Shown: one piece after another, positions 1 through 64,000 of the stretch
Position numbering within the stretch: the stretch's first letter is position 1
Layout of the letters: every line of letters starts with the position of its first letter
From: an uncultured Candidatus Saccharibacteria bacterium
Lineage (GTDB): Bacteria > Patescibacteriota > Saccharimonadia > CAILAD01 > GCA-016700035
Assembly: GCA_964646575.1 (NCBI GenBank)
Contig: CAZYFT010000002.1
Location: forward strand, 4,459 to 68,458
Direction: 5' to 3'
Length of the DNA stretch: 64,000 nucleotides
The notes under the pieces: generated by a model
The model's database searches: none
The model's input: the letters and a program-made list of their open reading frames with translations, nothing else
What the model was told of the DNA's origin: nothing
Translations under genes and position numbers: made by a program

Positions 1-282
1 TCTTATCGATAAGGCGCTCAGTATTTTGTACGTATTTTGCACGCATACCCTCAGAATCACCCCTGGCAATTGTCTCAGTCGGCACTACACCCTCTCGATC
101 GGTAATGAGGTGCAGATAATTTTCTGCAGTCAGAAGCTTAAATTCAATACGCTTTTCTTTTTCTGCGCCTGAAGGATGAAGTCCTTTTTCCATAAGCATA
201 AGCGTAACATATTTTACCGGTTTACAGTTGGCAGAGAGTATTGTAAAATTACCACCATTCCGCACCTTAAGGGAGATCTTCC

Positions 283-801
283 ATGAAACACGTCGACCCA
301 GCTGCGTTGCCAGTCCAGTTCCGTCGAGATGCGCGAACCACTCGCGAGCTCATCGACCAAGCTGAGCGGCATGCGAAGGCCGGAAAACACGCAGCGGCAC
401 TCCAGGCGTACAAAGACGCCTACCGCGAAAGTCGCCAGCTTCCCGATCGAGATCTCGAGATCGAGATTGCGCTACTCTTGGCACGCTATCAGTTCGAACG
501 CGGCCATCTTGATGCCGCGCAAGACTGGCTGGCCACACACTGCATACTGCTTGTAGATGAGGTTGGCATTCGGGAAGGTGACATAGTCTCAGGCAATGGT
601 ATCACCTTTCACTTTGTCACCACCGCCAGTTTGCACGAGCCTGGCGCCGAGACAATCAAGGTATACCGTGATTTCTCAGACACCTGGAAGAACCCCTTCG
701 TACTCGAAGCGATGGCCGACGAGGTCCATCCGTTCGGCGCGCAATTTCTGCCAGCAAAGGAACTGCTGCTCGCCATTCGCACCGCCTCCACCCCAGAGTG
801 A
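283..801 (+). CDS. hypothetical protein (high-GC island gene)
   Basis: 172-aa ORF with high GC. Preceded by a TATTGTAAAAT extended -10-like motif and followed by a hairpin terminator. No recognisable catalytic motif. Confidence 0.5.
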   Translation: MKHVDPAALPVQFRRDARTTRELIDQAERHAKAGKHAAALQAYKDAYRESRQLPDRDLEIEIALLLARYQFERGHLDAAQDWLATHCILLVDEVGIREGDIVSGNGITFHFVTTASLHEPGAETIKVYRDFSDTWKNPFVLEAMADEVHPFGAQFLPAKELLLAIRTASTPE

Positions 802-817
802 TCTGGGGTGTTTATTT
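791..817 (+). terminator. intrinsic terminator (CCCCAGA-GTGA-TCTGGGG then T-rich)
   Basis: Perfect 7-bp stem overlapping the stop codon, followed by TGTTTATTT. Confidence 0.5.
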
Positions 818-880
818 ACATACTTAAATTATTATTGTAAAATATCATCTATTCGTACCTACTAGTGAATCGAGAAAACC

Positions 881-1558
881 ATGGACAGATATCTGGAGGC
901 CTTCGACGCCGCCGAGCAGGCACGCATCCAGGGCAACAGTGAAGAGGCAGTCGAGCTGTATGCCGAAGCTTCGAGTCTGGCAAAAGAGAGCTCCTCTGCA
1001 GATCTCGTCGCCCTCCACCACATGTGGGGAGTGACCCTGACCAGCCTGGGGCTGACCGACGAGGCGCTCGGCCATCTCAACATGGCACTCTCCCGAGCAA
1101 ACGCCGCGAATGACTTCAAGCTCTGTGCCGTAATCGACCGAGATATGGCCCGAGCTAATCTCATGGGAGAGAACCCCGGTGTGGCGCTTGATTTGATTGT
1201 TTGTTCTCTCTTCCATACTCCACAGGAAGATCTTGCTGAGCGTGGAGCCAGCATCGGAGTAAAGGCTCGCATCTTGTTTGCACTAGGTCGACACCAAGAA
1301 GCTCTCGAGCTGTTCGGGACTGCCGATGCGCTTCTTCAGCGCTCCGAGAACCGCCACTACGAGCTCTACAATCTCCTGCATTTCATGGAGACCGTCATCG
1401 AACACTGCGATATCTACGGCGGTGATGATGGAGCTCGCAACTTCCTGCAGAACCAGTGGAGAAGACTGCGTGCGCTCGCCGTCAGCCATGGTGGGCGCCA
1501 CCACCGCGAGCAAGCTGAAAGGATCGCTACAGACATCTTCGCGGATGTCGAGGGCTAA
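881..1558 (+). CDS. TPR-like repeat hypothetical protein (high-GC)
   Basis: 225-aa ORF. Helical Ala/Leu-rich repeat pattern typical of TPR. Own promoter-like TTGTAAAAT upstream and a strong terminator downstream. Confidence 0.5.
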   Translation: MDRYLEAFDAAEQARIQGNSEEAVELYAEASSLAKESSSADLVALHHMWGVTLTSLGLTDEALGHLNMALSRANAANDFKLCAVIDRDMARANLMGENPGVALDLIVCSLFHTPQEDLAERGASIGVKARILFALGRHQEALELFGTADALLQRSENRHYELYNLLHFMETVIEHCDIYGGDDGARNFLQNQWRRLRALAVSHGGRHHREQAERIATDIFADVEG

Positions 1559-1568
1559 TTCCTCTCCA

Positions 1569-1596
1569 CCCCGAGCTAATGCTCGGGGTATTTTTA
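1569..1596 (+). terminator. rho-independent terminator CCCCGAGC-TAAT-GCTCGGGG + TATTTTTAT
   Basis: Perfect 8-bp stem with a 4-nt loop and a T-run, seen directly in the sequence. Confidence 0.65.
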
Positions 1597-1648
1597 TACT
1601 AAAAAGAGCCCCAAAATGAGGCTCCTTTTAGGTTTGGCGATGTAGTCG

Positions 1649-3552
<1,904 letters not shown>

Positions 3553-3625
3553 TCTTACCTCCTAAAAATTACTTAGTTCTTACTCGATGTAAAAAATGTT
3601 AATGCTATCTGGTTCTGAGAAAGCA

Positions 3626-3652
3626 TTAGCACTCTCATAAGTCGAGTGCTAA
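3626..3652 (-). promoter_or_regulatory. CIRCE operator (HrcA binding site) TTAGCACTC-N9-GAGTGCTAA
   Basis: Exact match to the CIRCE consensus inverted repeat, located between the groESL promoter and groES. Confidence 0.9.
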
Positions 3653-3656
3653 ATTT

Positions 3657-3685
3657 AGTATAGAAAGTCCTTGGTGGCGCGTCAA
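3657..3685 (-). promoter_or_regulatory. groESL sigma70-type promoter (TTGACG-17-TATACT)
   Basis: -35 and -10 hexamers with a 17-nt spacer immediately upstream of CIRCE on the minus strand. Confidence 0.6.
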
Positions 3686-3690
3686 GCAAT

Positions 3691-3725
3691 AAAAACGCCC
3701 AGTCATACTCGACTGGGCGAAAAAA
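3691..3725 (-). terminator. intrinsic terminator CGCCCAGTC-ATACTC-GACTGGGCG flanked by A/T runs
   Basis: Perfect 9-bp stem directly after the stop of the 3726..4562 gene, followed by a T-run on the minus strand. Confidence 0.6.
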
Positions 3726-4562
3726 CTACATGGTGGACTGGAGTGTATGCGCCAGCTCGCGGCCCTTCTCGATGGCTAGCTGCCAATCACGCTGCATGGC
3801 CTGCGCTACCATTCGATCACCCCCCATGTAGTCCCCAGGGAAGATCGGCTCCATCACTATCGCGACAGCGCAGTAGCGGCGCAGAAAACGCGTTCGTCGC
3901 TTTTCATCAGCCTTACCTACTCCGTAGATAGCCAAGGGCACCAGCGGAACACCAGCTCGAATCGCGGCGTACATCGCACCCAGCTTGGCCTCGGAAAGAT
4001 CGTCATCATCACGGCGCGTACCTTGCGGATACAGCACCACGGGCTGACCGCGACGCAAGGCAGAATTCAGCACGTCTTTCATCTCGTACTTGGTATAGAC
4101 GACCTTTTGGTACTGCGGCCGCTTGATCCAATCCACATCACGCATGAAAGGCACACAGCCCATGATCTGATTGATCCACTTCAACCAGCCCCAGCGCACG
4201 AAGTCGGGCTTCGAGGGCCAGGCCATCGGCCGACGGATCAGACCGGTGAGCGGAATGTCGAGAACATGCTGATGGTTGGGCGCCACCACAAATGGGTAGT
4301 CACTCACCTTTCCGCTGTCTCGCCGGCGATATCGCGTCGGGTAGTAGTTGGGTTCGGGCTGCGGCAAGTTGTGTAGGCAGGCAATCTCGCCCTTCATACG
4401 AGTAGCAGCCGCCAGCAGAATCAACCGACGGAACACTCGGTAGCCGAACCACGGACCAATTCCATTGGCCGACTTGAGGCCGCGCAAACGCTTGGCATCT
4501 TCCTCGGGCGTCAGAGCTGGGTAGTCGGACTTCGATGGCCTATCACTGGAATTATCCACCAT
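3726..4562 (-). CDS. PlsC-family lysophospholipid/1-acylglycerol-3-phosphate acyltransferase (high-GC)
   Basis: NHQHVLD (HX4D acyltransferase motif) and a YPQGTR (PEGTR-like) block. GC is far above the window average. Confidence 0.7.
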   Translation of the reverse strand: MVDNSSDRPSKSDYPALTPEEDAKRLRGLKSANGIGPWFGYRVFRRLILLAAATRMKGEIACLHNLPQPEPNYYPTRYRRRDSGKVSDYPFVVAPNHQHVLDIPLTGLIRRPMAWPSKPDFVRWGWLKWINQIMGCVPFMRDVDWIKRPQYQKVVYTKYEMKDVLNSALRRGQPVVLYPQGTRRDDDDLSEAKLGAMYAAIRAGVPLVPLAIYGVGKADEKRRTRFLRRYCAVAIVMEPIFPGDYMGGDRMVAQAMQRDWQLAIEKGRELAHTLQSTM

Positions 4563-4635
4563 GATGCAACCCTTCCTTTTGATAGGTGCTAGGACTGCGC
4601 GGTATCGTACCAGAAAATCAACAGAATGTCATGAG

Positions 4636-4664
4636 TAAAAAAGAAACCCCCACCGAAGTGGGGG
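4636..4664 (-). terminator. intrinsic terminator CCCCCAC-TTCG-GTGGGGG + T-run
   Basis: Hairpin followed by a T-tract on the minus strand, just after the stop of the 4696..6465 gene. Confidence 0.55.
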
Positions 4665-4695
4665 CCGAGAGAGGACCGAAGCCCTCCCCCGAAAA

Positions 4696-6465
4696 TTACG
4701 AACCTGCAGCCGCGCGGCGACTGCGATCCTCGGCATTGAGCCGAGCCAGTTCGTCGATGGTCGCATCCAAGCGAGCCTGGAGCTCGACATCGGTGAGTCC
4801 GTCGAGTTCGCCACTCGCACCGGGGCTTTCGCCACCCGTGGGATTGGAACCCGAACTGCCACTCGAAGCCGAGCCGTCGTAGAGGACACGCCCCATCTCG
4901 CCACCGTTGAGCTCCACCGCCTGGTCCAGCTGACCGGGACGGATGGTGAGCAAATAGCGAGGCTGACCTGATCGGACCGCGAAGGCCGACCAGTTGCCGT
5001 CAGCAGAGGGAATGAACTCCTGCAGCTCGCCCTCCTGCCCCTTGTTGAGGAAGGAGGAATCGATGCGGGCGAGGACGTCCCGAGCACGACGCTCGAGATC
5101 CTGCTCGGTGAGCAGCCCCTTGTCTTCCTCGTGGTGGACCTGCACGCGCATGGGGTTGAACTCCCCATACGTGACCGAACCACTCTCGACCAGCGAGAGT
5201 GCCATGATGGTCTCCGCGCGGGACTGACGAGGCGTCAGAGGGGTGGCGTAGTAAGCGCGCTCATCCAGGGCGGAACGCAGGACGTACTCCGAGGAGTTAC
5301 CCTTGTTCGCACCCAAATTCACTGGATCGAAACCGAAGCCATTGGCCTGCCACTTGCGTCCGGCACCCCAATTGATCATCTCGCGCTGCTGCGCGGCGAT
5401 GCTGATGGGGTACACGGGGCCTTCGAGCTCACCGATCTTGACCGAGCGCTTGTACTCGACCTGCGGCTCACCCGATTGACTCCCTCGGACCACGACAACG
5501 CCAGCGGGAACTTCCACGCTGCGTCCACCGAACCACCGATCCATCTTGACCGGCAGCACGATGGTGGGCACGTTGCCTTCGGCGCAGTAACCGTACGCGT
5601 CGGACAGGGTCCAGAACACGTTCGGAACCTTCTGTCGCACCTGATCCGAGAGACTGTTGGCGTACTCGCCGGTGAGAGCGTAGTTGAGCTCGTTCTCACC
5701 TTCGAATCGACACTGGTAGATCTTCTCGGGGTCGCCATTCCACTCGACGATGGAGTCGATGTGAATACGCTTACCCGAGCCATCACGGATGGTCGTCCAG
5801 CGGCCAGTGCCGTCTTCGGCTGGCAAGTAGGCGTAAGTCTCGTCCAGGACATCAGCCCTGGAGTCACCGGTCGCCCGCTCCGACATCACCTTCTGCGCGC
5901 CCACCAACGATGCGGGGCGTGCGTCGAAGCCCTTCTCGAGGTACTCGATGGGGGTGACGTCGATCTTCACCTGCGGGTCGTGCGACCCGTTGATGCGCTC
6001 CAGGATCAGCGGTTGCTTCTTCTGGGAGGCATACTGGATGGTGATCGACGGAGTGATGGCCCGCGGGGTCAGCTTGGCGTCCAGCGTGAAGGACACGAGG
6101 AGCAACACAGCGGCACAGACCCCGGCGATGACCGCGAGGATACTGTTGAACATGCGACCACGGTTGAAAGCGGTCACCTCATCAGCATCGATCTCGCTGT
6201 TGAAGCCGTAGCGATTGCTCGGGATGGAGTCGTAGCTCCAGTAGGCCGCGATGGCGAAACTGAAGCCAGCCACGATGAGCCAGAACACCTGTCCGCTACG
6301 CGAGCCGACCGACAACATCAAACGCTGTGCGCGCTCAACGCTGTAGCCCGCTTGAGGCCACAGTGAGCCGATCAACTTGGCGATGATGAACCAGAGGCCC
6401 GAGATCACCGCGAAGACACTGACGAACAGGCCGAAGCCCAGCCAGAGCGGCTTGAGTTTCTTCAT
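4696..6465 (-). CDS. polytopic membrane protein of unknown function (high-GC), Ser/Gly-rich C-terminal tail
   Basis: 589 aa. The N-terminus has several hydrophobic helices, followed by a large soluble domain and an SGSSGSNPTGGESPG low-complexity tail. Long high-GC ORF. Confidence 0.6.
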   Translation of the reverse strand: MKKLKPLWLGFGLFVSVFAVISGLWFIIAKLIGSLWPQAGYSVERAQRLMLSVGSRSGQVFWLIVAGFSFAIAAYWSYDSIPSNRYGFNSEIDADEVTAFNRGRMFNSILAVIAGVCAAVLLLVSFTLDAKLTPRAITPSITIQYASQKKQPLILERINGSHDPQVKIDVTPIEYLEKGFDARPASLVGAQKVMSERATGDSRADVLDETYAYLPAEDGTGRWTTIRDGSGKRIHIDSIVEWNGDPEKIYQCRFEGENELNYALTGEYANSLSDQVRQKVPNVFWTLSDAYGYCAEGNVPTIVLPVKMDRWFGGRSVEVPAGVVVVRGSQSGEPQVEYKRSVKIGELEGPVYPISIAAQQREMINWGAGRKWQANGFGFDPVNLGANKGNSSEYVLRSALDERAYYATPLTPRQSRAETIMALSLVESGSVTYGEFNPMRVQVHHEEDKGLLTEQDLERRARDVLARIDSSFLNKGQEGELQEFIPSADGNWSAFAVRSGQPRYLLTIRPGQLDQAVELNGGEMGRVLYDGSASSGSSGSNPTGGESPGASGELDGLTDVELQARLDATIDELARLNAEDRSRRAAAGS

Positions 6466-6531
6466 GATTCCCCTTTCAGGGGTAGTAGGTACTTTCCAGC
6501 GAAACGGTCGCTGGCACCGAGAGGGTCATCC

Positions 6532-6576
6532 CCTCATGGTGTGTAACGGGAAGGCATACACCTTCGCACCATGAGG
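6532..6576 (-). promoter_or_regulatory. structured 5' leader: 10-bp perfect inverted repeat CCTCATGGTG...CACCATGAGG
   Basis: Seen in the sequence upstream of the 4696..6465 gene. A second hairpin, CCCCTTTCAGGGG, overlaps the putative SD. Confidence 0.3.
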
Positions 6577-6716
6577 CGATGAAGCCTTCACTAAAAGCAA
6601 CAAAGTATGGAGCTTGTTGCCACCCTGAGCGGTCCCGTTATCCGCTCATCACTCCGTTCGTTCATATCTGTCGTTTTCGGCGCTTGATGAGAGGATAGGT
6701 TTGTCAGGGCAAGTAG

Positions 6717-6774
6717 ACACAAAAATCCCGCTGGCCACGGACCTAAGGCTTAGTCCAGGGCGAAACGGGATTTT
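6717..6774 (-). terminator. intrinsic terminator (AAAATCCCG...CGGGATTTT compound hairpin + T5)
   Basis: 9-bp outer stem with an internal GGAC/GTCC sub-hairpin and a T-run on the minus strand, after the 6853..7911 gene. Confidence 0.5.
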
Positions 6775-6852
6775 CGATACCTATAGCGTATTAAGTTGTA
6801 AGAGTATATTAGCAAATACACACTATTTTGTCAAGAGTTATTGGCAACTTTA

Positions 6853-7911
6853 TTAAACTTTACGTGACTTTTTAACTTTCTTATCTGTAGCGCGTAATGG
6901 CTTAAGTTCTTTTTTTGGCTCCACCCACGTACCACGCAACTTCTGCCAGGCTTCGGCGATGGCGCCGCTTTCATCGAGTGCATGTAAATTTATTATGTCC
7001 GGACGTACTCGCACGAAGGCCTCTGGCTGCAAGTTTTTAACCTGCTTGCTGGTATGCCGAAGATGAATTTTATACCCGCGATCATCCAAACTATCCATCC
7101 ACTTCATGCCCGCTCGATCAATCGTGCGTCCACCTTTGGGCCAAAGATAATTTGGCGCATGTAAGCGCACATATGGGCTCGCCTGCAAAATCTCATACCA
7201 ACGTCTCTCTCCGTACACTGGCACTGCCGTCATCAGCCAATAAATCAGGTGCGGGTCGTTCTCATGCATAATATCGCGCTCAAACATCACACCACGAGTA
7301 GTTAAAAACATCCCTAAGCTAAACTGTCCGGCCTTTTTCTCTTCTGTTTCCAAGAGTTTTGCCCACCCCAGTGTTTTCCAAAGTAGCCCCTTGGCAACAA
7401 ATACCCGTCCCGGCGTAGTTACAATTAGGAGATCTATATCGCTATCCTCATGCACGTTCCCGATAGCGACACTATTTACCACGCACACCGCTTTAATAAA
7501 TGGTAATTTCGCCAAAACTCGCGCTAATTTTCGAGCTCTCCTGATTAAATATTCTCTGTGTGCCTGGGTTTTGTGCAAATCTGCATAGCGCACACCAGGC
7601 AAGCCAAAGTCATCATTCACCCGCGCCAAATCTCCAGCTTCAGCCATTTCGCGCGTCATTGCCTGCACTGCCAGGTGGCTGGCTTTTACAGAGAGCAGCG
7701 CATTGAGACGATCGGTACTCACCGGCAAACCAAACACCGCAAAATATGCCACCATGTCTAAGATGGCCTCGCGGATGGTCTGTTCTTTATCCTGAGCATT
7801 CATATGCTGTTCATCATAACAAACCTGAAGGACTGAAAGAAAAGTAAATAAAAAAGATTTGAGCCGGTACGCTTGTTGGCGCACCGGCTCTGCGTGCCGT
7901 TTTGCAGGCAC
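6853..7911 (-). CDS. Pol-beta-superfamily nucleotidyltransferase-domain protein (function unknown)
   Basis: VNSVAIGNVHEDSDIDLLIV matches the minimal nucleotidyltransferase motif [GN]S-x10-DxD-hhh. An alternative start lies at the internal Met around 7803. Confidence 0.55.
   Translation of the reverse strand: MPAKRHAEPVRQQAYRLKSFLFTFLSVLQVCYDEQHMNAQDKEQTIREAILDMVAYFAVFGLPVSTDRLNALLSVKASHLAVQAMTREMAEAGDLARVNDDFGLPGVRYADLHKTQAHREYLIRRARKLARVLAKLPFIKAVCVVNSVAIGNVHEDSDIDLLIVTTPGRVFVAKGLLWKTLGWAKLLETEEKKAGQFSLGMFLTTRGVMFERDIMHENDPHLIYWLMTAVPVYGERRWYEILQASPYVRLHAPNYLWPKGGRTIDRAGMKWMDSLDDRGYKIHLRHTSKQVKNLQPEAFVRVRPDIINLHALDESGAIAEAWQKLRGTWVEPKKELKPLRATDKKVKKSRKV
7846..7889 (-). terminator. intrinsic terminator AGCCGGTGCGCC-loop-GCGTACCGGCT + T6
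   Basis: Near-perfect 11-bp stem, then CAAATCTTTTTTATTT on the minus strand. Lies at the 3' end of the candidate ncRNA. Confidence 0.5.
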
Positions 7912-8446
7912 CCGAGGTAGTGATTCTGGACTATCGAGGCCAGTTCACCCTGACAGTAGGAGGAGCGCGCCGGGCACTCACTACTTTCGGTTTTGGACGA
8001 TGTCTGTCCTGCGGGCCACACTGATGCAAGAGTGAATTACGAGTCAAGCTCGGTTTACCTCTGGCTCACCAGTTAAGTTCCTCGCTCACCGTTTTCGTCA
8101 CCCCGGGATCCAGGGTCGTTACGCCAGACCGACTCAAGGCTCTTCTTACCTTGACTAACATTGCTGTCAGCTAAAAGCCAGTCTGGCTAAACGTGATCCT
8201 TGGTGTGCAACTAGGTTTCCCCCTTCGAGACTTCCCGTCAGTTCTTCACCGACGCGTCGAATGATACGAGTTCTCTGTGTGCTCTTCCTGGTTTTCTCAG
8301 GTGCTGCCCGTTAGGGCGGTGCTCGCGACATAACCCCCCTTCAGGTATTACGGGTCGCGGCTGGGGCTCGGATGCCCCTCGGTGCGCCGCTGGCTAGCAG
8401 GGCGCTCTGTTCACCACACAGCGGTCTTACCCGCGTTTGGCGATGC
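7890..8446 (-). ncRNA. long structured ncRNA, central part RNase P RNA-like (candidate rnpB)
   Basis: No ORF over about 560 nt. The promoter at 8452..8480 and the terminator at 7846..7889 bracket it. The minus-strand read shows GGGAAGUCUCG (P4 5' strand, 8226..8233) able to pair with CGAGCUU (8046..8052), including the characteristic bulged U and a compensatory C-to-U/G-to-A change relative to E. coli. GGGGGAAACC, GGUAAGA-GAGC and GGUAAACC blocks occur in the canonical CR order. The P1/P2 helices and exact ends were not resolved. Confidence 0.4.
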
Positions 8447-8451
8447 TTCGT

Positions 8452-8483
8452 ATAGTACCACGTATTGACATCTTTGTCAATAC
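8452..8483 (-). promoter_or_regulatory. sigma70-type promoter TTGACA-17-TACTAT overlapped by perfect palindrome GTATTGACA-TCTT-TGTCAATAC
   Basis: Hexamers and spacing read directly. The 9-bp inverted repeat covers the -35 and could act as an operator or hairpin. Confidence 0.4.
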
Positions 8484-8497
8484 ATTTTGCAGTAGTA

Positions 8498-9862
8498 TTA
8501 ACTATTTTCTTGAATAAGCGCTTTGATCTCTTTGTGAGCTGCCGCTAAAGCAGTCTTAGTTCTGGCTTCAATATTGAGACGAACTAAAGGCTCGGTGTTA
8601 CTAGGACGAATACTGGCGCGCCAGTCATCGGTGCGGATACATAACCCATCGAGCGTATCAAGTTTGGCGGCACGATAATGTTTCTCGAGAGCGATTAAGA
8701 GCCTTGATGTATCCGCTACATCGAGATTCTCTTCTGGAATACTCTGATATTTTCGATAAGGACGCACCAGTTCCGACAGCGGCTTTTCGGTTTCCGACAT
8801 CACGCCCAGAACCATTACCGCGGTGATCAACGCTGAATCACAGTAAAAATTATCACGAAAGTAAAAATGACCGGAGGCCTCGCAGCCAAAAATTGCGTTA
8901 CGGTCGCGCATCACGGCTTGCATGTAGCTATGACCAACCCGGCTTTGCACTATTTCCCCGCCAAGAGCCTCCACAGTTTCACGCACAATGTCGCCTACCA
9001 CCACGCTCTGCACCACTGTACTCTTGGGGTTTTCACCTAAAAATGTGTGCGCCAGCAGGGCTGCGAGTGCCGCCGCCTCCACCGCTTCGCCTTTTTCGTC
9101 TACAAAGAAGCAACGATCACCATCACCATCAAAAGCGATGCCGCAATCGAGTTCATTTCGCTGTACGAGAGTTTTAAGGTCGTCCATCGCCCCTTCCAGC
9201 ACCGGATTTGCCGGGTGATTTGGGAACGTGCCATCTAGCTCCATATACAAGCCAGATACCTCTAAGCCGGTCAGCTCCTGCAGCTTTGGAATCGGCACCG
9301 AACCCATCCCATTACCAGCATCAACACCTACTTTAAGTGGCTTTAAATCAGTGCCAGCAAAGCGCAATGTGTGCTCCACCCAATCTGTTAGAATGTTTTT
9401 CTCGAGCTTTTTGCCAGGCTCATCCGCCGATGCAAGTTCACCTTTAAGAACCCGTTTTTTCAGGTCATTAAGCCCGCCTTCAGCACTCAATTGCACCACG
9501 CCCGCAGCCGTCAGCTTAATGCCGTTATACTTGCCTGGATTATGGCTGGCGGTAATCATCGCCGCACCAGCTAAATCATACTGCCCGACAGCAAAATAGC
9601 TCATATCCGTCGTAACCATGCCGATATCCAGCACTTCCCTGCCTTGCAAGATAAGTCCGTCTATGAAAGCTGTCGCCAATTCTTCGGAATCCGCGCGCAT
9701 ATCACGACCAACCGCAATCGTACCCTCTGGCATTTCGAGAGCAAACGCCTGAGCAATATCTAGAACCACGTCAGCATTCAGCTCATCGCCAACCACACCC
9801 CGAATATCGTAGGCTCGAAAAATCGCGTCTAAACGCGCGGCGCGCTCGCTTCCCTCACTCAT
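8498..9862 (-). CDS. glmM: phosphohexomutase (phosphoglucosamine mutase / phosphomannomutase family)
   Basis: ITASHNPGKYNGIK active-site serine loop and a GVDAGNGMGS metal-binding block. 454 aa. Confidence 0.8.
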   Translation of the reverse strand: MSEGSERAARLDAIFRAYDIRGVVGDELNADVVLDIAQAFALEMPEGTIAVGRDMRADSEELATAFIDGLILQGREVLDIGMVTTDMSYFAVGQYDLAGAAMITASHNPGKYNGIKLTAAGVVQLSAEGGLNDLKKRVLKGELASADEPGKKLEKNILTDWVEHTLRFAGTDLKPLKVGVDAGNGMGSVPIPKLQELTGLEVSGLYMELDGTFPNHPANPVLEGAMDDLKTLVQRNELDCGIAFDGDGDRCFFVDEKGEAVEAAALAALLAHTFLGENPKSTVVQSVVVGDIVRETVEALGGEIVQSRVGHSYMQAVMRDRNAIFGCEASGHFYFRDNFYCDSALITAVMVLGVMSETEKPLSELVRPYRKYQSIPEENLDVADTSRLLIALEKHYRAAKLDTLDGLCIRTDDWRASIRPSNTEPLVRLNIEARTKTALAAAHKEIKALIQENS

Positions 9863-10084
9863 GGAGCTTATTATAGCTGATTTCGTCTAAAGAGAAACAT
9901 CAGGAGGGCGAACAGTATTGACAATCTAAGCATAAGAAATGTCGATAAGGCCGCATAAAATGCAATTCGCGGCCAAAAACGCCGACGGGGGCGTTATCCC
10001 GGTCACTCATTAACAATGCCTTCCCCTTGATCCAGGGATGCCTAATAAGAGTGAGGATCCAGGGTCACGCTGGAATCGTGACGG

Positions 10085-10118
10085 CCCCCAGTCTTCAGAC
10101 TGGGGGCTTCTTCTTTTT
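10085..10118 (+). terminator. orphan plus-strand intrinsic terminator CCCCCAGTC-TTCA-GACTGGGGG + CTTCTTCTTTTT
   Basis: Perfect 9-bp stem and T-run on the plus strand. There is no plus-strand gene upstream, so it may terminate an unannotated sRNA in 9900..10118. Confidence 0.5.
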
Positions 10119-10119
10119 A

Positions 10120-11187
10120 TTACCAAAAAATATTCTGTTTTAATCGAGAGTAAACCTTATGAAACAACGGCTCTGCCTTCTGCCAACGGCCATACACACC
10201 GGCCTTGAGCGGCAATTCCCAACAGCCAACAAATTGGGTAATTTCCTGATTAAACCCACTCTTAAACTGATACAGCCCATACATATGATGCTCGGGACTC
10301 AACTGATCTTTTGGTGGCACAGCAATGAGGTCATATTCCTTCGCACCGCGCTCGCGAGCCCAGCACATTACTTCATACTGCAATAAATACGGGGCCATTA
10401 AGTTACGCTTAGCTCCACTTGAGCCGCCTTCTTTGTAGTAAGCCTTCTCGCCAAAAATCATGGCGTACTCTGCCGCCAGCACTTCGCCTTCGTGCACGGC
10501 CACAAAAAACTGACCCATTCCGGCCTGCGCAAAGCTCTGCCAGTACGACTTAAATGCATGCTTTGGACGTAAATAAAATCCCGCTCGGCCCTGGGTATCG
10601 CCCATCAGCTTATACATTTCATCAACCATCTCGTCGGTGGCATCACGCTTTTCGATGGTGACACCTTTTTTTGTAGCCAGCCGAATATTATAACGCGTCT
10701 TCTGCTTAAAGCTCGCCAGCAATGCGTCATCATCCTTATTAATATCTACGATGATTGTGGCGCGAAACTGCAAATCATGCACACTCTTCAGGTAGCCTGC
10801 CTGCTTGGGCTTCAGCTCATCATCATAAATCTCGGGCTCTACCATCAGCATAAATGCCTTGGAGTCGTGTTTTTTAATGTATGAAGCCAACTCTTTGGTG
10901 AGCGCCTTAAACGCAGCTAGCTGGGCCTTATCACTTTTGTAGTGCGCGAAGATTCCAGGGCCTTTCGGGATATACCAAATGGTGCCAAAACCTGGTGCAT
11001 TTTTTACTAGCGCCTGAAAGTAGACCCGCTCTTTGCCGCCCTCCCAGGCAAGCCTTTCCGGACGCCAATCATATTGCGCTTTATACTCGCCCCACTCCTG
11101 TGTCTGGTAAATATGGCCGCCATCTGGATTCTCTAAAACCAGCTTATTCCAGGCATCGCGCTCTTCGGGTCCGGCACTTCGTATCAT
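10120..11187 (-). CDS. FemAB-family peptidoglycan interpeptide-bridge aminoacyltransferase
   Basis: FemAB-like length and blocks (GQFFVAVHEGEVLAAEYAM, KEGGSSGAKRNLMAPYLLQYEVMCWA). The start is taken at MIRSAGPEE (11187), with a TATAAT 7 nt upstream, which implies a leaderless or near-leaderless mRNA. Confidence 0.75.
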   Translation of the reverse strand: MIRSAGPEERDAWNKLVLENPDGGHIYQTQEWGEYKAQYDWRPERLAWEGGKERVYFQALVKNAPGFGTIWYIPKGPGIFAHYKSDKAQLAAFKALTKELASYIKKHDSKAFMLMVEPEIYDDELKPKQAGYLKSVHDLQFRATIIVDINKDDDALLASFKQKTRYNIRLATKKGVTIEKRDATDEMVDEMYKLMGDTQGRAGFYLRPKHAFKSYWQSFAQAGMGQFFVAVHEGEVLAAEYAMIFGEKAYYKEGGSSGAKRNLMAPYLLQYEVMCWARERGAKEYDLIAVPPKDQLSPEHHMYGLYQFKSGFNQEITQFVGCWELPLKAGVYGRWQKAEPLFHKVYSRLKQNIFW

Positions 11188-11224
11188 GCCCCGTATTATA
11201 CCGGTTTGACCCCTGTAAGATACA

Positions 11225-11253
11225 TTGACTAAATGATTACTAAGTTGTATTAT
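11225..11253 (+). promoter_or_regulatory. promoter TTGACT-17-TATTAT for the 11285 gene
   Basis: Hexamers and spacing read from the sequence. Divergent from the FemAB gene. Confidence 0.45.
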
Positions 11254-11284
11254 ATGCGAACCTGTACCTACCCAAGAAAGGCTC

Positions 11285-12139
11285 ATGATGACAACTGTCA
11301 GCATGGAAAAGTTCCTGTCCAGCTATCCCACTCCACGAGACGCACTCGACGCGCTCGGTCTCGGCGATCTACTCGATCTGGTCGATACCGTCGATGTGCT
11401 CGAAGACTCTTCCTCTGCAGACAGACTGGCAGAGTCTCTGACTATCGCTAAAAGCGAACATGGCATTCGCGATATGTGGGCCTGGCTGCAACGAAACTTC
11501 GGGCTATCCCACAGCCGTGTCAATCAGATCATCGCTCGCAAGCCAGTTGTACACCTTCAGCATCATCTCCGACACGTCACGGCACCGAACCTACGACCAG
11601 GCTATCGCTTCGATCAGTTGCTTTTCGTCTGGGAAATTCTACGTGATGTACCTGAAGGGTTCCTGTACGGCGATAACTTCCAGATCATGCGCGAACGTTT
11701 CGACTCGACTCTTCAGCAGTACCTGGAAGATGCCGTGACTCCTGAGTTGTTCTGGCTGTGCTTCCACGCCAGCCAAGACGAGCTCCTCCAGGATGTACCG
11801 CGCAAGCAGGCTGCTACACATGCTCGACGTGTTCTCGAAGGATACACAGAGTCACTAGAGAAACTCTGGCTTCTTGATCCGCTACAGCAAGAGCCCACCT
11901 CCATCTGGGACCACACCCTTGAGGACGCAGACACACCGGCAGAGGACGTCGACGACGACTCTGATGTCGCCAATGATCTGGAACCACTCGACGTGAGCCT
12001 GACCGAAGGTCCGTTCGACGATGAAGACGACTCGACAAGTGGCGGACCGATCAGCGCCGAAGCCATGGACAACGAAGATGCCTTCGAAGTGTCTATTCGG
12101 AAGCATTACGGCAAGCAAGCCGCCGATCTGCTCTTCTAG
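11285..12139 (+). CDS. acidic hypothetical protein (high-GC island gene)
   Basis: 284 aa, Asp/Glu-rich C-terminus, no recognised motif. Followed by a strong terminator. Confidence 0.5.
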   Translation: MMTTVSMEKFLSSYPTPRDALDALGLGDLLDLVDTVDVLEDSSSADRLAESLTIAKSEHGIRDMWAWLQRNFGLSHSRVNQIIARKPVVHLQHHLRHVTAPNLRPGYRFDQLLFVWEILRDVPEGFLYGDNFQIMRERFDSTLQQYLEDAVTPELFWLCFHASQDELLQDVPRKQAATHARRVLEGYTESLEKLWLLDPLQQEPTSIWDHTLEDADTPAEDVDDDSDVANDLEPLDVSLTEGPFDDEDDSTSGGPISAEAMDNEDAFEVSIRKHYGKQAADLLF

Positions 12140-12146
12140 AGCACCT

Positions 12147-12179
12147 GCCCCGACCATCACCGGTCGGGGTAATTCTTTA
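12147..12179 (+). terminator. intrinsic terminator CCCCGACC-loop-GGTCGGGG + T-rich
   Basis: 8-bp perfect stem, then TAATTCTTTAC. Confidence 0.6.
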
Positions 12180-12204
12180 CTAAGCGCAAATAAAATTGTA
12201 TAAT
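12175..12204 (+). promoter_or_regulatory. extended -10 promoter (TTTACT-17-TGTATAAT) sharing ATAAAATTGTATAAT with the promoter at 13756
   Basis: Read directly. An identical 15-mer occurs upstream of another high-GC gene. Confidence 0.5.
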
Positions 12205-12239
12205 GTGTACATTATTGTACCCTGACCGAAACGAGCAGC

Positions 12240-12725
12240 ATGTCCGACCAAGACTACTGGATCCGTTCCATTCGCTGTGGAGTTGGTTCCAGCCACCGAA
12301 TCTTCGAAGACAGTCGCGCCATCCAGCAGGCAGTCTTCGTCGAAGAGCAAGGCATCGATCCAGATGACGTCTTCGAGCACGAGCACGAAGGCATCCACTT
12401 CGTGCTCTACCTGAAGGTCGACGACCAATTCATCGCCGTGGCCTGTGCCCGAGTGATGGGCAGCAAGCTCCGGCACCCCATCAAGATCGGCCGCGTTGCA
12501 ACCCTGAAGCAGCATCGTCACAACAAGTACGCGCGCCGCCTCCTGGAACACATCATCGATGAACAGGGTCAGCGCTACGAACCTCCCTACTTCTACCTGA
12601 ACTCGCAGGTGGATGCCCGGGGGCTGTACGAAAGCCTGCAGTTCCGCCCGAAAGGCGAGATGTTCAACGAAGCTGGAATCCGACACATCCGCATGGAACT
12701 GCCGTGGCCAACCGAAGCCGCCTAG
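12240..12725 (+). CDS. GNAT-family N-acetyltransferase (high-GC)
   Basis: 161 aa. The R-x-x-G/A-x-A-like acetyl-CoA binding region (RVATLKQHRHNKYARRLLEHI) fits the GNAT fold. Confidence 0.65.
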   Translation: MSDQDYWIRSIRCGVGSSHRIFEDSRAIQQAVFVEEQGIDPDDVFEHEHEGIHFVLYLKVDDQFIAVACARVMGSKLRHPIKIGRVATLKQHRHNKYARRLLEHIIDEQGQRYEPPYFYLNSQVDARGLYESLQFRPKGEMFNEAGIRHIRMELPWPTEAA

Positions 12726-12731
12726 TTCCCG

Positions 12732-12760
12732 CCCTCGCCACGTGCGAGGGTCTTTTTATT
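12732..12760 (+). terminator. intrinsic terminator CCCTCGC-CACGT-GCGAGGG + TCTTTTTATT
   Basis: Perfect 7-bp stem and T-run. Confidence 0.6.
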
Positions 12761-13718
12761 CTAAGCCGCGCAACTTACGATAAACCTGATAAGCCCGATA
12801 CTTCGTCTTTTTTATAGGAATATCCCACGTACCGAGCGTTGTAACACGCTCACCACCAAAGCCCTTTTTAAAGGCCGTAATCCCTGCCCACTTATGGTCG
12901 GCTGAATCATCTGGCGCCGCACCCCAAAAATCAAACTTCGTGAGCCCCGCAGCTTTAGCATCTGTAATCATTTTCCAAACTGCCGAAACCGCCACTTTAT
13001 ACTCTCGATTCAGTGCCTGATCATTGCCAGTATGCGCATACGAGCGCGTATCACCCCAGTCATACACCAGACTGACGCTGGCTACTTTTCCGGCCACGGT
13101 CGAAACGTAAAAACTCGCAACTCCTTTACCTATGAGTGTTTCCGCGAGATGGCGGTAATAACTATCCGGATAATTCGTGATATGTGCATGCGCGGCGGTA
13201 TCTGCCATGAGGCGCAAAAAATCGTCCATAGGCGACATATCTTGCACTTGTCGAATGACGATACCGCGTTTTTCGGTAGTATTGACTCGGTTGCGGTGAC
13301 CAGATTGTAAGCCGTGTCGTAAATCTTCTTCCGGCTGGGAAATATCCAGAACAAATGTGTGCTGAGGATCTACCTCGGTGATCTTGCGCGCACCCGCAGC
13401 TCGCAAATCGGCTTCTGTAACTGCACCAATCGGCTCTATGCGGACAAAATCTACTTCCTGCTCCTCAGCCGAAAAAACTATCGAGCGCAGTGCCTCTGCG
13501 GCATTCTTCTGCACCACTGGGCCATACGGCAAAATAAGATAACGCAAGCCCTTTGAGCTACGCATAAAACCCTGCCAAGCCCACTCGCCTGCTGAACTAG
13601 CCCGCACGGCTTCACGCCCAACAATCTCCTGGAATTCTGCCCAGGCGGTACTTTGCAAAATGCCACCGCCTAACTGCGCAATCTGCGTATCCCAAACGGT
13701 TGGCTCAAAGTTAGTCAT
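12756..13718 (-). CDS. FemAB-family aminoacyltransferase (second paralog)
   Basis: Start at MTNFEPTVWD. The C-terminal GITAFKKGFGGERV block is typical of the FemAB family. Confidence 0.75.
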   Translation of the reverse strand: MTNFEPTVWDTQIAQLGGGILQSTAWAEFQEIVGREAVRASSAGEWAWQGFMRSSKGLRYLILPYGPVVQKNAAEALRSIVFSAEEQEVDFVRIEPIGAVTEADLRAAGARKITEVDPQHTFVLDISQPEEDLRHGLQSGHRNRVNTTEKRGIVIRQVQDMSPMDDFLRLMADTAAHAHITNYPDSYYRHLAETLIGKGVASFYVSTVAGKVASVSLVYDWGDTRSYAHTGNDQALNREYKVAVSAVWKMITDAKAAGLTKFDFWGAAPDDSADHKWAGITAFKKGFGGERVTTLGTWDIPIKKTKYRAYQVYRKLRGLE

Positions 13719-13755
13719 GACTCTTATTGTATACCAATCATGGAGCCAGTATGCA

Positions 13756-13784
13756 TTGCTAAAAAAGACATAAAATTGTATAAT
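13756..13784 (+). promoter_or_regulatory. promoter TTGCTA-17-TATAAT with extended TG
   Basis: Read directly. Shares a 15-mer with the promoter at 12175. Confidence 0.5.
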
Positions 13785-13804
13785 ACAGCAATTCTCGCAC
13801 CTCA

Positions 13805-14104
13805 ATGAAAGGTTTCGACATGGGTGGACTCAGTCCCAACCTCACACCGGATGCCGATGCGCCGAACATCTTCTGGACCGACGGCAGCGGCAGACCGATC
13901 GACAAAGGCAACCCAACCAAGAAGGGCTACGTCCCAGGCCGCTACGACCCGTACAACGACCGGTTCGACCCTGATGTCTTCGACACAAGCATGGTGGTAG
14001 CTCTAACGCTCGCCAGCATCGCGCTGGTCGTCGGCATCATCGGCGCCATCGCGGCAGTGCCGATCACCATCGTGCGTCGCCTCCGTCGGAGGAAGTCATC
14101 ATGA
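13805..14104 (+). CDS. small high-GC protein with C-terminal transmembrane helix and basic tail
   Basis: 99 aa. Hydrophobic stretch VVALTLASIALVVGIIGAIAAVPITIV followed by RRLRRRK. Confidence 0.4.
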   Translation: MKGFDMGGLSPNLTPDADAPNIFWTDGSGRPIDKGNPTKKGYVPGRYDPYNDRFDPDVFDTSMVVALTLASIALVVGIIGAIAAVPITIVRRLRRRKSS

Positions 14105-14170
14105 TCAACCTGCGCTGGATCGCTGAGTAACCGTAAAACCCCACCCTCCTACCTTGGAGCGTGGGGCATT

Positions 14171-14794
14171 TTATACTGCAAGTGCAGCATAATTTGAAAG
14201 TTCGGCAACCGACATGCGCAACGCGAGCGATGTGCGCGGCTGGCCGTTGAGTGGTGGACGCACCCTATGTCGAATACGCGGATCGCTCCCCCGCCCAGGT
14301 GCGCAACCCAGCAGTACCATTACACTACCAGCCTGCACTCGCCAAGAAACAACTCGGCCATGCAACTCAACATCAATCACCGATTCGCCTGCCAACGTAT
14401 AGACTACCACCAAGTACACATCTTGCTTATAATCCCGATGCCAGCCAATCATGTCCCAGGGCTTGACGTAACGCTGCATCGCAACATCATTCACCCGCCA
14501 TTCGCGCAACCACACTGGGCCGCCACGTGCATGAATCGCACATGCAACCGATTCGGTCCGTTCCACCAGCCACTCCAAAGCTTCTGGCAGTGGTTTGGCA
14601 AAATGATGTGTTGCAAATGACTGATACACGCCGCTCGACCGTGGTCGATGGACATCAGCCTTATCGCAGAGCTGTAATAGTTCATCGCACGTCACTGCTG
14701 TAAGTATCACCGGATACACAGCGCAGCCCTGAAACATCGCCGTGAGAACGGCCGAATACAGGCGCTCCCAATCAATCTCCAGCCGGTACTTCAT
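14171..14794 (-). CDS. Fe(II)/2-oxoglutarate dioxygenase, AlkB-like (putative alkylation repair)
   Basis: IGWHRDYKQ (HxD), a distal HGR/RIRH His and an RTSLALR (RxxxxxR) block resemble AlkB. AGGAGAG RBS upstream. Confidence 0.5.
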   Translation of the reverse strand: MKYRLEIDWERLYSAVLTAMFQGCAVYPVILTAVTCDELLQLCDKADVHRPRSSGVYQSFATHHFAKPLPEALEWLVERTESVACAIHARGGPVWLREWRVNDVAMQRYVKPWDMIGWHRDYKQDVYLVVVYTLAGESVIDVELHGRVVSWRVQAGSVMVLLGCAPGRGSDPRIRHRVRPPLNGQPRTSLALRMSVAELSNYAALAV

Positions 14795-15026
14795 CCGCCT
14801 CTCCTTTCAGGAAACTGCCAAAGAGCTCCTGATCTCTTACATCATGGCAGCGCTCGTGTGCCAAGTAGTTGACACTCTGGACGCCATTGCGGAAAAGCAC
14901 CGTTGCAACTACGCGCTGACGCACCTGCACCAAGTGATGGCAGTGCTCACAGAAATGGCCATGCGCCAGAGAAAATCGGCAGGACCATTCGCCTCGAAAA
15001 TCGTGACCGACAAGACACAACGCCAT
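14772..15026 (-). CDS. small Cys/His-rich protein (putative zinc-binding), overlaps the AlkB-like start
   Basis: 84 aa containing HGHFCEHCHH, with a strong AAGGGAGG SD 5 nt upstream. Preferred over the overlapping plus-strand ORF 14742..15206, which runs through a terminator hairpin. Confidence 0.3.
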   Translation of the reverse strand: MALCLVGHDFRGEWSCRFSLAHGHFCEHCHHLVQVRQRVVATVLFRNGVQSVNYLAHERCHDVRDQELFGSFLKGEADEVPAGD

Positions 15027-15060
15027 TGTTGCCTCCCTTTTTGTAGGTACACCCGGATCA

Positions 15061-15088
15061 AAAAACTGCCCGGGCGGGCAGTTTTCTT
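15061..15088 (-). terminator. bidirectional hairpin CTGCCC-GGGC-GGGCAG with flanking A5/T4
   Basis: Perfect 6-bp GC stem, with A/T runs on both sides. Confidence 0.45.
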
Positions 15089-15265
15089 GGTTTACATTAG
15101 TTCAGTGAGGACTTTCAAAAACGCTGGCCGCTCGGTCAGTTTAGGCTATAGTCCGGCATGGACGACCAGGTTGTGTGGCGTTTTGAAAGTAACATTAGCT
15201 TTATGATAACAAATGCGAACATAAAAGAAAACCGCACCCGAATAATCGGATGCGGGGAGTACTAC

Positions 15266-15706
15266 TCAGCAGAACTGAGCCGGATTAAGAGCAGTGAGAA
15301 CAATGCGCGCCTGAATGGTTACCGCAGTCACAATCGTGCGCGTCGGCAAACGTGCATGCGAGATGGGCGTAAACGCCACTTGCCCAACATGCAGACGGGA
15401 TTCGCATACACCACCTCGGGCCTGCGTCTGAATATCCACAGCTCCAGACACGACCAAAACCGCATGATGACCAAGAAAGTGCTGTGGCAAAACCAGCTCA
15501 CCGCCATTTTCCAGGGTGAATTCTTCGACGAAGTTGAAATCATGCTTACAGAGAGGCTGTTCGCGAAGCAACCTCTCGGGTCGAGTGGCGACAGCTTGCA
15601 GGCGCATAGGCGACATTGTGACTTTCTCCACAACGTGCAAGGAGCCAACGAAAGCCGCAAAGACCTTTGGATCTCGGTTTTGTACGAAGCTAGGTGTACG
15701 AGTCAT
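15266..15706 (-). CDS. hypothetical protein, possibly cupin-like (moderately high GC)
   Basis: 146 aa, beta-rich with a His-containing stretch (HFLGHHAVLVVSGAV). The cupin motif match is incomplete. GGAG RBS upstream. Confidence 0.3.
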   Translation of the reverse strand: MTRTPSFVQNRDPKVFAAFVGSLHVVEKVTMSPMRLQAVATRPERLLREQPLCKHDFNFVEEFTLENGGELVLPQHFLGHHAVLVVSGAVDIQTQARGGVCESRLHVGQVAFTPISHARLPTRTIVTAVTIQARIVLTALNPAQFC

Positions 15707-15893
15707 TACTGCTCCAATGTTAGAAGTACAAAAAGCGCTCAGATAAGATCAAAAAGACCGCCTGAGCAGTCAATTTTGCAAGTTTCTAGTCGCTAGTTAG
15801 CGCAAACCTGGCCGCTCGTGCCGTCGAGTGCCATAAAAATACCAAGTGTTTGCGTTGCGTAATTGCATGATGGCCTGTATTATTCCATAGATT

Positions 15894-16964
15894 ATGACTA
15901 CTGACAAGCAAATTCGAACCATTCTCGCCATCGAGTCGAGCTGTGATGAGACAGCCTGTGCCATTATTCGCGACGGCCGTGAAGTTTTGGCGAATGTGAT
16001 AGCTAGCCAGGCCGATCTGCATGCCCAATTTGGCGGCGTGGTGCCCGAAGTCGCTGCCCGCAGCCACATCGAAGTAGTAATTCCGGTTATAGAAGAGGCA
16101 CTCACAGACGCCGAGCTTAGCTGGGATGACATCGATGCCATTGCCGTTACACGCGGGCCTGGACTTATTGGTTCACTGCTCATTGGTGTACTCACCGCCC
16201 GAGTACTGGCTGCAGAAAAAAAGAAGCCGCTCATAGGCGTGAATCATATTCTTGCCCACGCCTACGCGAGCTTCTTAACTAATAGCGAGCAGCCAACCTT
16301 CCCAATGTTGGCACTGATTGTATCCGGTGGCGACTCGAGACTCATGCTATTTCAAGAAGATCTTTCTTTCGCGTTAATCGGTCAGACTCGCGACGATGCT
16401 GCCGGCGAAGCTTTTGATAAGGTCGCCAAGCTGCTTGGCCTCCCCTACCCTGGCGGGCCGAACATCTCTAAAGTTGCTGCGGATGGCAATGACCAAGCAT
16501 ACGAATTCCCGATCGCCAAGATGGGTGAAAGTTACGACTTTAGCTTTTCTGGCCTCAAAACTGCCGTGTTGCGCCAAGTTCAACAAATTGTAGGTGACAA
16601 GCCCGGCCTGGCCGACCTCAAAAAAACCTATCAGCTGCCCTCAGAGACAGTTGCGGACATTGCAGCATCATTTGAGCGCACAGTTGTAGAAACGCTCGTC
16701 AGAGGGCTTCTACGTGCGTATAACGCCTATACTCCAGCTAGTGTCGTGATTGGTGGTGGTGTTAGCGCTAATAAAAGGTTACGAGAAGCGATTGTTGCGC
16801 AAATTCCAGAAGCCCGCGTGGTGCCACCGGTATTCTGTACTGATAATGCCGCTATGATTGGCGCGTTGGCGTATCAGATGGTGGCACAGAGGTCTGGGGT
16901 GATTGCGCCTGAACAGATTCTTGAGACTGAACTAGTGGCGGACTCGAGCTTGGATCAGCTATAG
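15894..16964 (+). CDS. tsaD: tRNA N6-adenosine threonylcarbamoyltransferase TsaD (Kae1/YgjD)
   Basis: AIESSCDETA N-terminal metal-binding motif, GVNHILAHAYA, and 356-aa length. Confidence 0.9.
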   Translation: MTTDKQIRTILAIESSCDETACAIIRDGREVLANVIASQADLHAQFGGVVPEVAARSHIEVVIPVIEEALTDAELSWDDIDAIAVTRGPGLIGSLLIGVLTARVLAAEKKKPLIGVNHILAHAYASFLTNSEQPTFPMLALIVSGGDSRLMLFQEDLSFALIGQTRDDAAGEAFDKVAKLLGLPYPGGPNISKVAADGNDQAYEFPIAKMGESYDFSFSGLKTAVLRQVQQIVGDKPGLADLKKTYQLPSETVADIAASFERTVVETLVRGLLRAYNAYTPASVVIGGGVSANKRLREAIVAQIPEARVVPPVFCTDNAAMIGALAYQMVAQRSGVIAPEQILETELVADSSLDQL

Positions 16965-17379
16965 AGCCGTCGCTCAATTTCCCACGCCTAGCTCTATACT
17001 GATAATTCGCCATTACAATCAGGCTCAATAACCCCAACCCAAAAGGGACTATCATCCAGAGATCATAAATAAAATCTTGTGCATACCTAGGTGGCCTACC
17101 GGGTCCGCCAAGTAAACCTAGCATCGCAGCAAGAAACATTAATTCTACTAAAGACAGAACTATATAAGCCCAAAAAGATACTCCGTTTAATGCCTCCCTG
17201 TTGTTGATCTGCTTTTCCGATCTCCCAAGGAAAACAATTATATAAATGAGAATCGGTAAGGCTATCAAACCTAATCCGTAAATAATTATTGAAAAGAAAG
17301 CAATCGGTATAAGTGATGCAGCCGAAAGCATGCCTATTGCTACAGCCGCTTTATACCCCTTAACTGTAATTGGCTTCAT
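16852..17379 (-). CDS. small polytopic membrane protein (AT-rich); C-terminal tail overlaps tsaD antisense
   Basis: 175 aa with four hydrophobic helices. The last ~37 codons overlap the 3' end of tsaD on the opposite strand, so the true stop is uncertain. Confidence 0.4.
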   Translation of the reverse strand: MKPITVKGYKAAVAIGMLSAASLIPIAFFSIIIYGLGLIALPILIYIIVFLGRSEKQINNREALNGVSFWAYIVLSLVELMFLAAMLGLLGGPGRPPRYAQDFIYDLWMIVPFGLGLLSLIVMANYQYRARRGKLSDGSIADPSSSPPLVQSQESVQAQSPQTSVPPSDTPTRQS

Positions 17380-17437
17380 ATTAATGCGATTGTAGCATAA
17401 CTAGCATCTACACCAGATAATTGATAGGCTGTAAAGT

Positions 17438-19813
17438 ATGGAAAAAGCCTATGAGCCCGCAAAATACGAAGCGAAAATTCGCGAAATTTGGCAACAATCT
17501 GACAGCTTTGTGCTGAATAGCAACTCCCCTACCTCAGACGCCAAACCGTTTACCATCATTATGCCGCCACCAAATGCCAACGGCTCTTTGCACGCTGGTC
17601 ATCTCATGTACGTGGTGGAAGACATCATGACCAGATACGCCCGCATGCAAGGCCGCCCCACTCTCTGGCAGCCAGGCACCGATCATGCCGGTATCGAAAC
17701 GCAATTTGTCTACGAGAAAGAACTCTCTAAACAGGGAAAGACCCGTCACGACCTCGGGCAAGAAAAGTTTTACTCAGAGGTGTGGGATTTTGTAGAAAAC
17801 CACAAAGGCACCATGATTTCTCAGATGCAATCCATGGGATTCTCTGCAGATTGGGATAAGCTGAAATACACCCTTGATGATGACATCGTGGATGTTGTGC
17901 TTGACACTTTTAAGCAACTGCACGAAGACGGCCATATTTACCGTGGCAATCGAATCGTAAATTGGGATCCCGTAACTCAGTCAGCCTATGCGGATATTGA
18001 GCTGAAATACGTGGAGCGCGAGGACGAAATTTACACCCTAGACTACGGCACCGTTCAGATAGCTACAACTCGTCCGGAAACAATTTTTGCTGATGTTGCT
18101 ATTGCCGTTAATCCAGAGGATAAGCGCTTTGCTGAAGTTACCGACGCAACAGCTACCATTCCGCTTATAGACCGCCCAATCCCCGTAATTGCCGATGCGC
18201 ATGTTGACCCTGAATTTGGCACTGGCGCACTAAAGGTTACACCGGGGCACGACAAAAACGATTACGAAATTGGCCTCCGCCACAACCTCCCCCAACTCAC
18301 CGTGATCGACTTTGCGGGCAAAATGATCAATGTGCCTGAAAAATACGCCGGACTGACGGTAGAAGAGGCTCGCGCTGCGGTGGTTAGTGACCTGGAAGCT
18401 GCTGGTAAACTCGTACGCCGCGAGAAGATTACCCACTCGGTAGCGATCCAAGACCGATCTGGGGCCGTGATTGAGCCACTCATAACCGAGCAGTGGTTTA
18501 TGCGTATGTCCGAGCTAAACCAGCCCGTTATCGAAGCGATTGAAAACGAGCATATCAAAATCTATCCAAAGCGTTTTAAAAAGATCGCTTTAGAGTGGCT
18601 CAAAAATGAGCATGACTGGTGTATTTCTCGCCAAATCTGGTGGGGCATTCGCATTCCGGTGTATTACAAGACAAGCCATGATGCAGATAAAAAGCCTTAC
18701 ATCATCGCCAAATCCGAAGATGAAGCCCGCGAATACTACGGCGCTGGAAACTACCGAGCTGAAACTGACACGTTTGACACCTGGTTTTCGTCTGGACAAT
18801 GGCCTTATGCCACACTTATGACCAGTTTGGGCAAAAACTGGCAGAACCACTACCCCACTACAGTAATGGCCACCGCCCGCGACATTCTCCACAAATGGGT
18901 AACACGCATGACAATGTTCTCGATCTACAAAACCGGCAAAGTGCCATTTGAGAACGTCTACCTCTGGGGTATGGTAACCGACGAAAAAGGCCAGAAACTT
19001 TCCAAATCTAAGGGTAACTATGGAGACCCAATGGAAATTACAGCTCAATACGGCACCGACGCACTACGCCTTGCCCTGTCTATTGGTATTACACCTGGTA
19101 ATGACGGCAAACTCTCTGAAGAAAAAATCAAAGGTTACCGCAATTTTTGTAACAAACTTTGGAATGTTGCCCGGTTTACAACTTCCCGCCTAGAAGAAAA
19201 CTACTCTCCTAAACCGCCAGAGCTACACTCCCCTGCTGACCACTGGATTATTGAAAAGACTAACATAGCCATCCAGGACGTTTCACGTCATCTCGATAAC
19301 TACCGCTTTTCTGAAGCCGGTGAAGCGGTCTATCACCTGCTTTGGAGTGAGCTTGCCGACTGCTACATAGAATACTCAAAACAATCACTCAACCCCGAGG
19401 TACTTGCCCACGTTCTAGATACCGTCCTGCGACTAGCTCACCCGTTTGCCCCCTTTGTAACAGAAGCAATCTGGCAGGAACTCCCCTGGACAGACACAAA
19501 TCTTATTACCGAACATTGGCCGAAATCTATTATACAGACAAATAGCGAACAAGCCAAGAAGTTTGACATAGAGATTGCAGCTATCATCGCCCAAAAGCAA
19601 GCCGACTCAGATAACGTGCTCCGCGTGAAACTCGAAAAAGAGCTTCAACTCAAAGCACAACACATCGAAATCATCGAAAAGAAGCTTGCAAACGATAGTT
19701 TTGTAGCTAATGCGCCTGAGTCGGTTGTGGCAGCGGAACGTGCTAGACTTAAAGAAGCACAAGCCGCCTATGAAGAACTCCAAGCCGCTCTCATTCAAAT
19801 CCGACAAGCCTAA
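17438..19813 (+). CDS. valS: valine--tRNA ligase
   Basis: HIGH-type motif (PNANGSLHAGHLMY) and KMSKS motif (KLSKSKGN). 791 aa with a C-terminal coiled coil. Confidence 0.97.
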   Translation: MEKAYEPAKYEAKIREIWQQSDSFVLNSNSPTSDAKPFTIIMPPPNANGSLHAGHLMYVVEDIMTRYARMQGRPTLWQPGTDHAGIETQFVYEKELSKQGKTRHDLGQEKFYSEVWDFVENHKGTMISQMQSMGFSADWDKLKYTLDDDIVDVVLDTFKQLHEDGHIYRGNRIVNWDPVTQSAYADIELKYVEREDEIYTLDYGTVQIATTRPETIFADVAIAVNPEDKRFAEVTDATATIPLIDRPIPVIADAHVDPEFGTGALKVTPGHDKNDYEIGLRHNLPQLTVIDFAGKMINVPEKYAGLTVEEARAAVVSDLEAAGKLVRREKITHSVAIQDRSGAVIEPLITEQWFMRMSELNQPVIEAIENEHIKIYPKRFKKIALEWLKNEHDWCISRQIWWGIRIPVYYKTSHDADKKPYIIAKSEDEAREYYGAGNYRAETDTFDTWFSSGQWPYATLMTSLGKNWQNHYPTTVMATARDILHKWVTRMTMFSIYKTGKVPFENVYLWGMVTDEKGQKLSKSKGNYGDPMEITAQYGTDALRLALSIGITPGNDGKLSEEKIKGYRNFCNKLWNVARFTTSRLEENYSPKPPELHSPADHWIIEKTNIAIQDVSRHLDNYRFSEAGEAVYHLLWSELADCYIEYSKQSLNPEVLAHVLDTVLRLAHPFAPFVTEAIWQELPWTDTNLITEHWPKSIIQTNSEQAKKFDIEIAAIIAQKQADSDNVLRVKLEKELQLKAQHIEIIEKKLANDSFVANAPESVVAAERARLKEAQAAYEELQAALIQIRQA

Positions 19814-20534
19814 GCGCCCTAAACGACTCAAATATATCGTTGGGGGAGTACTATTACTTTGTCTTTTTGCATTCATATTTGGTCGAGAGCCTGCCGCAAG
19901 CCAAATGGCAAAAGTCTCTCAATCGCTTCCACAAACTGAGCGCGAGCAATACCTACTCAACCTTTCGGCGGCTAGCCTGAGAACCGACTCTGCCCAGATA
20001 GCGATCGCGGAGTTTTACCTGGCACAACAGAATTACGCCAAAGCCGCCCAAGCCTACCATGATGGATCTACCAGCTTACGTGATGAGGCCGCCGCAAACT
20101 ATGCCGAGGCAGGGAAGTATGACAAAGCCATCGTACTCTATAAAAACCTCTCTAAAAACGGCGCCGACGTACAATATACCTATCTATTGGCTCGAAGCTA
20201 TATTAATTCCGATCAAGTTAAACAAGGGTGCGAACTCAAGGACAAACTAGGGGAGGGCGATGAAGCCAAAAAACTCCAGCAGCTCTGCGATTTTTCCGAA
20301 AAAAAGGACATTTCTCGCAAAGATATCTATGAACTTTCAAGCCTGGGTGCCGACACGCTGGTAGAGAAAAACCTCGTAAAACAGGATCAAAAAACTGCCG
20401 AAGATTGGCTGCTCTTAACCCGTGTTTACCAAAAAAGGGGAGATCTGGACCGAGCCAAACAAACAGTTGAAGCTGCGCTCAAACAGCTGCCCTACGACAT
20501 ACAGCTCCAAGACGCCCAAAAAGCTCTCAACTAG
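19770..20534 (+). CDS. membrane-anchored TPR-repeat protein
   Basis: Basic N-terminus, one TM segment (IVGGVLLLCLFAFIFG), then TPR-like repeats (AIAEFYLAQQNYAKAAQAY...). The start at the 19770 ATG overlaps the valS end by 44 nt. The 19710 ORF start is less likely. Confidence 0.55.
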   Translation: MKNSKPLSFKSDKPKRPKRLKYIVGGVLLLCLFAFIFGREPAASQMAKVSQSLPQTEREQYLLNLSAASLRTDSAQIAIAEFYLAQQNYAKAAQAYHDGSTSLRDEAAANYAEAGKYDKAIVLYKNLSKNGADVQYTYLLARSYINSDQVKQGCELKDKLGEGDEAKKLQQLCDFSEKKDISRKDIYELSSLGADTLVEKNLVKQDQKTAEDWLLLTRVYQKRGDLDRAKQTVEAALKQLPYDIQLQDAQKALN

Positions 20535-20669
20535 GCGCCATGTGAAACACGATTGTTTCACAACATTCTTATGCTCTTCGCACTAGTTTCGTTTTTTAAG
20601 ATACTTTTTTACTACCGTACATAGAAATTTTTGTTGTAATCCCGTATAATCTTCATCTGTAGCACCTAT

Positions 20670-20762
20670 GGAGAGGTACCCAAGTGGCTGAAGGGGCTGG
20701 TTTGCTAAACCGGTAGGTCGGGGAAACCTGGCGCGAGGGTTCGAATCCCTCCCTCTCCGCCA
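20670..20762 (+). tRNA. tRNA-Ser (anticodon GCT)
   Basis: Cloverleaf with GGAGAGG acceptor stem, long variable arm, GGTTCGAATCC T-loop and encoded CCA. A TATAAT -10 lies 20 nt upstream. Confidence 0.9.
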
Positions 20763-20789
20763 TGATGAACAGATACGCGTCTGCTGATC

Positions 20790-21134
20790 ATGGCGAAACA
20801 ACTCGAAACACTCAACGACCTAGCAAGCTTTATCGATGCACAATACGAACATCTTACAAGCCTGTTTCCAGATGTCTATTCGCACCACGAAATGCTTGCC
20901 TACGCCGCATTGTCTAAGCTTACAGAAGAAACAGGCGAACTAGCCGAAGCTGTACTATCGAAATTTCAACGACAGCGAAAAACTAAAGCCCACAAAACAA
21001 CTTCTATCGAGAAAGAAGCTGCTGATGTAATTGTTGTGGCGCTCCTGATAGCCCATCAGTTTAATATTAATATTCCAAAAATGCTTCAGGCAAAAGTTGA
21101 ATATCTCGAAAATCGCCGGTCAACTGACGCATGA
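20790..21134 (+). CDS. MazG-like nucleotide pyrophosphohydrolase domain protein
   Basis: EETGELAEAV...EKEAADVIVVAL matches the MazG EExxE/D metal-binding helices. 114 aa. Confidence 0.65.
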   Translation: MAKQLETLNDLASFIDAQYEHLTSLFPDVYSHHEMLAYAALSKLTEETGELAEAVLSKFQRQRKTKAHKTTSIEKEAADVIVVALLIAHQFNINIPKMLQAKVEYLENRRSTDA

Positions 21135-21574
21135 ATTCACCTATTGGGTCAATTTACTTAGATGTAGTAGATGGAGCTCTCACATCTTTGAGCTACTCTA
21201 ACCAACTAAGTGAAGGGAAGGTTGATGCTGAAGAGCAGCAACTCCAGGAATATTTCTCTGGGAATCGGGTTAATTTTGATCTTATAGTTCGTCCCGAGGG
21301 GACGCTGTTTCAGAAACAAGTGTGGGAGGAAATGCAGAAAATTCCTTTTGGAGAAACGGTTACGTATGCCGAGCTCGCCAAAAGGGTAGGGCGCCCAGAG
21401 GCCTGGCGAGCAGTTGCCAATGCTTGCGGCAAAAATCCCATCGTCATCATTATCCCGTGCCATAGGGTAGTCGGCTCATATGGCAAACTTGGCGGTTATT
21501 CGGGCGGACTCGATAAAAAACAGTGGCTCTTGCAGCACGAAGCCGCCGTACTCTCGAGAATTTCTCGAAAATAA
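21131..21574 (+). CDS. ogt: methylated-DNA--protein-cysteine methyltransferase
   Basis: PCHRVV active-site motif and a TVTYAELA helix-turn-helix block. Confidence 0.85.
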   Translation: MNSPIGSIYLDVVDGALTSLSYSNQLSEGKVDAEEQQLQEYFSGNRVNFDLIVRPEGTLFQKQVWEEMQKIPFGETVTYAELAKRVGRPEAWRAVANACGKNPIVIIIPCHRVVGSYGKLGGYSGGLDKKQWLLQHEAAVLSRISRK

Positions 21575-21605
21575 CGTATAATCTATGCGTTCCACTTAAA
21601 AACAC

Positions 21606-21695
21606 GGAGAGGTGTCCGAGTGGTTGAAGGAACTGGTCTTGAAAACCAGCAGGCGTGAAAGCGTCTCGTGGGTTCGAATCCCACCCTCTCCGCCA
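21606..21695 (+). tRNA. tRNA-Ser (anticodon TGA)
   Basis: GGAGAGG acceptor stem, long variable arm, CTTGAAA anticodon loop and encoded CCA. The same CGTATAATCT -10 lies upstream as for the first tRNA-Ser. Confidence 0.9.
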
Positions 21696-21740
21696 TTTCA
21701 ACAAATTATTGCCAGATTATATTCCTTTAATAAATCAAAA

Positions 21741-22190
21741 ATGAGCCACACCCGGAAGAACATTAAAAAGTCAGATGCGATAAGTGTTTATTTTCGAGAT
21801 GCATGGACATGCCGATACTGCGACCACGCCGTCTTTTTTAGTCCATCTTTACTAATTTTAGAACAAATGAATCCTGGTCACGGATACTATCACGCCCACA
21901 ATAAGCGCGAAGCGATGATAGATGTCTTCATGAAGAGATGGGCATCAATCGATCATATAACACCAGTCGCTAGCGGTGGCGTAAACTCTTTAGATAATTA
22001 TATGACCGCTTGCTGGGATTGTAATAATCGTTTTAATTCTCAGCATCCGAAAAATAAAAAAATTAAACCTATCAACATTATAAATAAGGATATGCAGTGG
22101 GACGGACTATCAGGAATATATGTAAAATATGGTCTTGACCAAACTTGGAAAAGCTTGATTCTTGCTCATCAAAACATAAATCATAACTAG
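21741..22190 (+). CDS. HNH endonuclease (AT-rich, adjacent to tRNA)
   Basis: CRYCDH...DHITPVASGG...N...CWDCNNRFN gives the HNH/zinc-finger signature. GC is about 38%, below its surroundings. The start is at MSHTRKN, just after tRNA-Ser. Confidence 0.7.
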   Translation: MSHTRKNIKKSDAISVYFRDAWTCRYCDHAVFFSPSLLILEQMNPGHGYYHAHNKREAMIDVFMKRWASIDHITPVASGGVNSLDNYMTACWDCNNRFNSQHPKNKKIKPINIINKDMQWDGLSGIYVKYGLDQTWKSLILAHQNINHN

Positions 22191-22256
22191 CCTAGTTTTT
22201 AGTGCCCAAGAAAGCTAAAGTGCCTTTATTATCAGAACGCTAAGGAGAATTATTTT

Positions 22257-22577
22257 ATGAAAAAGCATATGCACGGATTTATGGATTTTATACGCGAACA
22301 GGGCGTTGTTGGTCTAGCTGTCGGTTTTATTTTAGGAGCTGCGGTTGCGAAAGTCGTATCCTCACTAGTGAGCGACATCGTAAACCCGCTCATTGGTCTA
22401 GCCCTTGGCTCCACCGATGGCCTTAAAGCGGCCAGCGTAAAAGTAGCCGGCGCAACCGTAGCCTACGGGAATTTTCTTGCAACTTTGCTAGATTTCGCGA
22501 TCATCGCAGCGGTTGTGTACCTCGGCGTTAAAATCCTCGGGCTTGATCGCCTCGATAAGAAAAAGGACGACAAATAA
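22257..22577 (+). CDS. mscL: large-conductance mechanosensitive channel
   Basis: FIREQGVVGLAVGFILGAAVAKVVSSLVSDIVNP is the canonical MscL N-terminus. AAGGAG RBS upstream. Confidence 0.85.
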   Translation: MKKHMHGFMDFIREQGVVGLAVGFILGAAVAKVVSSLVSDIVNPLIGLALGSTDGLKAASVKVAGATVAYGNFLATLLDFAIIAAVVYLGVKILGLDRLDKKKDDK

Positions 22578-22616
22578 TATACCTACAAGCGTGAGGGCTT
22601 TGCCCTTTTTGAGTAA

Positions 22617-23177
22617 TTGCGAGATAATGGCGATAGGATGCAGCCAGAATCTCCAGCCCCAGAAGAAGAACAGATTGACCCTCAGCAGCCCGATGTAGCT
22701 GAAGAGGTGAGTCAGCCAGACGAGGTTTTACTGCAATGGCAAGTTCAGGACACCACGCCCGAGCATAAAAGTACGCTCTGGTATATCATCCTCGGACTCA
22801 TCGCCGCCGTCATTATCGTTATCGCTATCTTCACTCAGACTTGGTTCGTAATCCCGCTCGGTATCCTTGTGCCTTGGGCGCTATCACTCTATACGAATCG
22901 TGGTATTGGCGACCACAACTATGAGCTTGCTACGTTTCACGCATCTGTTGATGGCAAAATTCATGCTTACACCAACTTTAAGTCGTTCTTTGTAGTTACA
23001 ACAGGAAAACTTACAACTTTTGAGCTGGTGCCAGCCAAGCGCTTTGGACAGCTCGTAACACTCCACGCTAACGATGCTGAAGTCGAGGATGTGTCTGACA
23101 TCCTTACGTCCGTACTCCCCGAAACCGAGCCGCAAGGCTACGTCGGAGAGTCATTCTTTAATCGCTTGAAGTTTTAG
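22617..23177 (+). CDS. membrane protein of unknown function
   Basis: 186 aa. Acidic N-terminus, then two hydrophobic helices. Confidence 0.5.
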   Translation: MRDNGDRMQPESPAPEEEQIDPQQPDVAEEVSQPDEVLLQWQVQDTTPEHKSTLWYIILGLIAAVIIVIAIFTQTWFVIPLGILVPWALSLYTNRGIGDHNYELATFHASVDGKIHAYTNFKSFFVVTTGKLTTFELVPAKRFGQLVTLHANDAEVEDVSDILTSVLPETEPQGYVGESFFNRLKF

Positions 23178-23241
23178 GCCTTTACGAATCAGGAGAAATT
23201 AGGTAAAATAACCTCTGCTTTTTGTACCTTACATTTTGTGC

Positions 23242-23318
23242 GCGCTCGTAGCTCAGTTGGATAGAGCGTTGGTTTGCGGTACCAGAGGTCGCAGGTTCGA
23301 ATCCTGCCGAGCGCACCA
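23242..23318 (+). tRNA. tRNA-Arg-like (anticodon reads GCG)
   Basis: Canonical cloverleaf with A20, C35, G36, discriminator A and encoded CCA. Anticodon loop TTGCGGT. A GCG anticodon is unusual for Arg, where ACG is expected. Confidence 0.7.
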
Positions 23319-23399
23319 TAATTATTTTCTTGTGAATTCGGGAGGGGAATGATCCTTTCTCGATCACACCAGAAAAGTCTGGTAAGTTCATGAGATCCC

Positions 23400-23865
23400 G
23401 CGTGTCCCAAATAGAGGAAGTGAGAGTTAACCGTACTCACGAAAGCGTAAGTCAGCCTTATAGAGTTGAACGACGACAGCCCTATAAGACGTCAAAGAAC
23501 TTCGCTGCACAGAGGATCGGCAGCTGTATCTGCCCTGCTGGGCTCGTAGAAGCTCGCGGCGGATGCAGCCGTTTCGCACCTTAATACATGCAACAATTCT
23601 GGGATCAGCAACGCCCAGACGTTCGGCGACAAGGCCACCCCAGCTTCGGCTTAGGTGTGCTCACAGGGATCGGGGATCCCCTGCATGTCGAACGAATAAC
23701 CCCGGCATTCCTGTGATGCACACCACTGACACCTGCGGATTAGATACCCGCGCCGTCACACAAGGTGGTAAGGAGGAGTATCGTCCTCTGTTGGTAACCC
23801 AGCAACCGCGGAAGTACCAGCGAAACGTAGAGATTGGGGTGCCAGGACACCCCAATCTCGACCAA
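23400..23865 (+). other. GC-rich noncoding segment carrying scrambled 16S-rRNA-like sequence blocks
   Basis: Contains GGATTAGATACCC (universal 16S ~785), CCGTCACAC (~1400), CAGCAACCGCGGAAGTAC (vs CAGCAGCCGCGGTAATAC ~519), CATGTCGAACG (vs CATGCAAGTCGAACG ~55) and GCCCAGAC (~340), in non-native order. No credible ORF. Confidence 0.3.
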
Positions 23866-23937
23866 GCGCTCGTAGCTCAGTGGTAGAGGTTCAGCCTGAA
23901 AAACTGACGGTCGCAGGTTCGAATCCTGCCGAGCGCT
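23866..23937 (+). tRNA. tRNA-like gene, Phe-type anticodon loop CTGAAAA (GAA); possible pseudo-tRNA
   Basis: 5' 16 nt and 3' 28 nt are identical to the tRNA at 23242. The D-stem G-G and anticodon-stem C-A mismatches, T20, discriminator T and absent CCA argue against a standard tRNA-Phe. Confidence 0.45.
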
Positions 23938-23941
23938 CGAT

Positions 23942-24014
23942 ACCCCCGTAGCTCAGTGGCAGAGCGTCCGGTTCTTAACTCGGAAGGTTGCAAGATCAAT
24001 ACTTGCCGGGGGTG
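23942..24014 (+). tRNA. non-canonical tRNA-like gene (Lys-type CTT in an 8-nt anticodon loop)
   Basis: Acceptor ACCCCCG/CGGGGGT, a good D-arm, T-loop ATCAATA, and anticodon loop TTCTTAAC (8 nt) between the TCCGG/TCGGA stems. Confidence 0.4.
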
Positions 24015-24040
24015 CAAGGCAAATGTGAGCCTTAATCACA

Positions 24041-24111
24041 CGGGCTATAGCTCAGAGGTAGAGCTGCCAGCTGGGTGCTGGTGGTCACAGGTTCGAGTCC
24101 TGTTAGCCCGA
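24041..24111 (+). tRNA. tRNA-Pro (anticodon GGG)
   Basis: 71-nt cloverleaf with CGGGCTA acceptor, GCCAG/CTGGT anticodon stem, loop CTGGGTG, T-loop TTCGAGT, discriminator A and no encoded CCA. Confidence 0.65.
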
Positions 24112-24195
24112 CAACTGACTTCCACCCTCGTTGTTTTTGTAGTAGCGCCGCCAACGCTGCTCTCTGCTCGCAGAAAACAAGGAACGGGGAGTCAG

Positions 24196-24273
24196 GCGGG
24201 GGTAGCTCATGGGAGAGCAACTTGGGTGAAAGCCCGAGGAGGTACGTGGGTTCAAATCCCACCCCCTGCACCA
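24196..24273 (+). tRNA. tRNA-Ala-like gene (G3:U70) with aberrant anticodon arm
   Basis: GCGGGGG/CCCCTGC acceptor with a G3-T70 wobble, GTGGGTTCAAATCCCAC T-arm and ACCA end. The anticodon region CTTGGGTGAAAGCCCGAG cannot form a standard 5-bp/7-nt arm and contains no TGC/GGC/CGC. Confidence 0.45.
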
Positions 24274-24289
24274 CCACACCTTCAGTCGG

Positions 24290-24664
24290 CGAGGTAAGTG
24301 GACCACTGCCTCTAGAGAGGCCTCCATTGGACCCCTCTCGGACCCAGTGGTGCATGCCTTAAAATCAGACTAAGTCACGTGTAAGCGTGGCGAAGACAGT
24401 CTGTGGCATGCTCGGGTAGCACGTCTCTCACACAGACGGAGGCCCCGAAAGACAAGCCGACGCTCGGTAAAATCCGGACACCACGAGACGCAAAACGTAC
24501 ATGGAAGACACATAACGCAAGTCCGGTGCCTCATGCCAGCTTCGGCAAAAATGAGGCTAAGCTAGTTGAAGCATGCGACGGCATGCGCTGCATCACACCG
24601 AAGCGTGGCGATAGAAGCTCGCCTCGCTGAAAGCCTTCGGGCCGTAAAAGTTGGTGCGGCATCC
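24290..24664 (+). ncRNA. unidentified structured RNA or leader ending in the strong terminator at 24665
   Basis: About 375 nt with no ORF. Internal direct repeat TCAC..G.AAGCGTGGCGA.AGA at 24378 and 24592, and multiple hairpins (GTCTGTG/CACAGAC, CCTCAT/ATGAGG). It lies between the tRNA array and a membrane-protein gene. Confidence 0.3.
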
Positions 24665-24705
24665 GCCGGTCGGGGAGCGATCCCCGGCCGGCACTTCTTT
24701 TTTTT
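24665..24705 (+). terminator. strong intrinsic terminator GCCGGTCGGGGA-GCGA-TCCCCGGCCGGC + T9
   Basis: 11-12-bp GC stem, GNRA loop and a long T-run. Confidence 0.8.
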
Positions 24706-24771
24706 CACAGTTTGCCCTCAGTCAACAGAATTAGTTATAGTGGCAATAAGATTTTAGTAAAAGGAAAAGCT

Positions 24772-25455
24772 ATGGCTACCACAAAAAACCCTCCTGTTGT
24801 TCCGGCTAGCACCTCAACAGCAACCGCGACAGTATCAAATTACCCCGGAGCCTTTGGTCTCTTTAAACCCAGCAGTCAGGCAATTCGACTAGCTTTTGTT
24901 CCGCTTCTCCTTATCTACGTTATTCTTTTTGCTATTGGCATCGTAATTGGGCTCTTCAGCGGCAACAATAAAGACCTGGCAGATTCACTTGGCAGTATCC
25001 TCAATATCGTCTCGCAAGTCATCACCATCCCGATGTTTTCGTTTATTATTCTCTACGCCGTCCGAGGCACCCGCAAAGAACTCCGCGAATCGTTTGATTA
25101 CGCCACTCAAAATATTTTGCGCTTCTTCGTAGCTAACCTACTGTCCGCACTTGCCGTAATAGGCGGGCTTATCCTACTGATCATCCCTGGAATCCTGATT
25201 GCGATGAAGTTCTCGATGACCAATTACATCTTGGTAGATAACCCAAAGATGAGTGGTACTGAAGCACTCTCCAGAAGCTGGGATATGACAAGGGGCCATA
25301 TGGGTAAAATTTTTGGCATCATTGGGGTTTCAATTCTCATGCTACTCCCAGTAATCACCATTGTAGGCATCATCGCTACCATTATTCTGCTCGTACTCTA
25401 CGCTGCAGCCATGCCGGTGCTCTACAACTACCTGGTTGGTAAACAGAAAGCTTAA
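24772..25455 (+). CDS. polytopic membrane protein of unknown function
   Basis: Start at MATTKNPP with an AAGGA RBS. 227 aa with six or more hydrophobic helices. Confidence 0.6.
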   Translation: MATTKNPPVVPASTSTATATVSNYPGAFGLFKPSSQAIRLAFVPLLLIYVILFAIGIVIGLFSGNNKDLADSLGSILNIVSQVITIPMFSFIILYAVRGTRKELRESFDYATQNILRFFVANLLSALAVIGGLILLIIPGILIAMKFSMTNYILVDNPKMSGTEALSRSWDMTRGHMGKIFGIIGVSILMLLPVITIVGIIATIILLVLYAAAMPVLYNYLVGKQKA

Positions 25456-25524
25456 ACAGACTCTCCTAAACCTAGAAAATATGTAAAAATCAGGTATAAT
25501 ATTCCAGTTCGACCTCAGCTATCT

Positions 25525-25615
<91 letters not shown>

Positions 25616-25660
25616 CTCTGTGTCGTGAAACATATTCACGGCAAGGACCTGGAGGTACAC

Positions 25661-26278
25661 ATGACCAAACAAGCACATCGACTCGCAGTACTGGTGTCCG
25701 GAAGCGGCACGCTCCTGGAGCACATGATTTCTGAAGGTCTTCCAATAGATCGAGTAATCGCGGACAAACCCTGTCGTGGTCTTCATCTTGCCAAAAAGGC
25801 AAGGATTCAGCGGATAGAGTTCTTTCGAGAAGACTATGGCTGGGACCAGACGAGACGGTGGAATGATCAGCCTAAGTTCAATCGTGAAGGCTTTTCCTTT
25901 GACCTAGCAAGCTCCCTCAACGAGCACGGCATCACCATTGCAGCGATGGCTGGCTTCATGACAATCCTCTCACCGGAGTTCTTCTCTGTTTTCGAGGGGG
26001 TGCTGCTCAATATTCATCCGGCGCTTTTGCCCGCTTTCAAGGGTGAGAAAGCTGTTCAAGACGCGCTCGACGCGGGGGTGAAGATCACCGGTACAACCAT
26101 CCACATTGCCACCCCCGAACTCGATGCTGGACCAATCATCGAGCAGGAAGCGGTGCGGGTTATGGATGATGACACAGTCGATTCACTCCACGAACGCATC
26201 AAGCAAGTTGAGCGACCGCTCTATGCCAAAGTGTTGCGCGAACTCCTGGATGAAACTCGTATTCTGCCGTCACATTAG
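25661..26278 (+). CDS. purN: phosphoribosylglycinamide formyltransferase
   Basis: LAVLVSGSGT, NIHPALLP and GTTIHIATPELDAGPII blocks. GGAGGT RBS before the MTKQAH start. Confidence 0.85.
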   Translation: MTKQAHRLAVLVSGSGTLLEHMISEGLPIDRVIADKPCRGLHLAKKARIQRIEFFREDYGWDQTRRWNDQPKFNREGFSFDLASSLNEHGITIAAMAGFMTILSPEFFSVFEGVLLNIHPALLPAFKGEKAVQDALDAGVKITGTTIHIATPELDAGPIIEQEAVRVMDDDTVDSLHERIKQVERPLYAKVLRELLDETRILPSH

Positions 26279-26303
26279 TGGCGGTTTTTTTTATGTAACT
26301 GTT

Positions 26304-26711
26304 ATGCTAAAAGCTATGCAGCTCATACGAAAGCTCAAACAACACGACATTATCCCTTTGTGGAGCAATCTACCGTTCTATATTCCGGCTGGCCTCGCCT
26401 TACAAAAAGGCCTTATCTGGTACGGCGCACTCATCGCGGTCGCAACTACCGCCTCACTCTATTACCATCATACCGATGAAACAGCTCTCAAAAAAACTGA
26501 CCGCGTACTGGCCTACTCAGTAATTATCGCCAACCTATACGTCTTACATCTCAGCCACTGGAAGCAGCCATACTTCGCAGTCGCACTGATTTTTGTAGTT
26601 ATCGCCTTCTACTTCTTTTTTAATGGCCGTGGAGCCAAATACGACCTCTATCACGGCCTCTGGCACCTCAGTTCGGTGGTTATCACCCTTATGTGCGTTT
26701 TGGCCTACTAG
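26304..26711 (+). CDS. small membrane protein (4 TM) of unknown function
   Basis: Start inferred at MLKAMQL. 135 aa and hydrophobic. Confidence 0.45.
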   Translation: MLKAMQLIRKLKQHDIIPLWSNLPFYIPAGLALQKGLIWYGALIAVATTASLYYHHTDETALKKTDRVLAYSVIIANLYVLHLSHWKQPYFAVALIFVVIAFYFFFNGRGAKYDLYHGLWHLSSVVITLMCVLAY

Positions 26712-27364
26712 CGCTTCGCTACAGCCGCTACAAACACCGGCCCTGAACCAGCTAGCTTTAGTACTCGCGCGCACTCAGTAACCGTAGCACCCGTAGTGAC
26801 AACGTCATCAATAAGAAGTATTCGCTTATCTTCGAGCAATTCTGAATGCTTAGTAGAAAAATTGCCTTTTACCTGTCGCCAGCGCGCCTCGCGGCCAGCA
26901 CCAACCTGTGGCGTATGAACCGTGCGCGACAGCAACTCAACATACGGCTTGCGAGAAATTCGCGACAGTTCACGAGCGACCAACTGCGGAGCTACATAGC
27001 CGCGCTCACGTCTTCGAGACGATGTATCTGGCACAAAAGTAATCAGGTCATAATAGGGAAGTTCTGCCAACGAAAGCTTTCTCGCAAGAACGCTCGCGAT
27101 ATCTTCGCGGCCTTCATATTTCAGCCCTTGGACCACATCTTCAACCTGGCCTTGGTAGTTCCATAAAATAGTTGCTCGCCGCACGCGCGTTCGCCACTGG
27201 CAACTAGAACACACCTGCCCATCAGATGTCATTGCGTTGCATAAATAGCATGCATTCTGGTGGTTTTCTAGGCCGCCACTACACGTATTGCACAGCCCAG
27301 AACCTTCATCGTTGCATAAAACACAACAGCTAGGAACCAGTAACCTGGAAATAAGTTTCAACAA
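26708..27364 (-). CDS. comFC: ComF-family phosphoribosyltransferase-domain protein
   Basis: N-terminal four-Cys zinc ribbon (CxxC...CxxC) and a C-terminal PRTase motif ILLIDDVVTTGATV. Confidence 0.8.
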   Translation of the reverse strand: MLKLISRLLVPSCCVLCNDEGSGLCNTCSGGLENHQNACYLCNAMTSDGQVCSSCQWRTRVRRATILWNYQGQVEDVVQGLKYEGREDIASVLARKLSLAELPYYDLITFVPDTSSRRRERGYVAPQLVARELSRISRKPYVELLSRTVHTPQVGAGREARWRQVKGNFSTKHSELLEDKRILLIDDVVTTGATVTECARVLKLAGSGPVFVAAVAKR

Positions 27365-27438
27365 ACTTGCGTTCTCCTGTAAGTTGCCAGTATAATACGT
27401 GCTAAGATCAGGTGGAGTAAAGGATAAGGAGTTTAACT

Positions 27439-27873
27439 ATGGCTCGTAAGCACAATCCAGACGAAGAGATTTTGCAGGACGAATTCCTCGATGACACCTC
27501 AAGCACTTCTGACGAGTGGATGGGGGAGGAAGAATTTGAAGGGCAGCTTGCCGTCGACGTATATCAAACTAAGGACAGTGTTGTTGTGAAAGCACCGATT
27601 GCTGGTGTTCGATCAGAAGATATCGATATCGCAATCTCTGAAGATGTGATGACAATTCGCGGTGATCGTAAAGAAGAAGTGATTGTAGAAAAAGAGCACT
27701 ACTATGTTCAGGAATGCTTCTGGGGCTCATTCTCTCGATCAATCATCTTGCCTACCTCAACTATTGCCGAGAAGGCTCAGGCCACACTTAAGGACGGCGT
27801 GCTCACCGTAACAGTTCCGAAGGTTGTACAAGAGGATAAGGTGAAGAAGATTAAGGTTAAGCCAGTAGCTTAA
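27439..27873 (+). CDS. Hsp20/alpha-crystallin family small heat shock protein
   Basis: Alpha-crystallin domain blocks (DVYQTKDSVVVKAPIAGV, LKDGVLTVTVPK). 144 aa. Confidence 0.85.
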   Translation: MARKHNPDEEILQDEFLDDTSSTSDEWMGEEEFEGQLAVDVYQTKDSVVVKAPIAGVRSEDIDIAISEDVMTIRGDRKEEVIVEKEHYYVQECFWGSFSRSIILPTSTIAEKAQATLKDGVLTVTVPKVVQEDKVKKIKVKPVA

Positions 27874-27890
27874 GCACTAAATCTCTGATT

Positions 27891-27920
27891 AAAAAACGCC
27901 CAATTGATGGGCGTTTTTTA
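27891..27920 (+). terminator. bidirectional intrinsic terminator ACGCCCA-ATTGA-TGGGCGT flanked by A6/T5
   Basis: Perfect 7-bp stem with A/T runs on both sides. Lies between convergent genes. Confidence 0.7.
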
Positions 27921-28178
27921 ATGCTTACGAAATCGCTTCCAGAGTAGCAGAGAAGCTACCGGTAACAGAGCGAGTAAAATCAGGAGTATCCACGCCAAGA
28001 TAGTGGGTGAGCATATTGGTGCAGAAGCACCGATCAGCTCACACTGAACACCCGTGCAGTCTATCGGCCCACTCTCACAGTTTTTAAAGTCATAGCTCCA
28101 CCATATTTGTGACATCACCCAAAACACGGGCACATAGCTTACAACAGTAATGAGATACGCTTTTTTGTGAGGCTTCAT
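27918..28178 (-). CDS. small membrane protein
   Basis: 86 aa with two hydrophobic helices. The start overlaps the upstream SBP gene stop. Confidence 0.4.
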   Translation of the reverse strand: MKPHKKAYLITVVSYVPVFWVMSQIWWSYDFKNCESGPIDCTGVQCELIGASAPICSPTILAWILLILLALLPVASLLLWKRFRKH

Positions 28179-29569
28179 TTTCTCGGGTAACTTACAACAA
28201 TGTCGGTGGCTCGACGTTCGAGATTCTTAACCGCCAACTGTGGATCTAATCCTGAGAGCACGCTTACTGTAGCATCATAAAAGTACCCGTTCATTTCCTT
28301 ATCGTTGCCACGGTAAAACGTCTGGGCAGAACTTATTTGTGAGGCGAATGGACCGATCATCGCATCTCCATCTTGAGCACTAATAAGGTCTTTTCGACTT
28401 GTTGGCCTCAGCGTTTCTGCATTAAACTTCTTTTGATTGTCTTTGGTGGCTGCAAATCGAATAAAGTCCCAGGCTATTTCTGAGTTTGATGAATTTTTAT
28501 TTACCATCTCAACCCAGTATTGTGCAAAGTTTATCTCTTTCTGATCTTTAATTTGTGGAAGTTTAGCCATCTTAAACTCTAAGCCGGAATTAAACTGCTT
28601 TACCTCTGTAGCCTTAAATGGGTAATTTATCATCATCGCCACCTTACCTTCGGCAAACGCCTTCACTGTATAGCCAAGCGTATCCTGAAAAGCGTAGTTC
28701 TGCTTCTTAGGATTCGCAAAGCTCGTGTAATACTCCATTGCCTTAGCTCCAGAAGCGTAGCCGCTCGCATCTGGCTGGGCAAACGTGGCCTTGGTTGGTG
28801 GCTCATCCGTCATGCTCGCCCCATTCTGCAACATGAGCGCGGACTGGATGTCGACTGACTGATGCACAAACGGCGTACCCAATGCGGCCCCAGATTGAGT
28901 AATAGTTTCACCATCTTTCTTGGTGAGCTTACGGCTTATCTCCGTAAACTCATCCCAGTTTTTTGGAACTCCAACGTTTGCCTCCTTCAACAAAGCAGGA
29001 TTGTAGTACAGTCCAAGCGTAGAAACTCCGTACGTCACGCCGCGAATCTTACCGTCATACAATAATCTTTGCGTAGCCGCATCGACGAAAACATCCTTAT
29101 ATACCTTCTCTGTATACACCGTGTCTGGAGCTGGCGTAGAGTAATCTACATAGCGCGGCATCCAATCATTCAGTACAGAATATATGTCTGGCAAATTGCC
29201 TGTTTGAGCCGCCTGAGCTAGCTCGGCGTCGTAACTACCGTAGTCAATATCGCGTATCTCAATCTTTACGTTCGGATGAAGTTTTTGAAACTGATCAATA
29301 ATTGGCTGCATGTACCGAGCTTCATCCCATGTGCGCCAGTAGGTGAGAGTTACTTGTTTTGATTCATCGTACACGACACGACTTTCGCTATCAGCGGGAG
29401 CAAGAACAGCACCAAGCCCACTCTTATCTGATTGCGTGTCGGCTGGACGCGTAGCTAAATAAAGAAAGCCAGCTGCACCAAGTATGATAACAGCAACTGC
29501 GCACCAAAAAAGAATTCGCTTAAGCATTACAACTATTGTACCAAACCAAAAACGCCCCGAAGGGCGCAT
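28175..29569 (-). CDS. extracellular solute-binding protein (ABC transporter family 1, sugar-type), orphan
   Basis: N-terminal TM/signal, then an SBP_bac_1-like sequence (TLTYWRTWDE...KIEIRDIDYGSYDAELAQAA...). An alternative start lies at MLKRIL (29527). No permease is adjacent. Confidence 0.75.
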   Translation of the reverse strand: MRPSGRFWFGTIVVMLKRILFWCAVAVIILGAAGFLYLATRPADTQSDKSGLGAVLAPADSESRVVYDESKQVTLTYWRTWDEARYMQPIIDQFQKLHPNVKIEIRDIDYGSYDAELAQAAQTGNLPDIYSVLNDWMPRYVDYSTPAPDTVYTEKVYKDVFVDAATQRLLYDGKIRGVTYGVSTLGLYYNPALLKEANVGVPKNWDEFTEISRKLTKKDGETITQSGAALGTPFVHQSVDIQSALMLQNGASMTDEPPTKATFAQPDASGYASGAKAMEYYTSFANPKKQNYAFQDTLGYTVKAFAEGKVAMMINYPFKATEVKQFNSGLEFKMAKLPQIKDQKEINFAQYWVEMVNKNSSNSEIAWDFIRFAATKDNQKKFNAETLRPTSRKDLISAQDGDAMIGPFASQISSAQTFYRGNDKEMNGYFYDATVSVLSGLDPQLAVKNLERRATDIVVSYPRK

Positions 29570-29593
29570 TGGCTTACATGATAAAGCTTTTAC

Positions 29594-29971
29594 TTAAAAC
29601 TGCGCGAGTACGAAGTTTACAATTGCGTAGCCGAGGAGTGCCACAACAATACCAACCACCGCATAAAGAATGGTGTCTTTAGCAGCCTGGGTGTTTTTAG
29701 AATCTCCACCGGAAAGAACATAACGCAAGCCGCCAACTACCAGCATAATAACTGCAGCAACGCCTACGATGTAGAGTAGTATGTTCGTAACACGCCCCAC
29801 AGCCTGCGGGACTGTTAGGGGACTAGCCGGACCACACTCTACGCCACTGTTCAGACCACCAGCTGGATCACCACACGCAGCCAAAGCACGCCCTGGTAGC
29901 TGTAATACTGCGGAGACAGCAGATGCGCCCAAGACCGATACCTTTAAAACTGAGTTGCTAGTAAACTTCAC
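29594..29971 (-). CDS. VirB2/TrbC-like pilin-type small membrane protein (paralog 1)
   Basis: 125 aa: signal peptide, hydrophobic helix, short polar loop (GGDSKNTQAAKD), and a second hydrophobic helix to the C-terminus. This is the TrbC/VirB2 topology. Confidence 0.55.
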   Translation of the reverse strand: MKFTSNSVLKVSVLGASAVSAVLQLPGRALAACGDPAGGLNSGVECGPASPLTVPQAVGRVTNILLYIVGVAAVIMLVVGGLRYVLSGGDSKNTQAAKDTILYAVVGIVVALLGYAIVNFVLAQF

Positions 29972-29986
29972 GAAAACCTAGGATTT

Positions 29987-30364
29987 TTACGCTGCAAACT
30001 GACCGAGTACAAAGTTAACAATCGCATAGGCAAGAAGGGCTACAACGATACCGATAACCGCATAAAGAATGGTGTCTTTAGCAGCCTGGGTGTTTTGTGA
30101 GCTACCACCAGAGAAGATGTAGCGGAAACCACCAACGATAAGCATAATCACAGCAACTACACCGATCACAAAGAGCATAGTGTTGGTGATTGTCTGAATG
30201 TTTGCCACGAGATCAGTCTGCTGATCGTCGCCCTTAGCGGCACTAGCGCCTTCGTTAATTCCGCCTACTGCGGCTGAAGCGTGTCCCGCAAGTGAAGCTG
30301 CCACTACGGTATTTCCAGCCAACACGAGTGAACCTTTTTTAAGTAAATCTTTTGCATTACGCAT
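29987..30364 (-). CDS. VirB2/TrbC-like pilin-type small membrane protein (paralog 2)
   Basis: 125 aa. The C-terminal 45 aa are near-identical to paralog 1 (NTQAAKDTILYAVIGIVVALLAYAIVNFVLGQF), including an identical 38-nt DNA stretch. Confidence 0.55.
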   Translation of the reverse strand: MRNAKDLLKKGSLVLAGNTVVAASLAGHASAAVGGINEGASAAKGDDQQTDLVANIQTITNTMLFVIGVVAVIMLIVGGFRYIFSGGSSQNTQAAKDTILYAVIGIVVALLAYAIVNFVLGQFAA

Positions 30365-30507
30365 GTTGTTTATTGTCTCCTTGACTACTAATGATAGCTA
30401 AGTGGGCGAGTGCACACTACTAGGCACATTCTACTGCAAGGAGAGATGTATCAGCAAGCATTATGGGCAAAATTCTTATGCTTATTTTATAAACAGAAGT
30501 AGGTGGC

Positions 30508-31068
30508 CTAGCGGAACTGTGCACTAACAAAGCTAATAATTGCTGTACCCAAAAGCGCCACGCCAACACCAATCACCGCATACAAAATTGCATCTTTTGC
30601 GGATTTTGTCTTGCCCGGGTCTCCAGCTGAAACCACGTACAAGATTCCAGAGACTATTACCATAATTACAGAAGCTGCACCAATAACCCACATGAAGAGC
30701 TGAATGCCCGAATTGACCACGCTCTGAACGTTTGTGGCCCCAGCAACAACTGGCAAGAAAAAATCTACTAACGCTCGAGCGATAATAGCAATTACAAAAC
30801 CGATTACCGTGTAAATAATCGACTGAATAGCCATCTTGGTTCGATCAGGACGACCGGCAGAAATTACAAACATAAAACCTGAGTACACAATCATGACAAC
30901 GCCAACTACACCAACCACCCAAAGCAAGAAAGTGAAAAGATTATTCACCAACTGGGGAAGTGTGGCTGGGCCATTATTAAATTGTGCCGGCTTATTGGTA
31001 GGGAGGGGAAGATTAGTTGCCTCCGCAGCCACAAAAAGCTTAAGACCAAGTTGATGCAAAACGCCCAT
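30508..31068 (-). CDS. tandem-duplicated pilin-like membrane protein (two helix-loop-helix units)
   Basis: 186 aa with two repeats of the hydrophobic-loop-hydrophobic unit (PDRTKMAIQSIIYTVIGFVIAII / PGKTKSAKDAILYAVIGVGVALLG). Confidence 0.5.
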   Translation of the reverse strand: MGVLHQLGLKLFVAAEATNLPLPTNKPAQFNNGPATLPQLVNNLFTFLLWVVGVVGVVMIVYSGFMFVISAGRPDRTKMAIQSIIYTVIGFVIAIIARALVDFFLPVVAGATNVQSVVNSGIQLFMWVIGAASVIMVIVSGILYVVSAGDPGKTKSAKDAILYAVIGVGVALLGTAIISFVSAQFR

Positions 31069-31072
31069 AATA

Positions 31073-31933
31073 TTACCCCGTTATCACTCTACCAATTAAG
31101 TTAAATATCAAACTCACCGAAGCAACTCCAAGTAATCCAATTACCGCATACGTAATAATCTTGCGAGCAGACTGAATAGCTTGTGGGTTTCCGGCAGCGG
31201 TCATCATTCTGATACCTCCCACAATTATCATCGTTACAGCCAATGCGCCTCCAAGGAACTGTATGTACTGCCATACCGCAACAATAAGCTCGAGGATGGT
31301 GTTCTGGTCAAAGTTATTTAGGTCTACACCCAAGAAGCGTCCACCACCAGTAACGCCGATAAGGTCTAGCGTTACACGAGCAGCAAAAAAGAGCGCAATG
31401 CTAGAAGCAGCTAACGTGATGCGTTTCTTACCAGCTTTCAACGCCTCTGGGGAGGCTCCACCGGTAATAACTTGCACCATGCCCAGGCCGATCATAATTG
31501 CAAAAACAAGCACCCCAATATTTAAAATGTAGTTTGTAAGGTTCTCTACAATAGATTCAATTGCAGTTTGATTATTGCCTCCAGTGCAAAGTGTAGAAAC
31601 GAAGCCGCTACTAATAATTTGCCCATCAGCCTTAATATCATTACAAGTGCCTTTAACGGACTGGGGGTTGCTGAGCCTCTCATTTTCGGCAGCCGTACTT
31701 GTACCATTGCCAATTGGCTCACTTCGAGCGGGACCTTTAGTTCCTGGAGGAAGATTCTCAACACATAACGTCCCCCGTGTTGTGTCTTGCCGAGTTGTAC
31801 CAGCAACACCTCCCGTAAGCGTACAGGGTTTACCGGCATCATTTTGTTGATCGGCATAAGCAACCGGAAGGGTATATACATGTAGACTAATAACCAAAAG
31901 AATAAGGAATAAGTACGCGAGGCGGCTTTTCAT
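31073..31933 (-). CDS. secreted domain fused to two pilin-like helix-loop-helix units
   Basis: 286 aa: signal peptide, ~150-aa Cys-containing extracellular region, then two units ending QAIQSARKIITYAVIGLLGVASV. Confidence 0.5.
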   Translation of the reverse strand: MKSRLAYLFLILLVISLHVYTLPVAYADQQNDAGKPCTLTGGVAGTTRQDTTRGTLCVENLPPGTKGPARSEPIGNGTSTAAENERLSNPQSVKGTCNDIKADGQIISSGFVSTLCTGGNNQTAIESIVENLTNYILNIGVLVFAIMIGLGMVQVITGGASPEALKAGKKRITLAASSIALFFAARVTLDLIGVTGGGRFLGVDLNNFDQNTILELIVAVWQYIQFLGGALAVTMIIVGGIRMMTAAGNPQAIQSARKIITYAVIGLLGVASVSLIFNLIGRVITG

Positions 31934-31975
31934 GTCCCTTATTATAAGCGGGTTTGGTATAATTTCGGTAGGGTA

Positions 31976-34900
31976 ATGAATATTCTTTCCAAAAAACTGA
32001 ATATATTTCAGCAGGGGGCGCTGTTTGGCGTCCTGCTTATTCTTTCATTTTTGACATTTTCACAAAAAGCCGCTGCCGCCTCTGCTCCGGGCAAATGGCT
32101 GGATCCCCAAGGTGGACAGTGCCAATGGCTAAATGCAGCGCAGATTAGGTGTGCACCGGTTGCCGGGGCAGCTGTTGCAAACTATGCAGATTACTATTTT
32201 GACCCGCAATCCACCCTCGCTGCTGGGCACGCTGTATACCGAGTAAATGGAAATGATGAAAATCTTTCAGATTGGGGATACATCCATATCCTCAGCGATT
32301 ACGAAGTAGCCCAAATAAGTAACAGTCCAACAGATGCCGTTGGTGGCTACGAGCAAAAACCCATCCAAGATTCTGATAATTTCGCCAATACATCTGATGA
32401 AGAAATTAATGGGCGTCTAGTTTGTGGTCCGGGTAATACATCTGCAGATTGTACGTTGGGCTTTACCAAGAACACAACTCAGTCAAAAAACCCTCTTTCT
32501 GAAAAAGACTACCTCGCCGCACTTACTATTGTCTCCAATGGAGGAAGTGAGTTCTTTAATGGAAAAGCCGCGGAAGAAGACTGCGCCGAGGATGCTGGCT
32601 CATTGGGTTTTGTGTTGTGTCCAATTTTAAAAACAACACGTAATGCTGTGACAGCCCTCATCGGGGACGGGACTGGCAAGGGCTTCTTGGTGGAGTTACT
32701 CACTATCCGACCACTAAGCTCCACAAACACTCCAGAACTTTACAATGGCTGGCAAGCTGTGAGAAATATCGCTCTCGGGCTGTACATATTAGTGTTTGTT
32801 TTAATTATCTTTGGTAATGGAATCGGTTACGACCCCTACACAATTAAGCGAGCATTACCTCGATTGGCAGCCGGCGTTGTCTTAACATTCGCCTCATGGT
32901 GGATCATGCAGACACTTGTAGATCTTTCGAACCTTGTGGGTAATGTTATTCCCGCCTTTGTTGCTCAAATTTCCGGAAATGCCGGAATTGCCGACTATGC
33001 AATCGATCTGAATCCTGCCCTTGCCTTAAGTTCCGTAATCCTGCTCATTGTGGTTGCGTTTGTCGCCCTAGGCGCCTTGCTGGTTGGAATTGCTGGTTTA
33101 ATTATGCGCATAGTTATAATTTATGCGCTTGTCCTCCTAGCGCCCGTTGCATTCATAGCCTGGGTATTACCAAACACTGAAAGCATCTTTAAAAAATGGT
33201 GGAAAAACCTCGTTAAGGTACTCATGATGTTTCCAATAGTTACAGGAATGCTATCACTCTCCTTGTTCTTCCAGACTGTTCTGTTAAACACTCAAACCGA
33301 TGCAGCTGGAAATAGTAATGGTGCCGGCGGGGCAGCAGCGAACTCGGTAACCGGAATAGTAGGTATGCTTGCACCACTCATCGCAATCATCATGATTCCT
33401 AAGACCTTTAAGTGGGGTGGAGAGGCTTTCGCTGCGGCGGCTGGATACATGGCCGGAAAGGCCAGTGGGGCTGCCGACAAAGTTGCAAACGCGCCAAAAA
33501 CTGTTGGTGGCAAAGCTGCCGGGAGCGCAAAAGAACGAGCACTTGCAAGTGACCGTGTAGCTCGTATGACTGGCGGCATGGCTTCCAACAGGCTAGGTCG
33601 GCTGGCTGGCGGAAAAGCTGCTATGCGAGCTAGTGGTAGAGCCAGAGGTAGGGTTGTGAGTGAGGCCGAAAGTCTAACGAAGAATATGACAAACGACCAG
33701 CTCGAGAAAATTGCTGCAACCGGGACCACAGAAGAAAGAATCGCAGCAATTGGTCAGCTCGCAAAGCGAGGTGACCGTAAAAAACTTGCTAGCCTTGGAT
33801 CAAAAGATGGAAAAACCGCAAAGGCCTACAATGAAGCAAGTAGTAGATATGCTGGTGATTTTGGAAAGAATGCAGACCTTCGAAGGATTGGTGGCAAGCT
33901 AACTAATACGAGCGACCTGTCGGTCGAAGATGCAGCAAACCTCAACCAAGACGCGCTGGCAGTTGGCCTGGCAACTGGATCTATTTCCTACGCAACAGCC
34001 AAGTCCATGTATGAAAGCGATAAGGTTAAAGCATCATTGTCTCCTCAAAAAATGCACGACCTCACAACTTATCTAAGCGGGGCAGGCTACAAGGACTCTT
34101 CAGGTAAGCCTATTCAGGTGCAGGGTAAGAATAACCGTTCAGACACCGATACTGTGATCGGAACAAGAACTACCGCTGATGGTCGAGGTCAGAAGATTAC
34201 AGTAAATGGATCCAGCTCACTAAATACGCAACTCAAGGCAACTGCCGTACAGGCAAAAGTTCAATACGATGATCATATGAATGGAGTTGTTGACGCCAGC
34301 GGGAATCGAGTACCGATGAATGTTAACCCCGAATCTGTAGCTCTAGATCCTAACACTACAAGCATTGAAACACCTCCTGTAGTTAAGGCTGCACCGAGTG
34401 GCTCTATACCCTACAGGGCAGGTAAGGCTGTTGGGCAGGTACGCAGCCAAATGGGCCAAGGAGGTTACGTGGCAGTGCCCGGAGGAAACACCACCAATAC
34501 TGGGGCCCCAACTCAGCAGGCAAGCCCAGCGCCACCACCGCCGCCACCACCAAGTGGAGGGGCACCAACTTACACCACACCGGCCGGAGCACCTAGGTAT
34601 ACGACGAGCGGTACGCCTGTACCTCCACCTCCAACCGGTAACGTTCCAGTTTGGAGCAACCCTACACCGCCACCGCCAAGTGGAACCTCAGGCAGCACAA
34701 CACCACCTCCATACACGGGTCCAGCGGCGCCATGGCAGCCAGCCCCAAGTTCACAAACCCCACCTCCACCACCAAGTGGAGGGGCGCCTACCAGCACGAG
34801 CGGTGGAGGCACAGTCATAAACAATGTCACCAACGAAAATTCAACGACAAATAACAACTCAACTACCAACAACGTAAAAACCGTTCTCAACAACAACGGC

Positions 34901-35188
34901 ATACCGAGTTCGATTGCGCTTGGTGCAGCCACGCAGCTTGGAAGTGCCAAAAATCGCTTCGGAGCAGGATCAGCTGAACACGACGGCCTAGCCGGTATCG
35001 AGAGTAAGCTCAATGATCTGGGTCGTATGATTCAGTCCGGCTCACTCAGCCAAACTCGATTGCGTGAAAACATCCGTGACATCCATCGTGATATCGATGA
35101 TCTCCCGCCCGGAGCACATGACCAGCAAGATAACCTACGTGGCGTACTCAATAACATCGAACGCAATGCCACCGACGACGAGGCATAG
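31976..35188 (+). CDS. VirB6/TrbL-like polytopic T4SS channel protein with long Pro-rich C-terminal extension
   Basis: 1070 aa: signal peptide, ~250-aa exodomain, five or six TM helices (res ~260-480), then K/A-rich repeats and PPPPPPSGGAPT-type Pro-rich repeats. This is the architecture of Gram-positive VirB6 homologs. Confidence 0.5.
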   Translation: MNILSKKLNIFQQGALFGVLLILSFLTFSQKAAAASAPGKWLDPQGGQCQWLNAAQIRCAPVAGAAVANYADYYFDPQSTLAAGHAVYRVNGNDENLSDWGYIHILSDYEVAQISNSPTDAVGGYEQKPIQDSDNFANTSDEEINGRLVCGPGNTSADCTLGFTKNTTQSKNPLSEKDYLAALTIVSNGGSEFFNGKAAEEDCAEDAGSLGFVLCPILKTTRNAVTALIGDGTGKGFLVELLTIRPLSSTNTPELYNGWQAVRNIALGLYILVFVLIIFGNGIGYDPYTIKRALPRLAAGVVLTFASWWIMQTLVDLSNLVGNVIPAFVAQISGNAGIADYAIDLNPALALSSVILLIVVAFVALGALLVGIAGLIMRIVIIYALVLLAPVAFIAWVLPNTESIFKKWWKNLVKVLMMFPIVTGMLSLSLFFQTVLLNTQTDAAGNSNGAGGAAANSVTGIVGMLAPLIAIIMIPKTFKWGGEAFAAAAGYMAGKASGAADKVANAPKTVGGKAAGSAKERALASDRVARMTGGMASNRLGRLAGGKAAMRASGRARGRVVSEAESLTKNMTNDQLEKIAATGTTEERIAAIGQLAKRGDRKKLASLGSKDGKTAKAYNEASSRYAGDFGKNADLRRIGGKLTNTSDLSVEDAANLNQDALAVGLATGSISYATAKSMYESDKVKASLSPQKMHDLTTYLSGAGYKDSSGKPIQVQGKNNRSDTDTVIGTRTTADGRGQKITVNGSSSLNTQLKATAVQAKVQYDDHMNGVVDASGNRVPMNVNPESVALDPNTTSIETPPVVKAAPSGSIPYRAGKAVGQVRSQMGQGGYVAVPGGNTTNTGAPTQQASPAPPPPPPPSGGAPTYTTPAGAPRYTTSGTPVPPPPTGNVPVWSNPTPPPPSGTSGSTTPPPYTGPAAPWQPAPSSQTPPPPPSGGAPTSTSGGGTVINNVTNENSTTNNNSTTNNVKTVLNNNGIPSSIALGAATQLGSAKNRFGAGSAEHDGLAGIESKLNDLGRMIQSGSLSQTRLRENIRDIHRDIDDLPPGAHDQQDNLRGVLNNIERNATDDEA

Positions 35189-35190
35189 TT

Positions 35191-36030
35191 ATGGGGCAGT
35201 ATAAAGTCCCTCAAAACGTAGAGAGTGAAGATAGACTCCTAGGCCCCTTAACGATGAAGCAATTCATCTACGCTATCATTGGTCTTGGGTGGGGATTCCT
35301 TATTTGGCGTATTCTCTCACCGGGAGGCACGGCTGCAATCCCCATTATGCTTCTGCTCATTGTGCCGGTTTCTGGTTTTATGCTTCTCTTGGCATTCGGC
35401 AAAAGGGAAGAGCAGAGTTTTGAGAATTATCTCATTGCCCTCATTCGTTTTAGTGTCGTACCGCGCAAGCGCATTTGGCTGAAAGACGACTTTAAGGGTG
35501 AAGTGATTATTGATGCACCACCTCCGCCAAAACCCACAACTCCAACTAAAGAAGATATTGCGCATGTCCACAGCCGCTTACAACAACTCTCACTAGTTGT
35601 AGACACGCGTGGACACGCCAAGACTCCAGATGTTCAGCTGGCCGACCAAACAAATCGGGCTGCGGAATTTTCTCAGCGCGTATTTACACCTCCGGAACTC
35701 CAAAAACCTATCTTAGAAGGGGGAGTGCAAGAACAAGATGACGTATTAGCAACAACAGAAGCAACAGCCGCTCAAGCGCAAAAAGTTGATGAGCTACTAC
35801 AAAACCAAGAGTACTCCATACGCGAAGAGGCCATGAAAAAGATGACTCAGGCCGTCGAAAATCCCGAAACTCAGGCCGCCGAAACCCCTACACAAACCTC
35901 CCAGCCACCAGCTGATAATGCTATACTGAAAAAGGTTATGGATGCACCTCACCTAAGTGTTGCTCAGGTAGCCCAAGTGGCTAATCGTGGGCAGCTCGCA
36001 CAAGGTCAGGAAATCCAAATCCAACAATAA
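35191..36030 (+). CDS. VirB3/PrgI-like small membrane protein with extended C-terminus
   Basis: Two N-terminal TM helices (FIYAIIGLGWGFLIW... IPIMLLLIVPVSGFMLLLAF) and a position immediately upstream of virB4. Confidence 0.4.
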   Translation: MGQYKVPQNVESEDRLLGPLTMKQFIYAIIGLGWGFLIWRILSPGGTAAIPIMLLLIVPVSGFMLLLAFGKREEQSFENYLIALIRFSVVPRKRIWLKDDFKGEVIIDAPPPPKPTTPTKEDIAHVHSRLQQLSLVVDTRGHAKTPDVQLADQTNRAAEFSQRVFTPPELQKPILEGGVQEQDDVLATTEATAAQAQKVDELLQNQEYSIREEAMKKMTQAVENPETQAAETPTQTSQPPADNAILKKVMDAPHLSVAQVAQVANRGQLAQGQEIQIQQ

Positions 36031-36177
36031 AACGTATAAAAACCAAGACAGAAGACCCTCTAAATAACAAAATCTTTGAAGGTTGCTGTCTTTTTTTGTT
36101 ATGATGATATATTCGTCACTCAACAGCAATACAGTGATGAGGGTGTTCAAAAGTAAAAGAGGGAGAGAGAAGTTCGC

Positions 36178-37098
36178 ATGCCACAGGAGGCTGCCAAAAC
36201 TCCACAACAAATTGAATATGAGAAATCGATCACTCCTACTAAGGAGTCGAAAGATCAGCGCACCAGCACGCAAAACCACCTGATGTTTACCGAAATTAAG
36301 GATGGCATCGTTGTAATGCGTGATGGCTCTTTGCGTATGGTCGTACTTGCGAGTGCGCTCAACTTTGACCTTAAGAGCCCGCAAGAACAGGATGCGATCG
36401 AATATGCCTACCAAGGATTTTTAAATGGTCTGCATTTTCCGATTCAAATTATCGTACGCTCTCGCAAACTCGAACTTGATGGCTACCTGGAAAATCTTGA
36501 AGTCTTACAGGCAAATCAAGAAAATCCACTTTTAGCCGGACTAATGGAAGATTATATTTACAATATTCGTGGGCTTTTGGAGCAAGTAAACATCATGAAT
36601 AAAGAGTTTTATGTCGTTGTGCCATACTACTTGGATGTCGCGTCAAAAAAGAAAGATAATGCCGGATTTAAGCTCGCCAGCCTCTTTAAAACTAACACCG
36701 ACACTATGCAAACCACGGAGATGTTTGAGCAACGCAAACGTGATCTTATTCAGCGCACTAATCTTGTTGCGCAAGGGTTGGCACAGCTTGGTATCCGGGC
36801 AGCCGTACTCTCAACCCAAGAAATTACCGAGCTCTTCTATACTGCCTACAACCAGGAAGAAGCTATTAATCAAAACTTAGTGGACATCGAACAAATGACT
36901 ACGCCAGTTGTAGAACGCGGCGATGCAGATCCAGAGCCATATACTCAGTCTTCCTACACCGAGCCAGTGCCAGATGATTTATATTCTGCGGCCGCTCAAG
37001 CCCAACAACCCGCAGCCCCAACTGAGGGAACTACTCCAGTTCAACAGCCTGCAGCTCAGCAACCACCACAAAATCCATTGATTGGAGGAGGGGTATAA
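36178..37098 (+). CDS. T4SS-associated hypothetical protein (306 aa) translationally coupled to virB4
   Basis: TAATG stop-start overlap with virB4, different reading frame, Gln/Pro/Ala-rich tail. No catalytic motif. Confidence 0.5.
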   Translation: MPQEAAKTPQQIEYEKSITPTKESKDQRTSTQNHLMFTEIKDGIVVMRDGSLRMVVLASALNFDLKSPQEQDAIEYAYQGFLNGLHFPIQIIVRSRKLELDGYLENLEVLQANQENPLLAGLMEDYIYNIRGLLEQVNIMNKEFYVVVPYYLDVASKKKDNAGFKLASLFKTNTDTMQTTEMFEQRKRDLIQRTNLVAQGLAQLGIRAAVLSTQEITELFYTAYNQEEAINQNLVDIEQMTTPVVERGDADPEPYTQSSYTEPVPDDLYSAAAQAQQPAAPTEGTTPVQQPAAQQPPQNPLIGGGV

Positions 37099-39005
37099 TG
37101 GCGCGCAAACCAAAAGTCGATCCCGCTCAACAGGCCGCCATTGATATGGCTGCAGCTCAGCAACAAGAAGCTGAACGCGCCTATCGCGAGGGTATTCTTA
37201 CTCTGCGTGACATTATTGCACCAAGCTCGTTTACCATCGAGAATAATTACCTCATTATTGGCACTCGCTATGTGCGCACATTGTTTGTGTACGGCTATCC
37301 GCGCACCCTATTTACCGGTTGGCTCTCGCCAATTATCAACCTCGATGAGGTTATTGATATTTCGCTCAATATCATGCCGGTTGAAAGTCGTGTAGTACTT
37401 GAGAACCTCAAGAAAAAAGTAGGTCAACTCGAAGCCTCTGTGCAAATTAACGCCGAAAAAGGTAAGATTCGCGATCCAGGACTAGAAGCTGCCATTGGTG
37501 ACGCCGAAGAACTTCGCGACAAGCTCCAGGTAGGTGAAGAACGCTTCTTCCGTTTTGGGCTTTACATCACGCTCTACGGAAAGGATATTGAGGAACTCGA
37601 TCTTATTCAACGCAAAATTGAATCCATCCTCGGAACAAGCCTCGTCTACACAAAACCTGCTAGCGTACAGATGGAACAAGGTTTCAACTCGACACTCCCA
37701 ATTGGCACCGATCAGCTGGGTATTTACCGCAACATGAACACGGGATCACTCTCAACTAGTTTTCCGTTTACTACCGCCGAACTCTCTCGCAATGAAGGGG
37801 TTATGTATGGCTTAAACCGCCACAACAATGGACTCGTGCTGTTTGATCGTTTCAGTCTCGAAAATGCCAACATGGTAGTGTTTGCAAAGTCTGGTTCCGG
37901 TAAGAGCTTTACCGTAAAACTCGAGTGCTTGCGCTCGCTCATGCTGGGTGCAGAGATCATTATTATCGATCCAGAAAACGAATACCGCACGCTATGTGAC
38001 GCAGTGGGCGGGAGCTACATTCATTTGTCACTCGCCAGTAGTACTCGTATTAACCCATTTGATATCCCAACCACAGTTGATCCCGAAGAAGCCGACAACG
38101 CGCTGCGCGCAAACATCATCATGCTACACGGTTTGCTCCGTTTGATGTGCGGTAAGCTTGAGCCAGCAGAAGAAGCAGACCTGGATGTTGCCCTTATTAA
38201 TACCTACGCCCAAAAAGGCATTACCAACGATCCGCTAACACATCGCAGCCAGCCACCTGTGATGAGCGATCTGTATAACACCCTCATTACCATGGGTGGA
38301 ACCGGCCCAGCAATTGCCGCCCGTCTGCGTCGCTACACCGAAGGCACATTCTCTGGTATTTTCTCTCAGCAATCAAACGTCCAGCTCGATAATAAATTTG
38401 TCGTCTTCAATATTCGCGACCTCGAAGATGAGTTACGTCCAATTGGTATGTATATTACGCTGAACTATATCTGGAACCGTGTAAAAACCGATCGACGTAA
38501 GCGCATTCTAGCCGTAGACGAAGCCTGGCAGCTTATGAAGCACCCTGACTCGGCATCATTTATGTTCTCAATCGCTAAGCGCGCCCGTAAGTATTATCTA
38601 GGACTCACAACCATCTCGCAGGACGTGGAGGACTTCTTAAACGACCGCCTGGGACGTGCTGTAGTAAACAACAGCTCATTGCAGGTCCTTCTAAAGCAAG
38701 CACCATCCGCCGCCGATGTTGTTGCGGAAACATTCAAGCTAACAAGTGAAGAAAAAAACCGCCTAACTCAGTTCCCGGTAGGAGAGGGGCTATTCTTTGC
38801 TGGATCTAACCACGTGGTTATTCGCATTTTGGCGAGCCCCATGGAAGAGCAGCTCATCACCACTAACCCGCAACAACTTCTCGAACGACAAATGCGCGAC
38901 CAAGAAGAAGCCCAACTACAGGCCGCAGAACCAGCCCCGGAATTGCAACAAACAGCTCCAGAACCACCGGCAACATACCAGCAGCCAGGAGGGCAGGTTA
39001 GCTAA
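37098..39005 (+). CDS. virB4: VirB4/TrbE/CagE-family T4SS ATPase
   Basis: Walker A FAKSGSGKSFT, Walker B ILAVDEAWQL and the VirB4 N-terminal domain (LIIGTRYVRTLFVYGYP). 635 aa. Confidence 0.9.
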   Translation: MARKPKVDPAQQAAIDMAAAQQQEAERAYREGILTLRDIIAPSSFTIENNYLIIGTRYVRTLFVYGYPRTLFTGWLSPIINLDEVIDISLNIMPVESRVVLENLKKKVGQLEASVQINAEKGKIRDPGLEAAIGDAEELRDKLQVGEERFFRFGLYITLYGKDIEELDLIQRKIESILGTSLVYTKPASVQMEQGFNSTLPIGTDQLGIYRNMNTGSLSTSFPFTTAELSRNEGVMYGLNRHNNGLVLFDRFSLENANMVVFAKSGSGKSFTVKLECLRSLMLGAEIIIIDPENEYRTLCDAVGGSYIHLSLASSTRINPFDIPTTVDPEEADNALRANIIMLHGLLRLMCGKLEPAEEADLDVALINTYAQKGITNDPLTHRSQPPVMSDLYNTLITMGGTGPAIAARLRRYTEGTFSGIFSQQSNVQLDNKFVVFNIRDLEDELRPIGMYITLNYIWNRVKTDRRKRILAVDEAWQLMKHPDSASFMFSIAKRARKYYLGLTTISQDVEDFLNDRLGRAVVNNSSLQVLLKQAPSAADVVAETFKLTSEEKNRLTQFPVGEGLFFAGSNHVVIRILASPMEEQLITTNPQQLLERQMRDQEEAQLQAAEPAPELQQTAPEPPATYQQPGGQVS

Positions 39006-42000
39006 TGTTTCGCCTGGAGGGTGACTCACAGGACCCGCTCACTAGCTCTCGACACTACAAAGATATTAAGAGTGCCGGTAAGCAGTCCAACACTGGACCT
39101 GGATCGATGGCTGACAAGGCAGCGAACGGGCATATAGACAGCCTTTCATCGGCCGGCAAGAAGGGCGGTGAAGCTGCTGCAAAAGGCAGCCCTAGTGCTA
39201 GTGGTGCTGCGTCGAAAGGTGCTTCCAGTGCCGGTGCTAGCGCCACAAAAGAAGCCGGAAAAGCCGCGGCCGATGCGGCGGCTAAAAAATCCATTTCTAA
39301 GGCCGTAGGAAAATCGCTCGGTAAAGGCCTTAATGTAAAAGGTGATCTTGATGATGTAAAACGCACCGCACAAGAAGATGGTGCGGCTGCTGCGGCTGCT
39401 GCGGCAGGTCTAAAAGCTGCCGAAACAGTCGCCTCAAAAGTACCAATCGCATCGCAAGTCGCAACAGCCATTCGGGCTGGCCAAGCTGCCCTGGCTAAAG
39501 TTGGTATCAATATTAAGGATCAGTACATTATGTACATACTCTTATTGGTGCCAATTCTTGCCCTCGTGCCAGTGATAGTTTTTGCACTTATTGTGTTTTT
39601 CGCCTGGAAAAATCCACAAGCTGTCCTCAAGCTTTCATTTACCAATTTTAAAACTTTTGTTGGTGCAGCCCAGTCACTCGTCATCGAAAACGGAGGTGCC
39701 TCAAAGATGGCTTACGAAGTTGAGGCAGGGAGCAATCGTGCAGTCGCAGCTCCGGGTGATGCAGCAAAACCAGAGGAAGGCACGTACGAATACAAATTGG
39801 CTCAAATTGACTGGGAAAAGGCAAAATATCAAACCCTCCCACTTGATAGCCGCTGCGTGATCAAAACAAAAAAAGTTGTTTCTGTTCTCGACGGAAAAGA
39901 GAGGTCGATTATTGAGTCTGTAGAGCTTAAAACTAATCCTGGTAGGGACCTCCAGGGGGTAGCTCGGTCCAACTGTATTAACAATACCTATCCAATTTGG
40001 AATACTATGATGCGCTCACAATTTGTGCGTGATGGCGTCAATAAAAATCTCAATGTTCGCTACGCATATGCCGAACCGCAAGACTCAACTACACTCGACG
40101 AATCTTCCGATGAATTCTCAACCACCCTCCGCGACAAAACTCTCACCAGAATATGGAATCGTGGCCAAGCTATCAATAAACCCATTCAATCCACACCTGA
40201 AGAGGTTACGGCAAATGATGAAGAAGTAAAACGCTTCTTCACTAACACCCGAAAAGTTCAAAAGTACGCAGAAGAAACTAACATCGCAAAATATAGCAAT
40301 GAAGTAATTACTTGTGCTGATATGTATGTCCCGAAAGGGGATAGCTACTATCAAAAAGATATCGACAAAATGAATCATGACCTGGCATGCGGCATTAACC
40401 CCAAAGATATTCTGCTATATACGACTAGTCCACCCGAAAGCTCGACAAATGATCCTGATCCATCAATCGCCATCAAGCCAAAACGAGCAGCTCTCAATGT
40501 AGTTTGTGATCTCTACTATAATCTTCTTGCCCCAGATAGCGATTATGCTCCAGCAGTAGATAAGTACCGACAAAAAGTAAAAGACCGCATCAACTCTGCA
40601 GCTGTTGCTGGCTGGCAAGCCATGACATATGCCGATACACACCAAAAAAGATTTATCGACCTTAAAGAGTTGGGGGGAGACTTTTATAAAATTTCCGGTA
40701 TACAGCAAGGTCAAGAATACAATTATGCCCTAGACTACCGAAAGAATGGAGTTGCGCTCGAACCTGATGCTATCTCCCGCATTGTTGGCTACTACAACAA
40801 GCAAGCAGATGCCATTCCAGCCATCCAGCAAGAAAAACAATATCAAGATGCATTAAATCTTATCTTCACATACGTAACTTCAGGGGGCGACGCCTCTCCT
40901 TGTGATGCAGCTCGAGATACTGGCGAATTCGATAACACAACCAGCAACGACCCTCAGAGAGACGCAAAAATTAATACTTTTTATAGCGATGTGTATCCTG
41001 CATTCAAAAAGGCAATCGCCGGAATAGACTTCTACGCCAACCCATCACAAAGCAAATCCGTAAGCCAAATTTATACAGACCTCACATACGAAGATCTTCG
41101 CTTCCGATTAATTCGCATTGAATCTAACGTTGCAACCGCCGGAACAGAAGATGGTCCTCAAAACTTTAACCGTATGAACTTCGGCATGAAAGCCTACACA
41201 AACGCTTTTACCCTTTCGATGGGTGGAAATTTCCTTACACAAAATGAGGCTATTAGCCGCGATGAATCGACTCGGGTTGCAAGATACTATGATGACAAAA
41301 CAAAGGGGATTGCTTGGCGCTTCTTCAACCTTGATAACCCCGGCTCATTTGCAAGTAGGCTTGCCGTAGCATCTACCGATAAGCCCCAAAATATACCTGG
41401 AAATATAACATCGACCATCGCATACGTCATGAACCCAATTAGAAATGCTGCGGGAGAAAATGGTACCCTTACAGCATTTCTCACGGGTGAGAGCCGTGTT
41501 GCTTCCGCTAGTTCAGTCTACGATTCTTCAAACTTAAAGCTAGACCCGGCAGGTATGCCCGAAGCCTTCAATCAGATCAATCCAATTGAGAATGCGCGCT
41601 ACATTGAAGGTGTCAAGAAAAATAACCCAACTCTCGCCACCGAACTCGCTGGCTACGATCAGTGCTTTAAAGAGTTTATTCCAAGCCGGTTCCATCTGCT
41701 GAATCCACCTCCTGACAAAGTAGATCTCTACAAAAACGTATGTACGCCACTCCTAGACAGCACTGCCACGCGAGATCCAAATAGTCTCATTCTCCGCTAC
41801 CGAGCCTATCACTTTCATATGCTCCAAGCTGATGCACTCGTATATTTGTCAGATCCTAATAAGGAAGATCCCAACTTCAGTGCGCCAGAAGGCGGAAGTA
41901 CAACAAATCCTGTTGCTGCCACTCCAGGCGGTGGAACACCCACTAACCCAAGTGGCGATACCTCAGCATTGCAATGCCCACCAGGAACTACCGACGCGGG

Positions 42001-42421
42001 TATCGGTGAAAAATATGGTGTCGGCCGCGTGCTCATGCACCGACTCCGACTCTGTAATGTACAAGGTATCACCGTAAATGTTTCAATTGCCAATTCGTTG
42101 AATGCCATGCTCACCGAGATGAAGGGAGCTGGTATTAATCTTGGAGGTTGGGGTTATCGAACCTTCGATAAACAGGTGGAGCTCAGAACTACAAATGGCT
42201 GTCCGGATACCTATAATAGTCCAGCAAGCACATGCGGAACACCAACCGCACGACCTGGACAATCAAATCACGAAAATGGAGAGGCGATCGATTTCACTTC
42301 CGGAGGATCAACATTGCGTAGCGGAACTCCAGGCTTCAATTGGCTTAAAGCAAACGCCGCTCGCTACGGGTTTAAAAATCTGCCTTCAGAATCATGGCAC
42401 TGGTCGATTGACGGGAAATAA
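39005..42421 (+). CDS. giant surface protein with C-terminal peptidase M15 (VanY/D-Ala-D-Ala carboxypeptidase-like) domain
   Basis: 1138 aa: Ala/Lys/Ser-rich N-terminus, one TM helix, a large exodomain, and C-terminal SNHENGEAIDF (SxHxxGxAxD) and ESWHW zinc-ligand motifs. Its start overlaps the virB4 stop (TAATG). Confidence 0.65.
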   Translation: MFRLEGDSQDPLTSSRHYKDIKSAGKQSNTGPGSMADKAANGHIDSLSSAGKKGGEAAAKGSPSASGAASKGASSAGASATKEAGKAAADAAAKKSISKAVGKSLGKGLNVKGDLDDVKRTAQEDGAAAAAAAAGLKAAETVASKVPIASQVATAIRAGQAALAKVGINIKDQYIMYILLLVPILALVPVIVFALIVFFAWKNPQAVLKLSFTNFKTFVGAAQSLVIENGGASKMAYEVEAGSNRAVAAPGDAAKPEEGTYEYKLAQIDWEKAKYQTLPLDSRCVIKTKKVVSVLDGKERSIIESVELKTNPGRDLQGVARSNCINNTYPIWNTMMRSQFVRDGVNKNLNVRYAYAEPQDSTTLDESSDEFSTTLRDKTLTRIWNRGQAINKPIQSTPEEVTANDEEVKRFFTNTRKVQKYAEETNIAKYSNEVITCADMYVPKGDSYYQKDIDKMNHDLACGINPKDILLYTTSPPESSTNDPDPSIAIKPKRAALNVVCDLYYNLLAPDSDYAPAVDKYRQKVKDRINSAAVAGWQAMTYADTHQKRFIDLKELGGDFYKISGIQQGQEYNYALDYRKNGVALEPDAISRIVGYYNKQADAIPAIQQEKQYQDALNLIFTYVTSGGDASPCDAARDTGEFDNTTSNDPQRDAKINTFYSDVYPAFKKAIAGIDFYANPSQSKSVSQIYTDLTYEDLRFRLIRIESNVATAGTEDGPQNFNRMNFGMKAYTNAFTLSMGGNFLTQNEAISRDESTRVARYYDDKTKGIAWRFFNLDNPGSFASRLAVASTDKPQNIPGNITSTIAYVMNPIRNAAGENGTLTAFLTGESRVASASSVYDSSNLKLDPAGMPEAFNQINPIENARYIEGVKKNNPTLATELAGYDQCFKEFIPSRFHLLNPPPDKVDLYKNVCTPLLDSTATRDPNSLILRYRAYHFHMLQADALVYLSDPNKEDPNFSAPEGGSTTNPVAATPGGGTPTNPSGDTSALQCPPGTTDAGIGEKYGVGRVLMHRLRLCNVQGITVNVSIANSLNAMLTEMKGAGINLGGWGYRTFDKQVELRTTNGCPDTYNSPASTCGTPTARPGQSNHENGEAIDFTSGGSTLRSGTPGFNWLKANAARYGFKNLPSESWHWSIDGK

Positions 42422-42424
42422 TCT

Positions 42425-44335
42425 ATGAAAATAAGAAAACTACATCTCAATAAATTGAAGGCTAGATTCGTTAGTTTTACGTACATTGTCTCTACATTGC
42501 TTCTTATTGTGACGCCAGCTCAAGCTGCGAGCGAACAGCGACAAGATATCGAGCGCACTCCTTTTTACGATAAAAATGCTGAACTAATTTGTGGGCCATC
42601 TGGCTCATCGCAAGCAGCAGGGGGCGGAGGACTTACGGTTGGGGGATCAGTCTACTATCTTGGTGATTCCATAGGTGAAGGAGTTAAGACTCCTCTCGAA
42701 AAAAATCTCACAACAGCAGGCTATAAGATAGTGGTCAATGCGAGTAATTCTCGCTCTATCAGTGGTCCGGGAAGAGATGGGTTGTCTGGCTTGGAAGCGG
42801 CAGCGAAAGACGCCGCCGTGATTCAAGGCGCTCAAGTAGTAGTTATTGAGCTTGGCACAAATCCAGAGTCGAATGGTGATTTTGCAGGCAATCTTAATAA
42901 CCTGATCACACAAATTAAAACAGCCGGCCCACAGGCAAAAATCTATCTTGTAGATGTTGCCGTAACGACCGAACAAGCTACTCGACTCGGATCGGCTAAT
43001 GTAAATAAAGCAATTTATGCAAAAGCCGCAGAGCTCGGTACGCCAGTGATAAGTAGATTTAAAATTTATTATCCTGGGGGTAATCCGGAAACCTTCGAAA
43101 ATACTGCAAGCCCCTCATTACCATTTGATGCCGCTGGAATTCATAGCCCTAACTCACAAGGTTATGAAGCGCTTGCGGGAGTTATCCAGACCACCATCAC
43201 TACCTCGAGTGCACTCGCAACACCAAGTGCATCCGACCCCTGTCAGTGTCCAGTTTCAGGGGGTGCCGGAGGAAGCGCGGCCACCATTAACCTTGCCGGT
43301 AACGATAATGTTGAAAAAGCATTTAACTTCTTCGTAAGCAAGGGCTTTACGCCACAGCAATCTGCCGGAATCGTAGGTAACCTGATTGCAGAATCTGGTG
43401 TAAATCCAAAGCGGGTCCAGAGTACCCCAACCCCCGAAGGGGACCGAGATAATATTACGGTCAACAACAAAACTGGCTACGGCATCGCACAGTGGACTTC
43501 TTCTGGGCGACAGCAAGGCTTGGTTGATCTTGCACGATCCCGCGGCATGACTATCGAAGGCGATCTAGCGCTTCAGCTCGACTATTTAATGATTGAGCTT
43601 ACCGTCGGCTATAAAGATGTATATGACGCTATTAAACTTTCCGCAGACCTTAAGGCCGCTTCAGATGTATTTATGACCAAGTTTGAACGCCCTGCAGATC
43701 AGAGTGAAACTGCTCGGCAAAAACGTGCCGGTATGGGGCAGCAGGTACTAGATCTGTATGGCAACGGCGCAAGTGCCAGTGGCGCCCTCATTAGCGGAGC
43801 AACAAACTGTAATACCGGAGCAGGGGGACAGGCGGCCGGCTTCGTAGGCTTCCCACTCCAAACCACTAAAGCGCGAATGACCGAGCTAAATGGTGGTCAA
43901 TTTAAGAATGGAGTGATGGGGCAAGGTGGACATCCATATGCAGCGCACGACATCATGGCCGACCCCGGCACCCCAGTAGCCGCAATTCTATCTGGCAAGG
44001 TTGTGCAGGTGGGAACGGATAAGTGTCCGGGTAGACTCATTGCTGTCTGGAGTGAGCAGGCAGGCGTAACTGTTGCATACCTACACCTATCCATCGAACA
44101 AACCATCGTGAAGGAAGGTGATTCTATTGCTGAAGGTCAAATAATCGGCTTCGTTGGGCCACCGGCAGCTGGCTGCGGAACCCCGCACCTCCACATTGAT
44201 GCAAACACAACAGACCGCCGAATAGGCTGCAAGCGTGAAAGTTGTTCTGCAGAAAACAAAGCGCTGTTTCAGGCTGGAAGCGATAAGATTGGGCTACCAA
44301 AATCACTTTTCGATAGCTACCAAAGACTACCGTAA
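42425..44335 (+). CDS. secreted three-domain cell-wall hydrolase: SGNH esterase + lysozyme-like muramidase + M23 peptidase
   Basis: Signal peptide; GDSIGEG (SGNH block I); AGIVGNLIAESGVNP...GYGIAQWTSSGR (CwlT/phage-tail lysozyme-like); HPYAAHDI and TPHLHID (M23 HxxxD/HxH). Confidence 0.75.
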   Translation: MKIRKLHLNKLKARFVSFTYIVSTLLLIVTPAQAASEQRQDIERTPFYDKNAELICGPSGSSQAAGGGGLTVGGSVYYLGDSIGEGVKTPLEKNLTTAGYKIVVNASNSRSISGPGRDGLSGLEAAAKDAAVIQGAQVVVIELGTNPESNGDFAGNLNNLITQIKTAGPQAKIYLVDVAVTTEQATRLGSANVNKAIYAKAAELGTPVISRFKIYYPGGNPETFENTASPSLPFDAAGIHSPNSQGYEALAGVIQTTITTSSALATPSASDPCQCPVSGGAGGSAATINLAGNDNVEKAFNFFVSKGFTPQQSAGIVGNLIAESGVNPKRVQSTPTPEGDRDNITVNNKTGYGIAQWTSSGRQQGLVDLARSRGMTIEGDLALQLDYLMIELTVGYKDVYDAIKLSADLKAASDVFMTKFERPADQSETARQKRAGMGQQVLDLYGNGASASGALISGATNCNTGAGGQAAGFVGFPLQTTKARMTELNGGQFKNGVMGQGGHPYAAHDIMADPGTPVAAILSGKVVQVGTDKCPGRLIAVWSEQAGVTVAYLHLSIEQTIVKEGDSIAEGQIIGFVGPPAAGCGTPHLHIDANTTDRRIGCKRESCSAENKALFQAGSDKIGLPKSLFDSYQRLP

Positions 44336-44349
44336 AAAGAAAGGGAACT

Positions 44350-45138
44350 ATGAATAAACTCTCCACTCAAGCCAAGCTGATTATCGGACTCTCATTCGTA
44401 ACCCTAGTATTGCTCTGCGTGATGATATATGTGCAGTTCGTTCAGTTTCGTATTGTTAAATCTACCCCCGATACAAACAACTACCCAAGCACAATGGGCC
44501 TACTCGTAGTGGAGTTTAATGAAAAATTAGACGCCAAGGCTATTCAGGATGCATACAATAAAGATGCAGCAAGTGTTATAAAGTTTAGTTTTGATAGCCC
44601 AGCCTATATAGAAGTGTATGATAAGACTCTCAAGATAACGATTCAGGAAACTGCTAAAGAAGGTAAGTACAAACTTCTACTTAATAATATTAAATCTGAA
44701 GACGGCAGTATATTTAAACAGGAAATTCCTTTTGTCGTAAAGAATATTGCATACAATGACATGCCCGAAGAAACGCAAAAACTTTTTAATGAGTATGCTT
44801 CAGAGGGAGAGACTCTGCCTCAAGATCCAATTGTAGGAGTGCTCCCTTACCAAACGGATAAGTATAAAATTAGCTACGTTTTTCCAGAAGAAAATGTTGA
44901 GATACCCGCAACAATAACTATTACTATGAAATTCTTTGAGCCAGGTGATAATGCATTACCAGAAACGCCAGCCCAAAGACAGGCTTATTTAAATGACCTC
45001 AGAAAATATCGGACCGAAGCGTTAGCCTACCTCAAAGATAAGGGCATCGATATTAATAAATATGTCATAAAATATACGGAGTTTGATTTACAAAACGAAT
45101 TTCCGTCTGGATACGTCGCTCAACCAGAAACCGAATAA
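44350..45138 (+). CDS. membrane-anchored extracytoplasmic protein (AT-rich), last gene of the T4SS-like operon; VirB8-like topology
   Basis: 262 aa with a single N-terminal TM and a ~230-aa external domain. Assignment is by position and topology only. Confidence 0.4.
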   Translation: MNKLSTQAKLIIGLSFVTLVLLCVMIYVQFVQFRIVKSTPDTNNYPSTMGLLVVEFNEKLDAKAIQDAYNKDAASVIKFSFDSPAYIEVYDKTLKITIQETAKEGKYKLLLNNIKSEDGSIFKQEIPFVVKNIAYNDMPEETQKLFNEYASEGETLPQDPIVGVLPYQTDKYKISYVFPEENVEIPATITITMKFFEPGDNALPETPAQRQAYLNDLRKYRTEALAYLKDKGIDINKYVIKYTEFDLQNEFPSGYVAQPETE

Positions 45139-45146
45139 TTTACTTT

Positions 45147-45419
45147 TTAGCCAATACGTATAAATATTTTTTCTAGTTTTTGACCGGTCTTCTTTACGAT
45201 TTCGCGTTCTATCTGAATTTTACGCATACGAATTTCACTAGCCTCAACTGGATGACCAACAGTTATACGTAATAAACCCTCGTTAAAACTCACCGAATCA
45301 ACAGTTACTCCAGACCGTCTTTTTATAATCTCTTTAACCATCTTAAAAAACTGCAAGATATCAAACTGCGCATCCAAGTTCTTACGTGACAAGCTGTCGC
45401 CAATTCTTTCAAAACTCAT
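45147..45419 (-). CDS. small protein downstream of recF (DUF721/DciA-like position)
   Basis: 90 aa. 4-nt overlap with the recF stop. Conserved gene-order position only. Confidence 0.4.
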   Translation of the reverse strand: MSFERIGDSLSRKNLDAQFDILQFFKMVKEIIKRRSGVTVDSVSFNEGLLRITVGHPVEASEIRMRKIQIEREIVKKTGQKLEKIFIRIG

Positions 45420-46468
45420 GCTTGAGGCCTCGTTAAATCGAGTGTTTGCGCTGGCAACTTGAGCCGCTTATCAATATCGGTACTTGTAATAACTGTCTGA
45501 ATTTCAGATAGCTCACTAATGAGTTGGCGCCGGCGAGATTCATCAAGCTCACTAAACACATCATCTAAAAGAAGCAGCGGCTGACGACCTTCACTTTTTT
45601 GCTTAACATACTCCAGTTCAGCAAGTTTGAGCGCCAGAAGAGCCGTGCGAGTCTCCCCGCGCGAGGCCATACTCTGAATAGGGTAGCCGTCGAACCAAAG
45701 CGACCAATCCTCGCGATGCGGACCTACAGTGGTTGTACCCAGAACGATATCGCGCTGGCGAGCCTCTAAAATGCGTCGCATAAAACCAGAGCTTTTCTCA
45801 TTAAATTCCAGTTTCAGCTCATGCTCTCGTTTAGCAATCCTCGGCACCACCTCGGCCAAAATAGTAGCTAAGTCTGCAAGCAACATTGCTCGTTGCTCCG
45901 AAATTTCTTCAGCAACAGGAGCTAGTTGAGTCTCCAATATAAAAAGCTGGTCATCCAACTCGGCGATGGGCGAGCGCTTGTTGCGCCACAAAAGCGAGTT
46001 ACGCTGTTTTAAAATTCTGCGGAACGATAGAAAATTATTGCGATAATGCTCGTCGGTCTGTGTCAGAACCACGTCTACATAGCGCCTGCGGCGCTCTGGA
46101 GAGCCGGCAAGTAGGTTTAGGTCATTGGGCTCAAACAGGACTACAGGATGCCTCCCAAGCAGCGTAGAACGCGAAATCTTAACAGCATTACGTTCAAACT
46201 GCTTAGATTTACGTGGCATAAGTCGAGATACTACTCGAATCTGCTCATCATCGTACGTCGCCTCAACTACGTAGCCGTCCTGGTTATGCGCAACAAGCTC
46301 TTCATCATCCCCTCGAAATGATCTCCCGGTTGCAGCCACATACATTGCTTCCAATATATTGGTTTTTCCCGTAGCATTTGGTCCAAGTATCAGAAAAACT
46401 GGCTCATCAAGAACTAGCTCTAGAGACTCATACGAGCGAAAATGCGCGAGATGCAAACGAGTGAGCAA
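45416..46468 (-). CDS. recF: DNA replication and repair protein RecF
   Basis: Walker A GPNATGKTNILEA, ABC-signature-like LSSGEQ-type region, and position after dnaN. Confidence 0.9.
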   Translation of the reverse strand: MLTRLHLAHFRSYESLELVLDEPVFLILGPNATGKTNILEAMYVAATGRSFRGDDEELVAHNQDGYVVEATYDDEQIRVVSRLMPRKSKQFERNAVKISRSTLLGRHPVVLFEPNDLNLLAGSPERRRRYVDVVLTQTDEHYRNNFLSFRRILKQRNSLLWRNKRSPIAELDDQLFILETQLAPVAEEISEQRAMLLADLATILAEVVPRIAKREHELKLEFNEKSSGFMRRILEARQRDIVLGTTTVGPHREDWSLWFDGYPIQSMASRGETRTALLALKLAELEYVKQKSEGRQPLLLLDDVFSELDESRRRQLISELSEIQTVITSTDIDKRLKLPAQTLDLTRPQA

Positions 46469-46476
46469 CGATCCTC

Positions 46477-47574
46477 CTAGCTGCGTAGCGGCATAATCAA
46501 ATGGGTGTACTGGTTATTTTTATCAACCGGAACCACCACGCATGGATCTAGCTTATCATTCAGTCGCAATTCCACCTCATCAGTAGACATCACTCCGAGT
46601 GCATCAATCAGGAAACGGACATTGAGAGATATTGTCGCGTCAGCCCCTTCAAGTTTTAGTGAAACCTCCGAAGTATTTTCGCCAACCTGCGCAGCCTCAG
46701 CATGCAACTGTAACGTTGAACCAGAAGCTTTTAATGTGATCGTGTGGGCGCTTTCGCGAGCAAAAATTCCCGCCAACCGAGCCGCCTGAGTTAGTTCAGT
46801 GCGAGAAGTTTTTAGCTTAGTAGCGGCTTGAGAGGGGATAATCTGTGTATAATTCGGAAAGTTTCCTTCGATAAGTCGAGTAACGAGCTCTACATTATCA
46901 ATAGTGACTCTAGCTTCTGATTTACCAAGCTCAAATGTGATCTCGGCCGATTCAGTAGCTCCCGCCAAGCGCAAAACTTCTTGCACTGTACGAAGAGGTA
47001 GTATCACTGTAGCTTCATTACCACCGGAAGAAGGAATGCGCATTTCCGCCAGGCGATAACTATCAGTTGCCGCAAAGATAAGCTCATCTGCGGAAGACTT
47101 CATGTAAACACCAGCGAGAACCGGTCGAGATTCATCAAGTGAAGCAGCCACGGCAACTTTTGTGAGAGCGTCTACTATCACATCTCTCTTTAGTACTAAG
47201 TTCTGCGGAGAGTCAATCGCCGGAATTGCAGGGAACTCCTCGGCAGACATGGCCTGAATCTGAACTTCTGCACCCGCTGCAGCAATTTCTAATTTATTCT
47301 CATCTCCAGAAAGCATAATCTTATCACTTTGTAAGCTTTGGAGAGTCTCCAATAAGAGCTTTGCTGGAACGCAGACAACTCCAGTTTGTTCAGCTTTACA
47401 GCCAATCGTAACAGTAAGGGCAATCTCTAAATTTGTTGCTGAAAGACTTAATGAAGACTTATCAGCTTTTAAAAGAATATTACCTAGAATAGGTAAGCTT
47501 GTTCTTGATCCTACTACTCGGCTAACTGTAGCTACGGCTTTCACTAGGTTTTCTTGTACAACAGATATTTTCAT
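46477..47574 (-). CDS. dnaN: DNA polymerase III beta sliding clamp
   Basis: 365 aa, MKISVVQENL start, three-domain length, located between dnaA and recF. Confidence 0.9.
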   Translation of the reverse strand: MKISVVQENLVKAVATVSRVVGSRTSLPILGNILLKADKSSLSLSATNLEIALTVTIGCKAEQTGVVCVPAKLLLETLQSLQSDKIMLSGDENKLEIAAAGAEVQIQAMSAEEFPAIPAIDSPQNLVLKRDVIVDALTKVAVAASLDESRPVLAGVYMKSSADELIFAATDSYRLAEMRIPSSGGNEATVILPLRTVQEVLRLAGATESAEITFELGKSEARVTIDNVELVTRLIEGNFPNYTQIIPSQAATKLKTSRTELTQAARLAGIFARESAHTITLKASGSTLQLHAEAAQVGENTSEVSLKLEGADATISLNVRFLIDALGVMSTDEVELRLNDKLDPCVVVPVDKNNQYTHLIMPLRS

Positions 47575-47909
47575 GAGCTGGTCCTTTCTTTAATCTTTAA
47601 TATATATGGAAATGGTAGTAATGGGTGTTGTGGAAACTGGGGAGAAGTAGTTTTTAGAAGCTCTAGACCTCGAGAAAAATGCCCCCAAGGTGTGTGTGGA
47701 TGGTGTGTGCATACTGGGTCTGGATGCCGTGGGGATAAGCTGGTGATTGTGGAGAACGGAAGAGGGGGTAGGGATAAGATGTGGAGAATTTTGATGGTAA
47801 ACCACAATTTGCCAACACTTTTTCCGCAACTTTTCCACGAGGTTATCCGCATGTTGTCCACAGGCAAACTGTGGACAAAAACCGAAATTGTTCAGCACCT
47901 TATGCATTA
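47575..47909 (-). promoter_or_regulatory. oriC-type region (dnaA-dnaN intergenic) with DnaA boxes and AT-rich unwinding element
   Basis: TTGTCCACA, TGTGGACA, TTTTCCACG, TGTGGAGAA (x2) and TGTGTGGATGG are DnaA-box-like 9-mers. AATCTTTAATATATATGG AT-rich stretch. Confidence 0.55.
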
Positions 47910-49316
47910 CTAGGCCGCCATAAACTCTTGATGGATACGCTGACGAACCTCAACTATCTCTTGGGTGACGGGGTCTTTAGATTGCATGAGGGTTTCGACT
48001 TTATCGCAGCCGTGCATGATGGTGGTGTGGTCGCGACCCCCTAAGTGTCCGCCTATTTGAGGGAATGAGAGGTCGAGTTCGGAGCGCAAAATATACATTG
48101 CTATTTGACGTGGCAATACAACGTCTTTACTGCGTCTTTTTCCAGATAGGTCATCAGAGCTGAGGCCATAGTATTGAGCAATCTCTTCTATTACTTGTTT
48201 GGGACTTGGTTTGCGTCGGCTTCCGCCGGTCTGTGAGGGACCGCCCAGAATTTGGGCAACAATCTCGAGTGATGGTTTTTCGTGGTGGAGTTCACAGTGC
48301 ATATATACCTTATTAAAACCACCCTCGAGTTCACGAATGTTGGTCGAAATTCTTTCAGCAATAGCCTCAGCAATTTCAAGCGAGATAGAGAAATTCTTTT
48401 CCTCGGCCTTAGCCTGAATAATTGCAACGCGTGTTTCGAGATCTGGGGGTTGAATATCTACCACCATACCCCACTCAAACCGACTCCGGAGGCGCTCTTC
48501 TAGCTCAGGAATTTCCTTTGGAGGTCGATCGGAACAGATGACAATCTGCTTATTAGCTTGGTGGAGTGCGTTAAACGTGTGGAAGAATTCTTCCTGAGTT
48601 GTTTCTTTCTTCTTAATAAACTGAATATCATCCACAAAAAGCACATCCACTTCACGGTATTTATTGGTGAAAGCTTCAGACTTACGCACTGAATCTACAA
48701 AGGTTTTATAGAACTCCTCGATGGTGATATACATCAGCTCGAGATTTTTATTGCGGCGAGTAAGTTCACCATAAATTCCCCACATCAGATGTGTCTTCCC
48801 GACTCCAGCTGGACCATAGAGAAATAGGGGGTTGTAGTCGGTTCCAGGCTTTTCGGCTACCAGACGAGCGGCTGAGTGGGCTAATCGATTTGATGAGCCC
48901 ACAATGAAGTTGTCGAAGTTGTACCGTTCAACAAGATGTTGTTTTTGATTGAAAAGATTTGGTTGAGGGGCGGTTTGTCGAGTATTGCGACCCAATGGTT
49001 TTCGTTGTGGCTGAGTAGAGGAGGGTAACTCTAATTCTATATCGCTACTTTGCGTATTGGAGCGAATAACGTAATCAATCTTTTCGATACCTTCAATATG
49101 GTTGGCGAGGGCATCCAAAATATCATTCTCAAATCGGGCCTTTATTTGAGCGCTAGAAAAAGGATTGGGAACAACTAATACGGCGGTGTTACCTTGAACT
49201 GAATCGAGAATAACGGGTTTTACAAATGTCTTAAAACTGTGGCCACTCAGGGAAACTTCAAGTTCTCCAAGTATTGTCTGCCAAATCGAATTTAAGTCAG
49301 AGCGCTGTTGCCCCAT
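47910..49316 (-). CDS. dnaA: chromosomal replication initiator protein DnaA
   Basis: AAA+ Walker [11 protein letters not shown], Walker [10 protein letters not shown], and a C-terminal DnaA-box binding domain ([29 protein letters not shown]). The start is at MGQQ with a GGTGAG RBS; the longer 49388 start is less likely. Confidence 0.95.
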
Positions 49317-49357
49317 ACTCACCACTCCTTCACATAGCTTTATCTGTATACTACTAG

Positions 49358-49432
49358 TTTTCCACAGGTCTGCCAAGTATTTATCCACATATCACCCACA
49401 ATATTCTGAGGAGCTGTGGATATGTGGATACG
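49358..49432 (+). promoter_or_regulatory. DnaA-box cluster upstream of dnaA (second origin module and dnaA autoregulation)
   Basis: TTTTCCACA (49358), TTATCCACA (49381), and TGTGGATAT/TGTGGATAC (49416, 49424) on the other strand. Confidence 0.6.
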
Positions 49433-49476
49433 ATGGGGTTGAAATATTGGCAGAAAATAGGTATACTAGTGCAGTT

Positions 49477-49611
49477 ATGAAACGGACTTATCAACCAAAG
49501 AAACGCCGTCGCCAGCGAGTGCACGGATTTATGGCTCGTATGAAGACTCGAGTTGGTCGCGCAGTTTTGAAGCGTCGCCGACTTAAAGGTCGGTCACGCG
49601 TAGCTATCTAA
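49477..49611 (+). CDS. rpmH: 50S ribosomal protein L34
   Basis: [44 protein letters not shown]. 44 aa, below the ORF-track cutoff. A TATACT -10 lies upstream. Confidence 0.9.
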
Positions 49612-49625
49612 AAGGTAGGCGACCC

Positions 49626-49961
49626 ATGTTTGCGCGCTCACAGCGCCTCAAAAAAAGCTCTGACATTGCTCGTGTGTATAAGCGAGGAAACAGAGCTTTT
49701 TCTGATCATTTAAAGTTACACTTCTTAGTTAATCCGCGAGGCGGAATGCGAGTAGCGGTTGTGGCTTCCAAAAAGCTTGATAAGCGGGCTGTCGTTCGTA
49801 ATCGGGCAAAACGCCGAGTTCGTGAATTGTTAAAAGCCGAGCTAATAGGTGCGACGTATGCTGGATTTGATATACTAGTAACCATACAGGCGGGCATTGA
49901 GGATGTGAGCATCGATGCCTTGCGACGAGAGGTGCAAAAACTTGTTGGAAGGATACGTTGA
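49626..49961 (+). CDS. rnpA: ribonuclease P protein component
   Basis: 111 aa, basic, RNR-like motif region (VRNRAKRRVRE), conserved position after rpmH. Confidence 0.85.
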   Translation: MFARSQRLKKSSDIARVYKRGNRAFSDHLKLHFLVNPRGGMRVAVVASKKLDKRAVVRNRAKRRVRELLKAELIGATYAGFDILVTIQAGIEDVSIDALRREVQKLVGRIR

Positions 49962-50213
49962 GTGCGACGAGCTGCACAAAAAGTAATTCGTGGTTATCAG
50001 CGCACATTGTCGCCCGATCATGGGGCACTCAAAGTGTTGTATCCGTATGGCTGTTGCCGGTTTTATCCCACCTGTAGTGAGTATGCACACGAAGCAATCG
50101 GTAGATATGGGATTGCAAGAGGAGGGGCACTCGCAGTAAAGCGACTAGGGCACTGTCATCCATGGAATGCCGGCGGTATAGATCTAGTGCCCGATATAGA
50201 AAAGAAAGGTTAA
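49962..50213 (+). CDS. yidD: membrane protein insertion efficiency factor YidD
   Basis: [24 protein letters not shown] conserved Cys motif. 83 aa. Confidence 0.85.
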
Positions 50214-50216
50214 GAA

Positions 50217-51041
50217 ATGTTCGATACGATTTTTGTTCAGCCATTAATGAATGTTTTGTTCTTTATATATGGCATTATCCCGGGTCACGATTTTGGTGTG
50301 GCAGTAATTATTATGACGGTACTTATTCGCTTTGCGTTGTGGCCAGTTATGGCTAAACAGTTGCATTCGCAAAAGAAGATGCAGGCTTTGCAGCCAGAGA
50401 TTGCTAAAATCCGAGCCGAAACTAAAGGTGATAAGCAGCAAGAGAGTGCTCGTTTAATGGAGCTTTATAAGGAAAAGGAAATTAATCCTCTTGCTTCATG
50501 CTTGCCACTCATTATTCAACTACCTTTCCTAATTGCGCTGTTTGCGGTGTTTAGTCGTGCTACACAGGGGATAGAGGTGGTTGCACCTTTACTCTATGGT
50601 CCAGTTAAAAATCTTTCCTGGATTCAGCAGGTTATCCAAAATCCTGGTCTGTTTTCGGCTGAACTTTTTGGAATAGTAAATCTTGCGGCTAAAAATAATA
50701 TCATTCTCGCACTTATTGCTGGCGCTACACAGTATTATCAGGTTTGGCAAATTACTCCAAAGAATGTTGATGCAAATGATCCAAGCGCTGCAGCTAATAA
50801 GATGATGACCTGGATGTTCCCACTTCTTACGGCTTGGATTGGCTATACGTTGGTAGCTGCATTACCACTGTATTGGGCGGTATCAAATGGAATTAGTATT
50901 CTGCAGCAAACCCTGATTATGCGTGGTGAAGTTGATAAAATGGAAGAAGCCAAAGTGGTAACAAAGGTTCGTGAAGTAGGTACTTCATCCGCAGCAAAAA
51001 AGACTAAGAGTAAAGGTAAGTCTAAACGAAAGAAGGGGTAG
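50217..51041 (+). CDS. yidC: membrane protein insertase YidC (short form)
   Basis: Five TM helices; PVMAKQLHSQKKMQALQPEIAKIR and CLPLIIQLPFLIALF conserved YidC/Oxa1 blocks; Lys-rich C-tail. Confidence 0.85.
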   Translation: MFDTIFVQPLMNVLFFIYGIIPGHDFGVAVIIMTVLIRFALWPVMAKQLHSQKKMQALQPEIAKIRAETKGDKQQESARLMELYKEKEINPLASCLPLIIQLPFLIALFAVFSRATQGIEVVAPLLYGPVKNLSWIQQVIQNPGLFSAELFGIVNLAAKNNIILALIAGATQYYQVWQITPKNVDANDPSAAANKMMTWMFPLLTAWIGYTLVAALPLYWAVSNGISILQQTLIMRGEVDKMEEAKVVTKVREVGTSSAAKKTKSKGKSKRKKG

Positions 51042-51045
51042 GGGG

Positions 51046-51513
51046 ATGAAAATTTCTGAAGAGCACCTAGCAAGCGCAAAACAAATTATTGCAGATATGC
51101 TGACAGCTATGGGGTTCGAAGAATTTACGGTGTACGAAGATCAGTTGGAGAGTAGGCAAATTCTCTCGATATCTGCAGATAATCAAGCGGTTTTAATTGG
51201 TCGTAAAGGGGAGAGCTTGACGGCTTTTCAGTCACTATTTAATGCCGTTTTAAAGCATAAAGATCCTACGGCTCCCTTTATTACAATCGATATCGCCGGC
51301 TACAAAAAAGAGCGTATTGAAAAAGTGATGCGGATTGCTGAGGAGACAGCGCAAAAAGTCCGTGACTATGGCCGCGAACAAGAGATGCGACCGATGAATG
51401 CATTTGAGCGTCGTGTGGTACATATGGTGTTAGCCGAAATGCCTGAACTAGAAACAGAGAGCATCGGTGAAGACCCTAATCGAAAAGTAATTGTTCGTTT
51501 GAAGCAGACTTAG
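51046..51513 (+). CDS. Jag/KhpB-family RNA-binding protein (Jag_N + KH + R3H)
   Basis: R3H motif region (FERRVVHMVLAEM) and conserved position after yidC. Confidence 0.75.
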   Translation: MKISEEHLASAKQIIADMLTAMGFEEFTVYEDQLESRQILSISADNQAVLIGRKGESLTAFQSLFNAVLKHKDPTAPFITIDIAGYKKERIEKVMRIAEETAQKVRDYGREQEMRPMNAFERRVVHMVLAEMPELETESIGEDPNRKVIVRLKQT

Positions 51514-53282
51514 TCGACCGGCGGGAAGTCGAGCGATGATCGATAGGTAGTATAGAATGTATTAGTTTTAGAAACCTGGCCGTTTACTACTATGTCGCGA
51601 TAGAATACTGTTTTTGATGGCTGAGTTGCGTCATTACTTCCGCTAATAAAGTAAGGTCCGCGAATAACCCCGCTTTTTTCTTTAGTTCCATAAAAACGGA
51701 ACTTTAGTGTGGTACCAACCATTTCAGTTTGGATAAGTATATGGTGAGATGTGTCGTTTCTGAACTTAAAATCTACTTGAGGGTAGTAAATAGTGGCGTC
51801 AACGCCTGGAACTCCATAGGGAGCGGTGTAATATTCAACTGCAAACGAGTGATTATATCTTTCAAGGATCGGCAGACCGGCTAGCAGGGCGGCACGAAAT
51901 GCCGTGGAGCTAACTTGGCAGAGTCCGCCGCCGTACTGACTTTCGGTACGGCCCTCGAGAATGACACGCCCTTCCTTGTAGCCTTGTTCTGGCCCAACTT
52001 TTCCGAGGATTTCACCAAAACTAAACACCTGGCCAGGTTTAAGGAGTACACCATTATATCTTTTAGCTCCAACTCGTACATTTGTGAGGCGGTTTGCAGA
52101 TGAGCCAGGGAAGTATGACACGCCCTCAGACAGGAGTTCTTTAATTCCTAGCTGATCAATGGTTTCGCTGGTTACATCAGCCTTGGTTACGACTACTGTG
52201 AGCGGAACGGTGGTTTCTGGTGCTTGGGATAGAATTGTTTCTGAGATAGTTTTCGCGGTGGTATCGAGATCTACAGCGCGACCATCTTGGCTTTGCTGAA
52301 ATACGGTGGCTCGATCGCCTTCAACAGTAAGCGTGGCATCGACTGCTTTTTGGTTAATGTCTTTTGCAATCGAGTTGAGGTAGCTCTTGATGCGTGATGA
52401 ATCCATTCCTAATTGAGTGAGGGTTTCAGGTTGTTGGAGGTAATAGTTTTGGACTAAGTCTTGGCGCAGAGGCATAGTGCCATCAGAATAACTGAGCCAA
52501 CTTAGGAGTTCTTGGGTTGGTACGGTCCAATTTCTCTTTTCAAACGTCAGTGTCATTGGGGTGCGTACATATGGTTCGAGGTTAGCCCTTTTTTCTTCGA
52601 GGGCAGAGCTAGTGACTGAAGCTGTTTGAGTGTGTGTTGTTACTGTTATATTGCTTCTTTGTAACCTGGTAACGACATCTGTGTAGTCTCTAACGAAGCC
52701 TTCTAAATTCATGCGGGCGCCCGGTTGGCTATCGTTAACTACAAGACTACCTTGTTCTCCAGCCGTATAGCTAGCGTTTTGCACGGGAACAGCTAGGCTC
52801 TTAGAAAGCGGCTGCAAAATAGTGTAAAGCTTTGTGGTGTTATATGTGACTTGCTTGTCACTATTGCTATGTATACCTAGCAAGAGTCCTGCCTGATCAG
52901 AGAGTTGCTGGAAAGCTTGGCCATTGCGACCTTTTTGGTAGGCTGTCGCTAGGTCATCTTGTATGGCATAGCGCAGTTCAACCTCTGAGGCGGGGATAGA
53001 GACTGTTTCTTCCGACGCATCGCTCTTAACGACAATTGTGGAAGATTCGATATATTGCTGAGTTTCTTTTTCTACTAAAGCTTGGGCTTCGGTCTTTGTG
53101 AGGCCACCCACATACACGCCGTAGACCTTCACGCCCGGGAGAAATCTACCCTGGTAGGCTAGGCGTAAGACTCCAAGTAAAATAACTGCAAACAAGGCAG
53201 CGCCAACAGCGATTAGGAAGGCGATTTGCCAGCGTTTGAGTTGGTATTTTGTGGGCAATGAGAACTGCTCGGATGGATTCAT
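51510..53282 (-). CDS. VanW-family protein with N-terminal membrane anchor and PG-binding-like repeats
   Basis: C-terminal VanW block (YGGGLCQVSSTAFRAALLAGLPILERYNHS). The start is inferred at MNPSEQ because the longer ORF runs into the upstream terminator. Confidence 0.7.
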   Translation of the reverse strand: MNPSEQFSLPTKYQLKRWQIAFLIAVGAALFAVILLGVLRLAYQGRFLPGVKVYGVYVGGLTKTEAQALVEKETQQYIESSTIVVKSDASEETVSIPASEVELRYAIQDDLATAYQKGRNGQAFQQLSDQAGLLLGIHSNSDKQVTYNTTKLYTILQPLSKSLAVPVQNASYTAGEQGSLVVNDSQPGARMNLEGFVRDYTDVVTRLQRSNITVTTHTQTASVTSSALEEKRANLEPYVRTPMTLTFEKRNWTVPTQELLSWLSYSDGTMPLRQDLVQNYYLQQPETLTQLGMDSSRIKSYLNSIAKDINQKAVDATLTVEGDRATVFQQSQDGRAVDLDTTAKTISETILSQAPETTVPLTVVVTKADVTSETIDQLGIKELLSEGVSYFPGSSANRLTNVRVGAKRYNGVLLKPGQVFSFGEILGKVGPEQGYKEGRVILEGRTESQYGGGLCQVSSTAFRAALLAGLPILERYNHSFAVEYYTAPYGVPGVDATIYYPQVDFKFRNDTSHHILIQTEMVGTTLKFRFYGTKEKSGVIRGPYFISGSNDATQPSKTVFYRDIVVNGQVSKTNTFYTTYRSSLDFPPVD

Positions 53283-53342
53283 AGTGTGCGTGTATGGCTC
53301 CGTAACTATACATAGTATAACTGGTTTTTGTTCGGTGCGCGA

Positions 53343-53371
53343 ATAAAAAATCCCCACGCATAAACGTGGGG
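53343..53371 (-). terminator. intrinsic terminator CCCCACG-TTTATG-CGTGGGG + T7
   Basis: Perfect 7-bp stem and T-run on the minus strand after the CHAP gene stop. Confidence 0.65.
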
Positions 53372-53378
53372 CGTGGGT

Positions 53379-54590
53379 TTAGCTAGCTCTGCCAGCCCAG
53401 GCTCCGTCCGCCCATGACCAGCCAGCGTACGGGCCGAAAGCCGTCGTGTTGAGTCCGGTAACGTGGACAGTTTTTCCAGAGCTGATGAACTGACCGCCGC
53501 CAATCGAAAGCATGACGTGTCCGTAGTAGCCGTTTTGCCACGACGGCTTGAAGAAGGCGAGAGCGCCAGCTGGCACATTGGTGTCTCCGGCGTGTAGTTG
53601 ACCGGAGTTGATCTTCTGGTACATGTTGGCCTTGGCGCTGAGATAGCGGCCGGTAGTACCAAAAGCGTTCTCGACAAAGCGCTCGCACAAGTTCCGGTAG
53701 CCCATGCTGCCGATCATGCTGCGTGCCCAATTGATGGCACGCTGTTCACGCAAGCTCGTGCAGCTCGGTGCATTCCCACTGACGGGATAGACAGCCGTGT
53801 AGGCCTGAGTCATTTCAATCGAAACTTGACGCACGTTGCTCCAGCCGCCAAAGCATTGGTCGAGCTGGGCAACGCTTGAAATTGTGTAACTCCGTCCTCC
53901 GAGGACGACATAGGTTGCGGGGCCATATCCTGCCGAATAGTACAGGTTGCGTTCGGTGAGTGGGGCAAAAGGCTTGGCGCCTAGATCGGCTCGCCAGATA
54001 ATTGATCCACCCTGGAAATCCTGCCGCGTGACACCACTCCACGAATACTCATCGCTGCGTGGATAGCCGAGCCAGCCATCGGCACCCGCTTGCGAGATGA
54101 AGTAGTCACGAATTCCGCCATGCACCCCGTAGGTTTGTCCGACAGCATCACCTCGCATGACCAGCGTCCAGCCCCAGCTTCCGTAGTTGAAGTCCTGAGT
54201 CCAGCCAGCTGCCCAGCGATGTGAATCGTTGTACGGATAGCCAACCATCTGGCTATTCATCCGCACGACGTACTGCCAGTGCTGACCAACCACAGGGAAT
54301 ACCTGGGACTGGTTGCAGGTGGGCGACATCAGAGCGGCATCACTGAACGATCCGCCGGCGTAGTCCTGCAGACAGCCGTTATTCCACCAGTGTACACCGT
54401 TTTCGGCAGCACCAATTGTGTTTCCCCCTCCGATGCGATTGTAGGCTGCTGCCCAAGCTACGCCTGAGCCACCCTCACCTACAGTGGCGGCTCCTACAGA
54501 TGGAGCTGCCAGTACCGCGAAGACCGTGCCTATGAATACTGCGAGCAGTACCCGTAGGCTCACCCTCCAGGTCTTTGTGTGTGTCGCCAT
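53379..54590 (-). CDS. secreted CHAP/NlpC-P60-type peptidoglycan amidase with LGFP repeats (high-GC, actinobacterial-type)
   Basis: Signal peptide; LGFP-like repeats (GGIRDYFISQAGADGWLGYPRSDEYSWSGVTRQDFQGGSIIW); C-terminal Cys...His block (CERFVENAF ... YYGHVMLSIGGGQF). GC is about 60%. Confidence 0.65.
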   Translation of the reverse strand: MATHTKTWRVSLRVLLAVFIGTVFAVLAAPSVGAATVGEGGSGVAWAAAYNRIGGGNTIGAAENGVHWWNNGCLQDYAGGSFSDAALMSPTCNQSQVFPVVGQHWQYVVRMNSQMVGYPYNDSHRWAAGWTQDFNYGSWGWTLVMRGDAVGQTYGVHGGIRDYFISQAGADGWLGYPRSDEYSWSGVTRQDFQGGSIIWRADLGAKPFAPLTERNLYYSAGYGPATYVVLGGRSYTISSVAQLDQCFGGWSNVRQVSIEMTQAYTAVYPVSGNAPSCTSLREQRAINWARSMIGSMGYRNLCERFVENAFGTTGRYLSAKANMYQKINSGQLHAGDTNVPAGALAFFKPSWQNGYYGHVMLSIGGGQFISSGKTVHVTGLNTTAFGPYAGWSWADGAWAGRAS

Positions 54591-54698
54591 CGTTCACTCC
54601 TTGTGACTTGCGAATGGGACCACTCCACCATACTGAGATAAGCGTTTTATCTGCAAGCATGGGCGACATCAGGAGTAAATAATCGGTATAATAGCTGT

Positions 54699-55817
54699 AT
54701 GGCACGAATTCTCATTGACGGCCGATGGATGAAAGATAGCGGGATTGGTCGCTATGTAGAAAACCTCACGCTTGAAGTCGTTAAACAAGACACGAAAAAT
54801 AGCTATATTATTCTGGTAAAAAAAGGTGAGTCGGGATGCCTACCGCTTCCAAAGGATAAGGTTGAGTATATTGAGACCGATATCGCCTGGTATACCCCTC
54901 AAGAGCAAATTGCACTTCCTAAAATCATTGAAGCCCATAAGCCGGACTTAGTGCACTTCACAAATTTTAATATTCCACTTGGCTATCGAAAGCCATTTGT
55001 GGTCACGATTCACGATCTCACGCTTTTAAAATACAAAAGTATTCGCGGGGGATTACTGGCGCCCTTTACCTATCGGCTGAAAGACGTCGTGATGCGCCAT
55101 GTGCTTAAAACTGCCGTAAAGCGCAGTAAGCTAATTTTTACACCGAGTAAGTTTGTGGCTGAAGATGTTGCTCGACAATATCGCTGTGATCTAGATAAAA
55201 TCATCGTTACGCACAATGCCGCCGATGGTCTGGCGAAAATGGGTCGTGTGAATCTGGCAAAATACGGCATTGATAAGCCATTTATGTTGTGTGTCGGAAA
55301 TCCTTATCCGCACAAAAATATTGAACGTCTTTTAAAGGCATTTGCACAGCTCGTAAAAAACGAACAAGCTGGCTATCAGTTGGTGGTTGTTGGGCGAGAT
55401 AATGAATTTATGGCTCGCCACAAAAAACTGGTAAAAAAACTAAAGCTCGAAGATCGAGTGGTGTTTCCTGGTTATGTGAGTGATGAAGAACTGGCTGGCA
55501 TTTATCAAAAGGCCAGTCTCTACGTGTTTCCATCTCTTTCAGAAGGGTTTGGTATTCCTGGCTTAGAAGCTATGAAATATGGCGTGCCGGTAGCTAGCTC
55601 TAATGCTACCTGCCTTCCAGAAATTTTAGGCGATGCTGCTATATACTTTGATCCAAAAAATACGCAGGATATCGCGAAGGTTATAGGTGGGCTTATGCAT
55701 GACGATGCACGCCGCAAGCAGCTCGTGAACCTAGGTTACAAACAAGTGAAAAAATATGCTTGGGGCACATCCGCCAAAGAGCTTATTCGTGGCTACAACA
55801 AGGCGCTAAAAAGCTAG
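54699..55817 (+). CDS. glycosyltransferase family 4 (GT-B, retaining)
   Basis: EGFGIPGLEAMKYGVPVASS...PEILGDAAIYFDP, the E-x7-E region typical of GT4. Confidence 0.8.
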   Translation: MARILIDGRWMKDSGIGRYVENLTLEVVKQDTKNSYIILVKKGESGCLPLPKDKVEYIETDIAWYTPQEQIALPKIIEAHKPDLVHFTNFNIPLGYRKPFVVTIHDLTLLKYKSIRGGLLAPFTYRLKDVVMRHVLKTAVKRSKLIFTPSKFVAEDVARQYRCDLDKIIVTHNAADGLAKMGRVNLAKYGIDKPFMLCVGNPYPHKNIERLLKAFAQLVKNEQAGYQLVVVGRDNEFMARHKKLVKKLKLEDRVVFPGYVSDEELAGIYQKASLYVFPSLSEGFGIPGLEAMKYGVPVASSNATCLPEILGDAAIYFDPKNTQDIAKVIGGLMHDDARRKQLVNLGYKQVKKYAWGTSAKELIRGYNKALKS

Positions 55818-56857
55818 CGCGCAACTTCGTTTTTTACTGCCTCCCACATTTCTGGGCGGCCCTGGGTTTCTTTCAGCCAGTACCACCACTCGGCACCCCA
55901 TAGATACATAGTTTTTATTTGGGTTTGGCGAGCGTAGGTGAGATTATCGCGTAGCTGCTCGGGATTCATTGAGCGCTGGGCTTCTTCCCATCTGAGCTCT
56001 TCGTTACCACGTGATCCCCAAGCCTCACCTTGTAACTCATGAATTGTGACTCTGGTGCCACGATACGTCTCGATAAGTGCGGCTTTCCAGAAATTATAGA
56101 TGCCGGTTTGAGGATAGACGTAATAGCCAAACACGTTGTTGTGCACCACGCGGTACATCGAGAAGCCAAATGTTTCGGTACTTGGACCGAGGAAAGGCAG
56201 GCCATTTTGGTTGGATTGAGTGAGCTCGATAGGTCGTGAGGGGTCGAGCGTGCGCACGGTTTCTATTTCTCGAACGAGCGCTTCGTTGGTAAGGTTTTGT
56301 TTTGGGCATTCGCCAAAGGTCTTTAAGAGAAATTCATTTTCCACCTGCCAAGACTCCACGGCCGAGCTGTTTTTATAGCGATTCACAGTTTCACGAATAA
56401 GTGAGTTGGTTTTTTCGGTAACCAACTCGGAGTTATTCTCGTCGAGCCACCCTGGATAAAAGCACTCTGGCCAACGAATAACCTTTTGACCAACAACTAT
56501 TTTAAGCTTAGCATTACGCTCTTCGGCTTCTTGCACCATAAAATCGAGTTCAGAAAAATCATATTTACCAGGAGATTTTTCTATGCGATCCCAATAGGTA
56601 GCGACCCGGATGTGCTTAAAATTGAGGTCATCAAGGGTAGCGATATACGCGTCTCGCCAATTTATGCCAAATCGATCTGCCTGTACTTGCGAAAAGCTTA
56701 CACCGATCACTTCAGCGTTATCTTTGTGACGTAAGTAGAAAATGGACATCATGAGTAGACTTAATACAAATAGGAGTCCTATAATCGAGGCAACGAAAGG
56801 CAGAGCTCCGGCCAGCCATGTAAGTTTTTTGGGTTGCTTTTTCATTACTTGTAGCAT
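55814..56857 (-). CDS. membrane-anchored glycoside hydrolase family 5-like enzyme
   Basis: N-terminal TM; WQVENEF (acid/base NEP-like motif) and IHELQGEAWG (nucleophile Glu context) in a TIM-barrel-length domain. Confidence 0.65.
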   Translation of the reverse strand: MLQVMKKQPKKLTWLAGALPFVASIIGLLFVLSLLMMSIFYLRHKDNAEVIGVSFSQVQADRFGINWRDAYIATLDDLNFKHIRVATYWDRIEKSPGKYDFSELDFMVQEAEERNAKLKIVVGQKVIRWPECFYPGWLDENNSELVTEKTNSLIRETVNRYKNSSAVESWQVENEFLLKTFGECPKQNLTNEALVREIETVRTLDPSRPIELTQSNQNGLPFLGPSTETFGFSMYRVVHNNVFGYYVYPQTGIYNFWKAALIETYRGTRVTIHELQGEAWGSRGNEELRWEEAQRSMNPEQLRDNLTYARQTQIKTMYLWGAEWWYWLKETQGRPEMWEAVKNEVAR

Positions 56858-56890
56858 AGCGTGAGAATAGCGCGTTGGCGAGCCACAGCA

Positions 56891-56919
56891 TTGACGTCAT
56901 ATCTGTTGCGTCGTATAAT
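56891..56919 (+). promoter_or_regulatory. consensus-like promoter TTGACG-17-TATAAT for tRNA-Asn
   Basis: Hexamers and 17-nt spacer read directly. Confidence 0.7.
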
Positions 56920-56968
56920 TATGCGGTCGTCTAGCGCCGGTCACGTGCCGGTTGCTAGGCGGCAACCT

Positions 56969-57043
56969 TCCGGGGTAGCTCAGCGGTAGAGCAGTTGGCT
57001 GTTAACCAATTGGCCGCCGGTTCGAATCCGGCCCCCGGAGCCA
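56969..57043 (+). tRNA. tRNA-Asn (anticodon GTT)
   Basis: TCCGGGG/CCCCGGA acceptor, anticodon loop CTGTTAA, GGTTCGAATCC T-loop and encoded CCA. Confidence 0.9.
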
Positions 57044-57050
57044 TGAAAAA

Positions 57051-57078
57051 AGTCAGACTTTTTGGTCTGGCTTTTTTC
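57051..57078 (+). terminator. intrinsic terminator AGTCAGAC-TTTTTG-GTCTGGCT + T6
   Basis: 8-bp stem with one G-T pair, then a T-run, right after the tRNA. Confidence 0.7.
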
Positions 57079-57172
57079 ATGTTTTCTGTGGAGCGAAATC
57101 AAACTAATGTATGGTAAAAATACAGATATCCTTCAGGCTGCCGGAGTTACTATTTTATGAGAGAATACGTAC

Positions 57173-57601
57173 ATGAAAGAAATGCAGTTCAAGATTGAAA
57201 TTAATGCCCCAAAAGAAAAGGTTTGGCAAATTCTGTGGCAAGATGAATCCTTGCGTGACTGGTCTGGTATTGTTGATCCAGGTACATACATGGTGGGTGA
57301 ACTAAAAGAAGGTGCGACTGTGCAGTTTAATTCAGCAGAAGGATATGGCGTAACAAGCTTGGTAGCGGAATTAGTCCCTGATGAATTCATCCTATTCAAG
57401 CATCAGGCTGACACACAGGATAGCGGTAAGCATAATCGTGATGAGCAGTGGACGGGTGGCCAAGAGAGCTACAAACTTACCGAAAATCATGGGGTTACTG
57501 TTTTAGAAATGAGCCTTGATGTGCCGCCTGAGCTTGAAAAGATAATGAGTGCTAGCTACCCTAAGGCTTTGGGGCGAGTCAAAGAATTATCCGAAAGTTA
57601 A
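57173..57601 (+). CDS. SRPBCC-superfamily protein (AHSA1/activator-of-Hsp90-like)
   Basis: 142 aa. An N-terminal APKEKVWQILWQDESLRDW block is typical of the family. Confidence 0.65.
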   Translation: MKEMQFKIEINAPKEKVWQILWQDESLRDWSGIVDPGTYMVGELKEGATVQFNSAEGYGVTSLVAELVPDEFILFKHQADTQDSGKHNRDEQWTGGQESYKLTENHGVTVLEMSLDVPPELEKIMSASYPKALGRVKELSES

Positions 57602-57666
57602 TCCGTGGAAACCTTCGTTCTTTTGGAGTCTCACCTGGATTGTGATGGGGATTATATACTGAAAAT

Positions 57667-57954
57667 ATGAAAGATTTTCTCAAAAAATACAGAAGGTTAC
57701 TTGGGATAATTGGACTCTTTATTGCATTGTGTATCGCATCAATCTACTTAAAGGTTGTTCCAAGAGAAGCGATTGAAACTGAAGGAGTACAAAAGTTCAT
57801 CCTGATGTATAGCCACTCTTTAGGGTGGCTGCTGCTTGGTTTAGCTAGCATATTGTGGGCGCTGAATCGCACTATTATTTGGGCAAAATACCTATCCTAT
57901 AGCGCCTTGCTTGTGTATATAATTTTTGTTCTTACGTTAGTTTCCAGTAGTTAG
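57667..57954 (+). CDS. small membrane protein
   Basis: 95 aa with three hydrophobic helices. Confidence 0.4.
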   Translation: MKDFLKKYRRLLGIIGLFIALCIASIYLKVVPREAIETEGVQKFILMYSHSLGWLLLGLASILWALNRTIIWAKYLSYSALLVYIIFVLTLVSSS

Positions 57955-58211
57955 ATTCAATTTTTCAAGTTAACAGGGTGGTAGCAGCCTGAGGATTGCA
58001 CCTATCGGTTCTTCTTATCGGGGATTATTTGTTATTATGCATGCATGAATATAAGTCATTCACTCCCAGAAAAAATCGGTAAACCAGCCACGCGGGCGTT
58101 GCTTGGCGCCGGAATAACTACCTTGCAGCAAGTGGCAAATCTTTCTGATGAGGAGTTACTCAAGCTACACGGCGTTGGCCCGAAAGCGGTTAGAATTCTT
58201 CGAGAAAATCA

Positions 58212-58745
58212 GTGAAATATATAGCTCTTCTTCGTGGAATAAATGTGGGTGGTAATAACCGTGTGCCGATGGCGGAGCTAAAGACCTGTTTTGAAAAAGC
58301 TGGTTTTGAAAATGTTGTCACGTATATCAATTCCGGCAATGTGATATTTGAATCGGACGAATCTAGTCTGACAAAACTTGTAGAAATTTGTGAGACTGCA
58401 ATCGAGAAGCAGTTTGGTTTTCGAGTGGTGTGCTCGGTAATATCGGCGAGTGATTTACGCGATGCGGTTAGCCATGCACCAAAGTGGTGGAATGTGGGTG
58501 ATGCAAAACATAATGCTATTTTTGTAATTGCTCCCAAGACGGCTCAGGAAATTATGCAAGAAGTCGGTGAGGCGAAACCTGAGTATGAAAAAGTTGCTGC
58601 CTACGGGCAGGTTATTTTTTGGTCAGCGCCACTTAAGACGTTTGGTCGCACGCGCTACAATAAGATTGTAGGCACTCGAGCATATCAGTTCATTACAATT
58701 CGTAATGCCAACACAACACTTAAACTAGCAGAATTAAGTTTCTAA
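58212..58745 (+). CDS. DUF1697-family protein
   Basis: MKYIALLRGINVGGNNRVPMAELK is the hallmark N-terminus of DUF1697. Confidence 0.75.
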   Translation: MKYIALLRGINVGGNNRVPMAELKTCFEKAGFENVVTYINSGNVIFESDESSLTKLVEICETAIEKQFGFRVVCSVISASDLRDAVSHAPKWWNVGDAKHNAIFVIAPKTAQEIMQEVGEAKPEYEKVAAYGQVIFWSAPLKTFGRTRYNKIVGTRAYQFITIRNANTTLKLAELSF

Positions 58746-58791
58746 GCAATTATGTTGATTTGAATTTTTGGAGTAGAATGACAGCATAAAA

Positions 58792-59070
58792 GTGGAGGTG
58801 TGTATGGGAATTATCTTATGGCTAGTATTCGGTGCGGTTGCTGGATGGCTGGCGTCGCTTATTATGAAGACTGATGCCGAGCAGGGTGCAGTAGCAAATA
58901 TTATTGTAGGTATAATTGGGGCTATGATTGGTGGGTTTGTATTTAGCCTTTTTGGAGGCGCAGGAGTAACAGGCTTTAACTTGTACAGCCTATTGGTTGC
59001 TACGGTCGGTGCGGTAATTGCCCTGGCAATCTATAAAGCACTACGTGGCAAGAAAAATACCGAGGTTTAA
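58792..59070 (+). CDS. GlsB/YeaQ/YmgE-family stress-response membrane protein
   Basis: GIILWLVFGAVAGWLASLIM...GAMIGGFVFSLFG transglycosylase-associated-protein-like motifs. Confidence 0.75.
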   Translation: MEVCMGIILWLVFGAVAGWLASLIMKTDAEQGAVANIIVGIIGAMIGGFVFSLFGGAGVTGFNLYSLLVATVGAVIALAIYKALRGKKNTEV

Positions 59071-59091
59071 TCGTTTGCCTAAGCTCGAAAG

Positions 59092-59421
59092 CTAGCTTTT
59101 CGAACGTTTGGCGAGGATGCCTTTCACCGAGGGGCTAATCTCTTTATCGGTGCGGTGAATACAACCAATCCAACAGCAGGGCCGGCGTTTGCCTTCTTGA
59201 ATTTCAGTAATTGTGCGCTTGATGTGATTCTCTCGCGTTGCAGCTTGTTTTACAGAAATATTCCAACAGATAAATTCGTTGCGGGCGAGAGGTGTGAGGC
59301 TCTCCCACGCATCCACAGCTGCAGGAACAGCGAGTAGAGCCTTTTTTAGGTCGGCCGGCAACTCATGAACGGTGCCGCCAGAGATGGTTTTGGTAGTCAT
59401 GTGTTTATGGTACATCAGCAT
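59092..59421 (-). CDS. YdeI/OmpD-associated (YdhG-like) family protein
   Basis: 109 aa with a LPADLKKALLAVPAAVDAWESLTPLARNEFICWI-type block. Confidence 0.55.
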   Translation of the reverse strand: MLMYHKHMTTKTISGGTVHELPADLKKALLAVPAAVDAWESLTPLARNEFICWNISVKQAATRENHIKRTITEIQEGKRRPCCWIGCIHRTDKEISPSVKGILAKRSKS

Positions 59422-59522
59422 AGGCTAGGCCGCCAGTATCTCCACTCAACGCTTAAGCTTGCTGTTCTGTGAGATACAGTAAATAATTACGCACAAGTGT
59501 ACCTTGAGCGAACGGAAACGAC

Positions 59523-60068
59523 ATGCAAAAATATACCCCAGCTATGCAGGCCTCACTGACGGCTCCCCCTGTGGGAAATTTTGTTGAGGGGCCGACTGTG
59601 ACAATCATGGCGATGTATCGCCGCGGGCTGTGCTACGAGGTTGAGCGCATTGATGGCGGAAGACAGCGAGCAAAACTCACCTATAAGGGTCATGAGGCTC
59701 GGGTGGAAATTGCGCACACTAATGGTCTGGATCTGTTGAAAATACTCCGAGAAGCACGCACGAAGCGAATTGCTTCTAATGGCAGTCGCAGACTCCATCG
59801 AGCCCGCCATGGTGCGGAGATGGTTGCAATAAACCTGGTGGGTCGAGAACTTACCCCTGAAGAAAAACGATTGGTTTCTGAGGTGACCGAACGAGTTATC
59901 GATGTCTTTGAAGAGGGAACAACGAGAATTCTTATTTGTCCGCAATGCAATTTTGTTGTTGGTGGAGATGGGATTGAAACTACGCCCTGTCCGGAACATG
60001 GCTTGCGGCAGTCTTTCCCATTTGGCTTCGGTGTTACTGACCTAGCAGTCAGGTATTGCTCGCCGTGA
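59523..60068 (+). CDS. hypothetical protein with C-terminal CxxC...C zinc-ribbon-like motif
   Basis: 181 aa ORF with CPQCNFVVGG...TPCPEHG. No family recognised. Confidence 0.4.
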   Translation: MQKYTPAMQASLTAPPVGNFVEGPTVTIMAMYRRGLCYEVERIDGGRQRAKLTYKGHEARVEIAHTNGLDLLKILREARTKRIASNGSRRLHRARHGAEMVAINLVGRELTPEEKRLVSEVTERVIDVFEEGTTRILICPQCNFVVGGDGIETTPCPEHGLRQSFPFGFGVTDLAVRYCSP

Positions 60069-60228
60069 CCATCTTTAGCCCTAGGCAGTGCTTGGGGTTT
60101 TTCTTTTGACTGAAAATCTGTATAATTCCATGGAATGTATGAAATAGCGCCACCAAAAACTAGGCACTAGCCGCCCGTAAGGGCGGTTTTTTTATGCACT
60201 CACACCGAACCTTCCAAAAAGGAGATGT

Positions 60229-60609
60229 ATGATTCTGAATCGTGTAGAGATTAGCGTTGTTTTTGAGCAGCGCGAACAGCACTTTGCTCAATTGGTGCCT
60301 GGCCTGGAGGCGCATTTTGCCTTGCAATGCCTGATGTGTGGAAAGATTCATCAGCTTACCACCCCTATGGTGTACAAGCTGCGTGCCGATGAGGTACCGC
60401 ACAAGTATATCCATCAGATCAAGACGGTGATCATGCAGACGCGTAGTTGCGAAAATTGCGGTCTGCTTTCAACCTTGCCAAAAATTGATACAGATCGTCT
60501 GCTCAAAGCTTTGCAAAAGACAATCACGCCAGAATTTATTACGCTGCATAGCCATGATCAACCGCCATTTTTGGCTCAACGACTCTTTGAGCGTATGCAA
60601 CTTGTTTAA
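60229..60609 (+). CDS. hypothetical protein (Cys-pair motifs)
   Basis: 126 aa with CLMCGK...CENCG. Confidence 0.35.
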   Translation: MILNRVEISVVFEQREQHFAQLVPGLEAHFALQCLMCGKIHQLTTPMVYKLRADEVPHKYIHQIKTVIMQTRSCENCGLLSTLPKIDTDRLLKALQKTITPEFITLHSHDQPPFLAQRLFERMQLV

Positions 60610-60643
60610 GCTCCTAGGGGAGCGGAACTCCTCTGGGGGTTCC

Positions 60644-61198
60644 TTATTTACGCAGTTGAGATAGCGCGCTGCTCCAGGCAACTACTTCTTCGGCAACTTT
60701 TTTGAGCTGCTCAGTATGCTCTTCAGTTGGCTTAAACGTAGAATAGTTTTCGAAGTCGGTGCCAAGATAGAGCAAAACTTGATCACGTACGTCGGCCATA
60801 TGGAGTTCACCCGCCACTTGCCTCCACTGCTCAATAGCGCGTGAGCCACCGGCGGCACCATAGCCAATAAAGCCAATCGCTTTATCGTGCCACTCGTGGT
60901 TTAAAAAGTCGACAGCGTTTTTGAATGCACCCGGAACACTATGGTTATACTCTGCAGTAACAAAGATGTAACCGTCAGCTTCAGCGATCTTAGCCGACCA
61001 CTTTTTGGTGTGATCCTTGGTGTATTGCCCCATGAGTGGCGGCATAGGCTCGTCCAGCAGGGGCAAGTTGTAGTCGGCGATGTCGACGAGTTCAAACTCT
61101 GCGTCCTTAAAATCCTTAAGGGTATCTACTGTCCATTTGGCTACTTGTTCGCCAGCTCGACCAGGGCGAGTGCTACCTAAGATAATTTGAATTTTCAT
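60644..61198 (-). CDS. NAD(P)H-dependent FMN reductase family oxidoreductase
   Basis: MKIQIILGSTRPGRAGEQVAKW flavodoxin-like N-terminus. Divergent partner of an HxlR regulator. Confidence 0.8.
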   Translation of the reverse strand: MKIQIILGSTRPGRAGEQVAKWTVDTLKDFKDAEFELVDIADYNLPLLDEPMPPLMGQYTKDHTKKWSAKIAEADGYIFVTAEYNHSVPGAFKNAVDFLNHEWHDKAIGFIGYGAAGGSRAIEQWRQVAGELHMADVRDQVLLYLGTDFENYSTFKPTEEHTEQLKKVAEEVVAWSSALSQLRK

Positions 61199-61266
61199 AT
61201 TTGTGCCTCCATTGCTATAATATGTATAGTATTAACACTATCTATACTATATAAAGTAAAGTAACT

Positions 61267-61602
61267 ATGCAAGATAAAGTTATGAAGAATCCAAGAATTG
61301 AGAAAAAACCGGGTTGTGTCGCTGCTGCAGCGGCAATTATGGGTAATAAATGGACTGCGTTGATGATATTGGAGCTAGCTTCGGGAGAAAAACGTTTTTC
61401 TGAGATCCAAGCCCATTTGCCTGGCATGAGTCCTCGCACGTTGTCCCAGCGGCTCGATGAACTGGAGGCTACAAAAATTATTACCAAAAAAAGTTTTGCC
61501 GAAGTTCCGCCTCGCGTGGTGTATACACTCACACAAAAAGGGCAGGACTTAATTCCAATTCTAAAGAGCATGGCAGACTGGGGGACAAAGTATCACCAAT
61601 AG
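61267..61602 (+). CDS. HxlR-family winged-helix transcriptional regulator
   Basis: RFSEIQAHLPGMSPRTLSQRLDELE is the HxlR wHTH signature. Confidence 0.8.
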   Translation: MQDKVMKNPRIEKKPGCVAAAAAIMGNKWTALMILELASGEKRFSEIQAHLPGMSPRTLSQRLDELEATKIITKKSFAEVPPRVVYTLTQKGQDLIPILKSMADWGTKYHQ

Positions 61603-61659
61603 GAATTTTTCTACTAAAAATTATAGGGCAATGCTAGTCAAATCTGTAAAATAGAGTAC

Positions 61660-62774
61660 ATGCGCTTTTCTTCAAAAAAATCTCGACTCCTGCATCTCGA
61701 CTTTATGCGGGGGATTTTTTTGTGTGTGATAATTATTGATCACCTACAAAAGTTCCCGGGCTTTTTTGAGCTATTTACTGGCAGGGGAATTTTGTGGGCG
61801 TCCGCAGCCGAGGGCTTTTTCTTTTTATCGGGAATACTTTTGGGCTTGGTGCGTGGTCGGCGTGAAGTCACGCAGCCGATGGGCGTGGTGGCAAAAAAAC
61901 TCTGGGGAAGGGCTTTGCTACTCTATCTGTGGAACATTGCTCTCACGCTGTTTTATACATTGCTCGCCATGGCATTTTTCGATCAGGTTGGTATTAAACC
62001 TGGATTTGCGCTTCCTTCTTCTGTGGTAAATCTTGTCAGGGAGACACTGACGTTTAAGTACGTGTATGGTTGGGCTGATTTCTTGCAATATTATGCCGCT
62101 TTCTTGTTTGTGAGTCCTTTGGCGATATGGTTACTACGTAAGAAGTATTGGTGGCTCGTGCTTGCATTATCGCTAGCGGTTTGGCTAAAGAGTGGCCAAA
62201 ATTTCTATTTGAGTTGGCAGCTACTTTTCTTTAGTGGGGCCGTATTTGGGTATTATGTTGAAGATATACATACTTGGTACAAGAGTTTAAGGTCGGGTGT
62301 TCAGAGGCGGCTGCGCTATCTAGCAGTAGCTATTGCTGGAATAACGTTTGTCGTGAGTTATGTGTTTGTGATTGGTTCAAGCTTTTTAAAAAATCACCAG
62401 ATATTGGCCTTTTGAGCTTTGTTCCCACTAAGCAGTTAATTGAGCTAAACGAAAGATTAGCCCCTGGTTTTGACAAGACAAGTTTGGGGGTTGGACGAGT
62501 GATTATTTTTTATGTTTGGTTTTTTGCTCTGTATTTTATGGTGAAACGATTTGCTTGGATATATGAGAAGAACAGGATAGGTCGAGCCTTAACTATGCTC
62601 GGTCAAAACTCACTGTATGTATATATTGTGCATAGTCTTTTGGTGTTTAGTGTGAGCTTGGTTTGGCCCAAGAGTACCGGGTTGATCGGTAATATTTTGA
62701 TTGATGTTGCGGTGATTAGTACGATAGTGTTTTTGGTGCGCAAACGGGTATTTTTCGCCTATATTCCTCGGTAG
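61660..62774 (+). pseudogene. acyltransferase-3 (OpgC/OatA-like) membrane acyltransferase, apparently frameshifted into two ORFs (61660..62415 and 62274..62774)
   Basis: N-terminal LHLDFMRGIFLCVIIIDH motif. The family is normally ~350-400 aa, and here two overlapping ORFs in different frames sum to that length. Confidence 0.45.
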
Positions 62775-63107
62775 AGAAATAGGACCGCAAGAAGAAAGTT
62801 GTGCAGGCGGTGAGGCCTGCCTTTTTTCTTGCGGTCCTAGGTGTCGAGGATTTGTGTCGAACGCCTTCGACTGGCGCTAGGTGCTCCGGACTTATTGCCG
62901 CCATTTCTCGTTGGGGTTTGGGTTGGTTGACGTTTGGGGCGAGAAATTGTGAGTGGCAGCTTTTTACCGGTGGCTTTGGGTTCAGGCTCGGGTAGTAGCC
63001 ATCTCAACGTCAGTCCATCTTGTTACCCATAGTCAGGTAGTATAGGTTTCCTGGTTAAATATGTCAAAGATTTAGGGGTATACTGAAAAGTAATAAGAGG
63101 ATTTAGT

Positions 63108-63545
63108 ATGGCAAAAGTGAGTGTATATCTAAACTTTATGGGTAAAACCGAAGAAGCATTTAATTTTTATAAAGATGTGTTCGGTACCGACTTTATTGAA
63201 CCGATGCAGCGTATGGCAGATGTGCCACAAGATAATTCTCAACCACCTCTTCCTGAGAATGAAAAAAATATGATAATGCACGTGGAGCTTCCGATACTGG
63301 CTGGGATGAGTCTCATGGGTACAGACATGCTCAAATCTATGGGGCACAAGATTAAGTATGGAAATAATATGTCGATTAATTTGATGCCCAATACTGAAGA
63401 AGAGACACACCGTCTGTTTGATCGATTGTCGGAAGATGGTAGTGAAGTGATGCAGCTAGAAAAAATGTTCTGGGGCGATCTTTTTGGATCTTGCGTGGAT
63501 AAGTATGGAATCCGCTGGATGTTTGATTGCCCAGCGCAAAAATAA
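63108..63545 (+). CDS. VOC/glyoxalase-fold protein (PhnB-like)
   Basis: 145 aa with VSVYLNFMGKTEEAFNFYKDVFG and MFWGDLFGSCVDKYGIRWMF, typical PhnB-like blocks. Confidence 0.7.
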   Translation: MAKVSVYLNFMGKTEEAFNFYKDVFGTDFIEPMQRMADVPQDNSQPPLPENEKNMIMHVELPILAGMSLMGTDMLKSMGHKIKYGNNMSINLMPNTEEETHRLFDRLSEDGSEVMQLEKMFWGDLFGSCVDKYGIRWMFDCPAQK

Positions 63546-63555
63546 GGAGGAGCAT

Positions 63556-63819
63556 ATGGCAAAGAAAGAACCAAGAATAGAAATTAAGGCCGACATCACG
63601 GGGGCTGACGAGCTTAAAGAATGGTTTAAGCAGGAGTCTAAAAAGAATACGGCTGGACACAGTACAGGTGGGGCGCTGTATGGACTCGGCTTGATTGGCT
63701 CACTTGTATATTGGCTGCAAGCAGCTACAAGTTTTGGGGCGGTGATTACGGCAGTTCTTAAGTCGATCGTATGGCCAGCCTATGTCGTCTATAAGCTTCT
63801 CGAAAGTTTTTACGGATAG
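63556..63819 (+). CDS. small membrane protein
   Basis: Start at MAKKEPRIEIK with a GGAGG RBS. Hydrophobic C-terminal half. Confidence 0.4.
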   Translation: MAKKEPRIEIKADITGADELKEWFKQESKKNTAGHSTGGALYGLGLIGSLVYWLQAATSFGAVITAVLKSIVWPAYVVYKLLESFYG

Positions 63820-64000
63820 CTTATGGCGATTGCACCGGTTTGTGATTTGTGCCGTGAAGAACTGAAAGATTTTGGCGCATTATTGTTTAGTCCCCCTAAT
63901 ACGCAGTCGGAAGTAAAGAAATTTCACGTCTGTAAGCCTTGTTACAAAAAGCTGATCACAGAATATAAGCTGGAAGATATTCGTGACGAAAATTAATGTT

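What the first reader, a model, noticed from the sequence alone, without database searches (positions are those of the whole stretch)
283..15800. Multiple high-GC single-gene islands, each with host-style promoter and its own terminator
Genes at 283..801, 881..1558, 3726..4562, 4696..6465, 11285..12139, 12240..12725, 13805..14104 and 14171..15706 (plus 53379..54590) are roughly 58-62% GC against ~45-50% for neighbouring housekeeping genes. Nearly every one is preceded by an AT-rich extended -10 promoter of the local type (TnTTGTAwAAT) and followed by a perfect GC-stem intrinsic terminator. Functions include an acyltransferase, a GNAT, an AlkB-like dioxygenase, a cupin-like protein and membrane proteins, which resembles an accessory tool-kit. 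The pattern suggests repeated gene-by-gene acquisition from a high-GC donor, with regulatory regions adapted while coding GC is retained.
Basis: partly seen in the sequence, partly recalled or inferred. Interest (0 to 1): 0.7.

Follow-up and report, generated by a model that had tools for sequence, protein, structure and literature searches.

The report
Old GC-rich genes in a Saccharibacteria genome
The GC-rich single genes scattered among housekeeping genes of this tiny epibiotic bacterium (Saccharibacteria/TM7) are real, but they are long-resident genes kept in the same places, and kept GC-rich, in distant relatives, so they are not recent imports, although one of them belongs to a family otherwise found only in the host phylum Actinomycetes.

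Summary
Eight of the ten named genes have third-codon-position GC (GC3) of 0.60-0.79, against 0.44 +/- 0.055 for 48 other genes in the window (z 3.0-6.3). Most are single-gene units with a sigma-70-like promoter and a strong GC-stem terminator.

Three details are wrong or unconfirmed:
- "14171..15706" is two ORFs plus a 470-nt gap, and both ORFs are only mildly GC-rich.
- The exact promoter motif is found before four genes only.
- Promoters and terminators of this kind are just as common around low-GC genes.

The interpretation, recent gene-by-gene import with donor GC retained, is largely not supported. The organism is a Saccharimonadia (TM7) bacterium. The 589-aa, acyltransferase, TPR, GNAT, oxygenase and LGFP genes sit at the same positions in relatives whose synonymous sites are saturated, and their orthologues there are GC3-rich too. 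Closest homologues are other Saccharimonadia. Recent GC-to-AT and AT-to-GC changes in the 589-aa gene are balanced (6:7), so it is not decaying towards host composition.

Best reading: an old, fast-evolving, vertically inherited gene class whose GC-richness is actively maintained, possibly by recombination-linked biased gene conversion. A conserved unannotated RNA leader lies upstream of the 589-aa gene.

The parts
283..801 (+). 172-aa protein with weak TPR matches; GC 57.6 %, GC3 .62. Its own promoter is at 221-249 and its terminator at 789-810.
881..1558 (+). 225-aa TPR protein (weak NsdA-like match); GC 57.5 %, GC3 .64. Promoter at 815-843, terminator at 1568-1589. Syntenic orthologues lie next to groEL in L011, L037 and L038.
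1649..3552 (-). groES-groEL operon, a low-GC3 (.37 / .50) housekeeping backbone gene pair used as the reference.
3726..4562 (-). PlsC-type acyltransferase (PF01553, HQHVLD motif), 278 aa; GC 58.3 %, GC3 .69. Promoter-like site at 4632..4604, terminator at 3719..3696.
4696..6465 (-). 589-aa membrane-anchored protein with no Pfam match; GC 62.0 %, GC3 .79. The family is restricted to Saccharimonadia and Actinomycetes. Terminator at 4666..4645.
6720..6834 (-). Promoter (TTGACA-17-TAATAT) followed by a conserved roughly 85-nt RNA element. It has an invariant GCUAUAGGUAUCGA stretch, a three-tier hairpin with an invariant AAGCCUUA loop, and a U-run. This is the start of the structured 335-nt leader of the 589-aa gene.
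11285..12139 (+). 284-aa acidic protein with no family match; GC 55.0 %, GC3 .60. Promoter at 11225-11253, terminator at 12146-12171.
12240..12725 (+). ElaA-like GNAT acetyltransferase, 161 aa; GC 58.6 %, GC3 .75, with ordinary GC2. Promoter at 12176-12204, terminator at 12731-12751.
13805..14104 (+). 99-aa protein with a C-terminal transmembrane helix; GC 60.7 %, GC3 .76. Promoter at 13756-13784.
14171..14794 (-). 207-aa 2OG-Fe(II) oxygenase-fold protein, prolyl-hydroxylase/AlkB-like; only mildly GC-rich (54.5 %, GC3 .53).
15266..15706 (-). 146-aa protein of unknown family; GC 53.5 %, GC3 .53. Terminator at 15255..15232.
53379..54590 (-). 403-aa secreted LGFP-repeat + NlpC/P60 cell-wall hydrolase; GC 57.8 %, GC3 .63, GC2 .53. 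Terminator at 53371..53352. Syntenic with L035.
8498..13805 (-). Backbone housekeeping genes pgm/glmM-like (8498-9862), femAB (10120-11187 or 11304) and femAB (12756-13718 or 13805); GC3 .47-.54. The + strand GC-rich genes sit between them.

Best explanation
The window comes from a Saccharimonadia (Saccharibacteria/TM7) genome. The flagged genes are not fresh islands. They are an old, vertically inherited class of fast-evolving, lineage-restricted genes, mostly envelope, cell-wall or lipid modifiers plus small regulators. Each is a monocistronic unit with a sigma-70-type promoter, an ORF and an intrinsic terminator. Each sits in a fixed slot between strongly conserved housekeeping genes (tsaD, femAB x2, pgm, groESL; and GT4/VanW near dnaA).

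Shown:
- The genes keep the same positions in relatives.
- Their orthologues there are GC3-rich.
- This holds beyond synonymous-site saturation.
- Recent GC/AT substitutions are balanced.
- The GC shift is uniform across all codon families.

Their GC-richness is therefore a stable, gene-specific state that some continuing force maintains. It is not a leftover of a donor genome.

Inferred: the force is most likely GC-biased fixation linked to frequent homologous recombination at these rapidly diversifying genes, in a naturally competent lineage. Selection on the mRNA is the alternative.

Origins are mixed. The 589-aa family was probably exchanged with Actinomycetes, the host phylum, before this clade radiated. 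The others show no detectable donor.
For: Organism:
- Relatives are named Candidatus Saccharibacteria or Saccharimonadia MAGs.

Synteny:
- The order tsaD / femAB / GNAT / 284-aa slot / femAB / pgm / NTase-like / 589-aa / acyltransferase / groES-EL / TPR recurs in L007, L011, L013, L037 and L038.
- GH5-GT4-LGFP-VanW...dnaA recurs in L035.

GC3 of orthologues:
- The 589-aa gene is .64-.83 in 10 relatives, against groEL .44-.61 in the same loci.
- The acyltransferase and TPR orthologues are likewise raised.

Saturation:
- Four-fold-site identity between the window and L011 or L013 is .31-.39, against .28-.32 expected at random.

No decay:
- Polarised S>W : W>S counts are 6:7 in the 589-aa gene. 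The ratio expected if it followed the groEL substitution regime is 3.5:1 (p = .012).
- groEL itself gives 21:21.

Uniform shift:
- Every synonymous family moves to G/C endings. Phe goes .30 to .88, Ile .29 to .77 and Lys .43 to .83. This fits a general GC pressure and not tRNA-specific selection.

Fast evolution:
- GroEL is 96 % identical to L007, the 589-aa protein 83 % and the acyltransferase 70 %.
- Spearman correlation of identity against GC3 is -0.64 (p = .008) across 16 genes.

Recombination at the locus:
- Against strain L071, nucleotide identity is 88.0 % (NTase-like gene), 95.3 % (leader), 99.0 % (589-aa), 96.5 % (acyltransferase) and 96.2 % (groEL).
- In L072, 13 of 14 SNPs over 16.8 kb fall in 130 bp of the 589-aa gene.

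Actinomycete link:
-.

Not an assembly artefact:
- Six independently assembled contigs are 100 % identical over this region.
Against: - The maintaining force is not demonstrated.
- Reported bacterial gBGC effects are small (my own knowledge), whereas the GC3 excess here is .2-.35.
- The NTase-like gene also shows a recombination signature but has ordinary GC3 (.49).
- The substitution counts are small (13 and 21 sites) and were polarised with a rather distant outgroup.
- The SNP cluster in L072 lies at a contig end and could be an assembly effect.
- Only about 20 kb per relative was compared, not whole genomes.
- The 172-aa, 284-aa, 99-aa and 146-aa proteins have no sequence-detectable orthologue in the sampled relatives. 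Their age rests only on positional equivalence (a GC-rich gene in the same slot in L011 and L013).
- Slot content does turn over. L013 has three other genes, and L011 a 932-aa gene, between the 589-aa gene and groES. Some gain and loss therefore does occur.
Confidence: 0.6

Rival explanations
1. Each gene was acquired separately and fairly recently from a high-GC donor such as the actinobacterial host. It picked up a local promoter and terminator but still carries the donor's coding GC.
For: - The genes are real GC and GC3 outliers.
- Lys is depleted, and Arg and Trp are enriched, as in high-GC proteomes.
- The 589-aa family is shared only with Actinomycetes.
- The TPR protein gives a weak NsdA-like match.
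- The LGFP repeat is typical of Actinobacteria (plus my own knowledge).
- Transfer from Actinomycetota to Saccharimonadia has been reported in activated sludge (bioRxiv 10.64898/2026.09.16.751625).
- The content of the slots varies among relatives.
Against: - Orthologues occupy the same positions in relatives diverged past synonymous saturation, and they stay GC-rich there.
- Nearest homologues are Saccharimonadia. Identity to Actinomycetes is only 27-36 %.
- GNAT and the acyltransferase have non-actinobacterial nearest outgroups.
- S>W and W>S substitutions are balanced.
- No mobility genes, tRNAs or flanking repeats are present.
- The promoter and terminator style is genome-wide.
Confidence: 0.08
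2. Passive relic of ancient transfer. Most of these genes entered the clade's ancestor from Actinomycetes, and their GC is simply ameliorating very slowly.
For: - The 589-aa family has an actinomycete distribution, and Saccharimonadia sequences fall in at least two places in the tree.
- The amino-acid composition is of the GC-rich type.
- GC3 of orthologues (.64-.83) is lower than in the Actinomycete homologues (.88-.98).
Against: - Four-fold sites are saturated among lineages, so any inherited signal at synonymous sites should be gone.
- There is no excess of GC-to-AT changes in the 589-aa gene.
- GNAT has high GC3 but ordinary GC2, and its relatives are low-GC organisms.
Confidence: 0.1
3. 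Expression- or constraint-linked codon usage. The GC-rich genes show the genome's unconstrained composition. Conserved, highly expressed housekeeping genes are held at A/T-ending codons by translational selection.
For: - There is a gradient from groES (.37) through groEL, pgm and femAB (.47-.54) to the fast-evolving genes (.60-.79).
- Protein conservation and GC3 are negatively correlated (rho -0.64).
- Core and accessory genes generally differ in codon usage (PMC7374057, listed).
Against: - Many poorly conserved or accessory genes elsewhere in the window have low GC3 (.36-.50). These include the T4SS cluster at 29.6-44.3 kb and AHSA1, DUF1697, HxlR and glyoxalase at 57-64 kb.
- Intergenic DNA is 47-48 % GC, not GC-rich.
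- The shift affects all codon families equally.
Confidence: 0.15
4. Artefact. The pattern comes from chimeric metagenome assembly, contaminating high-GC DNA, spurious ORFs, or amino-acid composition alone.
For: - For the LGFP gene much of the excess lies in GC2 (.53). Its orthologue is also GC-richer than its neighbours in a 38 %-GC relative.
- The 207-aa and 146-aa genes are barely outliers.
Against: - The identical sequence was assembled independently in six or more datasets.
- Synteny is conserved in relatives.
- The proteins have conserved homologues, and one gives a confident fold.
- GC3 z-scores are 3-6 for eight genes.
Confidence: 0.02

Closest known systems
Horizontally acquired genomic islets recognised by atypical composition (Lawrence-Ochman amelioration framework; my own knowledge)
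   Same: - Coding GC and GC3 are far from the genome mean.
- The genes have accessory-type functions.
- Each is its own transcription unit.
   Different: - The genes are not sporadic among relatives and carry no mobility signatures.
- The composition does not decay. It persists in orthologues beyond synonymous saturation, and recent substitutions are balanced.
Actinomycetota-to-Saccharimonadia gene transfer between host and epibiont (bioRxiv 10.64898/2026.09.16.751625, read)
   Same: - The same two phyla are involved.
- One gene family here (589 aa) is shared only between them.
   Different: - The reported events are recent (>90-99 % nucleotide identity) and have recombinases nearby.
- Here identity is 27-36 % at protein level, the gene predates the clade's radiation, and there are no recombinases.
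GC-biased gene conversion raising GC3 of recombining bacterial genes (Lassalle et al. 2015; my own knowledge, not checked here)
   Same: - The GC3 rise is uniform across all codon families.
- It occurs in genes that show strain-level recombination mosaics.
   Different: - The effect here (+.2 to +.35 in GC3) is much larger than usually described.
- The link to recombination rests on one locus.
Core versus accessory stratification of codon usage in prokaryotes (PMC7374057, title and abstract seen)
   Same: Conserved genes and lineage-specific genes use different synonymous codons.
   Different: - Only a subset of the accessory genes is affected, and it is shifted towards GC.
- Other accessory genes in the same window are at or below the genome mean.

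Membership tests
Classical horizontally acquired genomic island or islet | Composition atypical for the genome | tested here: met
   GC3 z = 3.0-6.3 for 8 genes against 48 background genes.
Classical horizontally acquired genomic island or islet | Patchy presence among close relatives, or a different genomic location | tested here: not met
   The 589-aa, acyltransferase, TPR225, GNAT, 207-aa and LGFP genes are syntenic in relatives down to 79-86 % GroEL identity. Four small genes could not be traced by sequence.
Classical horizontally acquired genomic island or islet | Mobility signatures at the borders (integrase or transposase, tRNA target, flanking direct repeats) | tested here: not met
   There are no tRNAs in 1-17 kb, no integrase or transposase Pfam matches and only chance-level short direct repeats.
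Classical horizontally acquired genomic island or islet | Closest homologues in a distant taxon of matching composition | tested here: not met
   Closest homologues are Saccharimonadia with loci of about 50-55 % GC. Only the 589-aa family has distant actinomycete members, at 27-36 % identity.
Recent host-to-epibiont HGT (Actinomycetota to Saccharimonadia) | High nucleotide identity (>90 %) to an actinobacterial sequence | tested here: not met
   The best actinomycete matches are 27-36 % at protein level.
Recent host-to-epibiont HGT (Actinomycetota to Saccharimonadia) | Recipient sequences nested within donor diversity in a supported tree | tested here: inconclusive
   In the NJ tree, Saccharimonadia sequences fall in two or three places among Actinomycetes. 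Frankia + L022 has 84 % support, but the deep nodes have only 55-60 %.
   H119, D121 and R187 are invariant and H176 is nearly invariant across 15 homologues.
   The AF2 model has pLDDT 93. Foldseek against the PDB gives 4j25 prolyl-4-hydroxylase at E 1e-9 with TM .66-.73. PHD2 and ABH2/3 give TM .52-.68.
   13.8 bits against a cut-off of 23, E = .074. The protein is a sequence-divergent member.
PlsC-type acyltransferase (PF01553) | Pfam match above the cut-off and an H(X)4D motif | tested here: met
   63.4 bits against a cut-off of 23. HQHVLD is present in the translation. The NCBIfam equivalogs are all far below their cut-offs.
GNAT acetyltransferase | Pfam GNAT domains above the cut-off | tested here: met
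   PF13673 47.7 bits, PF13508 32.0 bits and PF00583 32.0 bits. The ElaA-like model PRK10314 is below its equivalog cut-off.
LGFP-repeat / NlpC-P60 cell-wall hydrolase | LGFP repeat and NlpC/P60 domain | tested here: inconclusive
   LGFP scores 28.1 bits against a cut-off of 22, which is met. NlpC/P60 scores 22.5 against 23, just below. There is also a match to the PHROG endolysin family, E 1e-8.
Cupin superfamily (146-aa protein) | Any sequence match to a cupin family | tested here: not met
   No Pfam match at E <= 5, no NCBIfam match and no meaningful PDB sequence match. The fold was not modelled.
Intrinsic terminator / sigma-70 promoter unit | GC stem of at least 8 bp plus a T-run directly after the stop codon; a -35 hexamer, 17 nt, then a -10 hexamer upstream | tested here: met
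   Terminators follow 8 of the 10 genes and promoter-like sites precede 7 of the 10. These are consensus matches only, and transcription was not tested.

The most novel reading that the evidence does not exclude
Saccharimonadia keep a distinct, actively maintained GC3-rich 'codon dialect' for a set of fast-evolving envelope and host-interface genes. Part of this set is anciently shared with their actinomycete hosts. A subset, the 589-aa family and small membrane/lipoprotein pairs, is preceded by a conserved, previously undescribed RNA leader. This leader has an invariant GCUAUAGGUAUCGA stretch and a terminator hairpin with an invariant AAGCCUUA loop. The composition would then mark a functional gene class shaped by recombination-driven GC-biased fixation or by mRNA-level selection. 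It would not mark foreign DNA.
Probability: 0.25. Interest if true: 0.65.

Novelty: new variant of a known kind. Interest (0 to 1): 0.42.

Why it matters
Atypical GC is routinely taken as evidence of recent horizontal transfer, and in epibiotic Saccharibacteria it has been used to guess hosts. Here the strongest compositional outliers are old, syntenic and compositionally stationary. GC-based calls of HGT, or of contamination, in these reduced genomes would therefore be misleading.

If the GC-rich state is maintained by recombination or selection at host-interface genes, it offers a cheap sequence marker for the genes that matter for the epibiotic lifestyle. It would also be an unusually strong bacterial case for testing biased gene conversion.

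The family shared only between Actinomycetes and Saccharimonadia, and the conserved RNA leader upstream of it, are concrete handles for experiments in the cultivable, genetically tractable Saccharibacteria.

Tried and rejected
- A concatenated 1133-aa query of six proteins in the search for homologous proteins returned nothing, because the word pre-filter was swamped. That search was wasted.
- The listing of cluster members gave no names or taxonomy for the window proteins or for the representative hits.
- The 589-aa protein gave no solved-structure relative with a 16-sequence profile at E <= 1. It gave only sub-threshold Pfam noise (DUF6197, E .07). Its AF2 model had pLDDT 50.5 and was too poor to search with.
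- The afdb50 library was unavailable, so structure hits could not supply taxonomy.
- tblastn of all ten flagged proteins against phages matched only the GNAT.
- The PHROG scan matched only the GNAT and the LGFP protein, so there is no sign of prophage origin.
- Gene neighbourhoods of the actinomycete 589-aa homologues share nothing, so they give no functional clue. The Pseudarthrobacter plasmid context was uninformative.
- The four very GC-rich genes just outside the window have no Pfam match and no plasmid match.
- Rfam found nothing in 1-17.5 kb even at E <= 1.
- I considered a T-box reading of the second leader segment (a GGGUGGCAAC-like stretch overlapping a terminator). I dropped it because the motif is not conserved in the more distant copies and the downstream genes are not amino-acid genes.
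- The two TPR genes are not detectable paralogues, despite near-identical promoters.
- Strain L072 was too close (99.9 %) for per-gene divergence analysis.

Full report
WHAT THE WINDOW IS

The window is 48.4 % GC. It carries the following:
- groES-groEL, a phosphoglucomutase-family gene, two femAB genes, tsaD and valS.
- A type IV secretion cluster with four T4SS-pilin paralogues, PrgI and a VirB4/TraG-like ATPase.
- The dnaA-dnaN-recF region at the GC-skew minimum.

A scan of species-representative genomes with the 589-aa family returned relatives titled Candidatus Saccharibacteria, Saccharimonadia or Patescibacteria MAGs. Homologues of the LGFP protein are also named Candidatus Saccharibacteria. 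The organism is therefore a Saccharimonadia (TM7) epibiont. Contigs that are 100 % identical over 1-16.5 kb were assembled independently from six datasets. The mosaic is therefore not an assembly artefact.

CHECKING THE OBSERVATION

I measured GC and GC3 per ORF. Forty-eight non-flagged genes have GC3 .441 +/- .055, with a maximum of .574. Eight flagged genes are strong outliers, and the set as a whole gives Mann-Whitney p = 6e-7:

| Gene | GC3 | z |
|---|---|---|
| 283-801 | .62 | 3.3 |
| 881-1558 | .64 | 3.7 |
| 3726-4562(-) | .69 | 4.5 |
| 4696-6465(-) | .79 | 6.3 |
| 11285-12139 | .60 | 3.0 |
| 12240-12725 | .75 | 5.7 |
| 13805-14104 | .76 | 5.8 |
| 53379-54590(-) | .63 | 3.5 |

The interval 14171..15706 is not one gene, because it contains six stops. 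It holds a 207-aa ORF and a 146-aa ORF with 470 nt between them. Both are only mildly elevated (GC3 .53).

On promoters and terminators:
- The promoter motif as written is exact twice and off by one mismatch twice. Its total count in the window is at chance level.
- A general TTGACA-like hexamer, 17 nt, then TAnnnT arrangement precedes seven of the ten genes.
- GC-stem terminators directly follow eight of the ten genes.
- The same promoter type precedes groES, and terminators are as enriched in the low-GC 44-64 kb stretch (38 against 19.4) as in 1-17 kb (27 against 15.8).
- This is therefore how the genome is organised generally. It is not an adaptation peculiar to these genes.

On functions:
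- PF01553 acyltransferase and GNAT are confirmed.
- The 207-aa protein has an invariant HxD...H...R motif, a pLDDT-93 model and a 2OG-oxygenase fold. The fold is closest to bacterial prolyl-4-hydroxylase, then PHD2 and ABH2/3.
- The 'cupin-like' protein has no detectable family.
- The 403-aa protein combines LGFP repeats with an NlpC/P60-like domain.

ARE THEY RECENT IMPORTS?

The most GC-rich gene (589 aa) has only 16 detectable homologues in 5.8 billion clusters. I fetched the contigs that encode homologues at 83 %, 61 % and 56 % identity. All show the same neighbourhood: tsaD, femAB, GNAT, femAB, pgm, an NTase-like gene, the 589-aa gene, groES-groEL, a TPR gene. tblastn confirms orthologues of the 589-aa, acyltransferase, TPR225, GNAT and 207-aa proteins in those loci.

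An exhaustive phmmer search found only small families for the acyltransferase, TPR225 and 207-aa proteins. A 52 % TPR homologue and a 45 % acyltransferase homologue again lie beside groESL and pgm in two further relatives. The LGFP gene lies in a fully conserved GH5-GT4-LGFP-VanW-Jag-YidC-RnpA-DnaA block in a relative at 54 % identity.

In every one of these genomes the orthologue is GC3-richer than its housekeeping neighbours. The 589-aa gene is .64-.83, against groEL .44-.61. TPR is .62-.75 and the acyltransferase .53-.64.

RELIC OR MAINTAINED?

- Saturation. At four-fold sites under identical amino acids, the window and L011 or L013 are .31-.39 identical in the 589-aa gene. Random expectation is .28-.32. 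Synonymous sites have therefore turned over completely, yet GC4 stays at .62-.76.
- Substitution direction. I compared a 95 %-identical strain (L071) and polarised the changes with L007. This gives S>W: W>S of 6:7 in the 589-aa gene, 14:7 in the acyltransferase and 21:21 in groEL. If the 589-aa gene followed the groEL substitution regime, about 3.5:1 would be expected (binomial p = .012).
- Codon families. The GC shift is present in every synonymous family (Phe .30 to .88, Ile .29 to .77, Lys .43 to .83). It comes with Lys depletion and Arg/Trp enrichment.
- Baseline. Intergenic DNA is 47-48 % GC. Many non-conserved accessory genes elsewhere in the window have GC3 of .36-.50.

The GC-rich state is therefore neither the neutral baseline nor a general property of accessory genes. 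It looks like a stationary, gene-specific state.

THE LINK WITH ACTINOMYCETES

Outside Saccharimonadia, the 589-aa family was found only in these places:
- Frankia
- Actinocorallia
- six Actinomadura
- two Spirillospora
- two Kineosporia

By tblastn against 72,556 plasmids it was found only on Pseudarthrobacter and Curtobacterium plasmids. In an NJ tree the window's clade is monophyletic, and its branching order largely follows groEL identity. Two other Saccharimonadia sequences group with Frankia at 84 % support. The deep nodes are weak.

This fits one or more ancient exchanges between the two phyla. The direction of transfer is not established. The actinomycete genes have no conserved neighbourhood.

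GNAT hits ElaA-like genes of Firmicutes, Acinetobacter and an archaeon. The acyltransferase hits Bacillus and Subdoligranulum. Their nearest representative-library relatives have an amino-acid make-up of moderate or low GC type. Neither gene has an actinobacterial signal.

WHAT MAINTAINS THE GC?

This is not shown. The genes evolve fast. GroEL is 96 % identical to L007, the 589-aa protein 83 % and the acyltransferase 70 %. Across 16 genes rho is -0.64.

The 589-aa locus shows a recombination mosaic between close strains. Nucleotide identity is 88.0 % (NTase-like gene), 95.3 % (leader), 99.0 % (589-aa), 96.5 % (acyltransferase) and 96.2 % (groEL). In a 99.9 %-identical strain, 13 of 14 SNPs lie within 130 bp of the 589-aa gene, although at a contig end.

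Saccharibacteria are naturally competent (abstract of PMC10187176). I therefore favour GC-biased fixation tied to recombination at these genes. I hold this with modest confidence, for two reasons. The effect is very large for gBGC, and the NTase-like gene shows recombination without a GC rise.

BY-PRODUCTS

1. The promoter at 6834..6806 does not sit directly before the 589-aa ORF. It starts a 335-nt, highly structured leader (z = -6.85).
   - The first 85 nt or so are the most conserved sequence in the region. They comprise an invariant GCUAUAGGUAUCGA stretch, a three-tier hairpin with an invariant AAGCCUUA loop, and a U-run.
   - The element is present in all main-clade relatives, twice in L013, and in 14 further metagenome contigs.
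   - Twenty distinct variants fold alike, with many compensatory stem changes.
   - Rfam has no match.
   - Downstream there is always a GC3-rich envelope gene: the 589-aa family, a 170-aa single-TM protein plus a lipoprotein, or an ABC ATPase.
2. Window 7855-8446(-) is a 592-nt non-coding stretch. It has its own promoter and terminator and strong predicted structure (z = -5.4).

VERDICT

The compositional mosaic is real and statistically strong. What remains of interest is the following:
- A conserved, apparently maintained GC-rich gene class in a reduced epibiont genome.
- One gene family shared only with the host phylum.
- An undescribed RNA leader.

Interest is moderate (0.42). Novelty is a new variant of a known kind.

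Noticed in passing
window 6720-6834 (- strand); leader continues to 6466: A conserved, unannotated RNA element downstream of a perfect TTGACA-17-TAATAT promoter. It has an invariant GCUAUAGGUAUCGA stretch, then a three-tier terminator-like hairpin with an invariant AAGCCUUA loop and a U-run. It occurs in all main-clade relatives (two copies in L013) and in 14 more metagenome contigs. Twenty variants show compensatory stem changes. Rfam gives no hit. It always lies upstream of a GC3-rich envelope-protein gene. It is a candidate new sRNA, attenuator or riboswitch.
   Followed up: partly
window 7855-8480 (- strand): A roughly 590-nt stretch with no ORF, 55 % GC. It has its own promoter (8480..8452) and a 12-bp terminator (7890..7861). 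Predicted structure is z = -5.4 against shuffles. It has no Rfam hit and is not conserved by blastn in the relatives sampled. It may be a large non-coding RNA.
   Followed up: partly
L001 17422-19955 (just upstream of window position 1; same genome): Four more genes at 65-68 % GC (GC3 .86-.89), the extreme of the same phenomenon. They are conserved in position and in GC-richness in L007, L011 and L037. They have no Pfam match and no plasmid match.
   Followed up: partly
window 4696-7803 compared with L071; window 5950-6079 compared with L072: A strain-level mosaic. Against a 95 %-identical strain, the NTase-like gene is 88.0 % identical, the 589-aa gene 99.0 % and groEL 96.2 %. The 589-aa gene has 10 non-synonymous against 7 synonymous codon differences. 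In a 99.9 % strain, 13 of 14 SNPs cluster in 130 bp of the 589-aa gene, at that contig's end.
   Followed up: partly
window 29594-44335: A type IV secretion-like cluster. It comprises four T4SS-pilin paralogues, a PrgI-family protein, a VirB4/TraG-like ATPase, a 1138-aa protein with a VanY domain, and a 636-aa protein with GDSL lipase, phage-tail lysozyme and M23 peptidase domains. All have low GC3 (.39-.50).
   Followed up: no
window 45416-49388: recF-dnaN-dnaA on the - strand coincide with the minimum of cumulative GC skew (about 46-47 kb). This is the likely replication origin. rnpA, yidC and jag follow on the + strand.
   Followed up: no
window 23942-24015 and 24196-24273: Two members of the tRNA cluster are reported by ARAGORN with four-base anticodons (ctta, gaaa). 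Rfam scores them as tRNAs at 53.8 and 43.2 bits. They may have unusual anticodon loops or be mis-called.
   Followed up: no
window 53379-54590 (-): The LGFP + NlpC/P60 protein also matches a PHROG endolysin family through its LGFP region. LGFP repeats are typical of Actinobacteria cell-envelope proteins (my own knowledge). This may therefore be a hydrolase aimed at the host cell wall.
   Followed up: partly
window 14795-15265: A 470-nt gap between the 207-aa and 146-aa genes with no convincing ORF. Other pipelines call an 84-aa ORF here. There is only a faint tblastx similarity to L011.
   Followed up: no
window 44350-45419: Two genes with unusually low GC (36-38 %) and no Pfam match. They are compositional outliers in the opposite direction.
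   Followed up: no
L013 6792-7067: In one relative an IS200-like Y1 transposase fragment sits in the femAB-pgm intergenic slot. In L013 and L011 other genes replace the acyltransferase between the 589-aa gene and groES. The slots between backbone genes do gain and lose content.
   Followed up: no

Follow-up and report, generated by a model that had tools for sequence, protein, structure and literature searches.

tRNA-Shaped Modules with an Unconstrained Anticodon Loop, Set among Structured RNAs in a Clade of Saccharibacteria

The module of YrlA RNA that resembles a tRNA is a substrate for tRNA-processing enzymes, while in mitochondrial transcripts and in MALAT1, with its mascRNA, tRNA shapes mark the borders of longer RNAs, whose ends are set by RNase P and RNase Z. 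In E. coli, the small RNA 3'ETS-leuZ is freed by tRNA-processing enzymes from the spacer of a tRNA operon, and it is a short, unstructured sponge. Fem transferases use non-proteinogenic tRNA isoacceptors, such as a tRNA-Gly of S. aureus; the tRNA-Other of B. cereus belongs here as well. Finally, Acidobacteria contain polycistrons of irregular tRNAs, linked to toxin-antitoxin genes, and some of these tRNAs are charged and not used in translation (PMC5389517, Mukai et al.). As for tRNA-like RNAs of Saccharibacteria, Patescibacteria, or the CPR, the literature search returned nothing relevant.

The locus described here comes from an uncultured Candidatus Saccharibacteria bacterium, and it lies in a 64,000-nucleotide stretch of DNA, called the window in what follows and analyzed together with short flanks from relatives. 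The setting is chromosomal, with genes for ValRS, MscL, purN, comF, FemAB, dnaA/dnaN, and T4SS components. ARAGORN calls five tRNA-like genes on the + strand at 23242-24273, as stated in a preliminary description of this DNA, which had placed five such genes in about 1 kb; all of them exceed the gathering score of 29 of the Rfam tRNA model (Table 1) and are therefore far beyond chance. Of the five, the first alone is an ordinary tRNA. The remaining four (t2 to t5; t4 and t5 are also named TLS-a and TLS-b) are conserved tRNA-shaped modules with an unconstrained anticodon loop, and tRNA-Arg(GCG) is the one gene that combines a 7-nt loop, U33, a purine at position 37, and an anticodon kept among orthologues. 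The native tRNAs (three Ser, Arg, and Asn) encode CCA, as does t5, while t2, t3, and t4 have CGA, CAA, and CAA, respectively. The four modules are found within a GC-rich stretch of ∼1.4 kb (23319-24711) that contains no genes, part of a larger structured locus (∼1.45 kb) that the preliminary description had missed.

Table 1. Elements of the locus in their order along the + strand
Feature	Position	Strand	Description	Basis
Promoter	23181..23209	+	sigma-70-like, TTTACG-17-TAAAAT, 5' of tRNA-Arg	sequence prediction
tRNA-Arg(GCG)	23242..23318	+	encoded CCA	ARAGORN; Rfam, 70.1 bits
RNA X	23319..23865	+	structured non-coding RNA, 547 nt	fold z-score, alignments, covariation
t2	23866..23938	+	tRNA-like module, ARAGORN label tRNA-Phe(gaa)	ARAGORN; Rfam, 63.5 bits
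t3	23942..24015	+	tRNA-like module, ARAGORN label tRNA-???(ctta)	ARAGORN; Rfam, 53.8 bits
t4 (TLS-a)	24041..24112	+	tRNA-Pro-derived module, ARAGORN label tRNA-Pro(ggg)	ARAGORN; Rfam, 57.0 bits
Spacer helix	24113..24195	+	closed helix with Gly-like hairpin	loop CCGCCAA at 24148-24154
t5 (TLS-b)	24196..24273	+	tRNA-Ala-derived module, ARAGORN label tRNA-???(gaaa)	ARAGORN; Rfam, 43.2 bits
RNA Y	24274..24664	+	structured, variable size, ∼390 nt	fold z-score, alignment
Terminator	24665..24702	+	intrinsic, 12-bp GC-rich hairpin + T run	sequence prediction

From the predicted promoter to the predicted terminator, the locus appears to be one transcription unit (23181-24702) of a CPR/Patescibacteria chromosome, and no further promoter- or terminator-like sites occur between the two on the + strand. 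Over the 51 nt that precede tRNA-Arg, the relatives L087, L088, and L090 show 88-92% identity; the terminator, a strong one predicted at 24665-24692 within the interval of Table 1, is conserved in these three and in L092, and analogous ones, made of a hairpin and a T run, are present in L242, L244, and L251. The whole unit would be co-transcribed, with tRNA-shaped elements bordering structured RNAs in the manner of a tRNA-punctuated RNA.

How widespread is this arrangement? The 77-nt tRNA-Arg(GCG) gene, located near Ser tRNAs, occurs in 17 of the 27 related Patescibacteria/Saccharibacteria loci scanned, and inside the clade it is 91-100% identical. The GCG anticodon, at first taken as unusual, is thus that of the Arg tRNA that this lineage normally has. 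The structured stretch with its modules is instead confined to a family-level clade, a single shallow one, represented by ∼8 lineages known from metagenomes. All of the members examined have a gap of 1.2-1.6 kb without genes and with tRNA-like modules inside; identity is 78-91% for their ValRS and 51-92% for the flanking protein. Relatives outside the clade, including L007 (ValRS 63% identical), have tRNA-Arg(GCG) and lack the extra elements, and no irregular tRNAs were found in the 27 Saccharibacteria and Patescibacteria relatives scanned there. When metagenomes and viral sequences were searched with a loose TLS-b pattern (the T arm plus the start of RNA Y), the matches listed were ordinary Ser, Met, and Leu tRNAs, with no new TLS-b member among them. 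A phage origin was considered and set aside: 50,697 phage records searched by megablast and blastn gave generic tRNA segments only, PHROGs gave nothing specific to phages except an HNH nuclease, and two RNA X motifs had no matches in viral contigs.

Occupancy of the t2 and t3 positions varies with the lineage, while t4 and t5 are present in every one. The first 16 nt of t2 are identical to those of tRNA-Arg, as are the 28 nt GGTCGCAGGTTCGAATCCTGCCGAGCGC preceding the discriminator, and its acceptor and T arms have the same sequence as those of the tRNA. The irregularities noticed earlier are real: G10·G25 and C31·A39 are mismatched, the discriminator is U73, and CCA is absent; the loop is CUGAAAA, and U20 is present. 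The preliminary description explained the shared ends by a swap of the anticodon arm after duplication, which holds only in part. L093, whose flanks are 91% identical, carries a different module at the t2 site (acceptor GCACCUG/CAGGUGC, loop CACCA); therefore, the likeness to tRNA-Arg is better explained by gene conversion, and t2 would be a pre-existing module converted by the neighboring tRNA. It is restricted to the closest strains of the window, being absent in L087, L088, L090, L242, L098, L244, L096, and L251, and lineages devoid of it keep the locus nonetheless. Separately, L095 and L251 have additional small inserts bordered by a repeated tRNA-Arg 3' end.

The next module, t3, has an A1-U72/G73 end, the T loop AUCAAUA, no CCA, and the 8-nt anticodon loop UUCUUAAC already described for it; ARAGORN finds such loops in two of the five genes. 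This loop is identical in the window, L092, and L093, and the agreement is uninformative because the three share 91-95% identical DNA. Elsewhere, the t3 position has the loops ACACC (L096), CUAAAUA (L244), and CUGAAAA (L251), and four lineages have no module there. Two modules, t2 with its CUGAAAA loop and the one at the t3 position of L251, have a rather canonical look, and some members may therefore still decode.

TLS-a, which was not flagged earlier, is aberrant too: its position 37 is a U, C32 and G38 may pair, and CAA rather than CCA follows A73; the loop is either CUGGGUG or, with C32 and G38 paired, UGGGU. Its end is of the Pro type (C1-G72, G2-C71, A73, and C74 in 10 of 10 sequences), and compensatory changes occur at 3-70, 4-69, 5-68, 6-67, 7-66, 49-65, 50-64, and 13-22. 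The loops of its orthologues span 3-16 nt and are unrelated in sequence; the Pro-like CUGGG is retained in the window and in L244.

In the case of TLS-b, the Ala pair G3:U70 reported from the outset is there, accompanied by A73 and an encoded CCA. Its anticodon arm, described as unable to fold canonically, does fold: it is a 7-bp helix, CUUGGGU/GCCCGAG, under a GAAA tetraloop, so there is no anticodon. Among the 10 sequences, G3:U70 and C74 are invariant and A73 is kept in nine, while double changes occur at 1-72, 2-71, 6-67, 11-24, and 51-63. The loop itself reads GAAA, CAUA, CCAUCA, CAUC, CACC, CAAUC, CUUG, UGUU, or UUCG depending on the orthologue. GG persists in the D loop and UUCRAAU in the T loop, which is compatible with an L-shaped fold. 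Canonical bacterial tRNA-Ala has a longer D loop, AGCUGGGA; that of TLS-b is short and conserved (AUNGGA), and this loop of its own would point to vertical descent rather than to repeated conversion. As G3:U70 is kept in every lineage, TLS-b is probably still recognized by AlaRS. The window and L092 encode CCA, which is missing in 8 of the 10 orthologues; therefore, in most of them charging would need the CCA-adding enzyme. Against the Rfam tmRNA model, TLS-b scores 30.2 bits (below 47), with only its ends aligned and the whole interior deleted.

TLS-a and TLS-b are found in all 10 sequences, where their acceptor, D, and T arms are held by double substitutions. They are 66-84% identical to those of the window, against 40-55% for the spacer between them, for which shuffling predicts ∼48%. 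The anticodon arm is a hairpin with a lineage-specific loop of 3-16 nt, and one and the same orthologue is labeled Pro, Lys, Ser, Cys, or "???" by ARAGORN according to the lineage. In these modules, the arms are conserved and covary, and the constraint on the anticodon has been lost. Of the four options offered in the preliminary description, non-coding RNAs derived from tRNA are the one that survives.

The modules do not stand alone. RNA X has a conserved structure, in which a core of several helices lies between a conserved 5' hairpin and a 3' hairpin, the latter with GACCAA after it. Relative to shuffled sequence, the MFE z-score is -6.0 for RNA X and -5.3 for RNA Y. With a consensus structure derived from the same alignment as the covariation count, 24 of the 126 consensus pairs (95% paired) of RNA X show double changes, compared to 11.7±2.3 in shuffles, of which 0 of 500 reach 24, and to 5-10 in slid controls. 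Neither RNA X nor RNA Y has an Rfam family, whether at the gathering threshold, at E≤1, or at E≤10, and a hand comparison of the structured RNAs with the conserved motifs of RNase P was unconvincing. In the spacer between TLS-a and TLS-b, the CCGCCAA loop resembles the anticodon loop of tRNA-Gly(GCC), but with C33. It recurs as YYGCCAA in 8 of 10 sequences on covarying stems (GCG/CGC, GGCG/CGCC, AGUG/CACU, GGUG/CACC, and GGAUG/CAUCC); outside this hairpin, identity in the spacer is at the random level. RNA Y has a comparable hairpin (24422-24438), whose 7-nt loop, CUCACAC, resembles the Val(CAC) anticodon loop; in 8 of 10 sequences, NUCACAC caps 5-bp stems that covary. RNA Y shrinks to ∼120 nt in L242 and is absent in L251.

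What could be the purpose of such an assembly? We lean toward the view that the modules are tRNA mimics that do not decode and act as processing handles, one of them possibly as an alanine acceptor, and that they are neither frameshift decoders nor simple pseudogenes. The tRNA-Arg(GCG) would open the unit, followed by ∼1.4 kb of non-coding RNA assembled from exapted tRNA genes. Decoding would have been lost in t2-t5, with selection acting on the "top half" (acceptor stem, D arm, T arm, discriminator, and C74), the part recognized by RNase P, the enzymes of 3'-end processing, the CCA-adding enzyme, and AlaRS, while the anticodon arms may have drifted into arbitrary hairpins. As handles, the mimics would guide processing and protect the ends, so that the precursor is cut into discrete, stable pieces, namely tRNA-Arg, RNA X, the small Gly-like hairpin, RNA Y, and the mimics themselves. 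Cleavage at the module borders by RNase P and 3'-end enzymes, alanylation of TLS-b, and the roles of RNAs X and Y are all inferred from sequence and structure. A pure processing role leaves two things unexplained: the invariance of G3:U70 in TLS-b and of C1-G72/G2-C71 in TLS-a, whose neighboring pairs covary, and the tandem arrangement of two to four modules.

Other readings compete with that of processing handles. One of them takes the modules as working decoders, with t3 (CUUA) and t5 (GAAA) as quadruplet or +1 suppressors and t2 and t4 as unusual Phe and Pro isoacceptors. ARAGORN does give 4-nt anticodons in 8-nt loops, the t3 loop is the same in the window, L092, and L093, and t2 combines a canonical CUGAAAA loop with U20. 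However, those three genomes are too close to one another to count, the 8-nt loops occur only in the close strains of the window and not in L096, L244, L251, L087, L090, or L098, the t5 "loop" is a tetraloop on a helix, the L093 loop at the t2 position is CACCA, and across ∼8 lineages the orthologous modules carry unrelated loops of 3-16 nt with no common anticodon. The comparative data largely refute this reading, frameshift and nonstandard decoders included, and we give it hardly any weight. Might the locus then be a decaying remnant of an acquired tRNA array, or of an element integrated at the tRNA-Arg 3' end, its apparent conservation due to recent ancestry and to gene conversion by real tRNA genes? 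The extra DNA begins exactly at that 3' end, the 28-nt copy in t2 attests to conversion, the inserts of L095 and L251 are flanked by the same 3'-end repeat, t2 and t3 are gained and lost between lineages, and CUGGG in two TLS-a sequences suggests the slow decay of a real tRNA-Pro. Against this are the compensatory double changes across many stems, at odds with neutral decay and thus with the pseudo-tRNAs first proposed, the well-conserved modules beside randomized spacers, the D loop peculiar to TLS-b, with its sign of vertical descent, the conserved structure of RNA X, and the finding of no integrase or other mobile-element genes in the window. A remnant is, in our judgment, improbable.

More weight, although still well short of an even chance, goes to the possibility that the mimics themselves are the products and that TLS-b, charged by AlaRS, donates alanine to a reaction independent of mRNA, such as FemAB-type synthesis of peptidoglycan cross-bridges or rescue or tailing in the manner of tmRNA or RqcH; having no anticodon, TLS-b would stand outside normal translation. 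AlaRS reads the acceptor stem and not the anticodon, and in TLS-b the identity elements G3:U70, A73, and C74 persist while 1-72, 2-71, and 6-67 covary. The CCA encoded in the window and L092, the D- and T-loop motifs of an L-shaped fold, the alignment of the tmRNA model to both ends, and two FemAB-family genes in the window (∼10120-11304 and 12756-13805, - strand) agree with this. Yet most orthologues do not encode CCA, a messenger-like part, pseudoknots, and an ARAGORN tmRNA call are all lacking, and the tie to FemAB is presence within the same 64 kb. To our knowledge, the Fem donors described are complete tRNAs with anticodons. Bacterial ProRS, in turn, needs G35/G36, and these are missing in most orthologues of TLS-a despite its Pro-type end. 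Decoys or regulators are a further, rather remote, explanation: the top-half mimics and the Gly- and Val-like hairpins would titrate or sense partners that bind tRNA, such as synthetases, modification enzymes, toxins that target tRNA, or T-box-like leaders. The two conserved 7-nt loops on covarying stems, the top halves conserved without anticodons, the ValRS gene 3.4 kb upstream of the locus, and the precedent of irregular tRNA polycistrons near toxin-antitoxin loci in Acidobacteria (PMC5389517) speak for it. Conversely, neither a toxin or antitoxin nor a T-box element was identified adjoining the locus, the likeness of the loops could be coincidence or inheritance from an ancestral tRNA array, and L242 and L251, where RNA Y is shortened or absent, lack the Val-like hairpin. 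A broader and speculative idea, to which we assign a small probability, is that the clade turned an old tRNA array into a new RNA system formed by TLS-b, TLS-a, the Gly and Val mimics, and RNAs X and Y. Equally tentative are the parts assigned in it, TLS-b as a mini-tRNA without anticodon that AlaRS can charge and TLS-a as its Pro-type partner; its function, dependent on tRNA and independent of mRNA, is no less conjectural: the transfer of alanine to the cell wall or to stalled chains, or the sensing or decoying of factors that bind tRNA.

The locus has consequences for genome annotation. Since tRNA finders label such loci Phe, Pro, Lys, Cys, Ser, or "undetermined", tRNA inventories would become distorted, and codon reassignment or quadruplet decoding could be claimed wrongly for CPR genomes on account of the mislabeled modules. 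It is also a clear natural case of what would be tRNA genes exapted as non-decoding modules, with synthetase- and processing-type features under selection, and it adds two large structured RNAs without a described family, in tiny genomes, for which a conserved non-coding stretch of 1.4 kb is costly. Should TLS-b prove to be charged, bacteria would have a second kind of alanine acceptor without anticodon, besides tmRNA.

The tRNA-like domain of tmRNA (SsrA) and TLS-b have in common the Ala-type G3:U70, A73, the T arm, and the absence of an anticodon. Unlike tmRNA, TLS-b is a self-contained cloverleaf of ∼75 nt, in which a hairpin of ∼18 nt joins the halves, with no tag frame and no pseudoknots. 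Reading t5 together with RNA Y as a tmRNA was rejected: neither a permuted nor a standard tmRNA is called, and the cloverleaf is complete by itself.

With YrlA (RF02553), the modules share the principle of a non-decoding RNA with a tRNA-like acceptor/T/D module; they differ in that the Rfam match, at 33.3 bits, falls short of the gathering score of 69 and spans the t2/t3 junction. No Ro/Rsr-binding helix is evident in the locus, and no rsr gene is among the annotated ORFs. As in the irregular tRNAs of Acidobacteria (PMC5389517), non-canonical tRNA sequences occur in a cluster, here presumably co-transcribed. Those tRNAs have an 8/4 or G-1 architecture in which the anticodon loop is kept, and toxin-antitoxin genes are linked to them, whereas the modules of this locus show the normal 7/5 architecture, conserve no anticodon loop, and are interleaved with large structured RNAs. 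The Fem isoacceptors and the tRNA-Other of B. cereus share with the alanine-donor reading the idea of a charged tRNA-like molecule outside ribosomal decoding, and FemAB homologues are present in the window; they keep a normal anticodon arm, which TLS-b does not.

The RNAs between the modules invite two more parallels. Like 3'ETS-leuZ, RNAs X and Y would be functional RNAs from the transcribed spacer of a tRNA operon, their release being putative; in contrast to such sponges, they measure 400-550 nt and are highly structured. Mitochondrial punctuation and mascRNA offer the same picture of tRNA shapes at the borders of longer RNAs, for which the top half suffices. Those systems are eukaryotic or organellar, while the present one belongs to a bacterial chromosome and has two to four tandem modules with synthetase identity features.

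The array of five tRNA-like genes at 23242-24273 belongs to a conserved, clade-specific non-coding locus, in which a real tRNA is followed by tRNA-derived modules interleaved with structured RNAs, here called RNA X and RNA Y. These modules have lost the decoding constraint and kept their top halves, i.e., the acceptor stem, D arm, T arm, discriminator, and C74.

Features of the tRNA-Arg(GCG) locus in the window (scores for genes are those of the Rfam tRNA model)
Feature	Position	Strand	Description
Promoter-like site	23181-23209	+	Upstream of tRNA-Arg; the only + strand one before the terminator
Gene 1		+	ARAGORN Arg(gcg); 70.1 bits
RNA X	23319-23865		Folding z-score -6.0
Gene 2		+	ARAGORN Phe(gaa); 63.5 bits
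Gene 3		+	ARAGORN undetermined, 4-nt "anticodon" ctta, 8-nt loop; 53.8 bits
Gene 4 (TLS-a)	24041-24112	+	ARAGORN Pro(ggg); 57.0 bits
Hairpin loop between TLS-a and TLS-b	24148-24154		7-nt loop YYGCCAA (here CCGCCAA), covarying stems
Gene 5 (TLS-b)	24196-24273	+	ARAGORN undetermined, gaaa, 8-nt loop; 43.2 bits
RNA Y	24274-24664		Folding z-score -5.3
Hairpin loop in RNA Y	24427-24433		7-nt loop NUCACAC, covarying 5-bp stems
Terminator	24665-24702	+	12-bp GC hairpin and T run; the only + strand terminator

The nine tRNA genes that ARAGORN calls in the window include all five members of the array, each of which exceeds the gathering score of the Rfam tRNA model (29), in agreement with the preliminary description. 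Much of the detail given there holds as well: genes 1 and 2 have in common their first 16 nt and the 28 nt preceding the discriminator; gene 2 is aberrant (mismatches G10.G25 and C31.A39, U73, no CCA); gene 3 has the 8-nt loop UUCUUAAC, together with a T loop AUCAAUA; and gene 5 carries G3:U70 along with A73 and CCA. The anticodon arm of gene 5, previously thought unable to fold canonically, is a 7-bp helix capped by a GAAA tetraloop, and therefore this gene has no anticodon at all. Gene 4 is unusual as well: position 37 is U instead of the G normal for tRNA-Pro, C32 and G38 are able to pair, and CCA is missing. CCA is encoded by every native tRNA in the window (three Ser, Arg, and Asn) but not by genes 2-4. 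A 352-aa ORF at 6853-7911 (- strand) with a weak nucleotidyltransferase (NTP_transf_2) domain, possibly a tRNA nucleotidyltransferase, is of interest because charging the CCA-less modules would need CCA addition.

The window is bacterial chromosome rather than phage. Its genes include ValRS, a TPR protein, MazG, a methyltransferase-like DNA-binding protein, an HNH nuclease, MscL, purN, comF, HSP20, two FemAB genes, TsaD, and GroEL, together with a recF-dnaN-dnaA/yidC origin region and a type IV secretion cluster. By ValRS, the closest species representative, with 63% identity, is a MAG from Patescibacteria; many Candidatus Saccharibacteria come next (39-47%), and several metagenomes hold identical or near-identical contigs. 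The five genes lie in a stretch (23178-24711) where no gene caller places a gene across the metagenome contigs. The sliding-window GC content is 56-60% at ~23500-24700 and roughly 41-54% in the flanks, the values being 48% for the whole window, 53% for RNA X, and 57% for RNA Y.

Other parts of the window deserve a mention. A local GC peak (0.607 at 4001-6500, neighboring bins ~0.5) coincides with a 589-aa ORF lacking a Pfam match (4696-6465, - strand) and covers a long overlapping antisense ORF (5131-6366). The HNH endonuclease ORF (21606-22190 region) begins inside or directly after tRNA-Ser(TGA) (21606-21695), a spot where L087 and L088 (handles in L denote fetched contigs of relatives) have a PDDEXK_5 nuclease gene in the opposite orientation; it is a variable nuclease-gene slot adjoining a tRNA. 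The secretion-like cluster (29594-45138) comprises two pilin genes at 30508-31933 and a third (PF18895) at ~29594-29971, a PrgI-family protein, a TraG/VirB4-like ATPase, a 1138-aa protein with a C-terminal VanY domain, a lysozyme/M23/GDSL protein, and a 1070-aa ORF (31976-35188) without Pfam or PHROG match. RecF, dnaN, and dnaA (- strand) and yidC (+ strand) occupy 45416-51041, and the sign of the GC skew flips around 46-50 kb, so that a chromosomal replication origin is probably inside the window.

How widespread is the locus? The GCG anticodon of gene 1 had been considered unusual, but it is ordinary for the lineage: among 27 related Patescibacteria/Saccharibacteria loci retrieved by way of ValRS, 17 carry a 77-nt tRNA-Arg(gcg) adjoining the same Ser tRNAs. 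None of the 27 has irregular tRNAs or any sequence in common with the 1.4 kb found 3' of tRNA-Arg in the window, and what comes after tRNA-Arg in L007, the nearest outgroup, is an AT-rich spacer and an unrelated gene. Everything in the locus beyond tRNA-Arg(GCG) is thus clade-specific. Contigs bearing it were fetched from other metagenomes via homologues of two flanking proteins, a 179-aa protein upstream and a UPF0259 membrane protein downstream. A gene-free gap of 1.2-1.6 kb with tRNA-like genes follows tRNA-Arg(GCG) in roughly eight lineages, all from a single shallow clade: the window group (with L092/L093/L094), L242, L087/L088, L090, L244, L096, L098-L100, and L251-L253. Their identity to the window is 78-91% for ValRS, 72-94% for MscL, and 51-82% for the 179-aa protein. 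The ARAGORN labels vary by lineage (Phe, Gly, Lys, Val, Ser, Cys, Pro, Ile, or "???" with 2- or 4-nt anticodons). At the borders of the presumed transcription unit, relatives retain both the terminator and the stretch ahead of tRNA-Arg; past the terminator, the next gene has promoter-like sites of its own.

The surroundings differ among these lineages. A tRNA-Arg(CCG) stands immediately upstream of tRNA-Ser(CGA) in L090 (4579-4655), L096 (4241-4317), and L098 (9326-9402), and is missing from that position in the window (25456-25524) and L087, where Ser(CGA) is alone. A ~60-aa small membrane-protein gene 3' of the terminator is conserved in L244 (2621-2803), L251 (2801-2980), and L096 (3910-4092), and absent there from the window. 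A short insert separates tRNA-Arg(GCG) from RNA X in two related lineages, that of L095 (2561-2913), with further extra sequence after the insert, and that of L251 (1596-1760; ~150 nt), where L252 (30-195) has it too. The final ~20-27 nt of tRNA-Arg, AATCCTGCCGAGCGC[A/G]CCAT, are directly repeated at the end of the insert, and the L095 and L251 inserts have a motif in common, GGATTCGAAACC..AGGTTCGATA; they resemble the trace left by a small element integrating at the tRNA-Arg 3' end.

As for the structured RNAs, RNA X can be aligned across the nearer lineages, and its RNAalifold consensus has 126 pairs (95% paired). Changes on both sides affect 24 pairs, vs 11.7±2.3 in column shuffles (none of 500 as high) and 5-10 in slid controls, the consensus being derived from the same seven sequences as the count. 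RNA Y has a conserved core, is short in L242, and is missing in L251. Judged by their loops, the two small hairpins look like the anticodon loops of tRNA-Gly(GCC) (YYGCCAA) and Val(CAC) (NUCACAC). No Rfam family matches RNA X, RNA Y, or these hairpins even at E<=10, and nothing similar was found in phage collections and viral contigs.

The universal modules are TLS-a and TLS-b (genes 4 and 5 with their orthologues), which were split by hand into cloverleaf segments. In TLS-b, G3:U70 and C74 occur in 10/10 sequences and A73 in 9/10; both partners change in pairs 1-72 (GC/CG), 2-71 (CG/AU/GC), 6-67, 11-24, and 51-63. The anticodon arm consists of a 5-7 bp stem, unrelated in sequence among orthologues, with loops GAAA, CAUA, CCAUCA, CAUC, CACC, CAAUC, CUUG, UGUU, and UUCG. 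All ten TLS-a sequences have C1-G72, G2-C71, A73, and C74, the acceptor signature of bacterial tRNA-Pro; eight other pairs show double changes, and the loop is 3 to 16 nt long. Remains of the Pro anticodon loop in the window (CUGGGUG) and L244 (UCUGGGA) point to descent from a real tRNA-Pro. Each module is 66-84% identical to the window copy, vs 40-55% for the spacer between them (shuffled sequence, ~48%). The acceptor, D, and T parts are thus under purifying selection, from which the anticodon loop is free.

The other modules are variable. Gene 3 has positional orthologues in L096 (loop ACACC), L244 (CUAAAUA), and L251 (CUGAAAA) and is absent from four lineages; its 8-nt loop is common only to strains 91-95% identical in DNA, so that this sharing is uninformative on function. 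Gene 2 is present only in the window group. Because the module at its site in L093 (flanks 91% identical) has another acceptor stem, GCACCUG/CAGGUGC, with a CACCA loop, gene conversion by the tRNA-Arg gene, which lies 550 nt upstream, is the best reading of the identity of gene 2 with tRNA-Arg. Of all the modules, gene 2 is the one that departs least from a normal tRNA, and it may still be chargeable or decoding.

Why are such modules maintained? The frameshift or nonstandard decoders proposed in the preliminary description, like working quadruplet decoders, find no support, given the unrelated orthologue loops, the length range in TLS-a, and the tetraloop of gene 5; nor do plain pseudogenes, since double changes keep the stems and the modules are conserved above their spacer. 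The most economical mechanism would be that the tRNA-processing machinery recognizes exactly the top-half parts, and that a long precursor would thereby be cut into defined, stable pieces, with parallels in tRNA punctuation, mascRNA-type 3'-end formation, and the spacer-derived sRNAs of tRNA operons.

Processing leaves the invariance of G3:U70 unexplained, and for this reason AlaRS, an enzyme that reads only the acceptor stem, likely still accepts TLS-b as a substrate. Accepting alanine without decoding is a serious rival or additional function; the window has two FemAB genes, and TLS-b bears an analogy to the tRNA-like domain of tmRNA. The tRNA and anticodon-loop mimics may also be decoys or regulators.

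Among known systems, tmRNA differs in its defining messenger part, absent here, and the locus scores far below the threshold of the YrlA model for Y RNAs. It does not fit, as a family, the acidobacterial polycistrons of irregular tRNAs (PMC5389517), the eukaryotic and organellar tRNA-like processing modules, or the non-proteinogenic tRNAs used by Fem enzymes. No description of RNA X or RNA Y was found in the literature searched. Mimicry of a tRNA by its top half is an already known principle; the locus carries, besides, two structured RNAs, X and Y, that match no Rfam family.

Follow-up and report, generated by a model that had tools for sequence, protein, structure and literature searches.

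The locus at positions 29594-45138 of the window, the 64-kb stretch of Saccharibacterium (Patescibacteria/CPR) DNA analysed here, consists of four pilin genes on the minus strand and, running away from them on the plus strand, a tightly coupled operon that encodes a VirB6/TrbL-like protein, a PrgI/VirB3-like protein, a TrsD-like protein, VirB4, two hydrolases and an Ig-like protein. Every ORF that an earlier note on this DNA had placed in the locus was found at the same coordinates, and all are intact. The profile searches proposed in that note were run with Pfam and NCBIfam and matched type IV secretion system (T4SS) families, bearing out its description of a T4SS-like locus with pilin paralogs.

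29594..29971, minus strand: pilin 1 (125 aa), Sec-type signal peptide and a single VirB2-like two-helix hairpin domain (PF18895, E 3e-11; TrbC, E 8e-4)
29987..30364, minus strand: pilin 2 (125 aa), signal peptide and one VirB2-like hairpin (PF18895, E 2.4e-12)
30508..31068, minus strand: pilin 3 (186 aa), tandem fusion with two hairpin domains and four TM helices (PF18895, E 9.4e-21, two stretches)
31073..31933, minus strand: pilin 4 (286 aa), first gene of the minus-strand array (PF18895, E 4.9e-18, two stretches)
31934..31975, no strand: divergent intergenic region (42 bp) with a TATAAT box on each strand, each at most ~14 nt from its own start codon (read directly from the sequence)
31976..35188, plus strand: VirB6/TrbL-like polytopic membrane protein (1070 aa), TM segments and a weak Pfam TrbL match
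35191..36030, plus strand: PrgI/VirB3-like membrane protein (279 aa; PF12666 PrgI, E 2e-14)
36178..37098, plus strand: TrsD-like protein (306 aa), a detached VirB4 N-terminal module
37098..39005, plus strand: VirB4 ATPase (635 aa), Walker A KSGSGKS, Walker B DEAW
39005..42421, plus strand: membrane-anchored cell-wall hydrolase (1138 aa), C-terminal VanY/M15 carboxypeptidase domain (PF02557 VanY, E 1.1e-10)
42425..44335, plus strand: secreted multi-domain peptidoglycan hydrolase (636 aa; PF13472; PF18013, E 6.6e-32; PF01551)
44350..45138, plus strand: bitopic Ig-like membrane protein (262 aa), last gene of the operon

The small minus-strand membrane proteins, to which VirB2/TrbC topology had been ascribed, do carry two-helix hairpins, and all four pass the Pfam 'T4SS_pilin' profile PF18895 (43.7-74.1 bits; cutoff 26.6). 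Two of the four also match TrbC/VirB2 (PF04956), pilin 2 falling just under the cutoff (E 3.4e-6; 27.6 against 27.9 bits); among NCBIfam models, pilin 2 matches the Mbov_0395 pilin-like family (E 5e-10) and pilin 3 scores 51.6 bits against NF045849, above the cutoff of 40. Pilins 1 and 2 are 65% identical across the domain and form a 74% nucleotide repeat, and pilin 4 has a signal peptide and a Cys-containing N-terminal region of ~100 aa ahead of two tandem hairpin domains. Because the ORFs at 30508-31068 and 31073-31933 hold two pilin domains each, the four genes encode six hairpin domains; ORFs of this two-domain kind are rare (5 among 230, two of the five in this window). Since searching solved VirB2/TraA sequences with pilin profiles gave no match, pilin homology rests on the Pfam and NCBIfam profiles together with published Foldseek matches of the orthologs in Southlakia epibionticum ML1. 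The paralogs are non-redundant, given that position-specific orthology holds over 24 six-domain arrays and that every ML1 pilin is individually essential (PMC10633639).

Judging from its paired TATAAT boxes, the 42-bp region between the two arms is likely a bidirectional promoter region; a consensus promoter scan, itself not enriched over shuffles, did not flag it. The VirB6-like protein begins with a signal peptide and an N-terminal domain of ~220 aa in which Cys is conserved. Its TM block covers about residues 259-479 and is followed by a long, hydrophilic C-terminal region whose Pro-rich repeats are also visible in the DNA. Its polytopic nature and Pro-rich tail thus agree with the earlier description, while the orientation implied by calling that tail an exodomain is putative. 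The TrbL match of the window protein is sub-threshold (E 0.29), though it spans profile positions 33-207 of 215; 14 of 42 orthologs match TrbL, the best at E 7.5e-5, and the ML1 orthologs have been annotated as TrbL/VirB6-like from structure (PMC10633639). The PrgI match confirms the VirB3-like assignment of the next protein, which has a TM segment at residues 25-72 and a long hydrophilic C-terminal tail; 69 of 80 related loci have its gene.

VirB4 is the sole ATPase encoded in the locus. The clear Walker A and B motifs noted before are invariant among orthologs, and the protein matches the NCBIfam CD1110-family model NF045971 with 379 bits (cutoff 325; model positions 184-732 of 752), aligns with the Mycoplasma ICE VirB4 model NF045975 at positions 283-893 of 894, and matches PDB 4ag5 at E 1e-52. 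At 635 aa, it is without the extreme N-terminal module found in full-length MPF_FATA VirB4 proteins. The 306-aa ORF previously regarded as extra turns out to be this module: in the Mycoplasma ICE model, orthologs of the TrsD-like protein align at about positions 92-284, and in the CD1110 model at 11-79. The two genes overlap in TAATG, with GGAGGAGG upstream, and are thereby translationally coupled; the split arrangement is kept in 78 of 80 related loci. At E <= 1e-10 VirB4 has at least 8000 homologs, the named ones belonging to Saccharibacteria or unclassified 'bacterium' MAGs; relatives of 63-95% identity come from Saccharibacteria MAGs, and at least 571 stretches encode a relative among the 600 candidate stretches listed from the genome collection.

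The operon does encode two hydrolases, described before as giant and secreted, of which the 636-aa protein is secreted and the 1138-aa protein is membrane-anchored. The latter has a low-complexity N-terminal segment of ~170 aa, one TM helix (about residues 172-204) and ~800 aa without known domains, and it matches D-Ala-D-Ala carboxypeptidases in the PDB at E ~1e-3. The former combines a signal peptide with SGNH/GDSL esterase, phage-tail lysozyme and M23 endopeptidase domains; its PDB matches are lysostaphin and phi29 'morphogenesis protein 1', and phi29 gp13 has the same pairing of lysozyme and M23. The fast-evolving product of the last gene is anchored by an N-terminal TM segment, to which are added a beta-sandwich of Ig-like/CopC-like type and a small alpha/beta domain; it is a positional and structural analog of SEML1_0005. 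VirB8 identity was considered for this protein and rejected: the bitopic topology is VirB8-like, as had been proposed, but the fold is Ig-like. We found no VirB8-like component in the locus.

The following features flank the locus:

25525-25614: tRNA-Ser, with 26708-27364 (minus strand), ComFC-like, and 27439-27873 (plus strand), Hsp20, as in ML1
28175-29569, minus strand: solute-binding protein gene between hsp20 and the pilins, an insertion shared by only 2 of 80 related loci
45416..49388, minus strand: replication origin region with recF (45416-46468), dnaN (46477-47574) and dnaA (47910-49388), from Pfam

The recF-dnaN-dnaA genes and DnaA-box clusters (47730-47878 and 49358-49431) lie 0.3-4 kb downstream of the operon. 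From these clusters and a GC-skew minimum near 47 kb, the operon end lies ~2.6-4.3 kb from oriC, in keeping with the ~3 kb and the core-chromosome setting proposed earlier. Comparison with related genomes shows conserved synteny: dozens of Saccharibacteria species have the order hsp20, pilins (minus strand), VirB6-like, PrgI, TrsD-like, VirB4, hydrolases, recF, dnaN, dnaA.

Collectively, our data support a T4SS that is related to the Gram-positive (MPF_FATA) type and has an array of VirB2-like pilins. The best explanation as a whole, which we hold with good confidence even with its inferred mechanism included, is that the locus is a vertically inherited chromosomal T4SS of Saccharibacteria, orthologous to SEML1_0004-0019 of ML1. 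It is a genuine and biologically interesting system but a rediscovery. The pairing of pilins with a Gram-positive-type set is unusual among T4SSs, as the earlier note held, yet no longer new: it has been published, as have the absence of T4CP and relaxase and the proximity to dnaA (Wang 2023 Cell; Quinonero-Coronel 2025 Microb Genom; FEMS Microbiol Rev 2025). The T4SS cluster is known to be essential for growth of Saccharibacteria on host bacteria. The orthologous ML1 cluster is essential by Tn-seq (PMC10633639; PMC12102498; PMC12857230), pilins included, with nearly all matching genes scored essential in the ML1 gene table and no recognisable coupling or relaxase proteins (PMC10633639). Patescibacteria T4SSs have been surveyed class-wide (PMC12102498), and a pilus or conduit role has been speculated upon (PMC12857230). 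One account calls T4SS function 'completely unknown', with pilus, substrate and transport direction lacking experimental demonstration in any Saccharibacterium (PMC11665869). The non-conjugative role in host interaction or filament assembly suggested for the present locus is also the view taken in the literature on the Southlakia epibionticum cluster.

It is tempting to hypothesize that VirB4, PrgI and the VirB6-like protein form a membrane platform that would pull Sec-inserted pilin hairpins out of the membrane. VirB4 reportedly acts in pilin dislocation and pilus biogenesis. The extracted pilins could then polymerise, probably as a heteromer, into a short filament or stalk, while the two hydrolases, the anchored M15 enzyme and the secreted esterase/lysozyme/M23 protein, would open the cell wall of the epibiont itself and possibly that of the host. 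Where epibiont and host meet, the assembled structure may act as a conduit or contact device and not as conjugation machinery, and cargo could move either way, by effector export or uptake of host molecules.

A different possibility, which we consider unlikely though worth weighing, is an uptake machine like Helicobacter ComB or archaeal Ced, in which a VirB4-only T4SS with a pilin imports host DNA, nucleotides or other molecules, feeding an organism unable to make nucleotides. The component set (VirB2-, VirB3-, VirB4- and VirB6-like proteins, no T4CP or relaxase) resembles that of ComB as generally known, and both here and in ML1 the pilins have a ComFC-like gene 2 kb away. VirB4 also weakly matches CedB and CedD (NCBIfam), but this similarity amounts to a common P-loop domain, and none of the components of the locus is recognisable as DNA-binding or as a nuclease. 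Such a role has been proposed (PMC11665869; PMC12857230); however, deletion of comEC in ML1 abolishes competence while growth is kept, whereas the T4SS is essential (PMC12857230; PMC10633639), and ML1 comFC (SEML1_0021), unlike the T4SS, is non-essential (PMC10633639).

That the locus is instead a mating-pair-formation module, its coupling protein and relaxase encoded elsewhere or too divergent to recognise, seems to us highly improbable. The VirB4, PrgI and TrsD families are otherwise conjugative, and 2,918 Patescibacteria genomes carry T4CP homologs, for the most part well away from virB4, so that absence from the window is no proof for the whole genome, elsewhere in which a T4CP may be encoded; relaxases, however, occur in only 103 Patescibacteria genomes, and the ML1 T4CP homolog is non-essential (PMC12102498). 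As stated earlier for VirD4 and relaxase, the ORFs scanned in the 64-kb window include no T4CP, relaxase or integrase. Mobile-element boundaries, named in advance as evidence against the original proposal, were sought in the flanks, and neither integrase nor att-like repeats were found. The locus is core, syntenic between species and beside oriC, its GC content resembles that of its surroundings, and growth essentiality would be unexpected for such a system. The missing T4CP, relaxase and VirB8-like protein and the division of VirB4 in two could also be read as a degenerate, now functionless remnant of an integrated conjugative element. Conservation effectively refutes this reading: the ORFs are all intact and tightly coupled, VirB4 is 63-95% identical over many species with invariant catalytic motifs, its split is itself conserved, and the ML1 orthologs are essential (PMC10633639).

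The vertically inherited T4SS that we favour has parallels in Helicobacter ComB (DNA uptake), Bordetella Ptl and Brucella VirB, which likewise pair VirB4 and a VirB2-like pilin without a VirD4 coupling protein and show that a T4SS can serve in non-conjugative import or export (PMC12102498; PMC11665869). Unlike the window locus, these systems are diderm and have a VirB7/9/10 outer-membrane core; none is growth-essential, and diderm systems are distant by sequence (E 4e-4 for the window VirB4 against TrwK/VirB4, compared with E 1e-52 against a Firmicute VirB4).

Closer are the MPF_FATA systems of monoderms (pCF10 Prg/Pcf, pIP501 Tra, pGO1 Trs, the C. difficile CTn2/CD1110 family and Mycoplasma ICEs), with which the locus shares a CD1110-family VirB4 above the NCBIfam cutoff, PrgI/VirB3, a TrsD-type module, a VirB6/PrgH-class polytopic protein and a large membrane-anchored cell-wall hydrolase downstream of virB4; the window pilin domains also match the 'Mbov_0395 pilin-like' family of Mycoplasma ICEs, one of them above cutoff. 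In contrast to MPF_FATA systems, the window has no detected T4CP (PcfC/TraJ class), relaxase, oriT, PrgB-type adhesin or VirB8-like PrgL/TraM fold, its hydrolase domains are M15, SGNH, lysozyme and M23 instead of SLT/CHAP, and the locus lies in the chromosomal core rather than in a mobile element, with six VirB2-like domains arrayed.

The closest counterparts are ML1 (SEML1_0004-0019) and the Patescibacteria-clade T4SS (Quinonero-Coronel et al. 2025), which have the same families, order and chromosomal address. Almost gene for gene, ML1 and the window share dnaA-dnaN-recF, an exported Ig-like protein, a lysozyme-type hydrolase, a ~1100-aa protein, VirB4, TrsD-like, PrgI, VirB6-like, PF18895 pilins, hsp20, comFC and tRNA-Ser, and T4CP and relaxase are not nearby in either. 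ML1 differs in having the NTF2-like gene SEML1_0012 (non-essential there), absent from the window, and glucosaminidase and lysozyme domains in SEML1_0006 where the window has VanY, GDSL and M23; the window has a solute-binding-protein gene inserted between hsp20 and the pilins. The local peculiarities are the two tandem-fused pilin genes, which place six domains in four genes where ML1 has six separate pilin genes, and a lone VirB6-like gene in place of the two in ML1.

We consider it practically certain that the locus at 29594-45138 is a type IV secretion system (T4SS) of the Saccharibacterial kind, and ORF listing and translation recovered its genes as the earlier note had described them. 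The plus-strand operon (31976-45138) begins 42 bp from a divergent array of pilin genes, and its junctions either overlap or are 2-14 bp apart, except for a single gap of 147 bp.

Genes and sites of the locus and its origin-side flank (window coordinates; pilin genes by ORF listing and translation)
29594-29971, minus strand: small pilin gene
29987-30364, minus strand: small pilin gene
30508-31068, minus strand: small pilin gene, 186-aa product
31073-31933, minus strand: small pilin gene, 286-aa product
31976-35188, plus strand: VirB6-like gene
35191-36030, plus strand: PrgI gene
36178-37098, plus strand: TrsD-like gene, 306-aa product
37098-39005, plus strand: virB4, 635-aa product
39005-42421, plus strand: hydrolase gene, 1138-aa product
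42425-44335, plus strand: hydrolase gene, 636-aa product
44350-45138, plus strand: gene of a 262-aa Ig-like protein
Immediately downstream of the operon, minus strand: recF, dnaN and dnaA (Pfam; dnaN by its sequence)
Beyond dnaA, plus strand: rnpA, yidD, yidC and jag (Pfam)
47730-47878: DnaA-box cluster (DnaA-box scan)
49358-49431: DnaA-box cluster (DnaA-box scan)

The window pilins clearly match PF18895, the sister family of TrbC/VirB2 (PF04956), with six domains in the four genes and pairwise identities of 14-65% (Pfam; domain alignment). To PF04956 itself, one pilin matches with an E-value of 3.4e-6 and a score of 27.6 bits, which falls 0.3 bits short of the gathering cutoff (27.9), and a second paralog with an E-value of 8e-4. 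Additionally, the NCBIfam model 'Mbov_0395 pilin-like conjugal transfer protein', from Mycoplasma ICEs, matches the pilins, one of them above cutoff. Since the 186-aa and 286-aa proteins each hold two pilin domains, the four genes encode six two-helix hairpin domains. Their topology comprises a signal peptide followed by two hydrophobic helices with a short polar loop between them, and Sec-type signal peptides can be read from the sequence in at least three of the four proteins. A sequence-profile search of the pilin-domain family against the PDB, including solved pilins, gave no meaningful match; for the pilin orthologs of Southlakia epibionticum ML1, the top Foldseek matches are to 'TrbC/VIRB2 family protein', with scores of about 0.75 (PMC10633639).

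Few pilin ORFs have two domains (5 of 230 in the window and 80 related loci), and two of the five lie here, at 30508-31933 on the minus strand. Most related loci have arrays of 5-7 pilins, typically six genes of one domain each whose lengths follow a recurring pattern. A comparison of 24 six-domain arrays found positions 1, 2 and 3 to be mutual best matches across species, with positions 4-6 falling into one group; at the sequence level, the array has the look of distinct paralogs conserved as a set. This positional orthology, together with the finding that each ML1 pilin is individually essential in Tn-seq (PMC10633639), speaks for separate roles and against interchangeable variants. Moreover, by Rosetta-stone logic, the natural fusion of two neighbouring pilin pairs suggests that neighbours touch in the assembly. 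It is possible, if somewhat doubtful, that the six domains are fixed, distinct subunits of an obligately heteromeric assembly, such as a stalk or membrane ring, and not interchangeable or antigenically varying copies. Such an assembly may contrast with the homopolymeric VirB2 pili known to date.

The divergent gap of 42 bp at 31934-31975, where the VirB6-like gene and the first pilin gene start back to back, carries a TATAAT box on each strand, about 14 nt or less from its own start codon; boxes so close to start codons suggest very short leaders or leaderless transcripts. A consensus promoter/terminator scan was uninformative, returning 14 promoter-like sites against 24.6 expected.

The VirB4 protein scores 379 bits against the NCBIfam CD1110 family (cutoff 325), and its C-terminal P-loop domain is homologous to a solved VirB4 (PDB 4ag5, E 1e-52), while its N-domain matches CagE_TrbE_VirB weakly (E 0.009). 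The neighbouring 306-aa ORF, which the earlier note took for an extra component, is better read as a detached N-terminal module of VirB4, given its predicted structure, its NCBIfam alignments and the overlap of the two genes. Its AF2 model has a pLDDT of 62, rising to about 75-85 in the core, so confidence in it is modest. Among 44 orthologs of this protein, 30 match NCBIfam TrsD and 25 match positions ~92-284 of the Mycoplasma-ICE VirB4 model, and some match positions 11-79 of the CD1110 model; the 635-aa VirB4 itself covers positions 283-893 of the former model and 184-732 of the latter. The TrsD-like gene and virB4 overlap by TAATG, preceded by a GGAGGAGG Shine-Dalgarno sequence, and the split arrangement is kept in 78 of the 80 related loci. 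The extreme N-terminal module of VirB4 is thus predicted to be supplied by a separate TrsD-like gene. This relationship emerged solely by structure and via the NCBIfam models of full-length VirB4: a profile-profile comparison (hhalign) of the TrsD-like family with the VirB4 of the same lineage found nothing (probability 1%), and a sequence-profile search of the family against the PDB gave no meaningful match. A curated Pfam family for the TrsD-like protein apparently exists, as most of the 306-aa orthologs (P0146-P0265) carry a precomputed match to PF26593.

PrgI/VirB3 (Pfam, E 2e-14), the TrsD homolog and the VirB6-like gene all adjoin virB4. The VirB6-like protein is polytopic and 1070 aa long; its match to TrbL is sub-threshold (E 0.29) yet covers profile positions 33-207 of 215, and TrbL is matched by 14 of 42 orthologs, the best with an E-value of 7.5e-5. 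Homology to VirB6/TrbL is supported at the level of the family. By simple hydropathy, about six hydrophobic segments follow the signal peptide, an arrangement that would leave the C-terminus outside. However, a very K/R-rich stretch directly after the last hydrophobic segment, considered with the ARM-like annotation of the ML1 orthologs, suggests that the Pro-rich C-terminal region lies inside. The C-terminal extensions of VirB6-like orthologs vary widely, from 420 to 1485 aa (related loci L001-L078). Three orthologs bear a Peptidase_S74 ('chaperone of endosialidase') domain of the type seen in phage tail spikes, the best match having an E-value of 3.4e-8, and one has a weak BID-domain match (E 0.031).

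Both large proteins encoded after virB4 have hydrolase domains. The 1138-aa protein is membrane-anchored with a VanY/M15 domain at its end, and the 636-aa protein is secreted, with a Sec-type signal peptide read from its sequence and GDSL/SGNH, phage-tail lysozyme and M23 domains; it shares the pairing of lysozyme and M23 with phi29 gp13. The 262-aa protein that ends the operon had been described as having VirB8 topology. Its bitopic, VirB8-like topology stands, but the likeness does not extend beyond topology, and no VirB8-like NTF2-fold component such as PrgL, TraM or TcpC was found at the locus. This protein is fast-evolving, with 25 homologs, and in most related loci the operon-terminal slot is likewise filled by a membrane-anchored gene.

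The proximity of the locus to the replication origin, also claimed earlier, is borne out: the DnaA boxes and a turn of the cumulative GC skew near 47 kb of the window place the end of the operon about 2.6-4.3 kb from oriC. The upstream side carries hsp20, a gene resembling comFC, tRNAs and a number of housekeeping genes (ValRS, TsaD, FemAB, PGM, GroES/EL). Pfam scans of 57 window ORFs, which covered all chosen ORFs of at least 150 aa bar dnaN and one overlapping a tRNA-Ser gene, revealed no VirD4/TcpA-type coupling protein, relaxase or integrase in the 64 kb, in agreement with the earlier note on VirD4 and relaxase. No att-like direct repeats were found flanking the locus, and its GC content is unremarkable. 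We therefore rejected the hypothesis of a mobile element, as the window has no integrase, relaxase or T4CP, the locus has no att-like repeats, and housekeeping genes flank it in conserved synteny; its assignment to the core chromosome holds.

Several further observations concern this setting. The 13-kb operon runs on the strand of negative GC skew toward oriC (near 47.7-49.4 kb), so that its transcription meets the replication fork head-on; recF, dnaN, dnaA and the pilin genes are read in the direction in which the fork travels, and the relative orientation is the same in related loci. Between hsp20 and the pilins, a gene for an SBP_bac_1 solute-binding protein and an 86-aa ORF occupy 27918-29569 on the minus strand; the solute-binding-protein gene is found in that place in only two of the 80 related loci (L003 and L004). 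Four tRNA-like genes are packed together at 23866-24273 on the plus strand, where ARAGORN calls tRNA-Phe(GAA) and tRNA-Pro(GGG) normally and gives the copies at 23942-24015 and 24196-24273 four-base anticodons ('ctta' and 'gaaa') with no amino-acid assignment (Rfam tRNA, 53.8 and 43.2 bits). A 589-aa membrane protein with no Pfam match, at 4696-6465 on the minus strand, is encoded in the GC-richest stretch of the window (0.607 against ~0.48).

At least 8000 relatives of the VirB4 protein with E <= 1e-10 are present in the database, and the best among the matches listed have 76-100% identity, the named ones being proteins of Saccharibacteria or of unclassified 'bacterium' MAGs. A VirB4 relative is encoded in 571 of 600 candidate stretches examined from a species-representative genome collection (at least 571 overall). 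By these relationships, the window VirB4 would belong to the Patescibacteria group related to MPF_FATA. The 80 loci kept for comparison, whose titles are mostly Candidatus Saccharibacteria, Saccharimonadia or Saccharimonadales, were used to map the window proteins for gene order. Dozens of species share the order hsp20, pilins (on the opposite strand), VirB6-like, PrgI, TrsD-like, VirB4, hydrolase(s), recF, dnaN and dnaA; the T4SS locus is core and vertically inherited in the class, not an island.

The matched T4SS families, the lack of a T4CP or relaxase in the 64 kb and the core-chromosome synteny next to oriC support the interpretation first put forward for this DNA, and we regard a non-conjugative apparatus at the host interface as the probable reading as a whole. 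VirB4 with its TrsD-like module, PrgI and the VirB6-like protein would form a membrane platform, and the hydrolases would open the cell wall. VirB4, the sole ATPase encoded in the locus, could then pull pilin hairpins from the membrane and polymerise them, activities of VirB4 that are established in diderm systems. The resulting filament or stalk may act at the host interface.

As to the direction of cargo, the literature considers export of effectors as well as uptake of molecules from the host (PMC11665869, PMC10633639, PMC12857230), and an uptake role resembling ComB or Ced systems seems to us unlikely. Far less plausible is conjugation with the help of distal genes. In a phylum survey of Patescibacteria, T4CP homologs lie mostly far from virB4, which favours that reading, but relaxases are rare, which counts against it; virB4 itself is near dnaA (Quinonero-Coronel et al. 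2025, Microb Genom; PMC12102498). That the locus is a decayed remnant is hardly credible; the Walker A/B residues of VirB4 (K264-S270, D474-E475) are invariant among orthologs, and essentiality for epibiotic growth has been shown by Tn-seq for the ML1 orthologs only (PMC10633639).

The Saccharibacterial T4SS is the first reported to be essential for the growth of its own carrier bacterium, the only monoderm-type T4SS with VirB2-like pilins, and a leading candidate for the means by which ultrasmall CPR epibionts exploit their hosts. The window adds another member to a cluster that was described in 2023-2025 and occurs in hundreds of Saccharibacteria genomes. Its modest additions, which could guide structural modelling of the machine, are the natural pilin-pilin fusions, the position-specific orthology of the pilins, and a TrsD-like protein and short VirB4 that complement the full-length Mycoplasma and Clostridioides VirB4 models. 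What interest is left attaches to the function of the system and to the idea of a heteromeric pilin.

The combination of features had been put forward as unusual. Among T4SSs it is so, but it is not new: every point so flagged is already in print in Wang et al. 2023, Quinonero-Coronel et al. 2025 and a 2025 article in FEMS Microbiology Reviews. In ML1, the first of these (Cell; PMC10633639) described 'an apparent T4SS (SEML1_0006-0019)', which is essential according to Tn-seq and most akin to the conjugative systems of Gram-positive bacteria. The phylum survey reported a Patescibacteria VirB4 clade related to MPF_FATA, with TrsD as the commonest associated component, PrgI and VirB6, and arrays of 2-11 VirB2-like pilin genes (PMC12102498). 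The third describes these systems as unique among monoderm T4SSs for their essentiality and potential pili (PMC12857230). The window locus fits the published features, with a pilin array beside T4SS genes, no T4CP or relaxase within the window, and a position near dnaA. It differs from a conjugative MPF_FATA T4SS or ICE, whose VirD4/TcpA-family T4CP, relaxase and oriT, and integrase were not found in the 64-kb window and whose att boundaries were not found around the locus.

In ML1, according to structure-based annotations in the supplementary tables of PMC10633639, the order runs from dnaA, dnaN and recF through 0004, 0005 (exported, Ig-like plus OmpATb-N-like), 0006 (phage-tail lysozyme hydrolase), 0007 (1113 aa), 0008 (VirB4), 0009, 0010 (PrgI), 0011 (T4SS protein), 0012 (NTF2-like, non-essential) and 0013 (TrbL/VirB6-like) to six PF18895 pilins (0014-0019), then hsp20, comFC and tRNA-Ser. 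SEML1_0005 is the counterpart of the 262-aa protein, and the window matches this order almost gene for gene. The finding therefore rediscovers what has been published, and the window locus is a further member that departs from ML1 in small ways: it has a single VirB6-like gene, lacks the NTF2-like gene, has fused pilins and carries an inserted gene for a solute-binding protein.
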